The notes under the pieces are model-generated. The model did no database searches, had not been told where the DNA came from, and saw only the letters and a program-made list of their open reading frames with translations. Shown here piece after piece: positions 1 through 64,000 of a stretch of 64,000 nucleotides of DNA. Numbering within the stretch: the first letter of the stretch is position 1; each line of letters begins with the position of its first letter. Both the position numbers and the translations under genes were made by a program. The stretch is taken from assembly GCA_958296135.2 (NCBI GenBank), contig CATQHZ020000002.1:79887-143886 (forward strand), in the 5' to 3' direction. Source of the DNA: an uncultured Poribacteria bacterium. Its GTDB lineage: Bacteria > Poribacteria > WGA-4E > WGA-3G.

Positions 1-466
1 AGCTTAAATTCTTAAGTTTACTACTTAAAGCAATTCTTAAGTTTTTGCCGCCCCACCCAACAGATGTAACATTCCAATACATGGATGCTCTACGTAAATC
101 ATCATATTGATTACCATTAAAATCTAATGATCCCTTTTTAAATCCATTATATGTATAATACCTTCTTTCTTCATACGAAAGAGGATAAAATTTTAACAGA
201 TCATCTATAACTAGATCAGCGTCATTAATCCAATACTTCCAAAAGTTAGCTAGTGGTTCAAAGAAATCGGATCCATGAACTTTAATATTAAGATCGGTTA
301 ATCTAAGTTCTAGACCGCCGCCACCAAAAAATGGCGATACTATTTCTTTTGTTCCTTTTGGCAAATATTTTAAAAAACAGGGATAGAAGTTCCGCTTACT
401 ACCCATATACTTTAACGGAGTCTCAATTGATGGAGACCCCAATAAATTTAATTGCTTGTCTTTCAT
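1..466 (-). CDS. Dam-like (D12 class) DNA adenine methyltransferase, partial (runs off the window start)
   Basis: Hand translation from ATG at 466 (RBS GAGG): MKDKQLNLLGSPSIETPLKYMGSKRNFYP...EIVSPFFGGGGLEL...GSDFFEPLANFW; paralog of 12895..13755; not in the ORF track. Confidence 0.85.
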   Translation of the reverse strand, partial: MKDKQLNLLGSPSIETPLKYMGSKRNFYPCFLKYLPKGTKEIVSPFFGGGGLELRLTDLNIKVHGSDFFEPLANFWKYWINDADLVIDDLLKFYPLSYEERRYYTYNGFKKGSLDFNGNQYDDLRRASMYWNVTSVGWGGKNLRIALSSKLKNLS

Positions 467-498
467 ATTCAACCTCAATATTTTTTTTAACTCTTTGT

Positions 499-570
499 TC
501 CTATATATAATATAGCCGATGGGGGGCTGTTATCAGAGCAGACAACCACTCTTTTTCGCCCCCAGACAAC
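499..570 (-). promoter_or_regulatory. Class-B upstream repeat, copy 1 (putative promoter/operator)
   Basis: TCCTATATATAATATAG..CGAT...TGTTATCAGA.CAGACAACC...TTTTTCGCCC recurs at 3983-4054; both copies lie just upstream of minus-strand genes. Confidence 0.65.
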
Positions 571-574
571 TAAC

Positions 575-2272
575 CTATTTTCTGATCACCATTTTCCTTG
601 TGGCTATAAAATTCTTAGTAATCAGCGTGTAAAAGTAAACTCCACTGGCTACTCGTTCTCCATATTCATTTTTGCCATCCCAATATGCCGCCCTTGATCT
701 ACTCATATAAACCCCGCTTGGCTGATGTCCAAGATCTAATGATCTGACAAGTTGCCCATTCACTCCATAGATTTCTATAGTCACATTGGTTGGTTCATCC
801 AATTCATATGGAATCCACGTTTCAGGATTAAACGGGTTTGGATAGTTAACGCCCAATGCGGCGTTAGTCACAAAAGTAGGTTGTTGAGGAGCCGCTCCAT
901 AACTCGATCTATCCTGACCGAATAACTGATCTCCCATATATTTAATGTCATTTATTACTTGTCGATACCTTATATTATCCTGTTTAATAAAATCATTCAT
1001 CGTTTCTTGAGCAATATATGGACCATTGTCATCAATTATTTCATCAATTATTTCTTCGATTTCTATAAACCCATCATTATGACATGTCATACAGCTTGTT
1101 CCATTAATAATTGGACTATTATCTGAAATATCATCTGGAGTATTATCTGGAATTGCAACAATATCAGTTGGAGCCTGTGGTAGCCTTACTCCTTTACTAT
1201 TAGTAATAAAATAAGCATGTAATCCATTTGGTAATGTGAATATCATTTCGCCGCCAGCATGTTCAAAATTTAATGGATGTTCAGCAATATTATTTATTCC
1301 AGTGCTATTATCAAAATCATATGATCTATAATAAACACCATTAGCGGCTTCTGATTTCATAAGAGGATACTTAAACGGAATTCGTTCAACTATTCTATTG
1401 TGGTAAGATACATTAGATTTACCTTCTGCTATTCCAACGACATCATATAATTTCTGGCTAGCAAATGGATTTGGAGTATAGAAAACAATTCCTCCAAGAG
1501 GTGAATACGGGATTGATGGAGATAATCTTTCATTAGTCAATTCATCTTCAGTATTTGGTAATCTTAATATATCATGATATAAAGGAGGTTTAGAAGCGTT
1601 TTCAAGAAACCAATCAATAGGAATAATCGGATATTTTGGTTGTGTTACCCCATCAACCATATCTAATATTTCATCATAAATAGAATTTGATTGATAAGAT
1701 CCATCATCTTGATAATGAGCTTCTAATAATTGCCAACTTGTAGATCCTGCAGGACCAAAAGAAGTTCGAACATTAATTGAAAAAATCATTCCATATGATC
1801 CATGAACTATTTCAGGATAAATAATTGTTGGTCTCCATGAAAAACGATTTAATAACTTAGTTAAATCTATAAAATCTGATTTTCTATTATTAGTCACAGT
1901 AAAATATCGTTTCCATTCTTGATCGTATCCATCACCATATTCTAAATCATCTTTAACAAGAGATAAAATTTCATTATCACTTAATTCATGCCAATCAGAA
2001 CTTCTAGAATCGACCCAATCTTGTATAGAGTCAATATCGGATTGATCTAATTCTGGTTTGCCTAATGGCATTACTCCAAACCCATCTACTCCATTAGTAA
2101 TCGCATTAGGAATTAAATTTACATTTCGATCTAAAAATTGATTATCATGACAACTACTACAATTCTTTTCAAGTATATTAGAAACTTCTTGTTCTATTTG
2201 TGCTGGCGATGGTCCAGCATTCAGTGACATACAAGCTGATAATGCCATAGCGCCAAGCGTCTTGAACTTCAT
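575..2272 (-). CDS. Secreted c-type cytochrome-domain protein (two CxxCH) with C-terminal FlgD-Ig/T9SS-A-like sorting domain
   Basis: Signal peptide MKFKTLGAMALSACMSLNA; CSSCH and CMTCH; HAGGEMIFTLPNGL motif; C-terminal NYPNPFNPETWIPY...YWDGKN...SGVYFY...RKMVIRK. Confidence 0.8.
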   Translation of the reverse strand: MKFKTLGAMALSACMSLNAGPSPAQIEQEVSNILEKNCSSCHDNQFLDRNVNLIPNAITNGVDGFGVMPLGKPELDQSDIDSIQDWVDSRSSDWHELSDNEILSLVKDDLEYGDGYDQEWKRYFTVTNNRKSDFIDLTKLLNRFSWRPTIIYPEIVHGSYGMIFSINVRTSFGPAGSTSWQLLEAHYQDDGSYQSNSIYDEILDMVDGVTQPKYPIIPIDWFLENASKPPLYHDILRLPNTEDELTNERLSPSIPYSPLGGIVFYTPNPFASQKLYDVVGIAEGKSNVSYHNRIVERIPFKYPLMKSEAANGVYYRSYDFDNSTGINNIAEHPLNFEHAGGEMIFTLPNGLHAYFITNSKGVRLPQAPTDIVAIPDNTPDDISDNSPIINGTSCMTCHNDGFIEIEEIIDEIIDDNGPYIAQETMNDFIKQDNIRYRQVINDIKYMGDQLFGQDRSSYGAAPQQPTFVTNAALGVNYPNPFNPETWIPYELDEPTNVTIEIYGVNGQLVRSLDLGHQPSGVYMSRSRAAYWDGKNEYGERVASGVYFYTLITKNFIATRKMVIRK

Positions 2273-2294
2273 AACATGGCTCCCACATGAGTTC

Positions 2295-2317
2295 GGGAGG
2301 GGAATTGAACCCCTCCC
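2295..2317 (-). terminator. Hairpin between 2325 ORF and cytochrome gene
   Basis: GGGAGGGG-AATTGAA-CCCCTCCC 8-bp stem; no strong U-tract. Confidence 0.45.
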
Positions 2318-2324
2318 AATGTTA

Positions 2325-2522
2325 CTAATAGTCTTGCGTAACTAGAAAGTTAATTTTATTTCGAAGCCCATCATATAAATCATTAATTTCTTTTTGTGAC
2401 TTACATTTATCTAGTTTTTGATCCGCAATAGCAAACTGATTAAGAATCTCTTTACGCATTACACCGATCACGGTTTTTGTTATCGGAATGTTATGATTTA
2501 AAAGCTCTGAATTTATACTCAT
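2325..2522 (-). CDS. Hypothetical protein
   Basis: 65-aa ORF in operon orientation with RBS. Confidence 0.6.
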   Translation of the reverse strand: MSINSELLNHNIPITKTVIGVMRKEILNQFAIADQKLDKCKSQKEINDLYDGLRNKINFLVTQDY

Positions 2523-2527
2523 TTTAA

Positions 2528-3244
2528 TTACTCCTTTGCATATTTAGCATCATAGTTTCTGATAACTCTTAACGCTTGTGCCAATTCCGCATTATCAGAT
2601 TCTAATTCTTCAACTTTATTTGTTAACGCTTCAACAAGTATTGTAAGATCATCATTATTATTATTCAATTCTTCGTTTTTACGTGTTAAAGATTCAACTT
2701 CCTCTAGAAGATCTTTATTATCATGTTCAGAATCTTCGAGTTTAAGAGTTAATTGGTTAATATTTGCTATTTGATTTTCGATTCGCTGATCTTTCGCTGC
2801 TAATTCTTTTTTGTGTTCTTGTTCTTTTTCAACTATTTCTGCGATCGCTTTTACTACTGATTGGACATCCATTTGTTCTTCTCCTGTATTTGGATTAGAA
2901 ATTAAATTAGAAACTTCATTTATTACATCGATATGATACTTACCATATCGATCTTCCATAAGTTTATCTGCATTATCCGTTAACTGATATTGACCCCAAC
3001 CAATTCGAGGTAGAATACCAAAAGTTTCAAGGTTGTTAATTGCCGAATCAAATACCGCTTCATGCCATTCGTCATAAATTACAGATATTTGATTAGCAAC
3101 ATTATGAACAATATCTTGTCGGTTGACGGTACCATCTCTAAATTTCTTAACTTCCAAATATATAAGGATATGTGTCGCTTTAGATCTTGAAGTTAAATTA
3201 AGAACCCTTATTTGCTCGTCTGTTAAACCTAGATCTTTAATCAT
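2528..3244 (-). CDS. Hypothetical protein, possible winged-helix N-terminus plus long coiled coil
   Basis: GGAGG RBS; heptad-rich C-terminal half; Mrr_N-like pattern (AINNLETFGIL..GWGQYQLT). Confidence 0.65.
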   Translation of the reverse strand: MIKDLGLTDEQIRVLNLTSRSKATHILIYLEVKKFRDGTVNRQDIVHNVANQISVIYDEWHEAVFDSAINNLETFGILPRIGWGQYQLTDNADKLMEDRYGKYHIDVINEVSNLISNPNTGEEQMDVQSVVKAIAEIVEKEQEHKKELAAKDQRIENQIANINQLTLKLEDSEHDNKDLLEEVESLTRKNEELNNNNDDLTILVEALTNKVEELESDNAELAQALRVIRNYDAKYAKE

Positions 3245-3255
3245 CTTTAACCTCC

Positions 3256-3552
3256 TTACAGGTTGAGCAGCATTTCGCTGCTCATGATTGGCGGTCCAAG
3301 ATCATAATCAACCTTGTCTCCCCACTCCAAATACTCTTCTTCTTCTTCATTAAGATCGATATTATGTTCTAGTTTGACGTTAATCGCATCAACAATATCG
3401 TCAAAATCATGCAAAATGATCTGTTCTTCAAGATAGCCACGATCAATATAATTAAGTTCGTCTTCCTTCATATCAACAATATCTTCAAAGGTAAATACTT
3501 CATGAAACTGTTCAAGTTCGATCTGATTCATATTATATAGTTTCTTACGCAT
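3256..3552 (-). CDS. Acidic hypothetical protein
   Basis: 98 aa, overlaps upstream stop, RBS GGAGG. Confidence 0.65.
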   Translation of the reverse strand: MRKKLYNMNQIELEQFHEVFTFEDIVDMKEDELNYIDRGYLEEQIILHDFDDIVDAINVKLEHNIDLNEEEEEYLEWGDKVDYDLGPPIMSSEMLLNL

Positions 3553-3943
3553 TTTTCTTATCCTCCAATTCTTGATATCGTTCCTGTTTCTTTAAAAGCT
3601 CTTCCAAATATTGTTCGCAAACCTCTTTATATTGTTCTAGATGACGTTCGCTACGATGCGATCGAGCCGCCAATGTAATTTCATATCGGAACAACCACAT
3701 CTTGAGACTATTTTCCCAAGTTTCGCCATAATTGCCTTCGCTTACATAATGTGGCCGAACCTCTTGTAAAAGCTCTATTCCTTCAGAGTGCAATACTTCC
3801 AAATTTTCGTCCAAAGTTCCTTCTTCAAATTCATTCAATAAATCTTCTACTTCATAAATCAGATCAGAACATTCCCATTTATCATTTGGAATTGGCAAAT
3901 CTTTCTGACCAGGAACTCGAGGACCATTTGTCCAGTTAACCAT
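3545..3943 (-). CDS. Acidic hypothetical protein
   Basis: 132 aa, first gene after class-B repeat. Confidence 0.65.
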   Translation of the reverse strand: MVNWTNGPRVPGQKDLPIPNDKWECSDLIYEVEDLLNEFEEGTLDENLEVLHSEGIELLQEVRPHYVSEGNYGETWENSLKMWLFRYEITLAARSHRSERHLEQYKEVCEQYLEELLKKQERYQELEDKKNA

Positions 3944-3982
3944 TTTTATTAACCCCTTAAATTTTTATTTTTTAATCATTTC

Positions 3983-4054
3983 TCCTATATATAATATAGG
4001 CGATTTGGCCTTGTTATCAGATCAGACAACCGAAAAATTTTTCGCCCAGCCAAC
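3983..4054 (-). promoter_or_regulatory. Class-B upstream repeat, copy 2
   Basis: Matches 499-570; flanked by imperfect GC hairpin 4056-4081. Confidence 0.65.
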
Positions 4055-4095
4055 AGGGAGAGGGGGTTGTTCCTCCCCTCCAAAAATTGAATTTA

Positions 4096-4371
4096 TTATT
4101 TGCTAGCCCTGATTTCAAAATCAGGCGATATTCGTATAATTCTATCAGACTTCGCTAAATCTCCATTTCTTATTTGATTTTCAGTAAATTCAGCACCGCT
4201 TTTAGCTTGATTTATGAATCCTTGATCGTGATTATATGAATCAATTATGAATTTAAGATCTTTAGTTGGATCAATACCATTATCCACAAGGGCTTTGATA
4301 CGTCCAATCTGCCACGCTAACGAATCCGCTCTTAGCATTTTTTGATTTAACCGTCGCATTTTCTTATCCAT
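4096..4371 (-). CDS. Hypothetical protein
   Basis: 91 aa with GGAGG RBS. Confidence 0.65.
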   Translation of the reverse strand: MDKKMRRLNQKMLRADSLAWQIGRIKALVDNGIDPTKDLKFIIDSYNHDQGFINQAKSGAEFTENQIRNGDLAKSDRIIRISPDFEIRASK

Positions 4372-4379
4372 TTAACCTC

Positions 4380-5528
4380 CTAAAAGAATGATACTTGTTG
4401 GTTTTTGTAAACCGTAGAAAAGATTTTAAATTGAGCATTACCATATTTTTCAAGTAATCCTACTTCAAGATCTCTATGCGTCCAACTTATTTGATCAAGC
4501 ATGCAAAAATTGTGCATTCTTCTATACAAATATCCTGGTATACCTTCTACGTTTGATTCTTTTTTTAATCGGCTAAGATCTTCACAAAACGGACATCTAT
4601 GATTTGTGACTTCCCGAGCCCATCTAAGTTTTTCTTCTGTCATATTGTCGTCTTCATTATCCCGAAGGAGACTACACGATATGCCACCAATATATGGAAA
4701 ATAAATCTTGCCAAGCCCAGCACCAATAATCGGAGTGCTTGCGTCAAAGGTCCTAATACCCAAATAGTGCAATATAAATACAGATCCTGGAGACGATATT
4801 CCTAAACAATGAATTCCAACTCCTTTCTTTTTTAATACTTTTTGTAATTCGTTTAACATAGTTAACGCAGCACCTCTTAATTGTCGTGGCGATCCAGGAT
4901 GCGTTAAGCATGATGCGGAATAAGATGCAAATTTACTCTTATCAAGCATTGGTTTATATGAATTATACATATAATCAATATCTTGATCCTTTCTTAAATG
5001 AAATACTGGTGCGACTTTACCTTGAATTTCTGGTTTTAAGCACTCAAAAAACTTAAGGGACGCTTCAATTGTATTGTTAATCTTTCTTTTATATCCGTCA
5101 TGATAAACATCAGACAGATTTGGCGGATGATCGGGCATAATGTAAATGTCCGCCCAATCATATTCGTTATAGAGTTCTTCATTGTGCTTCTGAAGATCAT
5201 CTAAATTAGAAATACCTCTACTCTTTAACGATCCTGTTAGAACTTGAAATCCCCCAGAATCAAACATTATATTATCAATTACGCCTTCGCCTTTTAACTC
5301 CTTAAGATAATCTAAAATGCCTTTATTTTTTCGTAAAGCCACAGGTGTTAAGAGCATATTTCTAAATGGTTTTGCTTTTGGCGTTCCTTGCCAATCATAA
5401 TTGTTAACCAAATCCATCGCAAATTCAACATGATCAGACATTACGTTTCTGGTTGGAGTACCAATCGCCTGAAAGAATGAACTTTTATGTCGTTTGAACC
5501 CGTCATTTTCTTCCTTAAGATCTACCAT
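4380..5528 (-). CDS. dpdA: TGT-fold guanine transglycosylase, DpdA-like (probable DNA 7-deazaguanine insertion)
   Basis: IMFDSGGFQ catalytic motif, IHCLG, FDAST, HxCPFC...HN Zn site; FolE/QueC/QueE in the same genome region; next to dnaE. Confidence 0.75.
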   Translation of the reverse strand: MVDLKEENDGFKRHKSSFFQAIGTPTRNVMSDHVEFAMDLVNNYDWQGTPKAKPFRNMLLTPVALRKNKGILDYLKELKGEGVIDNIMFDSGGFQVLTGSLKSRGISNLDDLQKHNEELYNEYDWADIYIMPDHPPNLSDVYHDGYKRKINNTIEASLKFFECLKPEIQGKVAPVFHLRKDQDIDYMYNSYKPMLDKSKFASYSASCLTHPGSPRQLRGAALTMLNELQKVLKKKGVGIHCLGISSPGSVFILHYLGIRTFDASTPIIGAGLGKIYFPYIGGISCSLLRDNEDDNMTEEKLRWAREVTNHRCPFCEDLSRLKKESNVEGIPGYLYRRMHNFCMLDQISWTHRDLEVGLLEKYGNAQFKIFSTVYKNQQVSFF

Positions 5529-5565
5529 TTATTACCTCTATATTTTTTAAGTCTTTTTGTCCCTC

Positions 5566-5608
5566 TATATTATTAAAATATTAAATTTTCAAGCCCAATT
5601 AAATCCAA
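5566..5608 (-). promoter_or_regulatory. Class-A 43-bp promoter repeat, copy 1
   Basis: Minus strand TTGGATTTAATTGGGCTTGAAAATTTAATATTTTAATAATATA; 8 copies, all intergenic. Confidence 0.8.
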
Positions 5609-5614
5609 TAAAAT

Positions 5615-8600
5615 TTAAAATTCAATAAAATTTTCAGCCCGTTTGTTCCTATTAGTAGGAATAACACATCCTTTTCCAAACAATTCCTCAATTTTGTCAA
5701 CGATCTTTGGATTGTAATCCAATTTATAGTCACTAGAACTTTGAGCAACTACTGTTCCATAATCGATAGTCTTCAAATGTAATACTAAGTTCTTATTACC
5801 CTGATAATCTTTAACTATTTGTTGTAATGATTCCAATTTTTCTTGGTTATCAATGTCAGGTTCTTGAATAACTACTTCGACTGTATCTATGAGTTTGCCT
5901 ATATCCTCTAGATTCATAATCCGATTAATAACTAATTGTTTAGTCTTCTTTCTAGAATCGGTTGATAGTGATCCGTGTACTAATGAAATCATTCCGCTTT
6001 CAACTTGATCAGAATACGATTGCCAAGTATTCGGAAACGCTACCGCATTAAGAGTTCCTTCTAGATCTTCTATTACCATAGAAGCCATTGATTCTTTCTT
6101 TCTAGTCTTAAACGGTTTAAGATCTGTAATCAATCCAACTAAATAAATATCATTTTTCCTATCTAAAGCGGTTACCGTATTAGAATTCGTAAAATTCTTT
6201 ATTATTTGTTTGTGCTGTTCCAATGGATGACCAGAAACATAGAATCCGAGTTGATCCTTTTCATTTTGGAGCTGTTCTATAATTGACCATGGTTCAACCT
6301 CTTTCATTGTGGCTACAGCTTTCGGACCGCTATCAAACATATCAAATAAATTAACTTGCCCTTGATCTTTATCAGATTTTGCACTTTCTGCAGTCTTCAT
6401 AACTAGATCAAGATTTTCCAGAAATTGTGCCCGATGACCATCAAACGAATCTAACGCTCCACACATGATTAAGTTTTGGATCGTCTTCTTACTAACCGTC
6501 TTTGTATCAACTCGCTCGCAAAAGTCTTCAAATGATTCGAATTTACCATCTTTTCTAGCATTAAGTATCTCTTCGATCGCGCTTTCACCAACATTACTAA
6601 TTGCAATTAATCCGAACAGAATAGAATCTTTGTCCACAGAAAAATGGCGTTGACTTCTATTGATATCTGGCGGCAACAATTTTATGGTTCTATCTAGAAA
6701 TTCTTCTAGGTTAACGCATTCATTCCTATACTTAATAAATTTATCGGTATTTGTATGCTCACCAGTCATCATCGCCGCCATAAATTCATGCGGATAATGA
6801 GTTTTTAAGTATGCCATTCTATAAGCTAGAATCGAATAAGCGACCGTATGACTTTTATTAAACGCATATTGACCAAACGGTTCCAAAATATCAAAAACTT
6901 GACTAGCTTTCTCTTCAGAAATTCCATTTTCTATAGCACCATCAACAAACTTTTCGCGCTGTTCCATTAGAAGCGGTTTATTCTTCTTACCCATTGCCGA
7001 TCTAAGCACATCAGCTTCACCCATTGTGAACCCAGCCATATCTCGAGCGATCTGCATTACCTGTTCCTGATAAACACAAACCCCATAAGTTCCTTCTAGA
7101 GCATCTTTTAACAGAGGATCTAAGTAAGTAATTGCTTCCCGACCATGCTTCCTATTAATAAATTGCTTCATCATTCCACTCTTCAGTGGTCCAGGTCGGT
7201 ATAATGCTGGAATTGCTACAAATTCCTCAAAACTTTCTGGTCGTAAATCAATTGTTACCTGTTTCATACCAGGCGATGTCTCTAATTGAAATAATCCTTG
7301 AAGTAATCCCTTTTGAATTAAATTAAAAGTTGGTTCATCATCAAACGGAATCTCAGTTAATATGATTTCTTTACCATGATTTTCTTTAATTAGTTCTAGG
7401 CAATCATAAACTTCAGTTAAACTCCTGATTCCGAGCGTATCAAACTTAATAATTCCAATATCTTCTACGGCTTTACCTTCATATTGTGTCGCTATTTGAT
7501 CGTTTCGATCCTTAAAAAGTGGAACATAATCTGTCAGAGGTCCATTTGACACCACAATAGCAGAGGCATGACAAGAAACATGGCGTTTCATTCCCTCCAC
7601 TTTCTGTGCTAAATCAATTAACTCTCGATTTTTTGGAAGTTCAGCCTCTTTTCTCAATGCAGAATTTTCTGATAATGCATCATCTATTGTAAACTTATTA
7701 GCAGATTCTGGAATTAAACTAGTAATCTTCTTAATTTGTTCGTTTGGTATTTCTAATGCTTTACCAACATTATTAATTGCCGCTTTTGCACTTAATGTTG
7801 AAAATGTTGCTACCTTTCCGACAGAATCATGCCCATATTTATCAACTAAATATTGGATTACATGTTCCCGCGCTCGATCCGAGAAATCAATATCAATATC
7901 TGGCGGACTAATTCTATCCAGATTTAGAAAACGTTCAAAAAAGCATCCATAATCCATCGGATTAAATGTAATTACATCAAGTGCGAAAAGCACCAAACTG
8001 CTACCACCACTACCACGAGCAGAAAGAGGATATCCTTTGCTATTAGCAAAGCGCACATAATCCCAAACAACCAAGAAATAACCGGCATACCCTGTTTTAG
8101 CAATGATTTCCAGTTCATAATCTAGCCGTTCCTTAATTTCGGTTGATAATTCCCCATATTTCTTTTTCAAACTTGTATAACAAAGTTCTTTTAGGTAAGA
8201 ATCATTAGTATGACCTTGAGGAACTTCGTATTCTGGCAGTAAATTATCTCCATAATCAAGCTCAATATTACAGCGTTCCGCAATCCGCATAGTATTTGTT
8301 AATGCTTCTTCCGGATACATCTTGAGAGCTTCTTTCATTTCGTCATAAGTTTTAAAATAGAAATGATTATCAAACATCATTCTATCTGTATCATTAACCG
8401 TCTTCTTCATTTGAATGCAAAGCAGAATATCATGCATATAATGATCTTCTCGATTCAGGTAATGACAGTCATTAGTTCCAACTATTGGTATATCGTATTC
8501 TTTTGCTAATTCATAAATAACTGGATAAGCTTGTTCTTCTTCTTTAATATAATGATTTTGCACTTCGGCATACAAATTGTCTTTGCCAAGCACATCGATT

Positions 8601-9076
8601 AACTGCTTAAAATTAGCAATACCCTTCTCTTTACTTGTGGATATAGCTTTCGGCACAAAGCCAGCAACACAACCAGTTAATCCAATGATTCCTTCATTGT
8701 GATCTCGAAGAATTTCCATATCGATTCGTGGTTTACTATAGAATCCTTCTGTATAGCCCACAGAAACCATCTTAAGTAGATTCTTATATCCAGTAGCATT
8801 TTCGGCAAGCAATGTTAAATGATATGGTGGTCCCTGTTCCTTGCCTCTAGTCTTTCTACTGCCTGGCGCGACATAAACTTCACAGCCAACAATTGGATTG
8901 ACACCCTTTTGCCGAGCCTTTGTCATGAAATCCCATGCAGTAAACATATTTCCATGATCTGTTAAACCCACAGCGGATGAGCTGTTTTGGACAGCCCAAT
9001 CCACCATGTCTTCGATCTTACAAGCACCATCAAGCAGACTTCCATCTGAATGATTATGTAAATGTATAAATTCCAT
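5615..9076 (-). CDS. dnaE: DNA polymerase III alpha subunit
   Basis: PHP HLHNHS/TDHG, ARGSGG, PPDIDIDF, KFDTLG, AFNKSH, OB fold, internal clamp motif QVNLF. Confidence 0.97.
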   Translation of the reverse strand: MEFIHLHNHSDGSLLDGACKIEDMVDWAVQNSSSAVGLTDHGNMFTAWDFMTKARQKGVNPIVGCEVYVAPGSRKTRGKEQGPPYHLTLLAENATGYKNLLKMVSVGYTEGFYSKPRIDMEILRDHNEGIIGLTGCVAGFVPKAISTSKEKGIANFKQLIDVLGKDNLYAEVQNHYIKEEEQAYPVIYELAKEYDIPIVGTNDCHYLNREDHYMHDILLCIQMKKTVNDTDRMMFDNHFYFKTYDEMKEALKMYPEEALTNTMRIAERCNIELDYGDNLLPEYEVPQGHTNDSYLKELCYTSLKKKYGELSTEIKERLDYELEIIAKTGYAGYFLVVWDYVRFANSKGYPLSARGSGGSSLVLFALDVITFNPMDYGCFFERFLNLDRISPPDIDIDFSDRAREHVIQYLVDKYGHDSVGKVATFSTLSAKAAINNVGKALEIPNEQIKKITSLIPESANKFTIDDALSENSALRKEAELPKNRELIDLAQKVEGMKRHVSCHASAIVVSNGPLTDYVPLFKDRNDQIATQYEGKAVEDIGIIKFDTLGIRSLTEVYDCLELIKENHGKEIILTEIPFDDEPTFNLIQKGLLQGLFQLETSPGMKQVTIDLRPESFEEFVAIPALYRPGPLKSGMMKQFINRKHGREAITYLDPLLKDALEGTYGVCVYQEQVMQIARDMAGFTMGEADVLRSAMGKKNKPLLMEQREKFVDGAIENGISEEKASQVFDILEPFGQYAFNKSHTVAYSILAYRMAYLKTHYPHEFMAAMMTGEHTNTDKFIKYRNECVNLEEFLDRTIKLLPPDINRSQRHFSVDKDSILFGLIAISNVGESAIEEILNARKDGKFESFEDFCERVDTKTVSKKTIQNLIMCGALDSFDGHRAQFLENLDLVMKTAESAKSDKDQGQVNLFDMFDSGPKAVATMKEVEPWSIIEQLQNEKDQLGFYVSGHPLEQHKQIIKNFTNSNTVTALDRKNDIYLVGLITDLKPFKTRKKESMASMVIEDLEGTLNAVAFPNTWQSYSDQVESGMISLVHGSLSTDSRKKTKQLVINRIMNLEDIGKLIDTVEVVIQEPDIDNQEKLESLQQIVKDYQGNKNLVLHLKTIDYGTVVAQSSSDYKLDYNPKIVDKIEELFGKGCVIPTNRNKRAENFIEF

Positions 9077-9549
9077 TAACCACTCCTAATAGGTTTTGGC
9101 AATCTAATAATTTCATTAATTGAGTCTGGATTATCAAAATATTCCTGAGTTATTTGCCAGAATTGTAGTCTTGGATATTCTATTCCATTATGATTAAAGC
9201 AACCCATTGATTTAGCTTCTTCTCTCATTCCAGTGCTAACTTTTTCCACAGTAATAAATACTCCGGCTATCGCATTATTTATGTTCATAGAATGACAAAA
9301 CGCTCTAATCTGAGCAAGCGTCGGTTTTCCAGATTTAACTTCTGCCATAACTGGACCTTTAGCTGATTCTAATCCTTCTGAAATCCATTCAGAATAGTGA
9401 CCAATACCATCAAATCCACCATCGGCAGAATTATTAGTTGGAGTTAGATTTAGTTTACTAACTGCCCAATCAGAAAAACTATGATAAAGCTTACTATTTA
9501 ACAGATCATTAAGTTCATTCATATTATCTGGATTTAATTGATTTTGCAT
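9076..9549 (-). CDS. Stand-alone Mrr-like PD-(D/E)xK domain, duplicate of the C-terminus of the upstream methyltransferase
   Basis: ADGGFDG...AEVKSGKPTLAQIRAF...QFWQITQEYFDNP nearly identical to the C-terminus of 9623..11185. Confidence 0.8.
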   Translation of the reverse strand: MQNQLNPDNMNELNDLLNSKLYHSFSDWAVSKLNLTPTNNSADGGFDGIGHYSEWISEGLESAKGPVMAEVKSGKPTLAQIRAFCHSMNINNAIAGVFITVEKVSTGMREEAKSMGCFNHNGIEYPRLQFWQITQEYFDNPDSINEIIRLPKPIRSG

Positions 9550-9622
9550 TATATCTCCTTAGTATTATTTTGTTTTAATTAGACAATATTACAGTGGGGA
9601 GTGAATATACACTCCCATAATT

Positions 9623-11185
9623 TTATATTATTTCTAATAGATCAGCTTGATTATCTTCTACATGTGGATCCATTTTTCTGCTAATTTTAATTCTATCTGG
9701 CAATTTAATTAATTGATTAATTGACTCTGGATTGTCAAAATATTCTTGAGTTATTTGCCAGAATTGTATTTTTTTATATTGAATGCCATTATGATTAAAG
9801 TTTCCCATTTTACTGCCTTCTTCTTTCATTCCAGCACTAACTTTTTCCACAGTAATGAATACTCCGGCTATCGCATTATTTTTCTTTACTGATTGACAAA
9901 ATGCTCTAACCTGAGCCAGTGTTGGTTTTCCAGATTTGACTTCTGCTATAACAATTCCATCATTTAGTTTCATATTTTGCGGAACCCATACCTCGACATC
10001 GCCAACTCCATCATAACCTCCATCATTAGAATTCTGAGTTGGATTTAATCCTATTCTTGTAACCGCCCAATTAGCAAAATCATGATAAGATTTATTATTC
10101 TTAACTAATTCATGAACTTCCTGCATATTGGTCGGATAACCTTCCAAATCATAATCAATACAAGCTTTTAATTTATATCTTTCATATATCCGATCTTTCA
10201 TTGGTTCAAGAGCTAGTAATGTAAGATCTATTCCTTCCCAACGTCTTCTTTTTGCTTGAGCCGCATCAATTGTTGTTCCGCAACCAGCAAATGGATCTAA
10301 AACTAAATCTCCTTTATTTGAAGATGCTTCAATCATCATTTCATATAATTTTCTTGGCTTTTGAGTTGGATAACCTGTTCGCTCTTTACTCTGAGTTGCT
10401 GTACCAAAACTAGGTATATCAGTCCAATAATCTGGAGTTGGAATTCCTAAATATTCATCAAGATACTTTCTTTTTCCATGTTCTTTGGTATAAACCTTAT
10501 ATCGTCTTCCATCTTCATCAATTTTAGGAAATCTTTTTTCAAGATCTTCTTGACTTATATTTTGATACAATCGATTGAAAGTAGACTTATTTGATTTTCT
10601 ATAAAATAGAATATTATCATGCTTTCTTGGATACCCATACTTAGGAGGATTTCCTTTAACTGCATATGTCCAGATTATTTCATTTAGAAAATTTTCGTTA
10701 TCGCAATTATTTTTTTGATCAAAAACAGCATCAAAAATTACTTTTAAATAATGGCTTGCTGTCGGATCGCAATGCAGATAAATACTTCCTGTCGGTTTTA
10801 AAATTCTATGCATTTCAACAATTCGTGGCCCCATAAAAGCTAAATATGAACGCATAGCACCACGCCATCCAGTTTCTTTATGTTGCAATAAATAATCACA
10901 GCCAATTAGAGCTTGATCAACTGAACTATAAACCGTATCATTTAATAAATCATCTTTAGCTCTAATCCGAATATCTTCTCTAGAATTTTCTGCCGATTTA
11001 TCGTAAAACCATATATCGGTAAATGCTTTCTTTTGAGCTTGCGATTCTAAAAAGTCGTTATAATCTCTTCCACTATTAAAAGGTGGATCTGTGCATATTA
11101 TATCAACTCTATTAGACTTCATTTCGCGCATTACTTCTAAATTATCGCCAAAATAAAGTTTATTTCTCATTATCATCTCCTTCAA
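9623..11185 (-). CDS. Beta-class N6/N4 DNA methyltransferase fused to Mrr-like endonuclease-fold domain
   Basis: TDPPFN motif IV, YPTQKP, VLDPFAGCGTT motif I; C-terminal DGGYDG...EVKSG; probable start MRNKLY at 11170. Confidence 0.9.
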   Translation of the reverse strand: MKEMIMRNKLYFGDNLEVMREMKSNRVDIICTDPPFNSGRDYNDFLESQAQKKAFTDIWFYDKSAENSREDIRIRAKDDLLNDTVYSSVDQALIGCDYLLQHKETGWRGAMRSYLAFMGPRIVEMHRILKPTGSIYLHCDPTASHYLKVIFDAVFDQKNNCDNENFLNEIIWTYAVKGNPPKYGYPRKHDNILFYRKSNKSTFNRLYQNISQEDLEKRFPKIDEDGRRYKVYTKEHGKRKYLDEYLGIPTPDYWTDIPSFGTATQSKERTGYPTQKPRKLYEMMIEASSNKGDLVLDPFAGCGTTIDAAQAKRRRWEGIDLTLLALEPMKDRIYERYKLKACIDYDLEGYPTNMQEVHELVKNNKSYHDFANWAVTRIGLNPTQNSNDGGYDGVGDVEVWVPQNMKLNDGIVIAEVKSGKPTLAQVRAFCQSVKKNNAIAGVFITVEKVSAGMKEEGSKMGNFNHNGIQYKKIQFWQITQEYFDNPESINQLIKLPDRIKISRKMDPHVEDNQADLLEII

Positions 11186-11384
11186 GATCTTTTAAATATA
11201 GTTCTATGTCTAGCGTTTGTTCTACGAATGTATAAGCATCATATAAACCTTCCAGAATTTCTTTAATTTCTGGAACTTTATCCTCACCATGTTTTTCTAC
11301 AATATCTTCGATCGCATCAAGTAAATGATCAAGAGCTATATCTACATCTCGTATTAAGCTGTGGTCGAATCTTTCTTCTGGCAT
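11160..11384 (-). CDS. Acidic hypothetical protein
   Basis: 74 aa, GGAGG RBS. Confidence 0.6.
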   Translation of the reverse strand: MPEERFDHSLIRDVDIALDHLLDAIEDIVEKHGEDKVPEIKEILEGLYDAYTFVEQTLDIELYLKDLEGDDNEK

Positions 11385-11527
11385 TCGTCCTCCTCCTTGT
11401 CAACTACCTTATATTCCCACCCATTTCCACCCCAAACTCTAATCATTTCTTTACCTTCTGGCAAATTAATTTGTGCCTGAGAACCTAATATTGCCATCGC
11501 AACTTCATAAAAGTTATACTTTTTCAT
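11354..11527 (-). CDS. Small hypothetical protein (57 aa)
   Basis: Hand translation MKKYNFYEVAMAILGSQAQ...; fills the gap between genes. Confidence 0.5.
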   Translation of the reverse strand: MKKYNFYEVAMAILGSQAQINLPEGKEMIRVWGGNGWEYKVVDKEEDECQKKDSTTA

Positions 11528-11532
11528 TTAAT

Positions 11533-12642
11533 TTATCCTACTAGATCTTTGACAGCCTGATATACTCCAGACATTTCTTGCTTATTAAATCTATGAGATA
11601 TTTGACGTAAAATATCGGTCACAGAAAGATCGTGGTCCAGATCTTTCATGGCGAGTTCTACACGTCTTTTAAATGTAAATCTTTGATCGAATTCATCTAG
11701 GACTTTTTGAATTCTGCGTTCGCTAAGTTCTATTTGCTGTTTTGGGAACTCTTCTAGAAGTAATGCGCATAGCGATTTATGATCTACTTTATCAAAGACT
11801 TCTAAAACGTTATTTGCTGTGGCTCTAATAATATTGACATCCAACGGATAGGAAGCCCAATGAATCTTCTCAATACTAGTCGGTTTACATTTAAATAAAT
11901 GCCATTTGTAATCTTTATCTTGTAAATACCATACAGATCCTTCTTCACCTTTGAATCCTTTTTCTGTGACTATTAAATTCTTTTCCCATTCTTGCTGTTC
12001 TAATTGATAATTAAAGATATAGTCACAATCATAAACGTTTAATAGTTCTGCGGATGGTATTTTACTGCTATAACTTAATCCCGCCGCCGGATCAATGCTA
12101 AAATTAGATGGTGGATGTATTTGGATATCGTCTTCCGTCTGCTCCAAAGCAAATAGAAATTTGATATCTAATTTATGATCATACTCAATTAAATGATGAT
12201 GATCTTTGCCATACATTTCAAATGCGAACCCAGTTAAGAATGGATACTCCTGAAATAATGTTGGTATATTTATGTATTGCACTAAACATAACTTCCATTT
12301 GTCAAGAATAACGCCACGCAAGAATGGAAATAACCGCACCTTAAACGTGGTATAAATATGACCATTATATTTATAACGATACATGAAAATATTAGTGCCA
12401 TCATACTTTCTATACGAGAAAATCCGATACGCACTTGGAAATTTCCAATTACCGCTTTGATTAAATGGATATTTCAACTTTGGTGTTCCATAAATAGTTT
12501 GCGGAGCAGGTTCTCCATTAATTTTATGAATTATCAACGCACCATACTTGTGACCTTTATCCATAGAAATTTCACAATCAAGTTCGTTGCCTGGATTAAA
12601 AGGATCACGCTCTAAGAATTTTCTCGTATTTTTAAATGTCAT
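11533..12642 (-). CDS. Nucleotidyltransferase-superfamily (RNA ligase-like) protein
   Basis: Motif I KYDGTN, FEMYG, EGSV, FKCK. Confidence 0.7.
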   Translation of the reverse strand: MTFKNTRKFLERDPFNPGNELDCEISMDKGHKYGALIIHKINGEPAPQTIYGTPKLKYPFNQSGNWKFPSAYRIFSYRKYDGTNIFMYRYKYNGHIYTTFKVRLFPFLRGVILDKWKLCLVQYINIPTLFQEYPFLTGFAFEMYGKDHHHLIEYDHKLDIKFLFALEQTEDDIQIHPPSNFSIDPAAGLSYSSKIPSAELLNVYDCDYIFNYQLEQQEWEKNLIVTEKGFKGEEGSVWYLQDKDYKWHLFKCKPTSIEKIHWASYPLDVNIIRATANNVLEVFDKVDHKSLCALLLEEFPKQQIELSERRIQKVLDEFDQRFTFKRRVELAMKDLDHDLSVTDILRQISHRFNKQEMSGVYQAVKDLVG

Positions 12643-12644
12643 GA

Positions 12645-12812
12645 TTAGTCCTCATTTATCCAAAATAATGCAGTTGCTGTAGCTAACGCTACTAACGATA
12701 AAAATATGATGGCAGCCCATTTCATTATTTCAGTTTGAAGATTAAATCCCGCTAGAACTACTCCAACAGGCATCAATAATACTAAAACTGCCTTTCCAAA
12801 TGATTTTAACAT
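12645..12812 (-). CDS. Small two-TM membrane protein (55 aa)
   Basis: Hand translation MLKSFGKAVLVLLMPVGVVLAGFNLQTEIMKWAAIIFLSLVALATATALFWINED. Confidence 0.6.
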   Translation of the reverse strand: MLKSFGKAVLVLLMPVGVVLAGFNLQTEIMKWAAIIFLSLVALATATALFWINED

Positions 12813-12894
12813 AATTACCCCCTATTTGATAACATCAAAAACAAAATAACCCATAAACAAATCGAAGTAAATTCATCCATGATTTAAGCTCCCA

Positions 12895-13755
12895 TTAAAT
12901 TAATTTAACAGTATCACCATATCTTTTAGGAAAGATTACTACTTCTTTGGCTGATTTATGAGTATTTGTTCCTTGATTCCACCATTGATGTTTAATAATA
13001 AAATCATCATCAGAATAAAGATCAAGAATCAATTCATGATTATTATATGATAACATCCATAAAGAATTACGATTTCTTAATATGTCTCTAAGTTCTTCAT
13101 GATTAAAATCAGTATGAAATTTATGGCTATCTCCATATAAGTTTCCGCGTACTGGATATGGAGGATCAAGATATGTGAACGTATCCGGATACCGATTTAA
13201 TTGATCTTTGTAATCTAAAAGATCTACTGTTATTAATGAATTACGAAAGACATCTAATCTATCAAAGAATGTCATTCGATCATGTTCATATCCTTTTAAA
13301 TATGCATCCCGACCAATAATAACATAATTTCTTAAACCAGCAAATGGTATTCCATTCCATGAAAGACAATAAAACAACCATAAATACGCCGCCCGATCAA
13401 GATTATTTGTAATTTTAAAATAATCTTCTTTTTGAAGTTCTTTTAATTCTTCTCTTGTATCACTAAGTAATATTTCTTGTGCTCTTCTAGATAAGTTTTT
13501 ATTATCAGTTAAAATATGCTTCCATAAATTAACCAGCGGTTCAAATAGATCAGATCCAAGCACCCTAATATTTCTACCAGTCAAATACAATTCAAAAGAT
13601 CCGCCACCAAAAAATGGTGATACTACTTCTTTCGTACCTGGAGGTAGAATATTAGCGAAATGTTTTGCTGCTGTAGATTTACTTCCTGGATATCTAAATA
13701 CTCTATCTACAGATCTATTATCTTGTTCAAAGAAATTGAACTGTTTATTAGGCAT
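12895..13755 (-). CDS. Dam-like (D12 class) DNA adenine methyltransferase
   Basis: RYPGSK, SPFFGGGS, YLDPPY, WMLSYN motifs. Confidence 0.9.
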   Translation of the reverse strand: MPNKQFNFFEQDNRSVDRVFRYPGSKSTAAKHFANILPPGTKEVVSPFFGGGSFELYLTGRNIRVLGSDLFEPLVNLWKHILTDNKNLSRRAQEILLSDTREELKELQKEDYFKITNNLDRAAYLWLFYCLSWNGIPFAGLRNYVIIGRDAYLKGYEHDRMTFFDRLDVFRNSLITVDLLDYKDQLNRYPDTFTYLDPPYPVRGNLYGDSHKFHTDFNHEELRDILRNRNSLWMLSYNNHELILDLYSDDDFIIKHQWWNQGTNTHKSAKEVVIFPKRYGDTVKLI

Positions 13756-13774
13756 TATTTTTTAGTCTCCTTGT

Positions 13775-13817
13775 TATATTATTAAAATATTAAATTTTCA
13801 ATCCCTTTTAAATCCAA
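13775..13817 (-). promoter_or_regulatory. Class-A promoter repeat, copy 2
   Basis: TATATTATTAAAATATTAAATTTTCAATCCCTTTTAAATCCAA. Confidence 0.8.
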
Positions 13818-13998
13818 TATTTTTTGGGGAGCAATAAAAATTTTCAACTCCCATATTGGGCTCCGAAAAGTTTTCCCAACGCCGCCTTAAACCCGCCATA
13901 ATGGGGCTTCTCCAACTCCCAATTGGGTTTGGGGCTCCATATAAAGGGGAGCCCATAGTTCATAGGTACTAAATAAAATTGAACTTTTTATTTTCAAT

Positions 13999-14511
13999 CT
14001 ATTTACGCGATTTATTCTGCTTTAAGTAGTGAGATAAAACTTCCTGAATTACTGGAACTGGTATTAACTGCTTAAGAGCATTTCTCTGTGCTTTATGAAC
14101 AGCTTTCGTAAAAGCAAACGGATCATTTTTCTTAAATGCTTTTTTCGGTTGTTCACAAGCACCATATCTTGAAGATCCTGTTATTGTATCAACCGCTTTG
14201 GCAATCGCTCTCCAAGCGTCTTCAGTTTCTTCATATTGAATTGACTCGATCTCCAGACCACCACGCCGATTAGCGGCTTCATTAATACCCGCTAACGTTA
14301 ATCCTTGAATTGTTCTTCCACCCGATTTGATCGAGTAGACATAATCCTGAATTGCATGACCTCTCATATCAGCAATAATTGATTCGTCATCAATGATCTG
14401 AAGTTTTGTTCCAAATTCTTCCAATGGCTCTCCATCGCTAGTCACCGGAATTCCATCGCTTGATATTACAGCTTCTTTATTCTCCATTAGTTTCTCCTTG
14501 TTTGTGTTCAT
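13999..14511 (-). CDS. Possible Rad52/Sak-like single-strand annealing protein
   Basis: GLTLAGI...AKAVD...G...FTKAVHKAQRNALKQLIP resembles the annealase fold; probable start 14487. Confidence 0.45.
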   Translation of the reverse strand: MNTNKEKLMENKEAVISSDGIPVTSDGEPLEEFGTKLQIIDDESIIADMRGHAIQDYVYSIKSGGRTIQGLTLAGINEAANRRGGLEIESIQYEETEDAWRAIAKAVDTITGSSRYGACEQPKKAFKKNDPFAFTKAVHKAQRNALKQLIPVPVIQEVLSHYLKQNKSRK

Positions 14512-14896
14512 TATATATTACTTCAATTTCTAGATCCTGCAAATCCAACTTAGAATGCTTTTTCAAAACATTAAACGTATCTTCTAAAGAATCAGCAATA
14601 ACTTCCATTGTCTTTAATCCTTTAAGAGTTATGTTTTCAGATACAATAATAACGCATGTAATTTTATTAGACCCTTCTTCAGACGTAACTAGTAACACCG
14701 GATTAAAATCTTCAAACTCATAACTAGAAGTCATTACCATCATTTTTAAAAAATGAATTTCTAAATCATGTGTTATTCTATCGAATACAGTATACTCTAT
14801 CGGTTGATCTAACAAACTAATAAAGTTCTGGCTAGAAACTACCCCAACTCCAATACAAATAACACATAAAATTACGATCAATAATTTATTTGTCAT
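14477..14896 (-). CDS. Membrane-anchored or secreted hypothetical protein
   Basis: N-terminal hydrophobic helix KLLIVILCVICIGVGVV. Confidence 0.6.
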   Translation of the reverse strand: MTNKLLIVILCVICIGVGVVSSQNFISLLDQPIEYTVFDRITHDLEIHFLKMMVMTSSYEFEDFNPVLLVTSEEGSNKITCVIIVSENITLKGLKTMEVIADSLEDTFNVLKKHSKLDLQDLEIEVIYNEHKQGETNGE

Positions 14897-15224
14897 TTTG
14901 TTTTACCTTATTAAGATTTTCAGCCATACTTTGAAGATCGTTTCTTCTTAATTCTACTTCTTGTCTAATACTATTAACATGTGCCCGATATAAATAAAGA
15001 TTATTTTCTGCTATTTCATGCGATATAACATAACTTATAAATAGGCGATCTAGAATCTTTCTAATTAAGCGACATTGATCTTCATTAAATGTTGAAGCAT
15101 TATACATACCTCTTTCTGATGCGTAATCCAACAGAAAACCTAATTCTTCTTCATCGAAGTTCGTTCCTAATTTTGGATGATCTAATTTACGTAAAATTTG
15201 TTCTGGCGTTTGTTCTTTTGACAT
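14886..15224 (-). CDS. Hypothetical protein
   Basis: 112 aa, coupled to neighbours. Confidence 0.6.
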   Translation of the reverse strand: MSKEQTPEQILRKLDHPKLGTNFDEEELGFLLDYASERGMYNASTFNEDQCRLIRKILDRLFISYVISHEIAENNLYLYRAHVNSIRQEVELRRNDLQSMAENLNKVKQNDK

Positions 15225-15225
15225 T

Positions 15226-15960
15226 TTATTCTCCTTGATAGAAATAAAACCACTGTTCCATACATAATTGATAAAACAGCTTCTTTGATCTTGAATTAAT
15301 ATCTGCGATTCCTGGATCGATTATTACTTTAAACCATACTATAAATTCATGTAGCCTACTTATAAGATCATCACTTTTTGAATTCCATTCTTCAAATACT
15401 AATTTACAAGCTAATTTCCGAAAACTTTCAGTATACTCATCACGCCAACCTTTACTTTCTGTAAGTTGATTAAGTTCTTGAATCTTAAGTATGATGTTAT
15501 TTGTTCCGCTTGTTTCTTCCCAAAGCTTTTTTCCATAAGCCGTTGCTTGCTTAATCAACTCAGATTCTCTTTGATACGAATCCTTTGTTTCTCCTTCATC
15601 TTTTCCAAGTAAAACTACCTTGGTTATCCTTTGTAATTTATGCTTCTTATTTAATGTGACCCGAGCCTGAAATGTTATTTGATCATTTACCTTAAGTATT
15701 GAACTCCATTGCCCACAATTTAACCATAACTCATCAAATAGTTGACCTTTTACGTTCTCCATTAATGGATAATCGTCACAAATGCTAGCGACTCTATCTG
15801 GATCTAGACGAACATTTGATAAACATATAATTCTTTGTGGTCCAGCATATCCCATTGTTTTATCAAACTTGGTTACCGTCGCATTAAATGGCCATCTAAC
15901 ACCATCAAGTAATTTTAAATTATTTCTGTCCATGTTATTGGCTCCATACACTTTGGACAC
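15226..15960 (-). CDS. Hypothetical protein (possible OB-fold N-terminus)
   Basis: 244 aa; probable start MDRNNL at 15933. Confidence 0.6.
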   Translation of the reverse strand: MSKVYGANNMDRNNLKLLDGVRWPFNATVTKFDKTMGYAGPQRIICLSNVRLDPDRVASICDDYPLMENVKGQLFDELWLNCGQWSSILKVNDQITFQARVTLNKKHKLQRITKVVLLGKDEGETKDSYQRESELIKQATAYGKKLWEETSGTNNIILKIQELNQLTESKGWRDEYTESFRKLACKLVFEEWNSKSDDLISRLHEFIVWFKVIIDPGIADINSRSKKLFYQLCMEQWFYFYQGE

Positions 15961-16562
15961 TTTCCATTACGAACTCGTTTAAGTAATTTCTTTCTCTTCC
16001 ATTCTTGCCCACAAGGGCAAACTCCTTTCCATTTATCTAGTCCGTGTTTAATCGTATGACAAATACTAGCCTTACATCCAATTGATTTCGCCGTCTGCTT
16101 CCAATAAAAGTCATGTCCATGACCTGGACCTACTATTGCATGCGCTATTTCATGCAATACAGTATCAAATAATTCTTCCTTTGAAGCATTCATGCAGTAA
16201 GTTACTGATAAGCTAATTGTTCTAGTTCCGTATCTGCAAACACCACCACGATTTTGTGCTAAATCAAACCCAAATTCCCAGTCATGCAAATTGAATTCTT
16301 TTAGTTTATCATGTGCGAAATTATAAACTTCTTCTAGTGATACTTCAGGCACTACTGATCGCTCTTTAATATTTAATATACTATAAGGAACTTTCCAAAT
16401 AGTACTATTTGATCCTACCGCAACCCGAGCTTTATCTTTATTTAATTTTCTTACTTGTCCCCGCATAATTCCCTTTCTTGTAGGAAATGTTACAATTGTT
16501 GATGGCGGATAAAATTGACCTGGAAAACTAGAATCAAGCAGCATAATTAGCATCCTCCCCAT
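15915..16562 (-). CDS. SprT-like Zn metalloprotease
   Basis: VLHEIAH, GHGHDFYWK, CPC...CPKC zinc ribbon. Confidence 0.85.
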   Translation of the reverse strand: MGRMLIMLLDSSFPGQFYPPSTIVTFPTRKGIMRGQVRKLNKDKARVAVGSNSTIWKVPYSILNIKERSVVPEVSLEEVYNFAHDKLKEFNLHDWEFGFDLAQNRGGVCRYGTRTISLSVTYCMNASKEELFDTVLHEIAHAIVGPGHGHDFYWKQTAKSIGCKASICHTIKHGLDKWKGVCPCGQEWKRKKLLKRVRNGKCPKCMEPITWTEII

Positions 16563-16806
16563 AAACTTCTTTATATAGTTCGTTAATTCGTTCTAAGTTT
16601 TTTGATACCCATTCCATTAGCTCGTGATAATCCCAACCCATTAGATCGCCTACAATATAGAATTCACCATAAGAGTAAAAGAATTCGTCAAATGATTTAA
16701 GCATATCTTCTTTATATGTTTTAAACTTTTCTTCAATTAGCGGATCTGGATAGATAAATTCCTCCAGATACCGCTCTGCCAGCTTCCAATACTTTTCGCG
16801 ATCCAT
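16534..16806 (-). CDS. Hypothetical protein
   Basis: 90 aa, RBS GGAG. Confidence 0.6.
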   Translation of the reverse strand: MDREKYWKLAERYLEEFIYPDPLIEEKFKTYKEDMLKSFDEFFYSYGEFYIVGDLMGWDYHELMEWVSKNLERINELYKEVYGEDANYAA

Positions 16807-16818
16807 AGTTTACTCCAA

Positions 16819-17358
16819 TTATTTAATCATAGATAAAAACTCTTGGCGAGCCGAATGATCTTTTCTAAATACCCCTTCCATTGCACTTGTGATCATATAA
16901 GCGTCTTGTTTTTGAACTCCTCTCATTGACATACAAGTATGCCGAGCTTTACATATAACCCCAACTCCCAACGGATCTAATAAATTCGTTAAAGTATCAG
17001 CTATTTGATTTGTTAATCTTTCTTGAACTTGTAATCTCCTAGCAAACATATCTACGATACGCGGAATTTTACTAAGTCCAATAATTTTTCCATGTGGAAT
17101 ATATCCAACATCACAAGAACCCATAAATGGGAGCAGATGATGTTCACATAAACTATGAAATTCTATATCACGGACTACAACCATTTGATCATAGTTTCCA
17201 TGAAATACCGCATTATTTAAAAGTTGTTCTGGATCAATAGAATATCCAGCGGTTAAGTCTTTCATTGCCTGAGCGGCTCTTGATGGAGTCTTTAATAATC
17301 CTTCTCGTTCAGGATCTTCTCCAATTGATTCTAAAATGTTAAAGTAATGATGTACCAT
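16819..17358 (-). CDS. folE: GTP cyclohydrolase I
   Basis: [42 protein letters not shown]; ATG at 17358 overlaps upstream TAA. Confidence 0.97.
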
Positions 17359-17522
17359 TATTCTCTCCACGGATCCCCATTCACCGCATAATATGTTAAA
17401 AATCCCACTATAATTACTACTATTAATGCGGCTATTATAAATCCAATCATATTCTTCCTTCCAAATACAAAATACGCTAGTATGATGATAAACGTAGCTA
17501 GTAATTCTATGAGTCCAATCAT
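17358..17522 (-). CDS. Small two-TM membrane protein (54 aa)
   Basis: Hand translation [54 protein letters not shown]; ATGA/TAATG coupling on both sides. Confidence 0.6.
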
Positions 17523-17602
17523 TTTTTGCTTCCGCTAAAAAGACAATATACTAAATATATTACTAATAACGTAGACACAAATCCAATAACAAAGTAACCC
17601 AT
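17519..17602 (-). CDS. Tiny single-TM protein (27 aa)
   Basis: [27 protein letters not shown]; TAATG/ATGA coupled. Confidence 0.55.
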
Positions 17603-17805
17603 TATTCTTCCTCTATAAGCTTAACTATTTGCTCTAAGTTTTCAAATGCTTCAACTGAATTATCACCAATACCAGCAAACCAATGATAGCTTTCATTCTT
17701 ATGTTGAGCCATCCAGATAAATTCTGGTTGACCAGATTCATCACATTTATTCATTACTGGTCTTAATGTAGCAATAGTATTTAATAAATGTTCTCTATTA
17801 TTCAT
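17602..17805 (-). CDS. Hypothetical protein
   Basis: 67 aa, coupled. Confidence 0.55.
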   Translation of the reverse strand: MNNREHLLNTIATLRPVMNKCDESGQPEFIWMAQHKNESYHWFAGIGDNSVEAFENLEQIVKLIEEE

Positions 17806-18016
17806 CTTCCGAATCCTCGTCGTAATAATCTAATGTAGCCACAATCCTTAATAGCGATTCTCCAATAGCAGTAAATATAATTCCACATATTAGCATTCCA
17901 AATGGTATAGATAATACTACAAAAATCCAAAACCAGATTGATTGCGTATCAAAGATAGCAATCAATCCAGCAATTACCGCTGCCATTCCAGAAATTCCAA
18001 TTAAAAGATTACTCAT
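17798..18016 (-). CDS. Small membrane protein
   Basis: Two hydrophobic segments, acidic tail. Confidence 0.6.
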   Translation of the reverse strand: MSNLLIGISGMAAVIAGLIAIFDTQSIWFWIFVVLSIPFGMLICGIIFTAIGESLLRIVATLDYYDEDSEDE

Positions 18017-18022
18017 TATTGG

Positions 18023-18187
18023 TTATTCCTTTTTGTAATCAAAATCGACTTCCAGATCTCTAAAATCTATTCCCTGTATAATCAACAATTCTCGCACCGA
18101 TTCACGTAAATCATATTCAAAATGTTCTTTGTTTTCTACTTGAAAGTCAGTAACGCCTTTTATCTTAAGTTTAACATTGATCTGCAT
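18023..18187 (-). CDS. Small hypothetical protein (54 aa)
   Basis: Hand translation MQINVKLKIKGVTDFQVENK..., RBS GGAG. Confidence 0.5.
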   Translation of the reverse strand: MQINVKLKIKGVTDFQVENKEHFEYDLRESVRELLIIQGIDFRDLEVDFDYKKE

Positions 18188-18192
18188 TTGCT

Positions 18193-18525
18193 TTACTCCC
18201 CAAGAATTTCCTTATCCAGTGACTCGAGCCTAAATGCTTCTTCTCGAGCTTCGTTAAAATCAGCAATTAGTTCATTTAGATCTGATCTTTCGCATTCCAA
18301 GCTACGATTAAAATAAACTTGGAATTCGTCTTCATAATTAGGATCATCACAATCTTCTGGCCATGTTAATAACAAATAAATATAATCCCCTTCTACGAGA
18401 ACTTCTTCAATATGAAAATCATTTAAAGTATACATTTTGTTCGCGATTTCAATTCTGCATGATCTAAACATGTTATGATCATTCAATTCCCATTTAAACA
18501 TAAAACCATCTTGCTGTTCTTCCAT
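18193..18525 (-). CDS. Acidic hypothetical protein
   Basis: 110 aa, RBS AGGAG. Confidence 0.6.
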   Translation of the reverse strand: MEEQQDGFMFKWELNDHNMFRSCRIEIANKMYTLNDFHIEEVLVEGDYIYLLLTWPEDCDDPNYEDEFQVYFNRSLECERSDLNELIADFNEAREEAFRLESLDKEILGE

Positions 18526-18528
18526 CTT

Positions 18529-19116
18529 TTATCTCCTATATTTTGTTACAGTAAACGTTAATTTCTGACACGTGCTTGCCCATGAATCTGTTCTAAATGA
18601 CTTTTGTGTCCATACATCAGGACACCAATAATGTAAGAACTTTCTTTTACATCCCAACTTAAATAATGCTACTATGCTTTTAATATCGTATTGCACTGCA
18701 TTTCGCAATATACCCATTAATTCTCGTTTATAGAGTTCGATTTGATGCGTTACTGTTGTCGTTTGATATCGATTTAAGTTTTGTTTCGCCAAATTTGCTA
18801 GGCTTAGTCGTTGCCATAAATCACCTTCTATGTTCTCTAACATGGAGAATGATTTAAGATCAGTTAAAAGATCTTGGTTTGCATATCCATTAAGCACTTT
18901 TAAATCAAACTGACCATTAAAAGTAACTACCAAATCTGCTTCTAATAAAGTTCTAATTAATTTCTTAACATCCTTTTCTTCATAGATCCTATATGTTCTG
19001 GTGACGGCATTGTAAGTTGCCGCCACCGATAATCCTAATTGTTCTATGTTCTGCCAACTATCAGGATTTTGTTCATCAGCTTTCTGAGGTTTTACATTCA
19101 GATAAACTAATCTCAT
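18529..19116 (-). CDS. RNase H-like (YprB/RNase_H_2) domain protein, apparently degenerate
   Basis: LGLSVA..Y, ADLVVTFNGQFDLKVL, RLSLANLA; first-strand DxE replaced by NVK. Confidence 0.6.
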   Translation of the reverse strand: MRLVYLNVKPQKADEQNPDSWQNIEQLGLSVAATYNAVTRTYRIYEEKDVKKLIRTLLEADLVVTFNGQFDLKVLNGYANQDLLTDLKSFSMLENIEGDLWQRLSLANLAKQNLNRYQTTTVTHQIELYKRELMGILRNAVQYDIKSIVALFKLGCKRKFLHYWCPDVWTQKSFRTDSWASTCQKLTFTVTKYRR

Positions 19117-19125
19117 TTTTTACCT

Positions 19126-19806
19126 CTATTGATACGGAATCGGATCTTCAATACCAGATTCTTTAAACGCCGCAAGCCTAATTAAGCAAGAGTCACATTT
19201 TCCACAAGCTCGTCCATATTCATCAGGATCATAACACGAACTTGTAAAAGCGTAATTAACATCTAAGCTTGTTCCCAATCGAATAATATCTACTTTTGTC
19301 AATTCGATTAACGGAGTATAAACATTTATCGGACTACCTTCTACCGTTCTTTTTGTGGCCACATTGACCATGTTTTGATATGCTTTAATATATTCTGGCC
19401 TGCAATCTGGATACCCAGAATAATCTACAGCATTAACACCAGTAAAAATTGCTTCCGCTCCAAGAACTTCCGCATACGATAACGCAAAACTAAGAAAAAT
19501 AGTATTCCTTGCAGGAACATATGTTACCGGAATTGCGTCTGTCATTTCATCCAATGATCTTCCCTTCGGAACTTCGATCGTCGGATCATTAAGAGCACTA
19601 CCACCAAAAGTCGTAAAAGAAACAACCTTATGATCAACAGCATTATGAATCTTACTTGTCGTTTTCGCGCAACTTAATTCATATTTATGACGCTGATTGT
19701 AATCAAAACTTAACGTATGCGTCTCATATCCACCAGCTCGTGCGACCCCCAATGCGGTCGCACTATCCAATCCACCCGACAAAAGTACTACTGCTTTCTT
19801 ACTCAT
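19126..19806 (-). CDS. queC: 7-cyano-7-deazaguanine (preQ0) synthase
   Basis: LLSGGLDS, YVPARN, YPDCR, SCY...CGKCDSC. Confidence 0.97.
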   Translation of the reverse strand: MSKKAVVLLSGGLDSATALGVARAGGYETHTLSFDYNQRHKYELSCAKTTSKIHNAVDHKVVSFTTFGGSALNDPTIEVPKGRSLDEMTDAIPVTYVPARNTIFLSFALSYAEVLGAEAIFTGVNAVDYSGYPDCRPEYIKAYQNMVNVATKRTVEGSPINVYTPLIELTKVDIIRLGTSLDVNYAFTSSCYDPDEYGRACGKCDSCLIRLAAFKESGIEDPIPYQ

Positions 19807-20206
19807 TATTCAATTCTCCTTCTAAATCCGCTAATCTATGCCACGGATTTTCTGGTAATTTTGCAAAACTTTGATTGCTATCTAAACCTGAAACCCACCA
19901 TTCCCCTTTATTCCATAAAAAGCAAAGCTCATAACCACTAGCTACACTTGGTCGCAGATTACTATTAATACCGGTAATCAATTTAGCCTTCTCTTCTCCT
20001 GTATCTCGAGCATAAAACTTACAATTTTTAATTGTTGGTTCAATAAAAGAAGCATCGCCTAAAGAAAGCAATTCATTAACTTTATCTTCTTCATAATAAT
20101 GATCGTGCAAAATTCTAGCATTTTGATCGAGATAACCGCCCCAATGACAATAAATATATTCTGCACCGTTCTCCGTCTTTCTTCCAATATAGTTTACCGC
20201 ACTCAT
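19799..20206 (-). CDS. Conserved phage hypothetical protein (IYCHW(D/G)GY type)
   Basis: YIYCHWGGY...LLSLGDAS pattern. Confidence 0.65.
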   Translation of the reverse strand: MSAVNYIGRKTENGAEYIYCHWGGYLDQNARILHDHYYEEDKVNELLSLGDASFIEPTIKNCKFYARDTGEEKAKLITGINSNLRPSVASGYELCFLWNKGEWWVSGLDSNQSFAKLPENPWHRLADLEGELNNE

Positions 20207-20541
20207 TATCGTCTCCTGTATCGTTGATCATAAGCCTTGTGACGTTCCCACCATCCTAATAGTACCCGAGCTTGAGGCTCGTTAATATTAGATACCATAA
20301 GATTAACAAACTCTTGTTCTCCAAGACCATTAATTTCTTTGCATAAAAGACCAGTTTCATCCAAAGTAGGATCATAAACATCTGTCAACTTTGTCTTTAA
20401 CCATTCATGTAATCTTTCTGCTTGCCCATTCAATTCATTACGTTCAATTTCACTTGGTGTCGGATCAACTCTGCATGGCATGATTTGTTCTCCTGTTTCC
20501 CCTATCTGTGGGGGAATAACGTAACCTGTTGTGTCTATCAT
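20206..20541 (-). CDS. Hypothetical protein
   Basis: MPC...LC...WW.RHK..D pattern seen in phage proteins. Confidence 0.6.
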   Translation of the reverse strand: MIDTTGYVIPPQIGETGEQIMPCRVDPTPSEIERNELNGQAERLHEWLKTKLTDVYDPTLDETGLLCKEINGLGEQEFVNLMVSNINEPQARVLLGWWERHKAYDQRYRRR

Positions 20542-20616
20542 TAGATTTATTTTTTAGTTTTCGTAGTTCGGATTTCAGATCATTATCAATTTTTATTAAA
20601 CGTTCTCTAGTAAACA

Positions 20617-20814
20617 TTATTCTTCCCAATGAAAAGATACTACGTTTGGCATCAGATCTAAAACATTTGCCAAACTATAATATTGTTCGCCGCCCCACCC
20701 AAGATCTTCACGCCAAAGAACTTGAACATTACCTTGTTCATATACTACTCCTTGTGCGATCTTATTATCGGCGGCATCTTTTAATACAAATGGTCGTCGT
20801 TTTTTATTTTTCAT
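20617..20814 (-). CDS. Hypothetical protein
   Basis: 65 aa coupled ORF. Confidence 0.55.
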   Translation of the reverse strand: MKNKKRRPFVLKDAADNKIAQGVVYEQGNVQVLWREDLGWGGEQYYSLANVLDLMPNVVSFHWEE

Positions 20815-21064
20815 TTACTGCTGATTTCAACCTTTCCTGAGTGATTTCTTCATTAAGAGCCCATAATCTACATCGAATAGTATGAACTCTGCCATAAGCC
20901 GCATACGCAGCCAAAGTTCGCTCGTTCTTTAGCTTCTTAATTCGTTCTTCTAGATCCCCAATCTTTTTATTGAATGGATTGAATGGACTGCTAACATTTT
21001 CAGCTTCTTGAAGAGCAGCTTTTAATTGATCATTAAGTTCCTTCTTTTTCTCATTAACGCCCAT
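20804..21064 (-). CDS. Coiled-coil hypothetical protein
   Basis: 86 aa, AGGAG RBS directly after class-A repeat. Confidence 0.6.
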   Translation of the reverse strand: MGVNEKKKELNDQLKAALQEAENVSSPFNPFNKKIGDLEERIKKLKNERTLAAYAAYGRVHTIRCRLWALNEEITQERLKSAVNEK

Positions 21065-21074
21065 AATTATCTCC

Positions 21075-21117
21075 TATATTATTAAAATATTAAATTTTCA
21101 AGCCAATTTAAATCCAA
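21075..21117 (-). promoter_or_regulatory. Class-A promoter repeat, copy 3
   Basis: TATATTATTAAAATATTAAATTTTCAAGCCAATTTAAATCCAA. Confidence 0.8.
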
Positions 21118-21753
21118 CTAAATTTTATACATCTTCAAAATTTCCCTGATTTGATGATATACAGACTCTTCTGGAAGCATTCCATTAACGACATAATTAT
21201 TACTTTTAGCTCTTCCCATCGCTAAATAAACGTTCCTCCTATATTCGATAACTTGATCTGAAACCTTCTCGTATTTATCAAGATCTTTACGATATCTCAA
21301 TCTACGTTTTTGCTCATCTGGATCAATATCAAGAATAATAGTCACAGTAGGAACCGGATTATTTTTAATGGTATCGTGAAGATCCCAAACCTTAATAGTA
21401 TTATGAAGATCCCAAACCGCATCTGTTGTTTCTGGCTGATATTGAACCTCTCTATGACTATAAATATGACTACTATAAACATATCTGTCATAGACTACGT
21501 TGGCTCCAAGATCTAGCATATGTTGCACATATTGCAGATTACGAGATCTAGATCCAGTAATAAAATATTGCTCGGTAACTTCTGATAAATCATCCATATG
21601 TAATAATCGTTTCAAAAGATTCGGAAACGAAGAAGTGCTATGCGATCCAAGTTCATGAAAATAACTCGCTGGCAATTTCCTACATAAATGATGCGCTTGT
21701 GTTGTTTTACCACAACCATTTAATCCTTCTAAAATAATAAATTTTCCACTCAT
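21118..21753 (-). CDS. tmk: Thymidylate kinase
   Basis: FIILEGLNGCGKTT P-loop, DRY..S, IILDIDP. Confidence 0.9.
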   Translation of the reverse strand: MSGKFIILEGLNGCGKTTQAHHLCRKLPASYFHELGSHSTSSFPNLLKRLLHMDDLSEVTEQYFITGSRSRNLQYVQHMLDLGANVVYDRYVYSSHIYSHREVQYQPETTDAVWDLHNTIKVWDLHDTIKNNPVPTVTIILDIDPDEQKRRLRYRKDLDKYEKVSDQVIEYRRNVYLAMGRAKSNNYVVNGMLPEESVYHQIREILKMYKI

Positions 21754-22568
21754 GCTATCATCCTCGCTTTTAATCTTCCATAACTTGCATAATTACATAA
21801 TTCGATATCATCCATATCGTAATCATCAATAAAGTCTTTCTTTTTTATAGAAATATTAGGTAAATGAGCCGGTTTTCTATCTAGTTGAGTTATCGCTACT
21901 GGAAAGTGCTCATGATATAAATGAACATCGCCCATGCTATGAATAAAATATAGTGGATTTAAATCTGTTATTCTAGCAACTAAGTGCAATAATAACGAAT
22001 AAGATGCAATATTAAATGGAACCCCAAGAAAAACATCACATGATCTTTGATATAAGGATAAGCTTATATCTTGCGGATTCCCAGATCCATCTGGATATAC
22101 ATGAAACTGAAATAATACATGACATGGTGGCAAACACATTTCATGTAATTCGGCTGGATTCCATGCTGTTACAACATGTCGCCTGCTAAATGGATCTTTC
22201 TTAATATTATCTATACATTCTTGCAGTTGATCGATTTCATAATTCGATGTATGATCCTGCCATTTTCTCCATTGAACACCATAAATTGGACCAAGTTCAC
22301 CATATTGCCCGAATACTTGTGCGTTTCTGTTCCAAATGTTACATCCTAATTTCTTAAAATCATCTACATGATCATAAGCTCGAATAAAACCGATCAGTTC
22401 CGCTTTAATCACATCAAAGTCTATCTTCTTTGTGGTCAATAATGGAAACCCATCTCGAAGATCATACCTAATATGATAGCCATGTAGTGTCCTTACTGGA
22501 GCATTTCTGCTGGACAGATCTACTCCAGTATTCAGAACATCTCGTAATAAATTCTGATATTTTACCAC
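21750..22568 (-). CDS. thyA: Thymidylate synthase
   Basis: FPLLTTKK, GPIYGVQWR, LPPCH, YQRSCD..LGVPFNIASY. Confidence 0.97.
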   Translation of the reverse strand: MVKYQNLLRDVLNTGVDLSSRNAPVRTLHGYHIRYDLRDGFPLLTTKKIDFDVIKAELIGFIRAYDHVDDFKKLGCNIWNRNAQVFGQYGELGPIYGVQWRKWQDHTSNYEIDQLQECIDNIKKDPFSRRHVVTAWNPAELHEMCLPPCHVLFQFHVYPDGSGNPQDISLSLYQRSCDVFLGVPFNIASYSLLLHLVARITDLNPLYFIHSMGDVHLYHEHFPVAITQLDRKPAHLPNISIKKKDFIDDYDMDDIELCNYASYGRLKARMIA

Positions 22569-22960
22569 GTTTCAAATACCTCTGTTGACATTTCCCGAGT
22601 AACAAGAATTATTCCTTTTTCGGTTGATGTTACATAAACATTAGCCTTTGGTCTTGTTTTTGGATAATGAATTAGATCGACTATTGGTCCTTTATTTAAT
22701 GTAAGATGCGCTATATGCTGTTCATCTAGATCTTCTTTTGAATCTCTAATCATTCGATTGCAACATTCTCTCCATTCAGCATCATGATGACTTATCCATT
22801 CTTTTATTGTTTTCTTGTCATAAGAAAAACTATAAATCGATATATTGTCATACTTATAAGTTTGTCGATACAGCATCGGAAATACATGTTCAACTGGATC
22901 GTCCTTCCACGCTTTTTTAATAACCCCTGAAAAACTAAAACAAATACTTGTATAACTCAT
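22562..22960 (-). CDS. Hypothetical protein
   Basis: 132 aa coupled ORF. Confidence 0.6.
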   Translation of the reverse strand: MSYTSICFSFSGVIKKAWKDDPVEHVFPMLYRQTYKYDNISIYSFSYDKKTIKEWISHHDAEWRECCNRMIRDSKEDLDEQHIAHLTLNKGPIVDLIHYPKTRPKANVYVTSTEKGIILVTREMSTEVFETW

Positions 22961-24027
22961 TAGTTAAATTCACTCCCGCCTTTACGCAATAAGTATGCTT
23001 CTGAAATGCTTTTAAAAATAGCTCTTCCAAATGTGGAATTAAGCCGTTCTGGACTCGGTTTAACTACGACTCCTTCTCGCATATTACCACCAAGAGTTGA
23101 TCTACCATCTGTATATTCCATTAAAATGTCTTTGCTATATGGACCATGATATAGAATTGGAACATAATTAAGTGCCGGATATACTAAATCAAGCAAATAT
23201 GTTACTTCGCTCAATTCTAAGTATTTTCCTTTACCTGGTTGCCCAACATAAATATCAAATACCCGAAAATCATGTTGCATAGTATTATATTGCAAATCCT
23301 GAATTCCACGCCCATAAATTTCACCAAGAACATAAAATGGAGTTCCAACTGTTACTACGCTATCATTAATTTTATCTCGAATTGCATCTATAGTCGGCTG
23401 AATTTTCTTCCAAGTTTGGCTATAAACATTATCTGGATCTTCTGGATCTAAAACGATTCCTCTACCAGATAATCCTTTACTTGTGACTATTGGAGTTTCT
23501 TCTGGATCATCGTTATAATATCCACAGCAACACCAAGTGCCATGTAATTTTTCGGTAATTGTGACTATTTCACCATCTTGAAGTTCTCCAGGAAACTTTT
23601 TAATATTATGAATTGGATATGATAGAGTCTTACCATACATTGCACCCAAAGTTCTACCACTCAATTTAGTTGGAATTGGTGGTTCATATTTAATAATACC
23701 AAGCTCTTCCATGACATCGTCGCCAATGTTCTTGCCTGGCATTGGATAAATTAAACCTTGTGAAAGAACTCCCCGCAACTTAATTGCCTTAACTCGATTC
23801 TTCGCCTTCCCAGTTAGCTTACCAGTTAGATTAAGTTCTTCTAAAAGATCATCTGGAACAATAGAAGCTTCTGGAATGTAAGCTACTGGATCTCCATCTT
23901 TGATTGTTCCCTTTTGAACGATCGATTGATAATCGCCAATGTTACATAATTCAATTCTGTCAGCATTTGGATGTTCACTGATCTTTGCTTCGTAAACTAA
24001 AACCTCAAATTCATTCATTTTGTGCAC
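22960..24027 (-). CDS. RNA ligase, DRB0094/Rnl5-like family
   Basis: HPNADRIE N-terminal OB domain, LRGVLSQG, TEKLHGT, GEIYG, FDI, REGVVV, FKSISEAYL; probable start 24018. Confidence 0.88.
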   Translation of the reverse strand: MHKMNEFEVLVYEAKISEHPNADRIELCNIGDYQSIVQKGTIKDGDPVAYIPEASIVPDDLLEELNLTGKLTGKAKNRVKAIKLRGVLSQGLIYPMPGKNIGDDVMEELGIIKYEPPIPTKLSGRTLGAMYGKTLSYPIHNIKKFPGELQDGEIVTITEKLHGTWCCCGYYNDDPEETPIVTSKGLSGRGIVLDPEDPDNVYSQTWKKIQPTIDAIRDKINDSVVTVGTPFYVLGEIYGRGIQDLQYNTMQHDFRVFDIYVGQPGKGKYLELSEVTYLLDLVYPALNYVPILYHGPYSKDILMEYTDGRSTLGGNMREGVVVKPSPERLNSTFGRAIFKSISEAYLLRKGGSEFN

Positions 24028-24114
24028 CTGCCTGCCTTATATGCATTCCAAAAATAAAATAAACTTCTTTGATTTCCATCTGGATGTTGCTTGTAATATA
24101 ATCGTTTAAATTGC

Positions 24115-24375
24115 TTAAACGTATATGTCTTCATCAGATCGAATTTCATTTTCATCCTCCGCTACATAGTTTTCCTCATAACCCTCAAGCCATATAGTAG
24201 CACCACTACAATATGGCTTTTCAAAGTCCTGCTTTAATGTCCACGAACCAAAGAGCTCTACTTTCTTCGCATATTTAACTCCCTTATAGGTTCGAATGGC
24301 AATACAAGCATCATCTCTACCAGTTTTCTTATTGCTCTTCACTATGTGTCTATTAATGTAAATTCTTGCTTTCAT
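24115..24375 (-). CDS. Conserved phage hypothetical protein
   Basis: IYINRHIVKSNKK...KPYCSGATIWLE pattern. Confidence 0.65.
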   Translation of the reverse strand: MKARIYINRHIVKSNKKTGRDDACIAIRTYKGVKYAKKVELFGSWTLKQDFEKPYCSGATIWLEGYEENYVAEDENEIRSDEDIYV

Positions 24376-24827
24376 TATAGAAACCTAACAGCGGCAACTA
24401 TTACAATCGCGACCGCAACCGGAACCCCAATAGTGATTGCCCAAGCAATCCTACTAGATTTTTTCTCCTCTTTTGCTTCTTCTTTTGTTCTGTATCTAAA
24501 AGCAGACCAAAGATCAGAATAATATGCTTCGTAATTATCTGGATCGTTTTCCATTTGAATATAAACCGGTGGTATACTATTATCTTCAATCATTCTTAAA
24601 TACTTACCGTAATCATTAAAAGCCCATTCGCGCAACCATCTTTTAACGTTTTGCCTATGCATATCGTTATGGCACCATTGATCCCATTCCTTTTGAACTT
24701 CTATTTCTTTTCGCAAATATGCCCAACGATCTGCTTCAGCCTTATTAACTCTTTCTTGCTCAATTAGAATTTTAATTTTCGCTCTAATTTCTTCGTCTGT
24801 AAGATGACTTGTGTTTAAGTTACTCAT
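24375..24827 (-). CDS. Hypothetical protein with C-terminal TM anchor
   Basis: IAWAITIGVPVAVAIVIVAAV. Confidence 0.65.
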   Translation of the reverse strand: MSNLNTSHLTDEEIRAKIKILIEQERVNKAEADRWAYLRKEIEVQKEWDQWCHNDMHRQNVKRWLREWAFNDYGKYLRMIEDNSIPPVYIQMENDPDNYEAYYSDLWSAFRYRTKEEAKEEKKSSRIAWAITIGVPVAVAIVIVAAVRFL

Positions 24828-24828
24828 T

Positions 24829-25044
24829 TTAAACTCCTTCCACTTTATCTAGTGGAGCCCTTACAATAGCACCTGTTTGCGGAATTAAAACCTCCATTAT
24901 TTCAGCAACTCCAAAGTCAGATTGATCTACAAGAATTCTTTTCATTTTTCCAACTACAGATTTGCCACTAATATAGTTAATTCTAACTGTATCATTTTCC
25001 GAAAAGTTTTTGTAATGAACATACTTCTTCATTGTGACCTCCAT
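24829..25044 (-). CDS. Small SH3-like hypothetical protein
   Basis: 71 aa; probable start MKKYV at 25032. Confidence 0.55.
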   Translation of the reverse strand: MEVTMKKYVHYKNFSENDTVRINYISGKSVVGKMKRILVDQSDFGVAEIMEVLIPQTGAIVRAPLDKVEGV

Positions 25045-25529
25045 TATCGAATCGAAAGTCGAAATCCCTTTTCTATGAAGACTCCATCTGGCACTTCACC
25101 AGTCGCTTTAATGTAATCCTTAATAGCCGCCTTAGATACTTCCACTTTCACTTTCTTAAAATCATCCGATACTAATCCGTCGTTTTCAACTACGATCTTA
25201 CCTGGTTTTTGAGCTGTTCCAATAGTAAAATGCCCAACGCGCTTCTTATGTTCGCTATTATCCATTAGATCCATTACAATCTGTTTTCGTAAATATTCTA
25301 CGCTCTTTTGTGCTCGATGCTTCTTATCCCTGAACTCTCGTTCCGCTTCAGCAAATACTTCAATATCAGATTCCAAATTCTTAACAATTTTAACATATTC
25401 TTCCAATAGAACTTCTCGATCTTCTTTGATTTGCTTTAATTCAGTCTCTTGATCTTCGCTTAGTCCTGTCATTTCAGCCTGATCTTGTATCCATCGCACA
25501 TTTTCTCTGATGTCGTATAATGTTGCCAT
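25044..25529 (-). CDS. Siphovirus Gp157-like protein
   Basis: MATLYDI..., IVKNLESDI, KVEVSKAAIK..IK..GEVPDGV...LSIR; AGGAG RBS supports start at 25529. Confidence 0.75.
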   Translation of the reverse strand: MATLYDIRENVRWIQDQAEMTGLSEDQETELKQIKEDREVLLEEYVKIVKNLESDIEVFAEAEREFRDKKHRAQKSVEYLRKQIVMDLMDNSEHKKRVGHFTIGTAQKPGKIVVENDGLVSDDFKKVKVEVSKAAIKDYIKATGEVPDGVFIEKGFRLSIR

Positions 25530-25551
25530 GATTAAACTCCTTGATTTTAAA

Positions 25552-26256
25552 CTAAACTCCGCGCTTGGTCCCCCAGAGCCGAGTATGCAGTCTATCCGAA
25601 TATCGAAATCCATGTGCCATACACAATTCAACTAACCATAATTGCTTATCTTCAACTTCTTTTGCTGTTCTTCCTTCTGGCATCAATAAGACATTACGAT
25701 TACTATATTGCCTTAAACTTCCCAGAATATCTTGAATCTCTTCAAGCTCGCTCCCATCTACTACGACAAACTTAAGCTGATAATCCCGAAGATTATTATG
25801 AGTGCAACGACTAATAAATTCATCGATCACATCAATCTTAACTCGTTCTCGATCATGTTTCTTCGCCCACTTCGGATCGCGATCATATGGAGTTGAACTT
25901 TCTAACTTTGGACTCATCGACATTAAATCAAATTCAACTTCCTCAAAGATCGTAGCATTTGTTTCAATCGTAATATGATAGCCGTCATACCAAAGTTGGT
26001 CACAAAGAAATCTTAATTCTTTTTTCCATACGAATGGTTCGCCACCAGTAATAACTACGTTCTTACAGCCATACTCTTCAATCATGTTGACTGCTTGTTC
26101 TACTGTGACCTCTTTATTTTCCGGCTTCCAACTAGTATATGGCGTATCGCACCAATGACATCTTAAGTTGCAGTGAGAAACCCGAAAAAATACGCTTGGT
26201 AGACCTGTCTTAATTCCTTCACCTTGAATCGAGTAGAAAATTTCTGACATCTTCAT
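25552..26256 (-). CDS. queE: 7-carboxy-7-deazaguanine synthase (radical SAM)
   Basis: EIFYSIQGEG, CNLRCHWCDT, ITGGEP, IETN, SPKL, RLH..LWG. Confidence 0.95.
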   Translation of the reverse strand: MKMSEIFYSIQGEGIKTGLPSVFFRVSHCNLRCHWCDTPYTSWKPENKEVTVEQAVNMIEEYGCKNVVITGGEPFVWKKELRFLCDQLWYDGYHITIETNATIFEEVEFDLMSMSPKLESSTPYDRDPKWAKKHDRERVKIDVIDEFISRCTHNNLRDYQLKFVVVDGSELEEIQDILGSLRQYSNRNVLLMPEGRTAKEVEDKQLWLVELCMAHGFRYSDRLHTRLWGTKRGV

Positions 26257-27032
26257 AATTTATTATCCTCTAATAGATTTATTTGACCAGATTTTTTATC
26301 TTGTTCTAATCTTCTTTTATGAAATTCTTCTTTAACTCTTCTGCTAATTTCTTTTCTTGTTTCAATGGAATGATTTTTATTATACATTCCATTATTTTCA
26401 CCGCTAACTAAATATCCTTTACCATACATCGGATTAGATTTTCCGGTTCTGCCATACATTGGGTGGTTTTTACCTTGAAGGCTTGGTCTTGGTCCACGTA
26501 ATTTTTCTTTATGATCTTCAGACAACGATTTATTCTTATTCCAAGCAACTTGCCCTCGTCTTCCATAATTTGGATGATCTTTACCAGTTTTCCCATATAA
26601 AGGACTATTTTTCCCTTGCAAATGCGGTCTCGGACCACGAGCATTTGGTCTTGGACCACGAAGTTTTTCTTTAACCTCTTCCGACCATGGTTTATTCTTA
26701 TTCCAAGGTTCTTTTCCATAAGTTGGATGATCTTCTCCACAAGGAAATCCTTCGCCGCCAATAGTTAAATTATATCCAAACCCTTTATATGTATTAAGAG
26801 ATGCTATTGTTCGTATTTCTAAATCTGATAGCATCCATTCTGGTATATTATCATAAAGAATTTCCCAACCGAAATTATTAGATCCATATTTTTGTATTGC
26901 TGAATCTATTCCAATTTTCAAATTACTTCTAAAATGTTCCCGAATTCGATCTTTTATATTTCTAGCAGTTTTCCCAATATATGATTTTTGGTTACTTATT
27001 TTATAGATTCTATAAATACATCCATATTTCAT
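26253..27032 (-). mobile_element. Free-standing GIY-YIG homing endonuclease with NUMOD3-like repeats
   Basis: GCIY...SYIG, E...I...GYNLTIGG; repeated (N/H)PMYG(K/R) and SEE/DxKEKL; AAAGGAG RBS before ATG at 27032. Confidence 0.85.
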
Positions 27033-27075
27033 AATTAATTCTCCTTTATGGGTAGGGCTAAACCCTACCATTATG

Positions 27076-28188
27076 TTATGCAGATAAAAGAGCGATCGTA
27101 TAGATCTGATTCTCTTTATCAGGACATTTTAAAGTAATTCTAAGATTATCTGGTGACATTAAAATCATAACTTCTTCGCAATCTAAATGATTTAAAACTC
27201 CAGACAAAAACTTCGCATTAATTTTAAAATCGATAGCTTCTGTTTTACTAGAAATATCTACAGACTCGTGACCATCATATTCCAGGTTGTTCTGAGCTGT
27301 AATATCTAAAGTATTTTCTTCTTCGTTAACCGAAAGATCAATCCCATAACTATCATCTCGAGCAAATAACCCAATTCTTTGAATTGCTCTTAATAGTTGA
27401 TCTTTATTTGCGAGTACCGCTTTTCCATTCTCGAAGTTAATAATCGCCCAGTAATTTGGATAACCTTCATCGCCTAGTTCGATTTTTCTAGACGAAAACT
27501 GATATGTATTAGTAAAGAATACTAAGTAATTATTTTCCACAAAGACAAAGATGTCTTCATCATCAGAAAATACCTTTTTAATTTCCTGACAAGACTTCAA
27601 TGGAATTACCATTTGCTCTATTTCTTTATCAATTTTAGTTTGATATGTAGCTACAGCAAACATTCTTCCATCGCAACCAGCAAACTCGATTTTATCACTG
27701 TAAAACGTAAGAGAAACCCCATGAAGCCGATATCGAACTTCTTCAGTTGATGCTGCAAAATCAGTATCGATCAGAGCCGCTTTTAAATTTCCAGCCGGAA
27801 TAATAAAATCAACTTCTTCTTCATTTACTTCTGGCATTCTAGGAAATTCGTCAGCCTCTAGTCCGCCAAAAGAATATTTACCTTTACCACTTAATACCTG
27901 CAATCGATCAGTAGTCGTAGTTCTTAAATCTACTTCTTTTGCGTCCAAAGACTTAATTAGATTTGCTAACTTTTTACAATTAACTGTAATTTTACCCCGT
28001 TCCTCAGTTTTGCCATCAACTAAAATTCTTGTTGATATTTCTCCATTAGTCGCTGTGCAATATAATCCATGATCAACAGCATCTAAAAGAACGTTTTGCA
28101 GAATTGGAGTCGTCGTTCTATTTGGAGTAACAGATTGCAACTTCTGTAACGCTTGTGCCAATTCTTTTTGCTTTATAGTAATTTTCAT
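27076..28188 (-). CDS. dnaN: DNA polymerase III beta sliding clamp
   Basis: PILQNVLL, ATNGE, EFP, R..LHGV, GCDGR, YPNY, INAKFL; 370 aa. Confidence 0.92.
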   Translation of the reverse strand: MKITIKQKELAQALQKLQSVTPNRTTTPILQNVLLDAVDHGLYCTATNGEISTRILVDGKTEERGKITVNCKKLANLIKSLDAKEVDLRTTTTDRLQVLSGKGKYSFGGLEADEFPRMPEVNEEEVDFIIPAGNLKAALIDTDFAASTEEVRYRLHGVSLTFYSDKIEFAGCDGRMFAVATYQTKIDKEIEQMVIPLKSCQEIKKVFSDDEDIFVFVENNYLVFFTNTYQFSSRKIELGDEGYPNYWAIINFENGKAVLANKDQLLRAIQRIGLFARDDSYGIDLSVNEEENTLDITAQNNLEYDGHESVDISSKTEAIDFKINAKFLSGVLNHLDCEEVMILMSPDNLRITLKCPDKENQIYTIALLSA

Positions 28189-28574
28189 TCCTTTTCTTTT
28201 TCCTCCACCAGTTTCTCTAATTGATTATTCATATTTCCAGTTATAATATTAAATACATCAACCATAATATCGTCTACTTCATATTCTTCAAAATCGCCAT
28301 CAAGCTCCAATAGAACTGTTTCGCGTTCGGCTTCATAACGCTCATACGCTTCCTTATACGCATCGTAACATAGCTCCCGACACTCAGCTTCCGCAACTTC
28401 AGATAACTCGATTTTATCTTCAACTTCAGGCGAAACATCTAAATGATCCGACCAAAAACATTCTACAGCCGACGCAAGAAATTCGTGATAAAGATCATCG
28501 CTCCAAGCGCTAGCATAATCATCAGCATTGTATCCTTTCTCTATACAATATCCAATATTCCTTAACATGATCAA
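28185..28574 (-). CDS. Acidic hypothetical protein (possible DNA mimic)
   Basis: Very D/E-rich 129 aa. Confidence 0.6.
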   Translation of the reverse strand: MIMLRNIGYCIEKGYNADDYASAWSDDLYHEFLASAVECFWSDHLDVSPEVEDKIELSEVAEAECRELCYDAYKEAYERYEAERETVLLELDGDFEEYEVDDIMVDVFNIITGNMNNQLEKLVEEKEKE

Positions 28575-28593
28575 TTCCTCCTTGGCTTTGCTC

Positions 28594-28636
28594 TATATTT
28601 TTAAAATATTAAATTTTCAACCCAATTTAAATCCAA
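28594..28636 (-). promoter_or_regulatory. Class-A promoter repeat, copy 4
   Basis: TATATTTTTAAAATATTAAATTTTCAACCCAATTTAAATCCAA. Confidence 0.8.
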
Positions 28637-28665
28637 CGAAATTAACTTTCGTTAATCATATTTTC

Positions 28666-29058
28666 CTAAAACATAAAATGGAGTTGGACCGGTTCTCTTT
28701 TTGGAGGTTCATAGACACCCAAAATTCTTTCATATTTATTGATTAGTTTCATAAAGAAATCAGATTCGTCGCCAAAAAATTCTTGAACTTTAGCGCACCA
28801 GTCCGCCCTCTCTGAAAATTCATCAGTCAAAGAATTATAGATTTCTTTTAGTTGATTAGCTTGTTCTTTTTCATCAATCTTTTCGTATTCTACTATAACA
28901 TCAGCAACATAATTTTGCAAATACTCTATATTTGCATAAGTATCATAACTTGGCTCATCAGCATTGACAAGCCAAAACATTTCATTTCTAGCATAAGCGA
29001 TCTTTTGCTTCATTCTAGCATTATGTAATGCTGTTTTTACTGCACTATTCCAATCCAT
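28666..29058 (-). CDS. Hypothetical protein ending in QLHFMF
   Basis: 130 aa; C-terminal clamp-motif-like hexapeptide. Confidence 0.65.
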   Translation of the reverse strand: MDWNSAVKTALHNARMKQKIAYARNEMFWLVNADEPSYDTYANIEYLQNYVADVIVEYEKIDEKEQANQLKEIYNSLTDEFSERADWCAKVQEFFGDESDFFMKLINKYERILGVYEPPKREPVQLHFMF

Positions 29059-29707
29059 GATCTAACCCCCATGCTTGATTTACAATTTTCCACGCTTTAT
29101 TTTCGTCCAGCATGATTATATTTCTTTCGTCAGTCATTAATGTATGAAGCTCTTTAATGTCTAATTGACGTTTTGCGTCGCCTTCGCCACTGCAATCATA
29201 TACATTTGCTCTTAAATCGTTTATTAGCGACCAAATCTTTTTATGTAAGTAATCCACATAAACGTTGTATCGCGTATCTACCGGAACATCCTTAGCATCC
29301 AGTTTGCTTTCAAGAGTAAATAACTCAATTGGTTGCAATTCTTTATTTTCTTTCGCCTTACGATCAATAATCTTATCTAGAATTTCAATCTTAACTTTCC
29401 TAAACTCAGATTCTTTAACTTTTTCCCAATCTAGTTCGTTTGGCTGATAATGTTTATATCTTTTTTCCTCATCCAAATAATAGTTCCTTTGAATTTCTGC
29501 TAGCTCCCAAACGGCGCACGAGCTAATTTTTCCATTATCTTCTAATTCAAATAGAACGTTCGATACGCATTCTTCAACCTTATCGAATGCCCATTTATGA
29601 GTATCCGAACCGGTTTGAATTTGATGAACGCAATCGCTTACGTTTTTCTCTATGATCTTCTGAACTGTACGAGACGCTTCTACCCATGTGGTCGGTTTAT
29701 TACTCAT
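29045..29707 (-). CDS. Hypothetical protein, paralog A
   Basis: Shares YQPNELDWE..KESEFRKVKI...LMTDERNIIMLDENKAWKIVN with the next gene. Confidence 0.75.
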   Translation of the reverse strand: MSNKPTTWVEASRTVQKIIEKNVSDCVHQIQTGSDTHKWAFDKVEECVSNVLFELEDNGKISSCAVWELAEIQRNYYLDEEKRYKHYQPNELDWEKVKESEFRKVKIEILDKIIDRKAKENKELQPIELFTLESKLDAKDVPVDTRYNVYVDYLHKKIWSLINDLRANVYDCSGEGDAKRQLDIKELHTLMTDERNIIMLDENKAWKIVNQAWGLDHGLE

Positions 29708-30510
29708 TGATTATGCCCCCATGCTTTATTTACAATTTTCCATGCTTTATTTTCGTCTAACATTATTATATTTCTTTCGTCAGTCATTAATTGGTGCAAT
29801 TTTTCAATATTCCTTTGGCGTCTCATAACAGTATCATGACCATATTTATATGTTTCTGCCTTTAGATCGTTTATTAGCAACCAAATTTTCTTATGTAAGT
29901 AGTCCACATAAAGATTATAGCGCGTATCCACTGGAATATCCTTCGCATCCATATTGCTTTCAAGAGCAAATAGTTCTATTGGCTGTAATTCTTTTTTAGA
30001 ATTTGGTTTGCGCTCAATAATCTTATCTAGAATTTTAATCTTAACTTTCCTAAACTCAGATTCTTTAATTTCTTCCCAATCTAGTTCGTTTGGTTGGTAA
30101 TTTAAATATTCCGATTCTTGATCTTTATAGAATTCCTTTTGAACGCTTTCTTGATCTTTATAGAATTCCTTTTGAACGCTAGCTAGCTCCCAAACTTTTA
30201 GATTTGCATCTTCTAACCTGAATAAAATATTATATACGCATTCTTTAACTTTAATAAATACCCATCTGCGAGTATCTGGACCAGTCTCAATTTGATGAAC
30301 CAAATCACTTATTTGCTTCTTTATAATATCTTGAATTACAGTTAGGTTTGCATCTTTTAACTCGAATAAAATATTAGATACGCATTCTTCAACTTCTTCG
30401 CCAGCATCTGAACCATACCGAATTCGCTTAACGCAATTACGTATTTGCTTCTTTATAATATCTTGAATTGCCGGAGATGTTCCTAACCAAGCTATTGGTT
30501 TATTACTCAT
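29704..30510 (-). CDS. Hypothetical protein, paralog B
   Basis: Start MSNKPIAW (GAGG RBS) matches paralog A; internal duplications. Confidence 0.75.
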   Translation of the reverse strand: MSNKPIAWLGTSPAIQDIIKKQIRNCVKRIRYGSDAGEEVEECVSNILFELKDANLTVIQDIIKKQISDLVHQIETGPDTRRWVFIKVKECVYNILFRLEDANLKVWELASVQKEFYKDQESVQKEFYKDQESEYLNYQPNELDWEEIKESEFRKVKIKILDKIIERKPNSKKELQPIELFALESNMDAKDIPVDTRYNLYVDYLHKKIWLLINDLKAETYKYGHDTVMRRQRNIEKLHQLMTDERNIIMLDENKAWKIVNKAWGHNQ

Positions 30511-30523
30511 TATGGACCTCATT

Positions 30524-30560
30524 AAAAAGCCCCTTGAATGCAATTAAGATTCAAGAGGCT
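30524..30560 (-). terminator. Rho-independent terminator after ssb
   Basis: AGCCTCTTGAAT-loop-ATTCAAGGGGCT followed by TTTT on the minus strand. Confidence 0.75.
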
Positions 30561-30571
30561 ATTATTATTAG

Positions 30572-30976
30572 TTAAAACGGAATATCGTCTTCGTTTTCTT
30601 CATCGTCATCATCGTCACGATCTTCACGCAATTTATCATTATCAGCTTTGCTACCAGTAAATGCAAACGAAAACACATTTACTTTGTGTCTACTCTGCTT
30701 ACCTCGTTCCTCGTCTTCCCATGTGTCAAGCTGAAGTTTTCCATTAACCAGAATCTGTTGACCTTTCACAAAATGTTCACCGATTATTTCGCCCGTCTTG
30801 TTCCAAGCGACACAATCCATAAACATCGGCTTATCGACTACTTCCCCGTCACGATTAGTATATCGCTCGTTACAAGCTACACTAAAATTACATACTGCCG
30901 TTCCGTTATCGCCCAGAAACTTTACTTCTGGATCTCGTGTCAAATTACCCAACAATGTCACATTATTAAAACTCAT
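30572..30976 (-). CDS. ssb: Single-stranded DNA-binding protein
   Basis: MSFNNVTLLGNLTRDPE, KGQQILVNGKL, acidic tail DDIPF. Confidence 0.97.
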   Translation of the reverse strand: MSFNNVTLLGNLTRDPEVKFLGDNGTAVCNFSVACNERYTNRDGEVVDKPMFMDCVAWNKTGEIIGEHFVKGQQILVNGKLQLDTWEDEERGKQSRHKVNVFSFAFTGSKADNDKLREDRDDDDDEENEDDIPF

Positions 30977-30990
30977 TTTCTTGCTCCCTT

Positions 30991-31290
30991 TTATCGAACT
31001 ACTGCGTATGGCGGATGCCGAAATGCCCATTGCACTCGTTGACCACCATCTAAATCATCATCATAAACCGAAAAATATACTCGCCATTTCGTCCAGATTT
31101 CAAAAGTTCTACCTGGTTCCTCTTGTTCTATGTGAATAAAATCTTCTGAAGTTTCACCAGTAACTTCCAACAATTGTTTTAATTGCTCGATGGCCTCTTC
31201 CATGAAGACATAGTCCTCATCATCGAGTTCATCGAACTCTTCATCAGATATAGAATATTGGTTCTCATACAAAAATTCTTCCCAATCCAT
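30991..31290 (-). CDS. Acidic hypothetical protein
   Basis: 99 aa, GGAGG RBS. Confidence 0.65.
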   Translation of the reverse strand: MDWEEFLYENQYSISDEEFDELDDEDYVFMEEAIEQLKQLLEVTGETSEDFIHIEQEEPGRTFEIWTKWRVYFSVYDDDLDGGQRVQWAFRHPPYAVVR

Positions 31291-31301
31291 AATTGACCTC
31301 C

Positions 31302-31342
31302 TATAATTAAAATATTAAATTTTCAACCAAATTTAAATCCAA
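31302..31342 (-). promoter_or_regulatory. Class-A promoter repeat, copy 5
   Basis: TATAATTAAAATATTAAATTTTCAACCAAATTTAAATCCAA. Confidence 0.78.
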
Positions 31343-31358
31343 GGAAATGGGGGAGCAT

Positions 31359-31574
31359 TTAAGCTCCCTTTTGTAGATGTTGTCTAATATCTTCTTTAAT
31401 GAATTCATAATGAAGAATATTATTTTCTCTTCTACATTCTGGACAATTAAAGAGATAATCTTCAGGCTTGCTCCAATACATGCGATTATACCAAATATTA
31501 TGTTGCGGACATCTTAAATATTGAATTCTATCGTCATCTGTATCTGACTTACAGCTTAAGACATTGAGTTCCAT
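31359..31574 (-). CDS. Small zinc-finger-like protein
   Basis: CPQH...CPEC. Confidence 0.6.
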   Translation of the reverse strand: MELNVLSCKSDTDDDRIQYLRCPQHNIWYNRMYWSKPEDYLFNCPECRRENNILHYEFIKEDIRQHLQKGA

Positions 31575-31845
31575 CTGGCATCTCCAATCTGTAGTATAAA
31601 GTATTAGTTTCTTTATCTAGATAAGTTTCAAGAACCTCTTCTAGAACAAGATAATTTAGAGCGTCATTATATTCCCACATAATTCCAACTTCTGCCATTT
31701 TTAAATATCTAGCAACTTTTGGCTGTAGATCAGCAGCAGAAACCCAATCGTTTTCTTCAAACAAAAGACGCTTAATATGATGTGCCATTTCAGGCACATT
31801 AATACTAAAGCCATACATGATAAGTCTCCTATCCAGTCGAACCAA
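31549..31845 (-). CDS. Possible winged-helix protein
   Basis: 98 aa; ALNYLV..EVLET...LYYRL pattern. Confidence 0.5.
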   Translation of the reverse strand: MVRLDRRLIMYGFSINVPEMAHHIKRLLFEENDWVSAADLQPKVARYLKMAEVGIMWEYNDALNYLVLEEVLETYLDKETNTLYYRLEMPDGTQCLKL

Positions 31846-32299
31846 ACCCGCCTCGAGATTTATGAAACCTACTTAAGTTTTCTAGATCTTCATCGTCACA
31901 TTCCTTCCAGCAGTCAACAACCCCAACTTTGTAAAATACTCCTTGAGCCAACCTTGTTCCAGCAGGAATAGTCACAGAAGTAGATTTGAAGTTGAAGTTA
32001 AGCACTTGAATTTTAATTTCATCCTCTGGACCGCAATAATCTTGATCAATGATGCCAACTCCTTGTGGCATCATTATTCCCCATTTTCTTGGCGCGCTAC
32101 TTCTTAGTGCAACCATTAACATATAACCTGCCGGAACCTGAATAACATTATTTGCTGGAATTAAAGCAATTTCACCAGCCAAAATAGTTACTTTTTCCCG
32201 AGTGACAAAATCAAATCCAACAGATCCGTTTGTTTGGTATTTTGGAAGTCCGTAATCTTTATTTATTCTCTTGATTGGTACAAACATCTTTAACCTCAA
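31829..32299 (-). CDS. dut: dUTPase (trimeric)
   Basis: GSVGFD, RSS, GIIDQDYCG, RLAQ, RGGFGSTG. Confidence 0.95.
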   Translation of the reverse strand: MRLKMFVPIKRINKDYGLPKYQTNGSVGFDFVTREKVTILAGEIALIPANNVIQVPAGYMLMVALRSSAPRKWGIMMPQGVGIIDQDYCGPEDEIKIQVLNFNFKSTSVTIPAGTRLAQGVFYKVGVVDCWKECDDEDLENLSRFHKSRGGFGSTG

Positions 32300-32765
32300 C
32301 TTTCTTAAGAATTGGATTCATCTTCAATACACGCCGCACTTGATTAGTAGTTAAACCAACTGCCACCAACCGAGCAATTCGGCTTGGCAACATTCCACCA
32401 TTATATTTTTCGTAAACGAAGTCGATTGGAACAAATCGTTTTAGTGCATGTTTAACATCTCGTACTGTTGTTCCTAAACTGGATGCAATATCTCGTTCTG
32501 ACATTCCATCCCAATACAGATTTAGCAACAATTCACGATTATCCTTCAAATACTCTTGATGAATACTATCATTTTTTGGTTTCGGTACCGGTTTCAAATT
32601 AACTTTCGAATCTTCTGTCGGTTCTGGTTCATCTTCACCATGATAATGGTTAATCCGATCCAAAATACGACCTACCGCTTGTGCAATTTCAACGCAAATA
32701 AAATCGTTCAAAGCATCGTTAACTACAAATTTTCTGTTCGCTGTCATTTTGACTCTCCTTATCAA
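32259..32765 (-). CDS. HTH DNA-binding protein (sigma-4-like)
   Basis: LYWDGMSERDIASSLGTTVRDVKHAL. Confidence 0.7.
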   Translation of the reverse strand: MIRRVKMTANRKFVVNDALNDFICVEIAQAVGRILDRINHYHGEDEPEPTEDSKVNLKPVPKPKNDSIHQEYLKDNRELLLNLYWDGMSERDIASSLGTTVRDVKHALKRFVPIDFVYEKYNGGMLPSRIARLVAVGLTTNQVRRVLKMNPILKKVEVKDVCTNQENK

Positions 32766-33126
32766 TAATTTCTTGAGCTTCTAAATATAATTCCCGAATT
32801 TCAGGATCTAATTTACTAATATCATATCGATCAAGTTTACTAAGAAACATTTCTTCAAAAATATTCGCTAATTCTTTTAAGTTTTTTTCACTAAGATTTA
32901 TTGCATACTCTTTACCAAATCTCATTTCAATGCCAGTCGGAATTTTCGATTTGAAAGCATATAAAAATTGACCGAATTCCCCACGAGAGTCAACATATTC
33001 TTGGATTGCATGATACTGAAGAGTGGATGCTGATACGATATTATTTAACCATTCATATACGTCTTTATGTTCATTTTTTAAATAGGATATGTTATCCTTA
33101 AATGAATAATCTTTTAATTGGCGCAT
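32719..33126 (-). CDS. Hypothetical protein
   Basis: 135 aa coupled ORF. Confidence 0.6.
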   Translation of the reverse strand: MRQLKDYSFKDNISYLKNEHKDVYEWLNNIVSASTLQYHAIQEYVDSRGEFGQFLYAFKSKIPTGIEMRFGKEYAINLSEKNLKELANIFEEMFLSKLDRYDISKLDPEIRELYLEAQEIIDKESQNDSEQKICS

Positions 33127-33602
33127 TCTTTTTCCTCCAATCTAACAGATTGATAAATATATGTATCATAATATTCCGTCAAATAATCCCTTAGAGATCT
33201 AATTGCCGGATGATTATTATAGATTTGAGCATAACTCGTTAATAACCAATAACTTTGAAACATATCTTTATCAGCAATTATGGAATCAGTTATCATTTCG
33301 CCAATCATACCAGAATTATTTACTAAAAACTCATCAGTAATATCAGTATCTTCCATAATGCCAAATAATGCATCCATATAACTAATATGAACATAATCTT
33401 CATCTCCAAAATGACCCCAATAGAACCCGTCATCATTGAGCGCATAAAAATATGCTATAGCAAATTTTGGATCAAATTCATCATCTAGTGCATATGTCTC
33501 TAATGTAATCCGGCTATCGCTATAGCATTCAAAATTAACTTCTTCAACTGTCGAATCTTCCAACCATCCAACCGCTTCTATTAATAATGCTTCAACTTTC
33601 AT
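33114..33602 (-). CDS. Acidic hypothetical protein
   Basis: 162 aa, AAGGAGG RBS after class-A repeat. Confidence 0.65.
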   Translation of the reverse strand: MKVEALLIEAVGWLEDSTVEEVNFECYSDSRITLETYALDDEFDPKFAIAYFYALNDDGFYWGHFGDEDYVHISYMDALFGIMEDTDITDEFLVNNSGMIGEMITDSIIADKDMFQSYWLLTSYAQIYNNHPAIRSLRDYLTEYYDTYIYQSVRLEEKECAN

Positions 33603-33623
33603 TATTTTTGCCTCCTTAATGGC

Positions 33624-33665
33624 TTAATAATAAAATATTAAATTTTCAACCCAATTTAAATCCAA
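33624..33665 (-). promoter_or_regulatory. Class-A promoter repeat, copy 6
   Basis: TTAATAATAAAATATTAAATTTTCAACCCAATTTAAATCCAA. Confidence 0.78.
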
Positions 33666-33684
33666 TATAAAAATACTTGGAAAA

Positions 33685-34030
33685 TGGAGATGGCGGGAGT
33701 CGAACCCGCGTCTGCAGTATCTATCATAAAAAATATGCTACATGTTTAGTACCAATTTAAGTTTCGCAAGTGCTAGCTTTGATACAGAGCCTACACTGAA
33801 CTATTCTGCTTAATAAGAATTATGGTCACAGAAATCCCATAATAATTTGCACTTCGCTATTGCAATCTTATTTATTGAAGGCTAAATAATAAGATTGTGC
33901 TGCTTAAGCAGCCAGAGCATATTCAAAATTGTCTTCGAATATTAGTTGTTGTCGCCATTTAACGAGACCTGCGACATTCTCGACATGCAATTCTTTATTC
34001 AACGATCCACATCGATTCCAATTCATCCCC
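33685..34030 (-). ncRNA. ssrA: tmRNA
   Basis: 5' GGGGATGAATTGGAATCGA, 3' GACGCGGGTTCGACTCCCGCCATCTCCA; internal tag frame GAA GAC AAT TTT GAA TAT GCT CTG GCT GCT TAA = EDNFEYALAA*. Confidence 0.93.
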
Positions 34031-34038
34031 TTAAAAAA

Positions 34039-34112
34039 TACCGCTGAAGAGATTTGAACTCTTACTGAAAAGTGTTTAAGACTTTTGCCTCTGCCAGTTG
34101 GGCTACAGCGGC
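34039..34112 (-). tRNA. tRNA-Leu (anticodon UAA), short variable loop
   Basis: GCCGCTG/CAGCGGT acceptor, AAAGT-CTTAAAC-ACTTT anticodon arm, AAGAG-TTCAAAT-CTCTT T arm. Confidence 0.88.
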
Positions 34113-34117
34113 TTATA

Positions 34118-34936
34118 TTATGATCTTTTATTTCGAGGTCCAGAAACTCTAATTTCTATTCCTTCTTCCGTAAGGATCTTTTTTATATGAGTTGAACTAC
34201 AGTTATATTCTATTCTTAAAGCGTATACTGATTTTCCATTTAAATACTGATCAATAATTTCTTCTTTCTGTGCTCGAATATCATATCGATAACTAATATT
34301 ATTTACTCCAATATTGCCAGGAATACTATCATCAATTTTAGTTCTTTTATTATCAGTAATATTATTATTACTATCTTTAATTCTTCTAAGCGGTAAATCA
34401 ATTATATTATTTTCAAAACAAATCGTTTTAAAAAGATCTGTTTTTATAATTTTATCAATTGTAGAAATAGAACTATTTAAGTAATTAGCAATATCTTTTT
34501 TATGAATTTCATATCCTTCTTTTTTAGATTTAATATAATATTTAGCAATTTCTTTAACCCGCTCTCCCAAAAACGACAATCCTATCTGATTTATATCAAA
34601 TTCTATTCTTTCTTCATCTGTTGTTTCAACTGGTATTTTTTCAGTTAAGCTCCGATAAATTAATTGATCGTCAATACCCAACTTAGGTTTTAAAGCATCT
34701 TTTAAAGCCTTTTCTAAATTATCAATATCGTACCCATTATTTAATTTACTTTTTAAAATATAGAAGTTAGCAATTAATCCAAACTTATAACATTTATCTA
34801 AATTAAAATCTGGAACTTGTTTTCTAATGTCATCGTAATATTTGTTCCTATCATACATTTTATCCGAATTGCAATTTACCCTTAAAGTATAATAACTTCT
34901 TGGGATAATCTTAACAATATACATATTTACCTCCAA
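34118..34936 (-). CDS. RusA-like Holliday junction resolvase fused to HTH-like segments
   Basis: DIDNLEKALKDAL...IDDQLI RusA motif; C-terminal IANYLNSSISTI and YLNGKS...EYNCS...IL...GI. Confidence 0.7.
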   Translation of the reverse strand: MEVNMYIVKIIPRSYYTLRVNCNSDKMYDRNKYYDDIRKQVPDFNLDKCYKFGLIANFYILKSKLNNGYDIDNLEKALKDALKPKLGIDDQLIYRSLTEKIPVETTDEERIEFDINQIGLSFLGERVKEIAKYYIKSKKEGYEIHKKDIANYLNSSISTIDKIIKTDLFKTICFENNIIDLPLRRIKDSNNNITDNKRTKIDDSIPGNIGVNNISYRYDIRAQKEEIIDQYLNGKSVYALRIEYNCSSTHIKKILTEEGIEIRVSGPRNKRS

Positions 34937-34938
34937 AA

Positions 34939-35012
34939 AGTCCCTAGCAGGACTCGAACCTGCAACTTCCGGATTAGAAATCCAGTGCTCTGTCCAATTG
35001 AGCTATAGGAAC
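34939..35012 (-). tRNA. tRNA-Arg (anticodon UCU)
   Basis: GTTCCTA/TAGGGAC acceptor, CTGGA-TTTCTAA-TCCGG, GCAGG-TTCGAGT-CCTGC. Confidence 0.92.
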
Positions 35013-35183
35013 ACGCGATAAAGGAAGCAAGGAGGTTAAAAAAATCTTCCTTTATCGATACCGGATCGATGGTCCTTGTAGTTGGGGTAACCAAGAAAAA
35101 CCAACTAATAGACTGATCCTTCCTATAAAGACCTTGAATAGAACTTTTAATTCAATTCCCATTATTTAAACTGTCCTATCCTT

Positions 35184-35226
35184 TATATTATTAAAATATT
35201 AAATTTTCAACCCCTTTTAAATCCAA
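35184..35226 (-). promoter_or_regulatory. Class-A promoter repeat, copy 7
   Basis: TATATTATTAAAATATTAAATTTTCAACCCCTTTTAAATCCAA; upstream of the RNA gene cluster. Confidence 0.8.
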
Positions 35227-35256
35227 GAAATTTTTATTTGAAAATTATTTTTTCAA

Positions 35257-36072
35257 TCAAATTAATACTACTTGACGATTTGGATCTATGTTATTTAGTC
35301 TGTTATTGCTTAACTCAACAAAATTATTATTAATCTCAAAGGATATAAAATTTCTATTGGTGCGCTTACATACCGCCGCACATGTTCCTACCCCAGAAAA
35401 TGGATCAAGAACCAAATCGTCTTCTAAAGAGCTAGCTAATATTAATCGTTCAAATAATTTTTCCGGTTTCTGAATCGTATTTAATGCGTCTCGAGAAACG
35501 AGTTCTTTTGAATTATATGTAAGCTGTTTAATATCCCCCCAAACATCTCCTGGGTTCTTTCCATCTTTATTAAATTTAGTTTTGCTATATTTACCACCTA
35601 TTACAGACGGAACCTGTTCACAGCGAATACGATGAGATAATTCCACTAGTTGTGGTACCCGAATATCATCCAGGTTATAACATCGAGGACGCTTTCCTTT
35701 AATAAAATAACAAATGATATCATAATTATTTGTATAATTAATTTTCCCTTGTGACAATCTACTCGGTTGATACCAAACGATTTTTGATTTTAATGTTAGA
35801 AATTTTCTATAATCAATAAAATCAATACAATCCGGTTTTCCAAATAAATATAGAGATCCACCTTCTTTTAATTTTTCAGCAAATAACTCAATAAGATTTA
35901 AATTAAATTCTTGAATTAATTCTATTTTGTCCCAGTCATAATTTGTTATACCATAAGGACCATCACATATAATTAAATCTACGGATTCATTATCTACTGA
36001 TTTAATTAGTTCAAACATATCTCCACAATAAATATTATTTAATTTTATCATAATTTCTTTTTTATTGGTCAC
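35257..36072 (-). CDS. Beta-class N4/N6 DNA methyltransferase
   Basis: IICDGPY (variant motif IV), GKNPGDVW, QKPE.L, VLDPFSGVGT. Confidence 0.9.
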   Translation of the reverse strand: MTNKKEIMIKLNNIYCGDMFELIKSVDNESVDLIICDGPYGITNYDWDKIELIQEFNLNLIELFAEKLKEGGSLYLFGKPDCIDFIDYRKFLTLKSKIVWYQPSRLSQGKINYTNNYDIICYFIKGKRPRCYNLDDIRVPQLVELSHRIRCEQVPSVIGGKYSKTKFNKDGKNPGDVWGDIKQLTYNSKELVSRDALNTIQKPEKLFERLILASSLEDDLVLDPFSGVGTCAAVCKRTNRNFISFEINNNFVELSNNRLNNIDPNRQVVLI

Positions 36073-36117
36073 AAAAATAGGATGTTATTTTTTAGTAATA
36101 AATTTGGCTCCCGTTCG

Positions 36118-36160
36118 CTTAATAATAAAATATTAAATTTTCAACCCCTTTTAAATCCAA
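36118..36160 (-). promoter_or_regulatory. Class-A promoter repeat, copy 8
   Basis: TTAATAATAAAATATTAAATTTTCAACCCCTTTTAAATCCAA. Confidence 0.78.
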
Positions 36161-36225
36161 ATTGGAGAAAAATGCTTGAAAAAATGGAGAAAAAATGACA
36201 TATTTAGCTCTCAAGAGTCCTGCGA

Positions 36226-36662
36226 AGCCCTCGAGCGCAAAGGTTGTGCAAGTTCGAAGCAAGTTGTGGTGCAAGTTGCAGCCCTCGACCGCACAAGTTG
36301 TGCAAGTTTACCTATAAATCCCTTACTAATTTGTTAAAGGGTTTTTATATAATTTCTTATGCTCTCGAGCACCATTCACGGAACAAAGCCCTCGCACTCT
36401 TGACTCTGTGACCAGAAAAAGCGGAATTTGGGTATACTTTGAAGTATCACTTTTTGACGATTTTGGAGTGGAGAAAGCCCTCATCCTTCCGGCAAATAAT
36501 TGCCGGTATGCTCGCGGACAGCAATCAAGTTCCCAAACCCCAGCCGCTGGGGATATAGGAAAAACCACGAAAACTTGCACTACTTGTGCGGCTGAGGGCT
36601 GCAACTTGCACCACAACTTGCTCCTGACTTAGCGGACTTGTGCGGTCGAGGGCTGCAACTTG
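36226..36662. repeat. 52-bp inverted repeat plus extra partial copies (candidate origin or packaging site)
   Basis: 36258-36309 is the reverse complement of 36571-36622 (3 mismatches); partial copies at 36226-36254 and 36636-36662; core (G/A)CAAGTT. Confidence 0.85.
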
Positions 36663-36843
36663 ATTTTGGAGTAAATAAAAAATTAACCTTGTTCTCCTTG
36701 TGATCATTAGATCGGGATATCGGGGTCTAAAAATGTCGCCCAAATGGGTCTATTTACCGCCCAGAGGGGTTTATATGGTGCCCAAATCTAAATTGAGACA
36801 TATGGTAGTGGAGCGGTAATTTGACCTGTCTTAAATCGCCGAT

Positions 36844-39195
36844 TTAGGAAATTGACCTTAATTGGAGTTCCGTTAAATATGGTTTAGTTTGATGAGTAAC
36901 TTTAAGAACTTGAAATACTTGATCGTCAATAAGTGAGTTCTGTTTTTCTCGAAGCAATATAAATTGACCAACCTTAATATAGAAACTTGGCTTTAATTGT
37001 AAATTAATAATATATCTGATTTTACCATAGAAGTCTCTATATTTTTCCGCTAACCAGAATACCCATTCTGAATCGTGATGATCAAGATCAACAGTTAAAT
37101 CTAGTTTGCGCGGTTTATTATTTTGAATGCTAGTTTCATCTCTTATGACTTCTTCGTTTTCCGAAACACCACTTCCATATTTAATTGTAATAATATTGTA
37201 TAATTGCTGTAAATCTTGCTTCATATTAAGAGTATTGATTGGGCGTTCAGAATATGAAACTTCTTCCATATCGATTATATGATCAATAAATTCCATTCGT
37301 GCCATATTACATAGCTCATCCGCTTCTGTTCCTGATTGCGCTCGCTGAACTCCTGTCAGTTGATTATTATCGTCGTTTCTTCCAGTATAACTAAAGATTT
37401 CCCAGTCGTTGGTTTGACCTGCTATCCTTACAAATCCTTCGGTAGGAACAATCATATTAGGATTAGTATATGCAAGACTAGTAACGGTCGCGCCAGGAGC
37501 GATATTAGATGTTAATGCCGCTATTGGTTGAAATTTTGGTCGAAAAATAAATTGGATGCCATCGAATCCAATGTATGAAAAACAAAGGCGAGCCATCTCT
37601 TGAATTACTTCGTATCCAGTTTTACCATTTGTTAAAGTAACTGGGTTGCGAAATCCAAACCGATCACCAAATTCTAGCAGTGTCCAATTATCAATTCGAG
37701 TTTCTGGTGCGTCTAAACCTTCTCGGTTTTCGGTGCTTTCCCAATCTGTAGATTTAATCGATCTAATGGCTCCATACCCAGAATGCAAATATAAACTATT
37801 TCCTACTGTGACCATAGGAGAACTCATTTGGATATGCTGACTATATGTAATATTATCAGTCCGATCAACTGCATTTGGATTAAATAAACGTGATCGCCAT
37901 GGAACTCCATGTGATATTGGCGATGTTCCAGTCAACGGAATAGATTGTAAGGTTCCAGATCCAGTTCTTACTTCGCTTTCCTCTCTATGATAACTTCCTT
38001 GAAAATAATATAGCTGTCCATTTAATTCGGTTAAGGATCTTGGCGAGTCATCCATTGATTCATAGCGATTTAATATGGTTGCCGTAGCACTAGGTTGATT
38101 TGGTATTCTAAATAAGATTGCTCTTGATATTCTTCCCTGATCTAGTAAGTTTGATTGAGTTCTATTTTGAATTTGAACTGTTCCGTAAAAGTTATTACCA
38201 ATTAATTTTAAATCTGAAACTCCTTTAAAAGCTCCGCCAGTAGTTCCTAGCATTGGATCGATAGCTGAATTAAAATCTTGTTCTCCACTATCGTAAATAA
38301 CGGCAGGAGTTCCACTTGGAACGGTCCCAGTAGGTGATCCAGTCGGTAATGTGGTATCAAATAAAAATGATTCCGTAATATCTTCAGATGGTCCAGTTTC
38401 ACCACTAATACTTGTCTCGCTATCTTGTTTAACTCGAATAGTGCATTCTCCACTTCCAGTTAAATTAATTGGCAATTGCATTGTATTAGTAGTATGAGTA
38501 AATGTCATAACATCAAATGTTACTCCAGTTCCTGTTATTTTAATATCGTCATCATCATCTGGACCAATAGTTCGATCTTGCCTTTCTTTTATTTCAGAAT
38601 TCCAAACAAAACCAATATCAGTGCTTGATCCAGTAAAAATAGGAGCTGTCGGAACAATAATGTCAACTCTTGGTTTTGCAGTAGTTGCTAATGTACCTGC
38701 CAATGTGCTATATCCAAATGATGCTGTTACTGATTCTGGAGGACCATATACAGCTGCACTATCAACTCCAATAACTGGAATAGTTGATGCTGAATTAGAA
38801 AATACGGTTACCCATACAGTCCCAGCTGAATTTGGATTTAAAGTCATTCTTAGATTATATTCGCCCGATGTTGCTTCTTGCAGTTCTCCAATTATTATTC
38901 TGCCACTATTTGCAGTTCCTAATCGAATCCTATCCGCAATACCTGTATCGTCTTCAACTTGAATTTGGATGTCACCAATAGAAAATCCTTGAACATTTAT
39001 TGGGCTTCCCGAACGTGTCCAATCAAAATTAATAAATACCTCTAAACCCGATCCAGGATTTTCAAAAGGTGGATCGGGGTTTGTTAGACTGCATCTTTCA
39101 AATGAAATACTAACATTAGGAGCATTTACTGTTCCTGCAATCGCTGCGGTCGGCCCCTCTAAACTGGCGACAAATGTAAAATTGCTTGCTGGCAT
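36844..39195 (-). CDS. Tail protein: Ig-like domains, propeller-like segment and C-terminal half of a tail hub/tip-like fold
   Basis: C-terminal GKTGYEVIQEMA...LYNIITIKYG...RDETSIQ...IKVGQFI...FQVLKV...TELQL pattern typical of phage tail tip/hub proteins. Confidence 0.6.
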   Translation of the reverse strand: MPASNFTFVASLEGPTAAIAGTVNAPNVSISFERCSLTNPDPPFENPGSGLEVFINFDWTRSGSPINVQGFSIGDIQIQVEDDTGIADRIRLGTANSGRIIIGELQEATSGEYNLRMTLNPNSAGTVWVTVFSNSASTIPVIGVDSAAVYGPPESVTASFGYSTLAGTLATTAKPRVDIIVPTAPIFTGSSTDIGFVWNSEIKERQDRTIGPDDDDDIKITGTGVTFDVMTFTHTTNTMQLPINLTGSGECTIRVKQDSETSISGETGPSEDITESFLFDTTLPTGSPTGTVPSGTPAVIYDSGEQDFNSAIDPMLGTTGGAFKGVSDLKLIGNNFYGTVQIQNRTQSNLLDQGRISRAILFRIPNQPSATATILNRYESMDDSPRSLTELNGQLYYFQGSYHREESEVRTGSGTLQSIPLTGTSPISHGVPWRSRLFNPNAVDRTDNITYSQHIQMSSPMVTVGNSLYLHSGYGAIRSIKSTDWESTENREGLDAPETRIDNWTLLEFGDRFGFRNPVTLTNGKTGYEVIQEMARLCFSYIGFDGIQFIFRPKFQPIAALTSNIAPGATVTSLAYTNPNMIVPTEGFVRIAGQTNDWEIFSYTGRNDDNNQLTGVQRAQSGTEADELCNMARMEFIDHIIDMEEVSYSERPINTLNMKQDLQQLYNIITIKYGSGVSENEEVIRDETSIQNNKPRKLDLTVDLDHHDSEWVFWLAEKYRDFYGKIRYIINLQLKPSFYIKVGQFILLREKQNSLIDDQVFQVLKVTHQTKPYLTELQLRSIS

Positions 39196-39204
39196 AATTG
39201 TCTC

Positions 39205-42200
39205 CTAATCGTTATTGACTGCCATATCTCGTAAATAAATATCTAGTTTGCCTACTGGAACCGCATCCGGAAACGTAAATATTAATTTATAGTATTTCGC
39301 TCGAGTTACCCCAGCTACTAAATCTTGATCCCGATCGGCTGCCGGTAAAGAAATGTCTGGATCTTGAGTAACCCCATATTTAATATTTGAATTACCAAAT
39401 ACTGGAAGTGGATCCATTCCTTCTAAAAGAAAATCCCCAAAACTTAAACCTTGGACTTCAGTATTGAAATCTATAAGAACTTCATTTTCTGCACCATTGC
39501 CAACCAATACGTCAGGACGTTCAATATTAATTATTTGTGGAATCGTTTCCGTATTGTAAAATATTGTTCCTAAATATTGTTGGAATTCTGGTCCGATCTG
39601 ATTATCATTTCCTAATACGTTAAAGCTTCTCTGTCTTAATGATAACTGAATAGCACCCTCATTTCCTTGTGGGATTGGTATAGTCACAGTATAAGACGAT
39701 CTGCCCGATAAAGTGTCAGTATTATTGACTGGGATACTTATACTAATTAGTTCTGATTCTGGAGAATTATTTACAGATGAACCATCACTTTTAACGGAAT
39801 TGGCTTTTAATCTGAATTTAAAGAACCCATTCTTTGGTAATGCTGACGTTGCCATAACAGTGACGTTTCCACCGCTAACTACTGAACTTCCGCTTATCGT
39901 AATTGTAAAATCAGAATCGACTGTGTTTAGTGCGTTTAGAACTTCTATATCAGTATCTTCAATTTCTTCTACTGGAGCCCCAGTAAATGTTAATGTTCCG
40001 CTTAATGATCTACCACCAACAATATTTGACCATGTAGGAATCGCAATGATTAAATCGGCGATCGTATTATTGACAGTTGCTGAATCAGCACTGGTAATAT
40101 CTGTTGCCGGAGCATTATTACTACCGCCATCACTATCAACGCTTAATTCGTTTATTCTTAAGAAATAATCAATACCCGCGATCTGATTTACCGGAGTAGC
40201 AATTACAGATACGAATCCGCCATCTGTTGCAGTGTCAGAACTAACACTTATAGTCCAATCTGGATCCACTATATTTCCAGTTGTTATTACTGAAAAATCT
40301 GATCCAGTTATTCCAGCAACTGAAGCTCCATTAAAAATACATCTTCCGCTTAATGTTCTCCCACCAGTTATATTTGACCAAGAAGCCGTAGCCACAATTG
40401 GAACGTTTCCTATTGTGAAAGCTAGTGACGGAACATCTGCTTCTGGTTTATTTGTACCAAATGCGTCTTCTTTAAGAACTAATCTATATGTTCCAGCAGC
40501 CACTAAATTAGTTGGCGATGCCTTAATAGTCCTAATAGTGCCAGTACCTGTACTCGTAATTGGCCAGTCCACAGCAGATTGGGTTGTATAAACATAATTT
40601 GGTGAACTTCCCGATCTAAGTTGAACTTCAAAATCATCTGTAGCACTAAACGCCGCGCCAGGATCTTCTGATATTGTCAATATAAGACTTACTGATCGAT
40701 CGCCCGCTGGAGTAGCTGGAGTAGCAGGCCAGTATGCGTATGGAACAGTATTATAATTAACGGTTCCGGAAGTTTCTATCGCTGTTGGACCACCCTTATA
40801 TGTCGTAGATCCATCAACAGCATTTCTTTGTAGTGCAATACTATAAGTCCCACTTAATCTAGCGGGATTAGTTACCGTAATTTGAAATATTCTAGAGTTA
40901 ATAGCTGTTGATGATGCTATTAATGTAATACTTGTATTTGATGGAATATTAAAATCTGATGCCGTAATTTGAGTAACTGGGATCGCTACATTAAAAGTCA
41001 AAGTAAATACGCTAGTCGCACCAGTTTGAATTCCTGTCGGAGCCGTAAATGTACTTACTGTTAATTGAGGTCTATTATCAACTAAAGTTGTCGAACTAGT
41101 TTCGGCTGTTGCTGGAGTATTATTAGCATTAGATCCGTCTGATCTAACCGATGTAGCATTTAATCTTAGCGCATATTGAGCGTTTTGATTTGCTGGAGGA
41201 GTAGCGGCAATCGTTATCCCAGTACCAGAAGTTGCCGTAGAACTTGGAGTATCAAACATCCAACCGCTTTGAACCGTACCAGACGAATTAACTACCGCAA
41301 AATCAGTTTGTTCTATATTGGTTATTTGAGCAGTTACTCCACTTGGATTTCTAAATGTTAATGTTCCCTGTAATTTACCGCCAGTAAAAGTTACCCCAGT
41401 CCATCCTGCTGTGGCTATATGGTGAGTAACATTATATGTGGTAGGGCTTGGAGTTGCTGTATAAGCCGCCGTTGGACCTGATCTGTAGACAGTTGTACTA
41501 GTTCCAGAAATAGCATTAGCTTTTAATGCTAACGTATATGAACCCGATATTCCGCTTGGTAAACTAACGACTACGCTATAAGTTGTTTGGCTTCCACTCG
41601 TCGGAGTTATCGAACTAATCGTTATCGCACCTCTTGCGGAACCAGTAAGACGACTATCGGTCAAAGTAAAATCAGAACTCGTTAACTGGGTTGCTGGAAC
41701 ATTTTGAGATAAAACTAACATATAAGTCCTAGTTCGATCAGCATCTGTTCCTGTTGGGCGACTAAATGAAGTAACATTGACTGATGGTCTGGTATCATAA
41801 GCGACCTGCGTTGAAGTAGAGGTCGATGCTGGACCACGCTGATGCGTAGTAGAAGCATTAACAGCATTAGCATTTAATGCGATCCTATAAGATCCTTGAG
41901 TATTTGTCGGATTATTGACTACTACATCAAATATAGTTGCAGTGGTTGCCGCCCCTCTTCCAGTTACTGATGCTATTGATGCACCAGTTTCAGGGGCAAA
42001 ATCGTTATTTTCTACCTGAGTCTTTAAAACTGCAGTGCTAAACGTTAATACGAATGTACTAGTAGAACCAGATTGCGTTCCCGTTGGTGCGTTAAACGAA
42101 TCTACCGTTAATGCTGGTCTATTATCGATCGCAACAGCATTTGTTGTGGCTACAGTCGATGGCGCATTATCTGTGGTACTACCATCTGACATAACGCTTG

Positions 42201-45200
42201 TTGCTTTTAGACGGAGTTTATATGAAGCATTTCTATTTGCTGGTGGAGTAGCTCTAATCAGAGTTCCAGTACCAGATGTTATTGAACTTGAATCGGTTAT
42301 TCCGGTAGGTAATTCAAATGTCCATCCAGTCTGAACCGCATCCGAAGAATCTAATATCTCGAAATCGCCTGTTTCTAATCCAGTTATAGTCGCACCGCTA
42401 AACGTTATTGTTCCCTGAAGCTTTCCGCTTGTATAAGATACTGAACTCCATGCCGCTGAGGCTATTGTTCTTGTATTAAATGTGACTGATGTTGAAGTAT
42501 AATCATTTGCTGGACCGCCTACATATGAAGTCGTAGAATCAATAGCATCAGCTAGTAATGTCACTGAATATGTTCCAGATCCACTTGATGGCTGATCTAC
42601 TTTAACGGTATAAGTTGCCTGACTTCCTGTTGTTGGCGTTATTGAATTTATTGAGGCATTCGTATTTGATACAGTAAAATCTGCTGCCGTTAATTGACTA
42701 GCTGGTACACTCCGATCAAGGACTAATGTGAAATCAGCAGTGGATCCGGTTTGTGTTCCGCTTGGAGCAGTAAACCTTGTTACTGAAACTCGAGGTCTTG
42801 TATCATAAGTAACTAATTCAGAATTAGAAACTGCTGACGGACCTTCTAAATAAGTCGTTCCATCGGGAATCGAGTCAGCTTTTAACATAATCCTATAAGT
42901 TCCATTCTGAACCGTTGGATTATTAACAGCAATATCAAATACCCGTGCCATCGTATTAGTTGGTCCATCGGTATAAGTCGGCGTTATAGACGAAAAACCA
43001 GTTCCAGAAGAAAAAGTAAAATCGGATCCTGTCAACTGATCTGTTGGAATAACTGATCCAAATGTCAATCTAAAGGTACTAGTGGATCCGGTTTGTGTTC
43101 CGCTTGGAGCCGTAAATCCTGTTACTCTTAACGCTTGTCTATTGTCCACAGCAATAGCGTCACTATTGACTGCGGCTGCCGGAGCATTATCGGTCGTTGA
43201 TCCATCAGATCTGACTGATGTTGCTTCTAGGCTTAACTTAAATGATGCGTTTTGACCTGCTGGCGGAGTTGCCGATATTCTTATTCCAATATCATCAGTT
43301 GCGGTTGCGCTTGGCAAATCAAATGTCCATCCAGATTGTGCGACATCACTAGTATTAAGAACTTCAAAATCATCTCTAGTTATCCCAGTTATGTTCGCAC
43401 CACTAAATGTTAATGTTCCAGTCAGTTTACCACCAGTATAAGATACTCCACTCCATGCCGCTGTGGCTACTATTGCTGGCACATTATATGTTGTTGGGGT
43501 TGGTGTTGCGGTATAAGCATCAGAAGGGCCAGATTGATAAGGATCAGTTTCTTGAGCCGTAATGGCATCCGCATTTAATGCTAATGTATATGAACCGCTA
43601 ATATTTGACGATATACTAATGACTACACTATAAGTCGTCTGGCTTCCACTAGTTGGAGTTACCGAACTAATATTAACAGTTCCATTTCCAGTTGTTCTAG
43701 TATCAGTCAAAGTAAAATCAGAAGTCGTTAATTCACTCGAGGGAACACTTTGTCCAAAAACTAAGGTATAGGTTCTAGTTCTATCCGCATCTGTTCCAGT
43801 TGGGCGACTAAACGATGTTACAGTAATAGCCGTTCTAGTATCAACTTCATATTCCGCACTTGAAATTCCAATTCCATTAGTCGGGAAATTATTTACAGTG
43901 CTTCCTCCAGATCGAACACTTGCTGGTTTTAGTCTTAATTTAAAGTCACCACTTGCAGTAGATCCAACAGGAGGCGTTCCAGTAATCGCTACAGAACCTC
44001 CAGAAGCTACTGTTGATCCAGTTGGGTTAATACTAATAGTCCATCCATATTGTGGAATATCATCTGAATCTAAAACTTCAAAATCCGCTATTGTTAAGTC
44101 TGTTATTGCCGCTCCAGTAAAAGTAATAGATGAAGTTATTACTCCGGTTCCAGTCAGCGTTCCCCATATTGCAGTAGGCAATGTTCTAACATTATCTACG
44201 ACTACTGGATAGGAAGTTAAAGTATTTGCGGCTGGATAAGTTCTACTACTTACAGATATTCCATTCGCTAAAAGCTCGAGATAAAATTCTCCTTGAGTAT
44301 TCGCGGGAGGTGTCGCTATTACGGTAGCATTACCTCCAGAACGATTGATAGCAATTGTCCATCCTGATTGAACAGTTTCGCTGGAATTTAGAACTCGAAA
44401 ATAATTAGTTCCTCTAGGAGATATAGATCCGCGAACCTGACTTAGCGTAACAGATAATGTTGTTCCACCTTCAAGATTTGACCAATCAAACCATTTTACC
44501 AGATATTCTAGGTTATTAGTTACTACGAATGTATTTGCAAGCGGAATATTATCCGTTAAAGATCCAGATAATCTCATAGAATTAGATTTTACTTGCACGC
44601 TTCCAATTACGGCAGATAATGGAAATACGCTTAAAGTAATATATCCCCCAGCAGGAATTCGATTCGATGAAATTTTTGTATTTACAAAATTGGATTCCTG
44701 TACAATAGGATAATTTACAGTAGTTCCGTCACCAAATCTAAAATCAGATTTATTAATTCCGGTAACTTCTACTGTCGAATTAACGCGTATTGTAAGATCG
44801 CCAGTTCTGGTAGATGCATTACTAAAATAAATTCTAGTATCTATGGCTACAAATTGTGAAGTTATTGGATTAGGTGGTGCGGTCACCCCAGAGAAATTAC
44901 CGCTATTAGCTTTCATTCGAACCGCAAAATTTCCAGTAATTCCATTTGGCGGACGTACCGTTAGACTTATAGATCCCTCAACCTGGAAGATAAATATTCT
45001 AGTAACGGTGATCGTCCATCCACTTTGAATCTGATTAGAATCATTAATTACTTCAAAATCAGAAGAAGTAATACCAGATATTTGAGTAGGACCATAAACT
45101 GATACACCGACAGATAATGCATTTCCGACAGTTCTTGAATAACCTACACTTCCAAAATTAAGACCAACTCCAGCATTTGGATTTCCAGTGTTATTAATAG

Positions 45201-45978
45201 GCACTAAATACGATACTAGATCGGTAGGAGGCGCAGTAATCGAGGTTCCAGTTACTTGAAGGCTATTAGCTTTTAATCGAAGTCTAAATAATCCATTAGT
45301 TCCAGATGGTGCGACCGCAAAAGGCTGAGTATTACGATTCCTAGCAATACTACTGGCACTCGCGGTAATGCTCCATCCGGTTTGAACTTGATTAGAATCA
45401 TTAATTACTTCAAAATCAGAAGAAGTAATACCGGTAATACCTTGATACTGACTTTGCAATGAACCTTGAATCCAAGCTTGACTAGCAGTTCTACCGCGAG
45501 CAAAACCGAACCTTATAATAACTGATCCGTTTATGTAAAATAAAGGACTAGTTATAGAATTTGCTGGCGCATTATCAGTAGAAGATCCTCCAGTTCTTAC
45601 ACTATTAGCTAATAATCGAATTCTAAAATTACCATCAGTATCTGCTGGCGCAATTAGCCCTATAGGAATTGACTGATTTGATCTAGTAGTAGAAAAAGAC
45701 CCGCTAATATTATTACTAGTCCAATCAGTTTGAACTACTCCACTTTCATTTAATATTTGGAAATCTGTAAATTCTAATCCTGTAATAGGTTCAGAAAATA
45801 CAATCCAAGCATTAAAAGAAGCCCAACGAGATCTGATTAAACCAACCCATCTAGCAAATGGAACATCCACACTTTGACCAATATCTTCAGTATCGAGGCT
45901 AAATATGGGAACCGGAGCTCCAAACATGTTTTTCTTAACTAGGACAGGGGGTTGAAATTTGTCTTTTTTATCTTCCAT
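39205..45978 (-). CDS. Giant Ser/Thr-rich Ig-like repeat protein (2257 aa), putative tail fibre/adhesin
   Basis: About 20 repeats with F...ITG.T..DFEV...QSGW and LRL.ANSV; no signal peptide. Confidence 0.8.
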   Translation of the reverse strand: MEDKKDKFQPPVLVKKNMFGAPVPIFSLDTEDIGQSVDVPFARWVGLIRSRWASFNAWIVFSEPITGLEFTDFQILNESGVVQTDWTSNNISGSFSTTRSNQSIPIGLIAPADTDGNFRIRLLANSVRTGGSSTDNAPANSITSPLFYINGSVIIRFGFARGRTASQAWIQGSLQSQYQGITGITSSDFEVINDSNQVQTGWSITASASSIARNRNTQPFAVAPSGTNGLFRLRLKANSLQVTGTSITAPPTDLVSYLVPINNTGNPNAGVGLNFGSVGYSRTVGNALSVGVSVYGPTQISGITSSDFEVINDSNQIQSGWTITVTRIFIFQVEGSISLTVRPPNGITGNFAVRMKANSGNFSGVTAPPNPITSQFVAIDTRIYFSNASTRTGDLTIRVNSTVEVTGINKSDFRFGDGTTVNYPIVQESNFVNTKISSNRIPAGGYITLSVFPLSAVIGSVQVKSNSMRLSGSLTDNIPLANTFVVTNNLEYLVKWFDWSNLEGGTTLSVTLSQVRGSISPRGTNYFRVLNSSETVQSGWTIAINRSGGNATVIATPPANTQGEFYLELLANGISVSSRTYPAANTLTSYPVVVDNVRTLPTAIWGTLTGTGVITSSITFTGAAITDLTIADFEVLDSDDIPQYGWTISINPTGSTVASGGSVAITGTPPVGSTASGDFKLRLKPASVRSGGSTVNNFPTNGIGISSAEYEVDTRTAITVTSFSRPTGTDADRTRTYTLVFGQSVPSSELTTSDFTLTDTRTTGNGTVNISSVTPTSGSQTTYSVVISISSNISGSYTLALNADAITAQETDPYQSGPSDAYTATPTPTTYNVPAIVATAAWSGVSYTGGKLTGTLTFSGANITGITRDDFEVLNTSDVAQSGWTFDLPSATATDDIGIRISATPPAGQNASFKLSLEATSVRSDGSTTDNAPAAAVNSDAIAVDNRQALRVTGFTAPSGTQTGSTSTFRLTFGSVIPTDQLTGSDFTFSSGTGFSSITPTYTDGPTNTMARVFDIAVNNPTVQNGTYRIMLKADSIPDGTTYLEGPSAVSNSELVTYDTRPRVSVTRFTAPSGTQTGSTADFTLVLDRSVPASQLTAADFTVSNTNASINSITPTTGSQATYTVKVDQPSSGSGTYSVTLLADAIDSTTSYVGGPANDYTSTSVTFNTRTIASAAWSSVSYTSGKLQGTITFSGATITGLETGDFEILDSSDAVQTGWTFELPTGITDSSSITSGTGTLIRATPPANRNASYKLRLKATSVMSDGSTTDNAPSTVATTNAVAIDNRPALTVDSFNAPTGTQSGSTSTFVLTFSTAVLKTQVENNDFAPETGASIASVTGRGAATTATIFDVVVNNPTNTQGSYRIALNANAVNASTTHQRGPASTSTSTQVAYDTRPSVNVTSFSRPTGTDADRTRTYMLVLSQNVPATQLTSSDFTLTDSRLTGSARGAITISSITPTSGSQTTYSVVVSLPSGISGSYTLALKANAISGTSTTVYRSGPTAAYTATPSPTTYNVTHHIATAGWTGVTFTGGKLQGTLTFRNPSGVTAQITNIEQTDFAVVNSSGTVQSGWMFDTPSSTATSGTGITIAATPPANQNAQYALRLNATSVRSDGSNANNTPATAETSSTTLVDNRPQLTVSTFTAPTGIQTGATSVFTLTFNVAIPVTQITASDFNIPSNTSITLIASSTAINSRIFQITVTNPARLSGTYSIALQRNAVDGSTTYKGGPTAIETSGTVNYNTVPYAYWPATPATPAGDRSVSLILTISEDPGAAFSATDDFEVQLRSGSSPNYVYTTQSAVDWPITSTGTGTIRTIKASPTNLVAAGTYRLVLKEDAFGTNKPEADVPSLAFTIGNVPIVATASWSNITGGRTLSGRCIFNGASVAGITGSDFSVITTGNIVDPDWTISVSSDTATDGGFVSVIATPVNQIAGIDYFLRINELSVDSDGGSNNAPATDITSADSATVNNTIADLIIAIPTWSNIVGGRSLSGTLTFTGAPVEEIEDTDIEVLNALNTVDSDFTITISGSSVVSGGNVTVMATSALPKNGFFKFRLKANSVKSDGSSVNNSPESELISISIPVNNTDTLSGRSSYTVTIPIPQGNEGAIQLSLRQRSFNVLGNDNQIGPEFQQYLGTIFYNTETIPQIINIERPDVLVGNGAENEVLIDFNTEVQGLSFGDFLLEGMDPLPVFGNSNIKYGVTQDPDISLPAADRDQDLVAGVTRAKYYKLIFTFPDAVPVGKLDIYLRDMAVNND

Positions 45979-45989
45979 AATAATTTTTC

Positions 45990-48900
45990 CTAAATGATGG
46001 TTGGTATAATAACCCCTTCATTACTTGTGATAATAAAATCTTCTGGCATTAAACCATCAATATTTGTTTCGACTCCGTTGACATATGTCGTTATTGTGAA
46101 TGAAGCTGTTTGACCGGTTTGCTCATCTGTTGGCACTTGTGATGCTACTACATATGGAAGAGATAATGCAGCGGTCGTTCTGCTGAAATAGAATGATTTT
46201 GCTATTGGGTCGTTGCCCTCTAAGACTGAATTGGCTGGTAGTGCTACTGTAAAGGTTCCAGATGTGTTGTCTTGAAGATTGACTGTTAATCTCCAGACTC
46301 TGTTTGGCGTAATTACGTCTAGATCGCCTCCGCAAGCACCACCTACAATGAAATCGGATGCTGTTAATCCAGTAGCGTCTTTATTATCAGTAGTAATTGC
46401 TATATGGACAGTCGCTAGATTTAATGGTTCTACTTCAGGGGTCATTGTCATCGTATCGGAATAAGCATCTCCAATACTAAATGTTGGTTTAACTCTAGTA
46501 TCAAATCCCCATGATCCCGAATTTTGTGGTAGTTCTGGTCCAGTGGTGTTATCATCTGTAGCCATTACCGAATTCTTTGCTAAAACTACATTTAATGTTC
46601 CAGATGAACTAATCGGATTTGTTATCTGTATCGTATAAAGATGATCAATAAAATTTGGATCCTGTGCAATAGCTACTCCACCGATCTGAACTTCAGTATT
46701 AGCAAGCCCTCTAAATGGTCGCGATAATCGAATTACCCATAATGTTACAGCGCCAGTAGCTTCTGCTCTTGGAGATCTGGTCACAGAAAGAATGGTTGGC
46801 GGATCAGCTCCAGTAAGATTTAGAGTGACCGTTGGAGCTGTTGCCCTTGCTGTACCTAGTTCAATTTCAAAATCCTGAGCTAAAATATTATGCGATGGAA
46901 TCGGATCGTGACCAGTAATTGAGAAATCAGTATTGGTTAATCCATAGATCTTTTCACCAAAATTAGCTCTAATATTTGTCATAGCTCCAGTTTGAATCGC
47001 ATTCGGAATACTAAAGATGGCACTTGGTGGAATACCAGTCACAGTATCAGCAGTCCGATCGAATCGAAACGATTTAGATACAAGCTGATTACCTTCAATA
47101 ATAACATTACTTGGAATTGAAACAGTTAGGATGCCTTTAGTATCCTCTTCAATACTAATCTGTAATCTCCAAATCCGATTAGTGGTTAATATTACTAATG
47201 TTCCAATACAACCCCCTGATACTATAAAATCAGATGCTGTTAATCCAGTTGCGTCTTTATCATCAGTTGTAATATGAACATATATTGTCGCGTTATCGAA
47301 TGGTTCTGTTAAAGCCGTAGTATCGCTAACGCTAGCAGAAGCATAAGCATTTTCAATACTAAACGCTGGTTTAACTCGGGTATCAAATCCCCATGATCCC
47401 GAATTCTGCGGTAGTTCTGGTCCAGTGGTATTATCGTCAGTAGTCATTACTGAGTTCTTCGCTAAAACTACATTTAATGTTCCAGATGAACTAGTCGGAT
47501 TGGTTATCTGTATCGTATAAAGATGATCAATAAAATTTGGATCCTGTGCAATAGGAACCCCACCAATGTGAACTTCAGTGTTATCAAGCCCTCTAAACGG
47601 TCTCGATAATCGGATTACCCATAATGTTACAGCGCCAGTAGCTTCTGCTCTTGGAGATCTGGTCACAGAAAGAATAGTTGGCGGATCCGCTCCGGTAAGA
47701 TTTAGGGTTACCGTTGGAGCTGTCGCTATCGCAGTTCCTAATTCGATTTCAAAATCCTGAGCCAAAATATTATGTGACGGAATCGGATCATGACCAGTAA
47801 TTGTGAAATCGGTATTGGTTAACCCATAGATCTTTTCACCAAAATTAGCTCTGATGTTGGTCGTTACTCCAGTTTGAATCGCATTCGGAATACTAAAGAT
47901 GGCACTTGGTGGAATACTAGTCGCAATATCAGCAGTCCGATCGAATCGAAACGATTTAGATACAAGCTGATTACCTTCAATAATAACATTACTTGGAATT
48001 GAAACAGTTAGGATGCCTTTAGTATCCTCTTCAATACTAATTTCTAATCTCCAAATCCGATTAGCGGTTAATGTTGCTAACGTTCCAGAGCATGCACCAG
48101 AAACAATAAAGTCTGATGCTGTTAATCCAGTAGCATCTTTAGCATCGGTAAATATTTCAACATGAACTGTTGCGGCTGTTATTGGAAGTGCTTCTGCGAC
48201 ATTTGTCGTAATATCAGCATAAACGTTTCCGATAGTAAAAGATGGTTTAACCCGAGTATCAAATCCCCATGATCCCGAATTTTGAGGTAGTTCTGGTCCA
48301 GTGGTGTTATCGTCGGTAGCCATTATCGAATTCTTTGCTAAAACGATATTTAATGTTCCTGATGAACTAGTCGGATTTGTTATCTGTATCGTATAAAGAT
48401 GATCAATAAAATTTGGATCCTGTGCAATAGGAACCCCACCAATGTGAACTTCAGTGTTATCAAGTCCTCTAAATGGTCTCGATAATCGAATTACCCATAA
48501 TGTCACAGCGCCAGTAGCTTCTGCTCTTGGAGATCTAGTCACAGAAAGAATGGTTGGTAGATCTGTCCCAGTCAAATTTAGGGTTACCGTTGGAGCGGTC
48601 GCTATCGCAGTTCCTAGTTCAATTTCAAAATCCTGAGCTAAAATGTTATGTGACGGAATCGGATCATGACCAGTAATTGTGAAATCGGTATTGGTTAACC
48701 CATAGATCTTTTCACCAAAATTAGCTCTAATATTTGTCATGGCTCCAGTTTGAATCGCATTCGGAATACTAAAGATGGCACTTGGTGGAATACCAGTCAC
48801 AATATTAGCAGTCCGATCGAATCGAAACGAATTAGATGCTGGCTGATTACCTTCTATGACCACATTACTTGGAATCGAAACAGTTAGGATGCCTTTAGTA

Positions 48901-51900
48901 TTCTCTTCAATACTAATTTCTAATCTCCAAATCCGATTAGGCGTTAATGCTGCTAATGTTCCAGCACATCCTCCAGACACAATAAAATCGGACGAGGTTA
49001 ATCCGGTCGCGTCTCTACTATTTGTTGATAGTTCAACCCAAACTGTAGCTTGATCTAATGGAATTGTTAATGCTGTAATATCGGTATCATCTCTACTCGC
49101 ATAAGAATTACCAACCGAAAATAAAACTGGAGTAAAAGTTATTAATCGATTAAAAGAAAACGTTTTAGATACTGGTTGATTACTTTCCGTAATGACATTA
49201 GTCGGAATCGATATGGTCAATTCCCCTTTCACATCGCTAGGAATACTAACCTGTAATCTCCACTTTCTTTTTGTGGTTAACTCCGCTAAAGTTCCACCGC
49301 AACCGCCAGATACAATAAAATCGGATGAGGTTAATCCGGTCGCATCTTTATCGGATGCTGTTTCTATTTCAATATAGACCTCAGATACCGCTAATGGTAA
49401 ATCTAATGCGGTTACATCGCTAGCATCCATAGAAGCATAAGCATCACCAATTTCAAAAGTAACTGGGGTTAACTCATCAATTAAATCAAATTGGAACGTT
49501 TTAGATACTGGTGGGTTTCCTTGATCTACTACATCACTCGGAATAGCCACAGTTAAGAAGCCTTTCGTATCCTGTAAAATGCTAATTTCTAATCTCCATT
49601 TTCTATTAGCCGTTATTGGCGTTAAAGTCCCAGAGCATCCACCACTAATAATAAAGTCTGATGATATTAATCCTGTCGCATCATTATCATCTACATCAAT
49701 TTCAATTTCAACCCAAACCGTTATTTGCGTAAGGGTTCCACTTAATGCGGTTGAAGTTGAGGAATCAGCATACATTTCTCCAATGGTAAAACTAACCGGT
49801 TCTATTGTGACTAATCTATCAAACGCAAACGATTTAGATACCGGATCATTACCTTCAGATACAGAATTGGCTGGTAATGCTACCGTTAAAGTTCCTTTAG
49901 TATTCTCTTCAATACTAATTTCTAATCTCCAAATCCGATTAGCGGTTAATGTTGCTAACGTTCCAGAGCACGCACCAGAAACAATAAAGTCTGATGATGT
50001 TAACGCATTCGCATCTTTAGCATCGGTAAATATTTCAACATAAACTGTTGCGGCTGTTATTGGAAGTGCTTCTGCGACATTTGTCATAGTATCAGCATAA
50101 ACGTTTCCGATAGTAAAAGATGGTTTAACTCTAGTATCAAATCCCCATGATCCTGAATTCTGAGGAAGCTGTGGTCCAATAGTAGTATCATCAACGCTGG
50201 TAACCGAATTCTTTGCTAAAACGATATTTAATGTTCCGGATGAACTAGTCGGATTAGTTATCTGTAGCGTATAAAGGCTATCAATAAAAATTGGACTTCC
50301 AATTAACGTTCCACCTGTTACTACTAGATCTGATGATCTTATTGATCCAAATACTCTTGATAATCTAATTACCCATAATTGCGACGCTCCAGTTTGTGGT
50401 CCTCGTGGAGACCTAGTCACAGAATTAATGGATGGCGCATTCATCACTGATCCAGCAAAAGAAACTGATGGAGCGGTTGTAACCCCCGTAGTTAATCCAA
50501 TTTCAAAATCTCGAGCCAAAACATTATGAATTGGAGTTGGAGTATGCCCAGTAATTGTAAAATCAGAATTTGCTAACCCATGAATTCTTTCTCCGAAATT
50601 AACTTCAATATTAGTAGTTGCTCCAGTTTCAATAGTATTTGGAATTGTAAAAATCGCGCCTGGTGGAACTCCTACACCAGTGGCTGTTCTAGTATCATAC
50701 GAAACGCATGCGGATGTCACTTCTAAAGAAGATCCAACAGCACTAGCCCGAATAGTTATCGTAAGATTGCCATTTGTATTTGCTGGCAAATTATCAATGG
50801 TAATAAGAAACGAATTTCCTGTTCTGGTTCCTACTGTAACCGTAGATCCAGTTGCACCATTAACCGAAACATCGTCAGCATCAAATTCAGCATTTAATTG
50901 GGTTTCGGTCGCGTTTGCCCAATAGACCACAAAGAAGACTTGATTACTTGTTGGGCAAAATCCCCCAGAGCTTATTGTAGCTGATGGAACTAATTCTTGA
51001 ACCGCTGTTGTCCGATCAAATGTAAACGTTTTGGATACTGGCTGATTACCTTGTGTGACTACATTGGTCGGCAATGAAATCGTTAGCTGACCTTTATCAT
51101 CACTAGGAATATTAACTTGCAATCTCCATTTTCTAAGAGCTGTTAATGGACTTAATGACCCAGAACATGCTCCACTAACAATAAAATCGGATGCGGATAA
51201 ACCATTCGCATCTTTATCATCTGTTTCGATTTCAATATAAACTTCTGATAGAGTAAGGGTTCCAGTTAAGTCGTCAGTATCAGTGGCACTAACAGATGCA
51301 TAAGCATCACCAATAGTAAACGTTACAGATGGCGTTGTTATTGTTCTATCAAACGATAAAGTATTAGATGCTGGTTGATTACCTTCTTGTACTACGTTAC
51401 TTGGAATAGAAATTGTCAAAGATCCTTTTGTATTATCTTCAATACTAATTTCTAATCTCCAAATTCGATTAGCCGTTAATGTTGCTAACGTTCCAGAGCA
51501 TCCATTGCTCACAATAAAATCGGATGAGGTTAATCCGGTCGCATCTCGACTGTTTGTTGATACTTCAACCCAAACTGTCGCTTCATCTAATGGGGTTTGC
51601 AATGCCGTAACATCACTAGAACCTCTACTCGCATAAGCATTACCAATTGAAAATGTTACCGGAAGAACTACTCTAGTATCATACGAAACGCATGCTGATG
51701 TTACTAATAAAGAAGATCCAACCGCACCAGCACGAATTGTTATTTGAAGATTACTATTTGTATTTGCTGGCAGATTTCTTATAACCACAGGAAAAGAGCT
51801 TCCCATTCTGGTTAATACATGTTTGGTTGCTCCAGTCGCCCCACTAATAGTAATATCGTCAGCATCAAATTCTGCTAACTGAGTAGTTGTTGCATTTGTC

Positions 51901-54900
51901 CAATACGCTGTAAAATAAACTTCATTATCGGATTTAGAAAAATGTCCTTCTGTTAATGTAACTGATGGAACTAAATCTTGAGCCGTCGTAGTCCTATCGA
52001 AGCAATAAGTATTGGATGCTGGTTGATTTGTTTCATTAACTACATTGCTTGGCAATGCTACTGTTATAACTCCTTTCGCATCATCAAGAACATTAACTCT
52101 TAATCTCCATGATCTTTTTGCTGTTATTACGCTTAATGTTCCAGCGCATCCATTACTTATAATAAAGTCGGTTGCTGTTAATCCGGTCGCATCTCTACTG
52201 TTTGTGGTTATCGCAACATAAATAGTTGCTATAGTAATTGATCCACTTAATGCTGTTCCACCAGTAGACATACTATACGCACTTCCAATAGTAAATGTTG
52301 GAGGTCTAGCAGTTCCAGTTCGATCATAACAAAAACTATTTGATGCTGGTTGATTAGTTTCAGTTACGACATTACTAGGTATAGAAACCGTTAGAACTCC
52401 TTTAGTATTATCTTCAATGCTAACTTCTAATCTCCAAATTCGATTAGTAGTTAATGATGCTAATACTCCAACACATCCATTACTCACAATAAAGTCGGAC
52501 GAGGTTAATCCGGTCGCATCTCTACTGTTTGTTGATATTTCTACATAAACTGTAGCTTCGTCTAATGGGGTTGTTAATGCTGTAACATCAGTAGAACTTC
52601 TACTCGCATAAGCATTGCCAACCGAAAATGTTACTGGGAGAACCGTTCTAGTATCATATGGAACCATTTGCGATTCTACTGGCAATGATTCTCCAACAGC
52701 ATCTTCTTCAATTTGAATCTGAACATTTCCGCTTGATGCTGATGGCAATCCAGTAACTGTTACTGGATACGAACTTCCACATCGGGTTCCAAGAGTTGCT
52801 ATTGATCCTGAACCTCCTCCGACTACGGCTATTTTAGAACTAGTAAAAGAACTTAATTGACTTTCGCTTGCACCAGACCAATATACGCTAAAATGAATTT
52901 GATTATTTCCTGGGCAAAATGTTCCTCCACCTATTGTTGGGGCTGGTATTGCCATATCGTCACCTATTGTAAAATTGCCTGAAACTTCTCCTCCTGTTCC
53001 AGACCCAAGTGCTCCAACAACTAAAATAAATCTATAAGTTCCTAAAGTTACAGATGGAGCTGGTATTGCTTTAATTGGTTTTACTGTTACTGTTTGAGTT
53101 CCGTCTATATCCACATCCCAATCGATTATAGGTTCTGTTGTCCAAGTAAAAGTTGGTGAAGTTCCAGAACGCTTTTGAATTCGTATATCTACTGGCGCCG
53201 AGAATCCCATTCCTGGATCTTCAGAAAAAGTTAAATCGCTACTGGCTGACCGATCTGTTGAATCGATTGTAATCGTTCCCCATGTCGCAGTAATGCCAGA
53301 TGGAGTAGTATCATAAGTAACTGTTCCAGACGTTACAGAATCTGTTGGACCGCCTTTATATGTCGTTGATCCTGAAATCGAATTCGCATCTAGAGAAATC
53401 GTATAAGTTCCAGATGAGTTTGTAGGATTATTAACCGTTATATTATATTCGCTTTCTGTTCCATCACTGATTCCCACCACTGAAATTGTATTAATAGTTA
53501 CGCCGCTAGGAAGAGTAAAATCAGAACTAGTTAATTCAGTCGTTGGTATTTCCCGATCAAATTGCAGATTTAAAATGCTTGTAGCACCACGCCGAGTTCC
53601 ACTTGGAGCAGTAAATGATGATACTGTCAATTGTGGTCTGTTATCAACTCGAATAGGAATCGTATCCATATTTTGATATGGGCGATTATTAGTTTCAGTT
53701 CCTCTACTTATACTTCGAGCTTTTAATCTTATCTTAAATGTTCCATTTGTTTGTGCTGGTGGAGTTGCTATAACATGCGTGCTAGCTCGATCAGCAATAG
53801 TTGGCGATACAGTATTGAAAACCCATCCAGTCTGAACCGATCCACTATTGTTTATAATCTCTAAATCGGTTTTATTAAATCCAGATATTGCACCCCCCTT
53901 TATAACTAAAGTTCCACGTATTGCTAATCCGCTAAATGTGACATTTGTCCAAGAACCAGTAAATGTAAACCGAGTTAATCTAATAAGATATCTAGTACCT
54001 CCATCGCTTGATGGAGCTTTTAATTCGTTGCTATTATAAGTTATAGCACCAGGTCCGCCAAAAGTTGAAGGGGTTACAATTAATGGATCGCTATCTAGTT
54101 CTATTTGATGATTTGATAAAACTTTATATGCACCATATCCACGAATTCCTCCACCACTAAAATAAAATAATTCGCTTTCTGGATCATAGGTCGCAGTTAC
54201 AACCCCTTCATGCATTCCTGTGGCTAATGAATGCGATCCTAATAAAGTTCCGGTAGCATTATATCTTGAATAGTCAAGGGTTCTAGTATTTCTTTGACCA
54301 TATAATACTTTATTAAATACATATAACTGATTATTAGTACTATTCCAAGCAACAGCATCATATGGATCTTTTGGAACTATGACATTAAAGCCAGTAACTC
54401 GAGCCCCAGTAGAAATTAAATATTTTTCAATTCGTCTTTCAGTCGAATCTTCAATTACAACATATAAATGTGTTCCATCATTAGTAATTCTAGATGCTCG
54501 TTCATCTGAAGGTATTGAAATAAAACTACTATTAATACTTCCTAAACAAGTATCCGTTCTAGCGATATCGGTTCCACCTGGATTCGCACGAACAAAATAG
54601 AAATGGCTAGAAGTTGCAGTCATATCATTAAATGAAGCGAGCACCGCTGGAGTTGTTGGAATTGCTATGCGATCTTGATAAGCATATGAATTCGGCGTCA
54701 GTGATCTATTGTCCACAGAAATAACGGTTGATGTGACTGCTGTCGTTGGTGCGTTATTAGTCGTAGACCCAGCATATCGAATTGAATTAGCTTTAATTCT
54801 AAATCCAAAAGATCCATTGGTATTATCTGGTGCAAGAGCTGAAATCGAAATATCAGCATCAGCAGCCGCTGTAGCACTTGGAGTATCAAAAGCCCAACCA

Positions 54901-57900
54901 CTTTGAACTGTTCCGCTACCATTAACGATTTCAAAATCAGTGGATACAAGTCCTGTTACCGCATGAGAAAAACTAATATCAGCACTTAATTTATCTGTCG
55001 TAGTATTAAATGAAGGGGTTTCCCATGTGACCAAAAATGGTCGTGTATTATATGTTACTGAACCAGAATTGAAATCTGCTGTTGGTCCAGCCTTATATGT
55101 AGTAGTCGCAGGAATTGCATTTTTCTTAAATTTAATAAAATAAGATCCGCTTGCATTTGTTGGATTAACTACTGTAACATCGTATTCATTATTAACAGAT
55201 CCTGTTCCAACCGGACTTACTGAACTTATAGTAGTACTAGCAGCCGGAGTAAAATCGGATGTTGTTATTTCAGTAGTCGCTACATCTCGATCTAATGTTA
55301 ATCTAAATGTGCTATTAGCAGTTCTTATAGTTCCTGTCGGTGCTGTAAATGAAGTGACTCCTACCTGAGCTCTATTATCGACAGTCAGAAATGCGGAATC
55401 AGTATTTGAATCTGGACCGTTATTAGTAGACGATCCACCATATCGAACCGAATTTTGTTTTATCCTAAATGCAAATGTCGAATTTATATTAGAAGGTGGA
55501 GTAACTGAAATTAAAATATTTGTATTAGCCGCCGCAGTAGAACTTATTGTGCCAAAGGTCCAACCTGTTTGATTTGTATTTCTTTGATTAATTACCTGAA
55601 AATCAGAACTGCTAATTCCTGTAACAGCTCCCGAAAATTGAATGTTAGCAGATAAGGTATTGGACGAAACATAATAGCTTGGCGATCCCCATGTAGCTCC
55701 ATTTCCTCTAGTATTATAGGTCACACTTGTACTAGTATAATTAGCTGCTGGACCAGCTCTATAGGTTGTTCCATTTGGAATAGCATTCGCCTTAAATATG
55801 ATTGCGTAGCTTCCATTATTACTAGTTGGATTTGTGACTGTCACATCATATTGCGATGCGTTTCCACTAGAAACATTTACTTCAGCTACTGAACTTATTG
55901 TAGTACTAGCTGCTGGGGTAAAATCGGATGTGCATACTTCGCTACTTGGAACCGAATGACTTAATGTTAATCTAAAAACGCTTGACGCAGTTCTTTGCGT
56001 TCCGCTTGGTGCCGTAAACGAACTAACGGAAACCTGAGATCTTGTATCATATGTAACGCTTTCTGAAGTATAGTTTGTCGCTGGACCTGCTCTATAAGTT
56101 GTTCCTGCTGCTATCGCATTCGCCTTAAATATAATAGTATATGATCCTCTAGCATTTGTTGGTTGAGTAACAGTAACTCTAAACTGACTCGCATTACCAC
56201 CCGATGCATTTATTGCAGTAACTGAACTTATAGACGTATTAGTTGCCGCAGTAAAATCAGCGGTGCGTACCTGACCTGTTGGGACCGAATAATTTAAACT
56301 TAAAGTTAAATTAACTGATGCCGTGCTATGCGTTCCAGATACAGCAGTAAATGAAGTGGCCGCTACTCTTGGTCTAGTATTATATGTTACGCTCGTACTT
56401 GTAGTAGAAGCGGCTGGGCCAGCACGATAAGTTGTTCCTGCTGATACAGCATTCGCTTTAAATATAATAGTATATGATCCGCTAGCGCTAGTTGGGTTTG
56501 TGACTGTCACATCATATTGAGATGCGCTTCCACTAATAACGCTTACTCCAGCAACAGAACTTATTGTGGTGCTAGCTGCTGGTGTAAAGTCAGTAGTGCA
56601 TACTTCACTAGTTGGGACTGAATGGCTTAGTATTAATCTAAAAACGCTTGATGCGCCAGATTGGGTTCCAGTTGGTGCGGTAAATGATGATACAGAAACT
56701 CTTGATCTTGTATTATATGTTACATTCGTACTCGTAGCGGCACTAGATGGACCAGCCTTATATGAAGTTCCAGCACTAATTGAATTTGCTGCTAATGTTA
56801 CATTATAGGTTCCAGAACTATTTGTCGGATTATTGACTATTACTCTAAATACATTTGCTGAGGTTTGACCAGTTATAGCAGGCCGAACTGCATTAAGCGT
56901 AGCATTTGTATCTGAAGTGCTAAAATCAGAAGTTGTTAATTGACTAACTGGAATAACCTGAGATAATCCTATCGAAAAAATACTGGTTGAACCTGTCTGG
57001 GTTCCGGTTGGAGCCGGAAATGTAGTAACTCTAATTACCGGTCTATTGTCCACAGAAATAGAATCTGATGAGGTGGCGACTGATGGACCATTATTAGATG
57101 AACTCCCAGCAAATCTAACCGAGTTAGCGGATATCCTTAATTTAAAACTGCCATTCGTATTAGCAGGAGCCCTAGCCGCAATAGCGACATCAGTATTTGC
57201 GCTCGCATTTGCTGATGGAGTATCGAAAGTCCAACCGGTTTGAACTGTTCCGGATGCGTTTACGACTGCAAAAGCGTCTTTATTAATACGAGTTACCGCA
57301 TCTGAAAATTGTATATTTGCACTTATTTTATTTGTGCTAGCAGTGTAAGCTTCATCATCCCAAGTAACAGTATAAATAACATCGCTTACTGTTATAGTAA
57401 ACTCTTCAGAATCGGATCCAGCATTATTTGACGCTGTAATCCGATAAGTATATCGTTTATTAGAACCAGAAATTAATGGGGTTGTTCCCGATGCTGTCCT
57501 AGTACCAGTATTAAAAGTTAACCATGATCCATCAACAGAAGCAGATGATCGAGCTGATACAAATGCAAATGACCAGGAAGATACTACATCATTACTAGGA
57601 GTAGCACTCGCTACAACTGATACAAAAGCGTTTTCAAGAACCGCCTGATCAGAAATTGAACTAATACTTGGTAAAGTCGTATTTCTAACTGATACAGTAA
57701 ATTCTTCTGTGTCTCTTTCTGTAGATGCTGGACTATTAGTCGCAGTTACTCTAAAGGTATAAGTCTCTGTTCCTTTTGTGACATCAGGGGTTGTTCCTGT
57801 AAGTTGTCCAGTAGTCGAGTTAATATTTAACCATCTAGTTCCTGCTGTGGTCATAGATATACTATAAGCACTAATATTAGTTCCAGATGCTGTAATATTA

Positions 57901-60900
57901 GGATTATTAATTACTGTATTTTCATTAGCATTAAAATCGCTTATAGAATTTAGTTTTGGAGTTGTATTTCTAACCGTAATACTAAAATCTTCAGTATCCG
58001 ATCCAGCATTATTCGTTGCCGTTAATCTATAGTTATATGTTTGACTGCCAGTGGTTATATCGGGTGCATCGCCAGTAACTCTTCTATCTGAACTACTAAA
58101 AGATAACCAGTTAGAAAGTCCAGAAGGTGAAGTGCTTCGTAATGTTAAGCTCCATGAAGCTACAACATTAGCACTGGGCGAAACAGTAGCCTGTATACAT
58201 ACATCCGCTTTTTCATTGACTGTTCTATTTGTAATACTTCCAATACTTGGTAAAGTCGTATTTCTAACTGTTACCGTAAAGTCTTCTGTATCTCTTTCTG
58301 TAGATGCTGGACTATTAGTAGCGGTTACCGTAAAATCATAAGTCTCTGTTCCTTTTGTGATATCAGGTGTTGTTCCTGTAAGTTGCCCAGTAGTTATATT
58401 AATATTTAACCAATTAGGTCCACTTATACTATAAGCACTAATATTAGTTCCAGATGCCGTAATATTAGGATTATTAATTACTGTATTTTCATTAGCATTA
58501 AAATCGCTTATAGAATTTAGTTTTGGAGTTGTATTTCTAACCGTAATACTAAAATCTTCAGTATCTGATCCAGCATTATTTGTTGCCGTTAATCTATAAT
58601 TATATGTTTGAGATCCAGTGGTTACATCGGGCGCATCGCCAGTAACTCTTCTATCTGAACTACTAAAAGATAACCAGTTAGAAAGTCCAGAAGGTGAAGT
58701 GCTTCGTAATGTTAAGCTCCATGAAGCTACAACATTAGCACTGGGCGAAACAGTAGCCTGTATACATACATCCGCTTTTTCATTGACTGTCCTATTTGCA
58801 ATACTTCCAATAACTGGAAGAGTTCTATTTGTAACCGTAACCGTAAAGTTTTCGGTAGCTGTTGTTCCATCTAATCCGGTCGCAGCAATTCTAAAGGTAT
58901 AAGTATTTGTTCCTCTGGTCACAGTAGGAGAAGTTCCGGTTATTGCTCCAGTGCTTGAATTAATTGATAACCACGTAGTTCCCGCTGTGGTCATCGATAA
59001 TCCCCAAGAACTAATAGCATCGCCCGAAGCTGTTTTTCCAGTAACTGCAGTGCTTTCATTTATAGTAAAATCATCAAAAGAGTTAATTCGTGGAGTAGTA
59101 TTCCGAACTCTAATCGTAAAAGTTCTTGCCGCAGCAGTAGAAGTATTATTTCTGCCTATTACTCTATAAGTATAAGCTAATGTTCCTCTACTTATACTTG
59201 GTGCTGTTCCTGTAATTTGTCCAGTGCTAGAACTAATTGATAACCAATCAGATCCTGCAGTTGATGTTTTTGTTAAACTCCAAGTTTTGACATCTGATCC
59301 AGATGGATTTATTGTCAGGCGAGATCTTTCGTTAATTGTTCTTGATCTTATTGCTCCAACCGTTGGAACAGTTGTATTATTAACAGTAACAGTAAATCTT
59401 CTAGTTGATGAATGTATTGTATTATTTCTTGCTGTGACTTCATAAATAGTAGACTTAGTTCCTTGAGCACCAGTAACGGATGGAGCGTTTCCTGTAATCT
59501 GTCCAGTAGAAGAAGAAATACTTAACCAACTAGCAGCTCCAGATATTCTACACATCTCCCATGCAGTAATATTTGATCCTCTAGCATAAAATGAAACGCC
59601 TCTTTGGTTCTCGCTATAAGATTTATTGCTAATAACATTTAAAGATGGGAGACTAGTATTATTAACAGTAATACTAAAATTTTTAGATGTTGATCCATTA
59701 GAGTTTGTCGCAGTAAATCTAAAATTATATGTTCTTGATCCTATCGCCGCACTTATCGGTGGTGCAATTCCAACAAGAGTTATTCTTCTATTAATAATAT
59801 TTCTAAAAACTCTTAGAAAATTAGAACCGCCAGTTGGACTTGAACTTCTAAAAGATATTGATCTGCTTGTATCTCCGGATGTAATTACATTAATTCTTAC
59901 TATGGCACCTTCAACATAGGTAACATTTGAAATATCAGAAACAGTTGGTGGGTCGATATTGTTAACTGTTATTGTAAAGTCTTCAGAATTAGATCCAGCA
60001 TTATTTGTAAGGGTTAATCTATATTTATAAGTTTTAGTTTCATCAACAGGTGGAGCCGTTCCAGATATAGTTCCTCCAATAGAAGTCTCAGTCGTAATAC
60101 TTAACCAATCCTCTGTTCCTGTACTCCCAGTGGATAATTTCGTTAATGTAGCACTTGTGATAGAAAATGCTTCTGTCGAACTATATGTAATTGCTACAAG
60201 ATTACGTTCATTATAAGGGGCATCACTAATCGCTCTTGGAATAGGTTTATCGATATTCGTAATAGTTATAGAAAACGTATCTGTAGTACTTCCAAAAGAA
60301 TTTGTTCCTTTTACGGTAAATCTATCAGTTCGACTTCCCTGGAGTTGCTTCGGTGCAGTTCCAGTCATTAGACCGGAATCTGAATTTATTGTTAACCAAT
60401 TACATCCAGATAAACTAAAACTAGTAGCTCTAGAATTAGAAATCTGAATCCTGACAGTTGATCTTTCATTGACCATGCGACTCGATACACTTATCGATGG
60501 TCGCCTATTATCAACCGTAATATAACTACTACGGCGAACTCCTGATGGTCCTGTTCTGCCATTAGCATTACTAATAGCACTATTTCGAGCAATAGTAAAT
60601 CTACCACAAGATCTTCTATTAGTCGGCGGTCTTACAGAGAAAATAAATGCTGTTCCGGAACCAGATGGAGTAAGCGCTTTATTTGTCCAACCACTAGGAA
60701 CACTAATATCTCTAGTAGTAAAAGATCTAACACATTGAGTCCAGATTATAGCTACCGCAACAGTATTAGCATTTGCGTTATAACCAGGAGTTCCCCATGT
60801 AGCATTTGGTGCAGCAGATTGACCAATCTCCTCAGTATCGTCTGGATCTTCAGAGATTGGTTCAACTTGAAAAATATCTTCAGATATTGGTTCGCCTTCA

Positions 60901-60953
60901 ATATCTTCTAGATCTTCAATTTCAAAAAGAGGTTTATTAGGATCTACACTCAT
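45990..60953 (-). CDS. Giant Ig-repeat protein (4987 aa): He_PIG-like repeats, Big-like repeats and a propeller-like insert; putative tail fibre/adhesin
   Basis: WLSI.SSTGQITG.AP (putative Ig) repeats; GLT.SDF.VS.G repeats; near-identical ~880-bp and 567-bp internal DNA repeats. Confidence 0.82.
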   Translation of the reverse strand: MSVDPNKPLFEIEDLEDIEGEPISEDIFQVEPISEDPDDTEEIGQSAAPNATWGTPGYNANANTVAVAIIWTQCVRSFTTRDISVPSGWTNKALTPSGSGTAFIFSVRPPTNRRSCGRFTIARNSAISNANGRTGPSGVRRSSYITVDNRRPSISVSSRMVNERSTVRIQISNSRATSFSLSGCNWLTINSDSGLMTGTAPKQLQGSRTDRFTVKGTNSFGSTTDTFSITITNIDKPIPRAISDAPYNERNLVAITYSSTEAFSITSATLTKLSTGSTGTEDWLSITTETSIGGTISGTAPPVDETKTYKYRLTLTNNAGSNSEDFTITVNNIDPPTVSDISNVTYVEGAIVRINVITSGDTSRSISFRSSSPTGGSNFLRVFRNIINRRITLVGIAPPISAAIGSRTYNFRFTATNSNGSTSKNFSITVNNTSLPSLNVISNKSYSENQRGVSFYARGSNITAWEMCRISGAASWLSISSSTGQITGNAPSVTGAQGTKSTIYEVTARNNTIHSSTRRFTVTVNNTTVPTVGAIRSRTINERSRLTINPSGSDVKTWSLTKTSTAGSDWLSISSSTGQITGTAPSISRGTLAYTYRVIGRNNTSTAAARTFTIRVRNTTPRINSFDDFTINESTAVTGKTASGDAISSWGLSMTTAGTTWLSINSSTGAITGTSPTVTRGTNTYTFRIAATGLDGTTATENFTVTVTNRTLPVIGSIANRTVNEKADVCIQATVSPSANVVASWSLTLRSTSPSGLSNWLSFSSSDRRVTGDAPDVTTGSQTYNYRLTATNNAGSDTEDFSITVRNTTPKLNSISDFNANENTVINNPNITASGTNISAYSISGPNWLNINITTGQLTGTTPDITKGTETYDFTVTATNSPASTERDTEDFTVTVRNTTLPSIGSITNRTVNEKADVCIQATVSPSANVVASWSLTLRSTSPSGLSNWLSFSSSDRRVTGDAPDITTGSQTYNYRLTATNNAGSDTEDFSITVRNTTPKLNSISDFNANENTVINNPNITASGTNISAYSISMTTAGTRWLNINSTTGQLTGTTPDVTKGTETYTFRVTATNSPASTERDTEEFTVSVRNTTLPSISSISDQAVLENAFVSVVASATPSNDVVSSWSFAFVSARSSASVDGSWLTFNTGTRTASGTTPLISGSNKRYTYRITASNNAGSDSEEFTITVSDVIYTVTWDDEAYTASTNKISANIQFSDAVTRINKDAFAVVNASGTVQTGWTFDTPSANASANTDVAIAARAPANTNGSFKLRISANSVRFAGSSSNNGPSVATSSDSISVDNRPVIRVTTFPAPTGTQTGSTSIFSIGLSQVIPVSQLTTSDFSTSDTNATLNAVRPAITGQTSANVFRVIVNNPTNSSGTYNVTLAANSISAGTSYKAGPSSAATSTNVTYNTRSRVSVSSFTAPTGTQSGASSVFRLILSHSVPTSEVCTTDFTPAASTTISSVAGVSVISGSASQYDVTVTNPTSASGSYTIIFKANAVSAGTTYRAGPAASTTSTSVTYNTRPRVAATSFTAVSGTHSTASVNLTLSLNYSVPTGQVRTADFTAATNTSISSVTAINASGGNASQFRVTVTQPTNARGSYTIIFKANAIAAGTTYRAGPATNYTSESVTYDTRSQVSVSSFTAPSGTQRTASSVFRLTLSHSVPSSEVCTSDFTPAASTTISSVAEVNVSSGNASQYDVTVTNPTSNNGSYAIIFKANAIPNGTTYRAGPAANYTSTSVTYNTRGNGATWGSPSYYVSSNTLSANIQFSGAVTGISSSDFQVINQRNTNQTGWTFGTISSTAAANTNILISVTPPSNINSTFAFRIKQNSVRYGGSSTNNGPDSNTDSAFLTVDNRAQVGVTSFTAPTGTIRTANSTFRLTLDRDVATTEITTSDFTPAASTTISSVSPVGTGSVNNEYDVTVVNPTNASGSYFIKFKKNAIPATTTYKAGPTADFNSGSVTYNTRPFLVTWETPSFNTTTDKLSADISFSHAVTGLVSTDFEIVNGSGTVQSGWAFDTPSATAAADADISISALAPDNTNGSFGFRIKANSIRYAGSTTNNAPTTAVTSTVISVDNRSLTPNSYAYQDRIAIPTTPAVLASFNDMTATSSHFYFVRANPGGTDIARTDTCLGSINSSFISIPSDERASRITNDGTHLYVVIEDSTERRIEKYLISTGARVTGFNVIVPKDPYDAVAWNSTNNQLYVFNKVLYGQRNTRTLDYSRYNATGTLLGSHSLATGMHEGVVTATYDPESELFYFSGGGIRGYGAYKVLSNHQIELDSDPLIVTPSTFGGPGAITYNSNELKAPSSDGGTRYLIRLTRFTFTGSWTNVTFSGLAIRGTLVIKGGAISGFNKTDLEIINNSGSVQTGWVFNTVSPTIADRASTHVIATPPAQTNGTFKIRLKARSISRGTETNNRPYQNMDTIPIRVDNRPQLTVSSFTAPSGTRRGATSILNLQFDREIPTTELTSSDFTLPSGVTINTISVVGISDGTESEYNITVNNPTNSSGTYTISLDANSISGSTTYKGGPTDSVTSGTVTYDTTPSGITATWGTITIDSTDRSASSDLTFSEDPGMGFSAPVDIRIQKRSGTSPTFTWTTEPIIDWDVDIDGTQTVTVKPIKAIPAPSVTLGTYRFILVVGALGSGTGGEVSGNFTIGDDMAIPAPTIGGGTFCPGNNQIHFSVYWSGASESQLSSFTSSKIAVVGGGSGSIATLGTRCGSSYPVTVTGLPSASSGNVQIQIEEDAVGESLPVESQMVPYDTRTVLPVTFSVGNAYASRSSTDVTALTTPLDEATVYVEISTNSRDATGLTSSDFIVSNGCVGVLASLTTNRIWRLEVSIEDNTKGVLTVSIPSNVVTETNQPASNSFCYDRTGTARPPTFTIGSAYSMSTGGTALSGSITIATIYVAITTNSRDATGLTATDFIISNGCAGTLSVITAKRSWRLRVNVLDDAKGVITVALPSNVVNETNQPASNTYCFDRTTTAQDLVPSVTLTEGHFSKSDNEVYFTAYWTNATTTQLAEFDADDITISGATGATKHVLTRMGSSFPVVIRNLPANTNSNLQITIRAGAVGSSLLVTSACVSYDTRVVLPVTFSIGNAYASRGSSDVTALQTPLDEATVWVEVSTNSRDATGLTSSDFIVSNGCSGTLATLTANRIWRLEISIEDNTKGSLTISIPSNVVQEGNQPASNTLSFDRTITTPSVTFTIGDAYASVSATDTDDLTGTLTLSEVYIEIETDDKDANGLSASDFIVSGACSGSLSPLTALRKWRLQVNIPSDDKGQLTISLPTNVVTQGNQPVSKTFTFDRTTAVQELVPSATISSGGFCPTSNQVFFVVYWANATETQLNAEFDADDVSVNGATGSTVTVGTRTGNSFLITIDNLPANTNGNLTITIRASAVGSSLEVTSACVSYDTRTATGVGVPPGAIFTIPNTIETGATTNIEVNFGERIHGLANSDFTITGHTPTPIHNVLARDFEIGLTTGVTTAPSVSFAGSVMNAPSINSVTRSPRGPQTGASQLWVIRLSRVFGSIRSSDLVVTGGTLIGSPIFIDSLYTLQITNPTSSSGTLNIVLAKNSVTSVDDTTIGPQLPQNSGSWGFDTRVKPSFTIGNVYADTMTNVAEALPITAATVYVEIFTDAKDANALTSSDFIVSGACSGTLATLTANRIWRLEISIEENTKGTLTVALPANSVSEGNDPVSKSFAFDRLVTIEPVSFTIGEMYADSSTSTALSGTLTQITVWVEIEIDVDDNDATGLISSDFIISGGCSGTLTPITANRKWRLEISILQDTKGFLTVAIPSDVVDQGNPPVSKTFQFDLIDELTPVTFEIGDAYASMDASDVTALDLPLAVSEVYIEIETASDKDATGLTSSDFIVSGGCGGTLAELTTKRKWRLQVSIPSDVKGELTISIPTNVITESNQPVSKTFSFNRLITFTPVLFSVGNSYASRDDTDITALTIPLDQATVWVELSTNSRDATGLTSSDFIVSGGCAGTLAALTPNRIWRLEISIEENTKGILTVSIPSNVVIEGNQPASNSFRFDRTANIVTGIPPSAIFSIPNAIQTGAMTNIRANFGEKIYGLTNTDFTITGHDPIPSHNILAQDFEIELGTAIATAPTVTLNLTGTDLPTILSVTRSPRAEATGAVTLWVIRLSRPFRGLDNTEVHIGGVPIAQDPNFIDHLYTIQITNPTSSSGTLNIVLAKNSIMATDDNTTGPELPQNSGSWGFDTRVKPSFTIGNVYADITTNVAEALPITAATVHVEIFTDAKDATGLTASDFIVSGACSGTLATLTANRIWRLEISIEEDTKGILTVSIPSNVIIEGNQLVSKSFRFDRTADIATSIPPSAIFSIPNAIQTGVTTNIRANFGEKIYGLTNTDFTITGHDPIPSHNILAQDFEIELGTAIATAPTVTLNLTGADPPTILSVTRSPRAEATGAVTLWVIRLSRPFRGLDNTEVHIGGVPIAQDPNFIDHLYTIQITNPTSSSGTLNVVLAKNSVMTTDDNTTGPELPQNSGSWGFDTRVKPAFSIENAYASASVSDTTALTEPFDNATIYVHITTDDKDATGLTASDFIVSGGCIGTLVILTTNRIWRLQISIEEDTKGILTVSIPSNVIIEGNQLVSKSFRFDRTADTVTGIPPSAIFSIPNAIQTGAMTNIRANFGEKIYGLTNTDFSITGHDPIPSHNILAQDFEIELGTARATAPTVTLNLTGADPPTILSVTRSPRAEATGAVTLWVIRLSRPFRGLANTEVQIGGVAIAQDPNFIDHLYTIQITNPISSSGTLNVVLAKNSVMATDDNTTGPELPQNSGSWGFDTRVKPTFSIGDAYSDTMTMTPEVEPLNLATVHIAITTDNKDATGLTASDFIVGGACGGDLDVITPNRVWRLTVNLQDNTSGTFTVALPANSVLEGNDPIAKSFYFSRTTAALSLPYVVASQVPTDEQTGQTASFTITTYVNGVETNIDGLMPEDFIITSNEGVIIPTII

Positions 60954-60959
60954 ATTAAC

Positions 60960-62111
60960 CTATTGCTGATAATAAATAATTTCAGTAGTATTTTGATCCG
61001 TATTTCTTTTTTCTATGGACACATAACCCTGAGCTTCAAATAAGCCGGATAACGTATTTTCGATATCGTCGGAATGAGTTTCAACGATTAAATATTTTGG
61101 TTTAATTTGCCAATCGTATTCATGAAATACTTCAAACTCGTGACCATTAATATTCATTACTAAAATTTCAATTTCATCTAATTTAAGATTATTAATTAAT
61201 TGAGTTAAAGTAATCTTTCCGACATATACATCTAGACCAATATCGGCTTGATGATCTTTATTCATTCCGCTAATTTCAAACGTTTCAGCAATACCAGGTT
61301 CTTGCGCTAAGAACACATTAATCCATTTGGTATTTGGTATTTCATATTTATTCCAATTTAATATACTCATTGGATCCGCATCAACACCATAATAATTCCA
61401 ATTTTCAGACGGAGTATATTCTTCCGGCTTCCAAACTGGTTTATCGCTAGGATCTTGATGACCAACTAAATATGTATATTCAGCATTATTAGCAATTCCG
61501 ACTTGTATGCAATTCAATAATTTTTGTTCTTCTGCTATTAATTCAGTTTGAGTATCTTCTACTAGTGGTTCTAAATGTTCATTAGTCTGTCCGTAATCTG
61601 GCCTCTTTGTTCGATCCACATGCTCATAAGTAAATCCGCCAATAAAACCAATTCTTGATCCCATTTTTCTGACATCGTTAGTCATTCCTTGACATTCACA
61701 TCCATCATTATTATGATATGTGATCTTTTCAAAGACTTCTTGTCTAAATAAAACTGGACCGGCGTTTATATGACCCGATTCCATTGCCTCAGCTTTTGAA
61801 ATAGGCGGTTCTCCACCACGCTGAACCCCAAGAGCACCATAATCTTCATTAGTATCTAGAAACTCTATCATTGATCGAACTAGGTTTTCTGGCAAACAGA
61901 TATCGTTATCTGTCATTAATACATATTTGCTTTTATCTGGACTTGATTGCCACATTGCTTTTACAAAATTTCTTGCTGATGTCGCACCATCACCTTTTGC
62001 ATTTGTGAAAAATAACCGAAAAGGTATATTTTGTATAAGAATATGATCCATTACCACCTGAGGAAAAAATCGTTCAGGTGACATTGGAATTAAAATATCT
62101 AAATGATCCAT
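60960..62111 (-). CDS. GT2-like glycosyltransferase fused to FkbM-like methyltransferase domain
   Basis: ARN...YVLMTDND (DxD) GT-A; C-terminal YGVDADP, ITLTQLI, ILVMNINGHE, PKYLIVETH. Confidence 0.72.
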   Translation of the reverse strand: MDHLDILIPMSPERFFPQVVMDHILIQNIPFRLFFTNAKGDGATSARNFVKAMWQSSPDKSKYVLMTDNDICLPENLVRSMIEFLDTNEDYGALGVQRGGEPPISKAEAMESGHINAGPVLFRQEVFEKITYHNNDGCECQGMTNDVRKMGSRIGFIGGFTYEHVDRTKRPDYGQTNEHLEPLVEDTQTELIAEEQKLLNCIQVGIANNAEYTYLVGHQDPSDKPVWKPEEYTPSENWNYYGVDADPMSILNWNKYEIPNTKWINVFLAQEPGIAETFEISGMNKDHQADIGLDVYVGKITLTQLINNLKLDEIEILVMNINGHEFEVFHEYDWQIKPKYLIVETHSDDIENTLSGLFEAQGYVSIEKRNTDQNTTEIIYYQQ

Positions 62112-63922
62112 TATAGGACTCCTCGTATTATTCTAAATCTGCTTGTACTTGTTCCAATAAATGTATACGCTAAATAAATATAATCGTTATCTTCATCTAC
62201 CCAAAAATCAAATCCAGCTAAATTAAACCCATCACTATCTTTACCCGCCGTAATAACTTCCGTCGCAGCATTTACCGACGATGCTTTAGCCACACCAAAA
62301 CGGCTTCTACTGGCGAACGGATAATAGAGTGTTGATCCATCATCTGATAAATAAAGATTGCGGCGCGAATCTGGTAAATTACCATATCTGTTTGGAAGAC
62401 GGTTTTGGCTTGAACTTGATGTCCTCGAAAACCCCAAATGATAATGCATCGCTAATTGAGGAAGAAGATTATTAGGCACAAGTGCCGGATCAATAAATGT
62501 CGTTCTGACTGGGTTAGTTTGAGCCGTTGTAATTCTATGAATTTTTACTTTTGAGTTAACCGTATTATTATACTCCGATGAATCATAACTTCCAAATTCA
62601 TATCCTGGTCTTGTGACTACAACTCCGGTATCTCGAGCTCTGGTGGCGTTAATATAAATTGGCCTTGTGCTTAATATATAAAACGTAGTAAAATCAGAGT
62701 TCGCTACAAAACGCCATGATTCTTCTACGATACTAGGGCTTGTGTTTTCTGATACTAAAGTTAGAATTTCTTGATCGTCTGTTTCTAAATTCCATTTAAT
62801 TATTCTTGGTTTTGGGTTTGGAGTTGGTGGAGTATTAATAGTTGATCCATGAGGGCTAACTAATAAATAAAGTTCATTATTAGGTTCATCAGGGATCATA
62901 TCAGTTACTGTTCCTGACCATTGCCATATACCAGGATCTGATGTTAATACCCATTGACGAGGAAGCGAACTTGTTGATCCAGGTTCAATTCCACCGCTGA
63001 TCGAACCAATCGCAGTATATGATTCATCATTAAATCCTCGAATAACATCACCAGTACTATAAGTTTCATCTATTGACCATTTACCCTTATAGTTATTTAA
63101 TCGAAAATTAGTTTCGTATTCTGGTCTTCCTAAGTTAGTAAAGAATCTTCCGTCAAGATTTGACGCTATTGGTACTTTAATGTCATAGCTCTGTATATCG
63201 TAGTTATCCAATAATTTCTTAATAATAGATTCGACGGTTTTTGATCTGTATGGGGCTTTAAACTGCAAAACAGGATCAGATGCTAACGGTCCGCCTTCAG
63301 TTTGAATCGCAGTTCCTAATTCTTCAAAATTAGTTTCGTCTAATGCTCCCTCTGTTCTTAAAGTATTTTTTCTAGTTAAAATATTACCAAAAACTGATTC
63401 TGAAGACGATGGAGTAACCCCAATATAAAATGGATAATTACCATGAAGATTTCCGCCACTGGCTTCAGTCTTTATTCTTTTATCGATCCCAAAATTAGTC
63501 ATCGTTTCGTCTCTTAACTTTTGAGATGGATCAGAACATAGAATAGTACAATCACCACTTTTAGCATTCTTACTTATATTTAGAATTTGACCAGAATAAA
63601 TAGTATCTAGTTGCTCTGAACCGTCAACAATAAATCCAGCTTGCATCATTACCGGAGACCTATAACCACTCTCGGTTATAGGTGGGGTTTCCATCATTCC
63701 ATTCATTTTATAGAAGTTATCTTCTTTTTGCGGATTATAATTATTATCTGGATCTTTTAAAGTAAACGAAGCTTCTGAAATTCTATATTCATTTAATTGT
63801 GGGTAATCCAATGAAGACTCGATACCTTCAACAGATCTAACGTTTTCGGAAACGTCTTGACCTAAAATAAATATTTTATAGATAATTTCATAATTCTTGT
63901 AAGAATATTGTTTCGTAGCCAT
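62111..63922 (-). CDS. Tail protein: N-terminal half of a hub-like fold, CBM5/12-like insert and propeller-like C-terminus
   Basis: GQDVS...ASFTLKDPD..YNP...IYSGQI...TILCSD N-terminal pattern; YKGKWSIDETYSTGDVI...YTA...EPG...W. Confidence 0.6.
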   Translation of the reverse strand: MATKQYSYKNYEIIYKIFILGQDVSENVRSVEGIESSLDYPQLNEYRISEASFTLKDPDNNYNPQKEDNFYKMNGMMETPPITESGYRSPVMMQAGFIVDGSEQLDTIYSGQILNISKNAKSGDCTILCSDPSQKLRDETMTNFGIDKRIKTEASGGNLHGNYPFYIGVTPSSSESVFGNILTRKNTLRTEGALDETNFEELGTAIQTEGGPLASDPVLQFKAPYRSKTVESIIKKLLDNYDIQSYDIKVPIASNLDGRFFTNLGRPEYETNFRLNNYKGKWSIDETYSTGDVIRGFNDESYTAIGSISGGIEPGSTSSLPRQWVLTSDPGIWQWSGTVTDMIPDEPNNELYLLVSPHGSTINTPPTPNPKPRIIKWNLETDDQEILTLVSENTSPSIVEESWRFVANSDFTTFYILSTRPIYINATRARDTGVVVTRPGYEFGSYDSSEYNNTVNSKVKIHRITTAQTNPVRTTFIDPALVPNNLLPQLAMHYHLGFSRTSSSSQNRLPNRYGNLPDSRRNLYLSDDGSTLYYPFASRSRFGVAKASSVNAATEVITAGKDSDGFNLAGFDFWVDEDNDYIYLAYTFIGTSTSRFRIIRGVL

Positions 63923-63925
63923 ATC

Positions 63926-64000
63926 TCACCTCACGGGTGAACTTAAGATCCTCACGATCCGCATTCTATAAAATCTGCTGCTGTATTTGTAATAACCGGC
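63926..64000 (-). CDS. C-terminal end of an upstream gene (partial)
   Basis: Open frame ...YYKYSSRFYRMRIVRILSSPVR* ending just before the next start. Confidence 0.35.
   Translation of the reverse strand, partial: AGYYKYSSRFYRMRIVRILSSPVR

Follow-up and report, generated by a model that had tools for sequence, protein, structure and literature searches.

A DnaN-encoding phage whose DNA-modifying enzymes bear conserved, probable clamp-binding motifs at their termini

Several DNA-modifying enzymes encoded by a large phage carry, at or close to a terminus, a peptide of the form Q-x-x-[LF]-[LFI] that is a real conserved motif and probably a clamp tether, that is, a short linear motif of the bacterial beta-clamp-binding type (CBM). 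Comparison with relatives supports the peptides of the DpdA-like transglycosylase, Dam-1, Dam-2 and the MTase-Mrr fusion as conserved short motifs, which either adjoin linkers of variable sequence or form part of tails predicted to be disordered. The retention of these peptides by relatives of the tagged enzymes suggests a coupling of DNA marking to replication. The stretch of DNA analysed (the window) comprises 64,000 nt of contig CATQHZ020000002.1 (forward-strand positions 79,887-143,886) from an uncultured Poribacteria bacterium (assembly GCA_958296135.2); the whole phage contig has 143,886 bp and holds 178 greedy ORFs with 45,238 aa. The genes listed in Table 1 all lie on the minus strand. 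The peptides and the dnaN gene that an earlier sequence-only reading had listed, including the QVNLF of DnaE, are all present where it had placed them.

Table 1. Features of the window, with window coordinates (nt), the basis of assignment and the peptide carried
Feature	Position (strand)	Basis	Peptide
Dam-1 (D12-class N6-adenine DNA methyltransferase), N-terminal part only	2..466 (-)	Pfam PF02086	N-terminus MKDKQLNLLG; QLNLL at 440-454
DpdA-like DNA 7-deazaguanine transglycosylase, TGT fold	4380..5528 (-)	AF2 model and Foldseek	C-terminus ...KNQQVSFF; QVSFF at 4383-4397
DnaE (Pol III alpha)	5615..9076 (-)	Pfam PHP, DNA_pol3_alpha, finger, HHH_6 and OB domains	Internal QVNLF, residues 907-911, at 6344-6358, between HhH and OB domains
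MTase-Mrr: N6_N4 DNA methyltransferase and Mrr-like (NA-iREase1) domain	9623..11185 (-)	Pfam	C-terminus ...NQADLLEII; QADLL at 9635-9649, 3 residues before C-end
Dam-2 (D12-class DNA methyltransferase)	12895..13755 (-)	Pfam PF02086	N-terminus MPNKQFNFFEQ; QFNFF, residues 5-9, at 13729-13743
FolE (GTP cyclohydrolase I, preQ0 pathway)	16819..17370 (-)	Pfam	No terminal motif
QueC	19126..19806 (-)	Pfam	No terminal motif
QueE (radical SAM)	25552..26256 (-)	Pfam and NCBIfam	No terminal motif; two internal loose matches only
GIY-YIG/NUMOD3 homing-type endonuclease, between dnaN and queE	26253..27071 (-)	Pfam and PHROG	C-terminus ...SGQINLLEDNKL; candidate QINLL at 26271-26285, 5 residues before C-end
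DnaN (beta sliding clamp; proposed docking platform)	27076..28188 (-)	Three beta-clamp Pfam domains	
130-aa ORF, function unassigned	28666..29058 (-)		C-terminus ...VQLHFMF; candidate hexamer-like QLHFMF at 28669-28686
35257 MTase (N6_N4 DNA methyltransferase)	35257..36072 (-)	Pfam PF01555	C-terminus ...NRQVVLI; QVVLI at 35260-35274

The in-genome count alone is not decisive, because enrichment depends on the definition of the motif. The pattern proposed by the sequence-only reading for a scan of phage ORF termini, QxxL[LF], is not enriched: the phage proteome has 3 matches no more than 15 residues from a terminus, where 1.8 would be expected (P=0.25). The loose pattern Qxx[LFIMV][LFIMVWY] gives 17 terminal matches against 14.3 (P=0.29), and the published Q-phi-x-[LM]-[FL] or Q-phi-x-[LM]-x-[FL] gives 3 against 1.04 (P=0.087); three of the five headline peptides fall outside the strict published definition, QVSFF and QFNFF by the F at position 4 and QVVLI by the I at position 5. 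Terminal matches to Q[LIVMFY][SDNT][LF][LF], a pattern set post hoc, number 4 against 0.22 expected. The whole proteome holds only five matches to it (N-ends of Dam-1 and Dam-2, C-ends of the DpdA-like protein and the GIY-YIG endonuclease, and the internal site of DnaE), all of them in DNA-acting proteins. It is conservation in relatives that shows the peptides not to be chance, with the family counts being counts of related sequences and not of independent events.

The DpdA-like protein has zero matches in Pfam, PHROG and NCBIfam. Its AF2 model (mean pLDDT 90.4, with the final 6 residues below 50) finds as top Foldseek matches exclusively tRNA-guanine transglycosylases (E ~2e-9), and the DSGGxQ and HxCPxC..H motifs are invariant in its alignment. 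A C-terminal Q-x-x-[LF]-[FLVW] forms the exact end of 16 of 21 homologs spanning 27-87% identity (QISLF, QFSLF and QLTLF among the endings); another three end in Q-L-[LY]-F and two have no motif. Q378 is at least 90% conserved, and the roughly 20 residues preceding the terminal motif vary among homologs. Among 82 distant rows of metagenomic or viral origin just 2 have the tail motif, and it occurs in none of 80 cellular DpdA homologs from bacterial genomes; by this comparison the tail is clade-specific, and its scarcity among these relatives supports an independent gain. Among isolated viruses, tblastn retrieved as relatives only a Thermocrinis virus and TGT-like genes of archaeal rudivirus origin. 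A separate DpdA clade occurs in isolated phages. All seven of its sampled members end in ..QDLFDE, ..QELF, ..QGLF, ..QMELF, ..QMELLG, ..QRLF or ..VMELF, and in six of the seven the gene adjoins an annotated replicative clamp or lies at most 2 small ORFs from it.

In both Dam families the motif, Q-[LIM]-[NST]-[LF]-[FL], lies within an N-terminal extension that is variable; some members have it at the C-end. The N-terminal positions depend on start-codon calls. The complete Dam-1 gene spans G000:C2:79552-80352, and its ATG (window 466-464) has a GAGG 7 nt upstream. The closest Dam-1 relative, P0262 (69% identity), begins with MVDKQLNLF. Within the Dam-1 family, the 145 cluster representatives include 39 with the motif among residues 1-25 and 7 with it as the exact C-terminal pentapeptide. 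An N-terminal extension of 7 aa or more is present in 110 relatives, and the motif occurs in 31 of these versus 3.0 in shuffles (maximum 9 in 1000). For Dam-2, Qxx[LF][FL] is present in 16 of 19 relatives of at least 47% identity, at offsets of 2-15 before the conserved RVFRYPGSK. The more distant relatives have the motif at the N-end in 7 of 100 cases and as the last five residues in two of them (P0128 and P0130); the shuffle control of the Dam-2 N-terminal extension gave 21 versus 3.9 (maximum 13 in 1000 shuffles). The composition of 52 pooled Dam instances (Q, then L, I or M, then N, S or T, then L or F, then F or L) is, by this tally, essentially that of the published QL[SD]LF or QLxLF consensus. 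Independent gain of the Dam motifs is supported by their placement at the N-end in most carriers and at the exact C-end in nine others, together with their absence from most cellular-type Dams.

The MTase-Mrr tail has another history. A penta- or hexameric Q motif lies within the final 16 residues of 118 of 120 homologs (46 of the 120 fit the strict published definition), its Q is at least 90% conserved (A3), and the tail, residues 496-515, is predicted to be disordered (pLDDT < 50). Many of the tail-bearing homologs sit on bacterial chromosomes. By its distribution the tail is ancestral as well as common on these chromosomes, and hence not a phage-specific convergent gain; the proposal that unrelated enzymes had gained their tags convergently is supported for DpdA and the Dams and gives way for MTase-Mrr. 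The sequence-only reading had also given tags to all four methyltransferases, which is right within the window; outside it the phage encodes one more, a fifth methyltransferase of the N6_N4 type (C2:75352-76644), which is untagged. The QVVLI of the 35257 MTase, which the reading had taken for a clamp tag, is on present comparisons the weakest, unvalidated case. Homologs at 70-75% identity occur in most chromosomes of the co-binned lineage, and 24 of 29 chromosomal homologs have no Q motif, the other 5 having QxxLF or QxxLxF near the end.

Candidates that the sequence-only reading had not listed are the QINLL of the GIY-YIG endonuclease, the QLHFMF of the 130-aa ORF (for which family searches gave zero matches) and the ending ...DKQVTLI of a DUF6884 protein encoded just beyond the window (G000:C2:77244-77915). 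The co-binned chromosome's homologs of the 35257 MTase (71% identity) and of the DUF6884 protein (43% identity) lack the tail of the phage copies. In FolE, QueC, QueE, ThyA, Tmk and Dut, the 15 residues at either terminus hold no peptide of this kind; the sequence-only reading had said the same of all of them but Tmk. Untagged DNA-acting proteins of the phage are a second GIY-YIG endonuclease, RecJ, an RNA ligase, and Gam-like, RusA-like, SprT-like and stand-alone Mrr-like proteins.

The phage DnaE is 61% identical to the DnaE of the co-binned chromosome, and its QVNLF aligns with the QMSIF of the latter. The phage DnaN matches beta clamps in the PDB (E 1e-31 to 1e-33) and is 37% identical to the DnaN of that chromosome. 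It departs from 46 cellular DnaN sequences at 55 of 115 highly conserved columns, the changes including T172C, L177F and the replacement of the C-terminal P-M-R-L by L-L-S-A (the end reads TIALLSA in the phage versus IMPMRLES in cellular DnaN). By E. coli numbering and the residue list of a review (PMC11139829), we take the named changes to belong to the peptide cleft, and a clamp altered there may not accommodate a canonical CBM. Clamp-loader families have zero matches on the phage contig and two on the chromosome.

We propose that the motifs would dock the modifying enzymes in the hydrophobic cleft of a DnaN ring, which may be that of the phage or that of the host. The docked enzymes would be the preQ0-inserting DpdA-like transglycosylase, the two Dam-type adenine methyltransferases and the MTase-Mrr fusion, and probably likewise the 35257 methyltransferase, the DUF6884 protein and the GIY-YIG endonuclease. 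Because clamps are loaded at primer ends and remain on newly made duplex DNA, docking would concentrate the enzymes on nascent DNA and permit one-dimensional scanning, such that new DNA could be modified while it is being made. We infer the binding to the clamp and its benefit against restriction, including modification before host restriction acts as the sequence-only reading had it; the phage or the host clamp may be the partner chosen.

Another account is chance: where the genome is A+T-rich and N, F, L, I and K abound, Q-x-x-hydrophobic-hydrophobic strings are expected near termini, and these were picked after the fact. The lack of significant terminal enrichment for the loose, QxxL[LF] and published patterns agrees with it, and for the four unvalidated instances (QVVLI, QLHFMF, QVTLI and QINLL) chance may suffice. 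The conservation of the motif with variable flanks in four families at 27-87% identity, the counts above all 1000 shuffles and the cellular homologs without the motif argue the other way; the family data reject chance for DpdA, Dam-1, Dam-2 and MTase-Mrr, and as the general explanation it is extremely improbable.

Conservation demonstrates function and says nothing on the partner, and the terminal motifs could serve a role other than binding a sliding clamp, such as binding a different hub protein of phage or host, shortening the life of the enzymes as a protease or degradation signal, mediating self-association or autoinhibition, or directing the enzymes into the capsid together with the DNA. 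The instances that deviate from the strict CBM definition and the altered residues of the presumed DnaN cleft would fit such a role. We nevertheless consider it unlikely, as the pooled composition matches the CBM consensus at each position, the motifs come as pentamers and as hexamers just as known CBMs do, the phage DnaE has a motif of the same flavour at the canonical clamp site, every carrier acts on DNA, and dpdA adjoins an annotated clamp gene in an independent phage group. Were the clamp bound, the purpose might still be other than fast self-protection: the peptides might compete with host clamp clients to take over or poison host replication, or might use the host clamp only, leaving the phage DnaN to the phage DnaE. 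Host clamps are plausible partners given that chromosomal MTase-Mrr homologs share the tail; the distribution of clamp-loader matches and the divergent cleft region of the phage DnaN point in the same direction, and there is precedent for a phage protein exploiting the host clamp by means of a CBM, for example MuC (bioRxiv 10.1101/2025.01.04.631326). Against this, each carrier is an intact enzyme whose catalytic motifs are conserved, and a complete preQ0 pathway lies beside them; a pure competitor would have no need of these, and such other purposes seem to us quite improbable. The tethering of modifying enzymes to a clamp remains the most probable reading.

The clamp review (PMC11139829) gives the CBM as Q-phi-x-[L/M]-[F/L], with QLxLF peptides as the best binders, in pentameric and hexameric forms; its sites are C-termini, internal positions and, in Hda, a disordered N-terminus. 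The beta-clamp clients described there (Pol II, Pol III alpha, Pol IV, Pol V, Hda, MutS, MutL and the clamp-loader delta) have peptides of the same composition and placement as those of the phage, although several phage peptides differ in the F at position 4 or the I at position 5. Whereas polymerases, repair proteins and regulators of replication make up that list, the carriers here are DNA methyltransferases and a DNA transglycosylase; the word stem "methyl" is absent from the 124,676-character review, and our literature searches returned no account of such motifs on the methyltransferases of bacteria or phages, or on DpdA. Phage DpdA families (bDpdA and DpdA1-4) put 7-deazaguanines into DNA, an insertion proposed to be post-replicative (10.1101/2023.04.13.536721). 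Common to them and this phage is a TGT-fold enzyme encoded with FolE, QueD, QueE and QueC; unlike them, the protein described here matches no Pfam, PHROG or NCBIfam family and could be assigned to no named subfamily. "Clamp" has 0 occurrences in the four DpdA papers checked, this preprint included. The Mu late activator MuC is a non-polymerase phage protein with a CBM whose function requires the clamp, according to its report (bioRxiv 10.1101/2025.01.04.631326), but it is a transcription factor on the host clamp, whereas here the carriers are DNA-modifying enzymes of a phage with its own DnaN. A DNA methyltransferase with a clamp-type peptide has its likeness in eukaryotic DNMT1, a maintenance methyltransferase whose PIP-box-type motif recruits it through PCNA to newly replicated DNA and raises methylation efficiency (PMC9690074). 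That system differs in its clamp, PCNA, in its motif class and in being eukaryotic, with no sequence relationship to the present one, and in this phage, unlike the DNMT1-PCNA pair, several unrelated enzymes are tagged.

A sequence-only reading of this stretch had assigned beta-clamp-binding-like peptides to the termini of a DpdA-like enzyme and of four methyltransferases, and every peptide that it listed is present at the place it named. Its gene calls within the window are likewise borne out by Pfam, which recovers Dam-1 (D12 class), DnaE, a fusion of an N6_N4 methyltransferase with an Mrr-like domain (MTase-Mrr), Dam-2, FolE, QueC, QueE, thymidylate kinase and synthase, dUTPase, DnaN, and a second N6_N4 methyltransferase (the 35257 MTase). 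The window also encodes an SSB with the C-end DDIPF. The window makes up the final 64 kb of a contig (143,886 bp, 36.8% G+C) that shares its bin with a 5.0-Mb chromosome (54.4% G+C); nearly all genes of the contig lie on the minus strand. Judged by its gene complement the contig is a tailed phage, with lysozyme, capsid, prohead protease, tail tube, class II ribonucleotide reductase, DnaK, RecJ, a sigma factor, QueD and a primase-polymerase. Although the two replicons differ in G+C (37% versus 54%), the co-binned chromosome has counterparts of the phage DnaE (61% identity) and of the 35257 MTase (71%), and most chromosomes of the same lineage hold homologs of the 35257 MTase at 70–75% identity. 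These identities and the family-wide homologs point to the co-binned lineage as the host or a gene donor. Unusual for a phage replication module is a 565-residue protein whose FlgD-Ig-like domain scores above the Pfam cut-off and which also matches, below threshold, the type IX secretion C-terminal sorting domain (25.2 bits, cut-off 27).

Features of the phage contig (G000:C2) and of the co-binned chromosome (G000:C1); window positions unless a contig is named
Feature	Position	Strand	Peptide	Remark
Dam-1	2-466	-	QLNLL	N-terminal
FlgD-Ig-like protein	575-2272
DpdA-like	4380-5528	-	QVSFF*	C-terminal
DnaE	5615-9076	-	QVNLF	internal
Stand-alone Mrr-like ORF	9076-9549
MTase-Mrr	9623-11185	-	QADLL	near C-end
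Dam-2	12895-13755	-	QFNFF	N-terminal
DnaN	27076-28188	-
GIY-YIG endonuclease	between dnaN and queE		QINLL	near C-end
35257 MTase	35257-36072	-	QVVLI*	C-terminal
Giant ORF	39205-45978	-		2257 residues, adjoins the next
Giant ORF	45990-60953	-		4987 residues
130-aa ORF			QLHFMF*	C-end
DUF6884 protein	just upstream of the window		QVTLI*	C-end
Hsp70/DnaK	G000:C2:9021-10880			full-length, 851 bits
Class II ribonucleotide reductase	G000:C2:16055-18637
QueD	G000:C2:69046-69795			outside the window
Fifth methyltransferase	G000:C2:75352-76644
Chromosomal counterpart of phage DnaE	G000:C1:4173022-4176489
Chromosomal counterpart of 35257 MTase	G000:C1:3462957-3463733

Short peptides of this kind may arise by chance, and counts within one genome do not settle their meaning. 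In 178 greedy ORFs (45,238 residues), with termini shuffled from each protein's own composition as background, the pattern put forward by the sequence-only reading, QxxL[LF], is not enriched at termini (3 observed versus 1.8 expected), and neither is a loose pattern (17 versus 14.3). A 2024 beta-clamp review (PMC11139829) defines the clamp-binding motif (CBM) as Q-phi-x-[L/M]-[F/L] or, as a hexamer, Q-phi-x-[L/M]-x-[F/L], with tolerance at position 2 and of Ile at the last position. This definition gives three terminal matches versus 1.04 expected (P=0.087). It is fitted strictly by the peptides of Dam-1, MTase-Mrr, DnaE and the GIY-YIG endonuclease, and missed by QVSFF, QFNFF, QVVLI, QVTLI and QLHFMF. 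Patterns drawn up after the fact are strongly enriched at termini; Q[LIVMFY][SDNT][LF][LF], for example, occurs five times in the whole phage proteome, at the N-termini of both Dams, the C-terminus of the DpdA-like protein, the tail of the GIY-YIG endonuclease and internally in DnaE. Enrichment within the genome is thus suggestive and insufficient alone for a clamp-tag claim; the evidence that we regard as decisive for the motifs, as far as sequences can decide, is their conservation among relatives.

The DpdA-like protein has no match in Pfam (including TGT, PF01702), NCBIfam or PHROG at the thresholds used, nor in the PDB by sequence; a homolog with 50% identity (P0011) bears a precomputed PF01702 assignment. 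Its AlphaFold model (pLDDT 90.4 from a 22-sequence alignment) predicts a TGT (TIM-barrel) fold: among the Foldseek PDB matches listed (ranks 1–50), all are tRNA-guanine or archaeosine transglycosylases, with E about 2e-9, probability 1.00 and TM about 0.55. The segments D90-S-G-G-x-Q95, D262 and H310-x-C312-P-x-C315...H339 are invariant across the 22 sequences and presumably include the equivalents of the TGT catalytic Asp and of the Zn-binding Cys and His residues. The window contains the preQ0 genes folE, queC and queE, and queD is found elsewhere on the contig; with these genes present, DNA modification of the preQ0 type suggests itself naturally. Assignment to DpdA3, a subfamily that reportedly replaces every guanine, was considered and is not made, tblastn with E up to 10 giving no match to such phages. 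Among the 21 homologs found (27–87% identity), 16 end exactly in Q-x-x-[LF]-[FLVW] (QISFF, QHDLF, QITLF, QISLF, QFSLF, QLSLW, QLTLF and others), a further three finish with Q-L-[LY]-F and the remaining two have no motif, while the 20 residues preceding the motif vary freely. The last six residues (377–382) are the sole low-confidence segment of the model (pLDDT below 50). The tail motif appears in 2 of 82 rows of distant homologs from metagenomic and viral contigs, a denominator that includes five mis-framed rows and one cut row, and in none of 80 homologs from bacterial genomes. INPHARED phages offer no close relative and IMG/VR two distant ones only.

The two Dams carry their motifs at the other end. 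Both are predicted D12-class N6-adenine DNA methyltransferases by PF02086 (82.4 bits over the whole of Dam-1, 86.5 bits for Dam-2, gathering cut-off 22), and the motifs sit in extensions of variable length ahead of the Pfam domain start. In relatives with at least 47% identity to Dam-2 the motif occurs in 16 of 19, at offsets 2 to 15 (QLSLF three times, QINLF, QIDLF, QMNFF and others), followed by a variable spacer and then by a conserved RVFRYPGSK. Cellular-type Dams at 35–39% identity mostly begin directly at the domain; in two cellular-type or distant relatives the motif forms the last five residues instead. The closest INPHARED phage protein has 32% identity to Dam-2, and no close relative was found there. 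For Dam-1, a full-library search gave 145 new cluster representatives, of which 39 have the motif within the first 25 residues (MQLNLL, MQIQLL, QLNLF, QITLF, QMDLF, QVSLF and others) and in seven it is exactly the last five residues (QLYLF, QLMLW, QYELF, QMYLF and others). When the N-terminal extensions were shuffled, 3.9 carriers were expected in the Dam-2 set versus 21 observed, and 3.0 versus 31 in the Dam-1 set; none of 1000 shuffles reached the observed count in either set. The 52 pooled Dam instances read Q, then L, I or M, then N, S or T, then L or F, then F or L, a composition that, at the level of sequence, is the clamp-binding consensus.

The MTase-Mrr tail has a different history. 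A pentameric or hexameric Q motif is found in the last 16 residues of 118 of 120 homologs (46 of the 120 fit the strict published definition), with the Q at least 90% conserved, and residues 496–515 are predicted to be disordered (pLDDT below 50) beside a confident fold. Many of these homologs are located on megabase bacterial contigs. The co-binned chromosome has about 28 MTase-Mrr paralog loci. At 17 of them the protein ends in a Q-type tail (EQTYF* seven times, QLAVEL*, QTVLPLGL*, QNMLW* and others), and at most of the others in a hydrophobic one such as ..RTLPLSF* or ..GERRVL*. Near-identical tails in some of these paralogs suggest a multi-copy element. Because tailed homologs and paralogs reside on bacterial chromosomes, the tag of this enzyme family is ancestral and cellular and not a phage invention, and the convergent gain of tags proposed by the sequence-only reading is overstated. 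Next to MTase-Mrr, a stand-alone Mrr-like ORF of 157 residues shares 61% identity with the C-terminal domain of the fusion and stops short of the tail, so it lacks the motif.

The remaining carriers stand apart. Tails of 35257 MTase homologs have no Q motif in 24 of 29 cases and QGVLF, QQILEF or QRTLEF near the end in five, and the copy on the co-binned chromosome is without the tail; the phage QVVLI* may be a recent gain with no conservation behind it. No close relative of this enzyme occurs in INPHARED phages (best 34% identity), and IMG/VR holds one distant relative only. Three terminal instances lie beyond the original list, in the GIY-YIG endonuclease, the 130-residue ORF and the DUF6884 protein. 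The fifth methyltransferase of the phage carries no such peptide, so that the claim of tags on all its methyltransferases went too far. The clamp-tag interpretation finds partial support: the peptides of the DpdA-like protein, Dam-1, Dam-2 and MTase-Mrr are, to judge from their conservation, real terminal motifs of clamp-binding type, and those of the 35257 MTase and the three additional carriers are unvalidated.

The phage supplies a candidate partner for these tails. Its DnaN scores above the cut-offs of PF00712, PF02767 and PF02768 and matches PDB beta clamps at E 1e-31 to 1e-33, which classes it as a predicted three-domain beta sliding clamp. The QVNLF of phage DnaE aligns with the QMSIF of the chromosomal DnaE, between the HhH and OB domains; at least one genuine clamp motif of the phage therefore resembles the tags in type. 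Phage DnaN shares 37% identity with its chromosomal counterpart and departs from 46 cellular DnaN proteins at 55 of 115 columns that are at least 90% conserved. The changes include C for T172, F for L177 and, at the C-end (..TIALLSA), L-L-S-A for the cellular P-M-R-L. By E. coli numbering (no alignment to E. coli extended to the C-end), the changed positions presumably line the peptide cleft. A list of the residues that form this cleft in E. coli is given in the review (PMC11139829). That the F-rich tags QVSFF and QFNFF are fitted to the altered cleft is speculation. A complex prediction of phage DnaN (47-row alignment) with DpdA residues 343–382 scored 0.00, a "no answer" obtained without controls that speaks neither for nor against binding. 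Clamp-loader families have no match on the phage contig and two above cut-off on the chromosome. Many genomes of the same phylum (L168–L196) have two or three tandem dnaN paralogs that differ in their C-ends (IMPMRLES, MRLDAIHQ, ..EPASPLES), and the co-binned chromosome carries a single canonical dnaN plus a longer open frame, part of which is DnaN-like.

A similar arrangement is seen in isolated 7-deazaguanine phages. Seven were sampled, a small set picked by spread of identity (L231–L237): 9g, Seurat, PaMx25, Vibrio AQKL99, Stenotrophomonas Bhz54, Achromobacter ART and Rhizobium RHEph04. Their DpdA proteins end in ..RLQDLFDE, ..RVMELF, ..RIQELF, ..MTQGLF, ..NEQMELF, ..NKQMELLG and ..TREQRLF, and the tail is of the Q-x-(x)-L-F type in all seven. 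In six of the seven, dpdA adjoins, or lies at most two small ORFs from, a gene annotated by the depositors as a replicative clamp, followed by a DNA polymerase; for 9g, PaMx25 and RHEph04 Pfam has no match to this gene, and the clamp identity is the depositors' annotation. Even so, these phages represent another DpdA clade, independent of the first, in which a comparable tail goes together with a genomic link to an annotated clamp. Since these tails adjoin genes annotated as replicative clamps, the tether idea becomes testable in tractable laboratory systems, namely phages of E. coli, Pseudomonas and Vibrio with similar DpdA tails.

To escape cleavage by host nucleases, phage DNA has to receive its modifications in time, which raises the question of how they are paced with replication. 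In the mechanism that we propose, the clamp, loaded at the primer end, would remain on the new duplex; the tail of the enzyme would dock in one of the two clefts of the ring and the enzyme would be kept on nascent DNA, scanning, so that methylation and base exchange would track the fork. The motifs are conserved, sit in termini predicted to be disordered or variable in length, match the consensus and are absent from cellular DpdA and most cellular Dams; we consider a clamp tether a rather probable explanation for them, with appreciable room for doubt. Binding to a clamp, the choice of clamp and an advantage against restriction are what we infer from this. If true, the tether gives a simple, testable mechanism by which modification keeps pace, adds DNA methyltransferases and transglycosylases to the beta-clamp clients, and provides a sequence signature predicting fork-acting orphan methyltransferases. 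A wider reading, in which sliding-clamp-coupled DNA modification is a general and overlooked principle of bacteria and phages, the prokaryotic counterpart of DNMT1-PCNA, we offer tentatively and think rather less likely to hold. In that reading unrelated enzymes, namely D12 Dams, N6_N4 methyltransferases, MTase-Mrr fusions, both DpdA clades and perhaps DUF6884 proteins, would have acquired clamp peptides repeatedly, at one terminus or the other. In 7-deazaguanine phages, how completely guanine is replaced would then depend on the DpdA tail working together with the product of the adjacent clamp gene. The host lineage, with about 28 MTase-Mrr paralogs (not all Q-tailed) and tandem dnaN in its relatives, may dedicate clamps to modification or defence.

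In the full-text literature covered (open texts, main articles), no DNA methyltransferase of a bacterium or phage, and no DpdA, is reported to carry a clamp-binding motif. The word "clamp" is absent from the DpdA papers checked, including one (10.1101/2023.04.13.536721) that proposes that DpdA inserts 7-deazaguanines post-replicatively and describes subfamilies that differ greatly in efficiency, with no mechanism given there. The 2024 beta-clamp review (PMC11139829) omits methyltransferases and transglycosylases from the clients and has no word starting with "methyl". For plasmid single-strand methyltransferases, a host protein such as the clamp has been speculated to bridge the enzyme and Pol I (PMC7736820). 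The nearest known parallels are bacterial clamp clients with their binding motifs (PMC11139829), the transcription factor MuC of phage Mu, which needs the host clamp via such a motif (10.1101/2025.01.04.631326), and, in eukaryotes, DNMT1-PCNA (PMC9690074).
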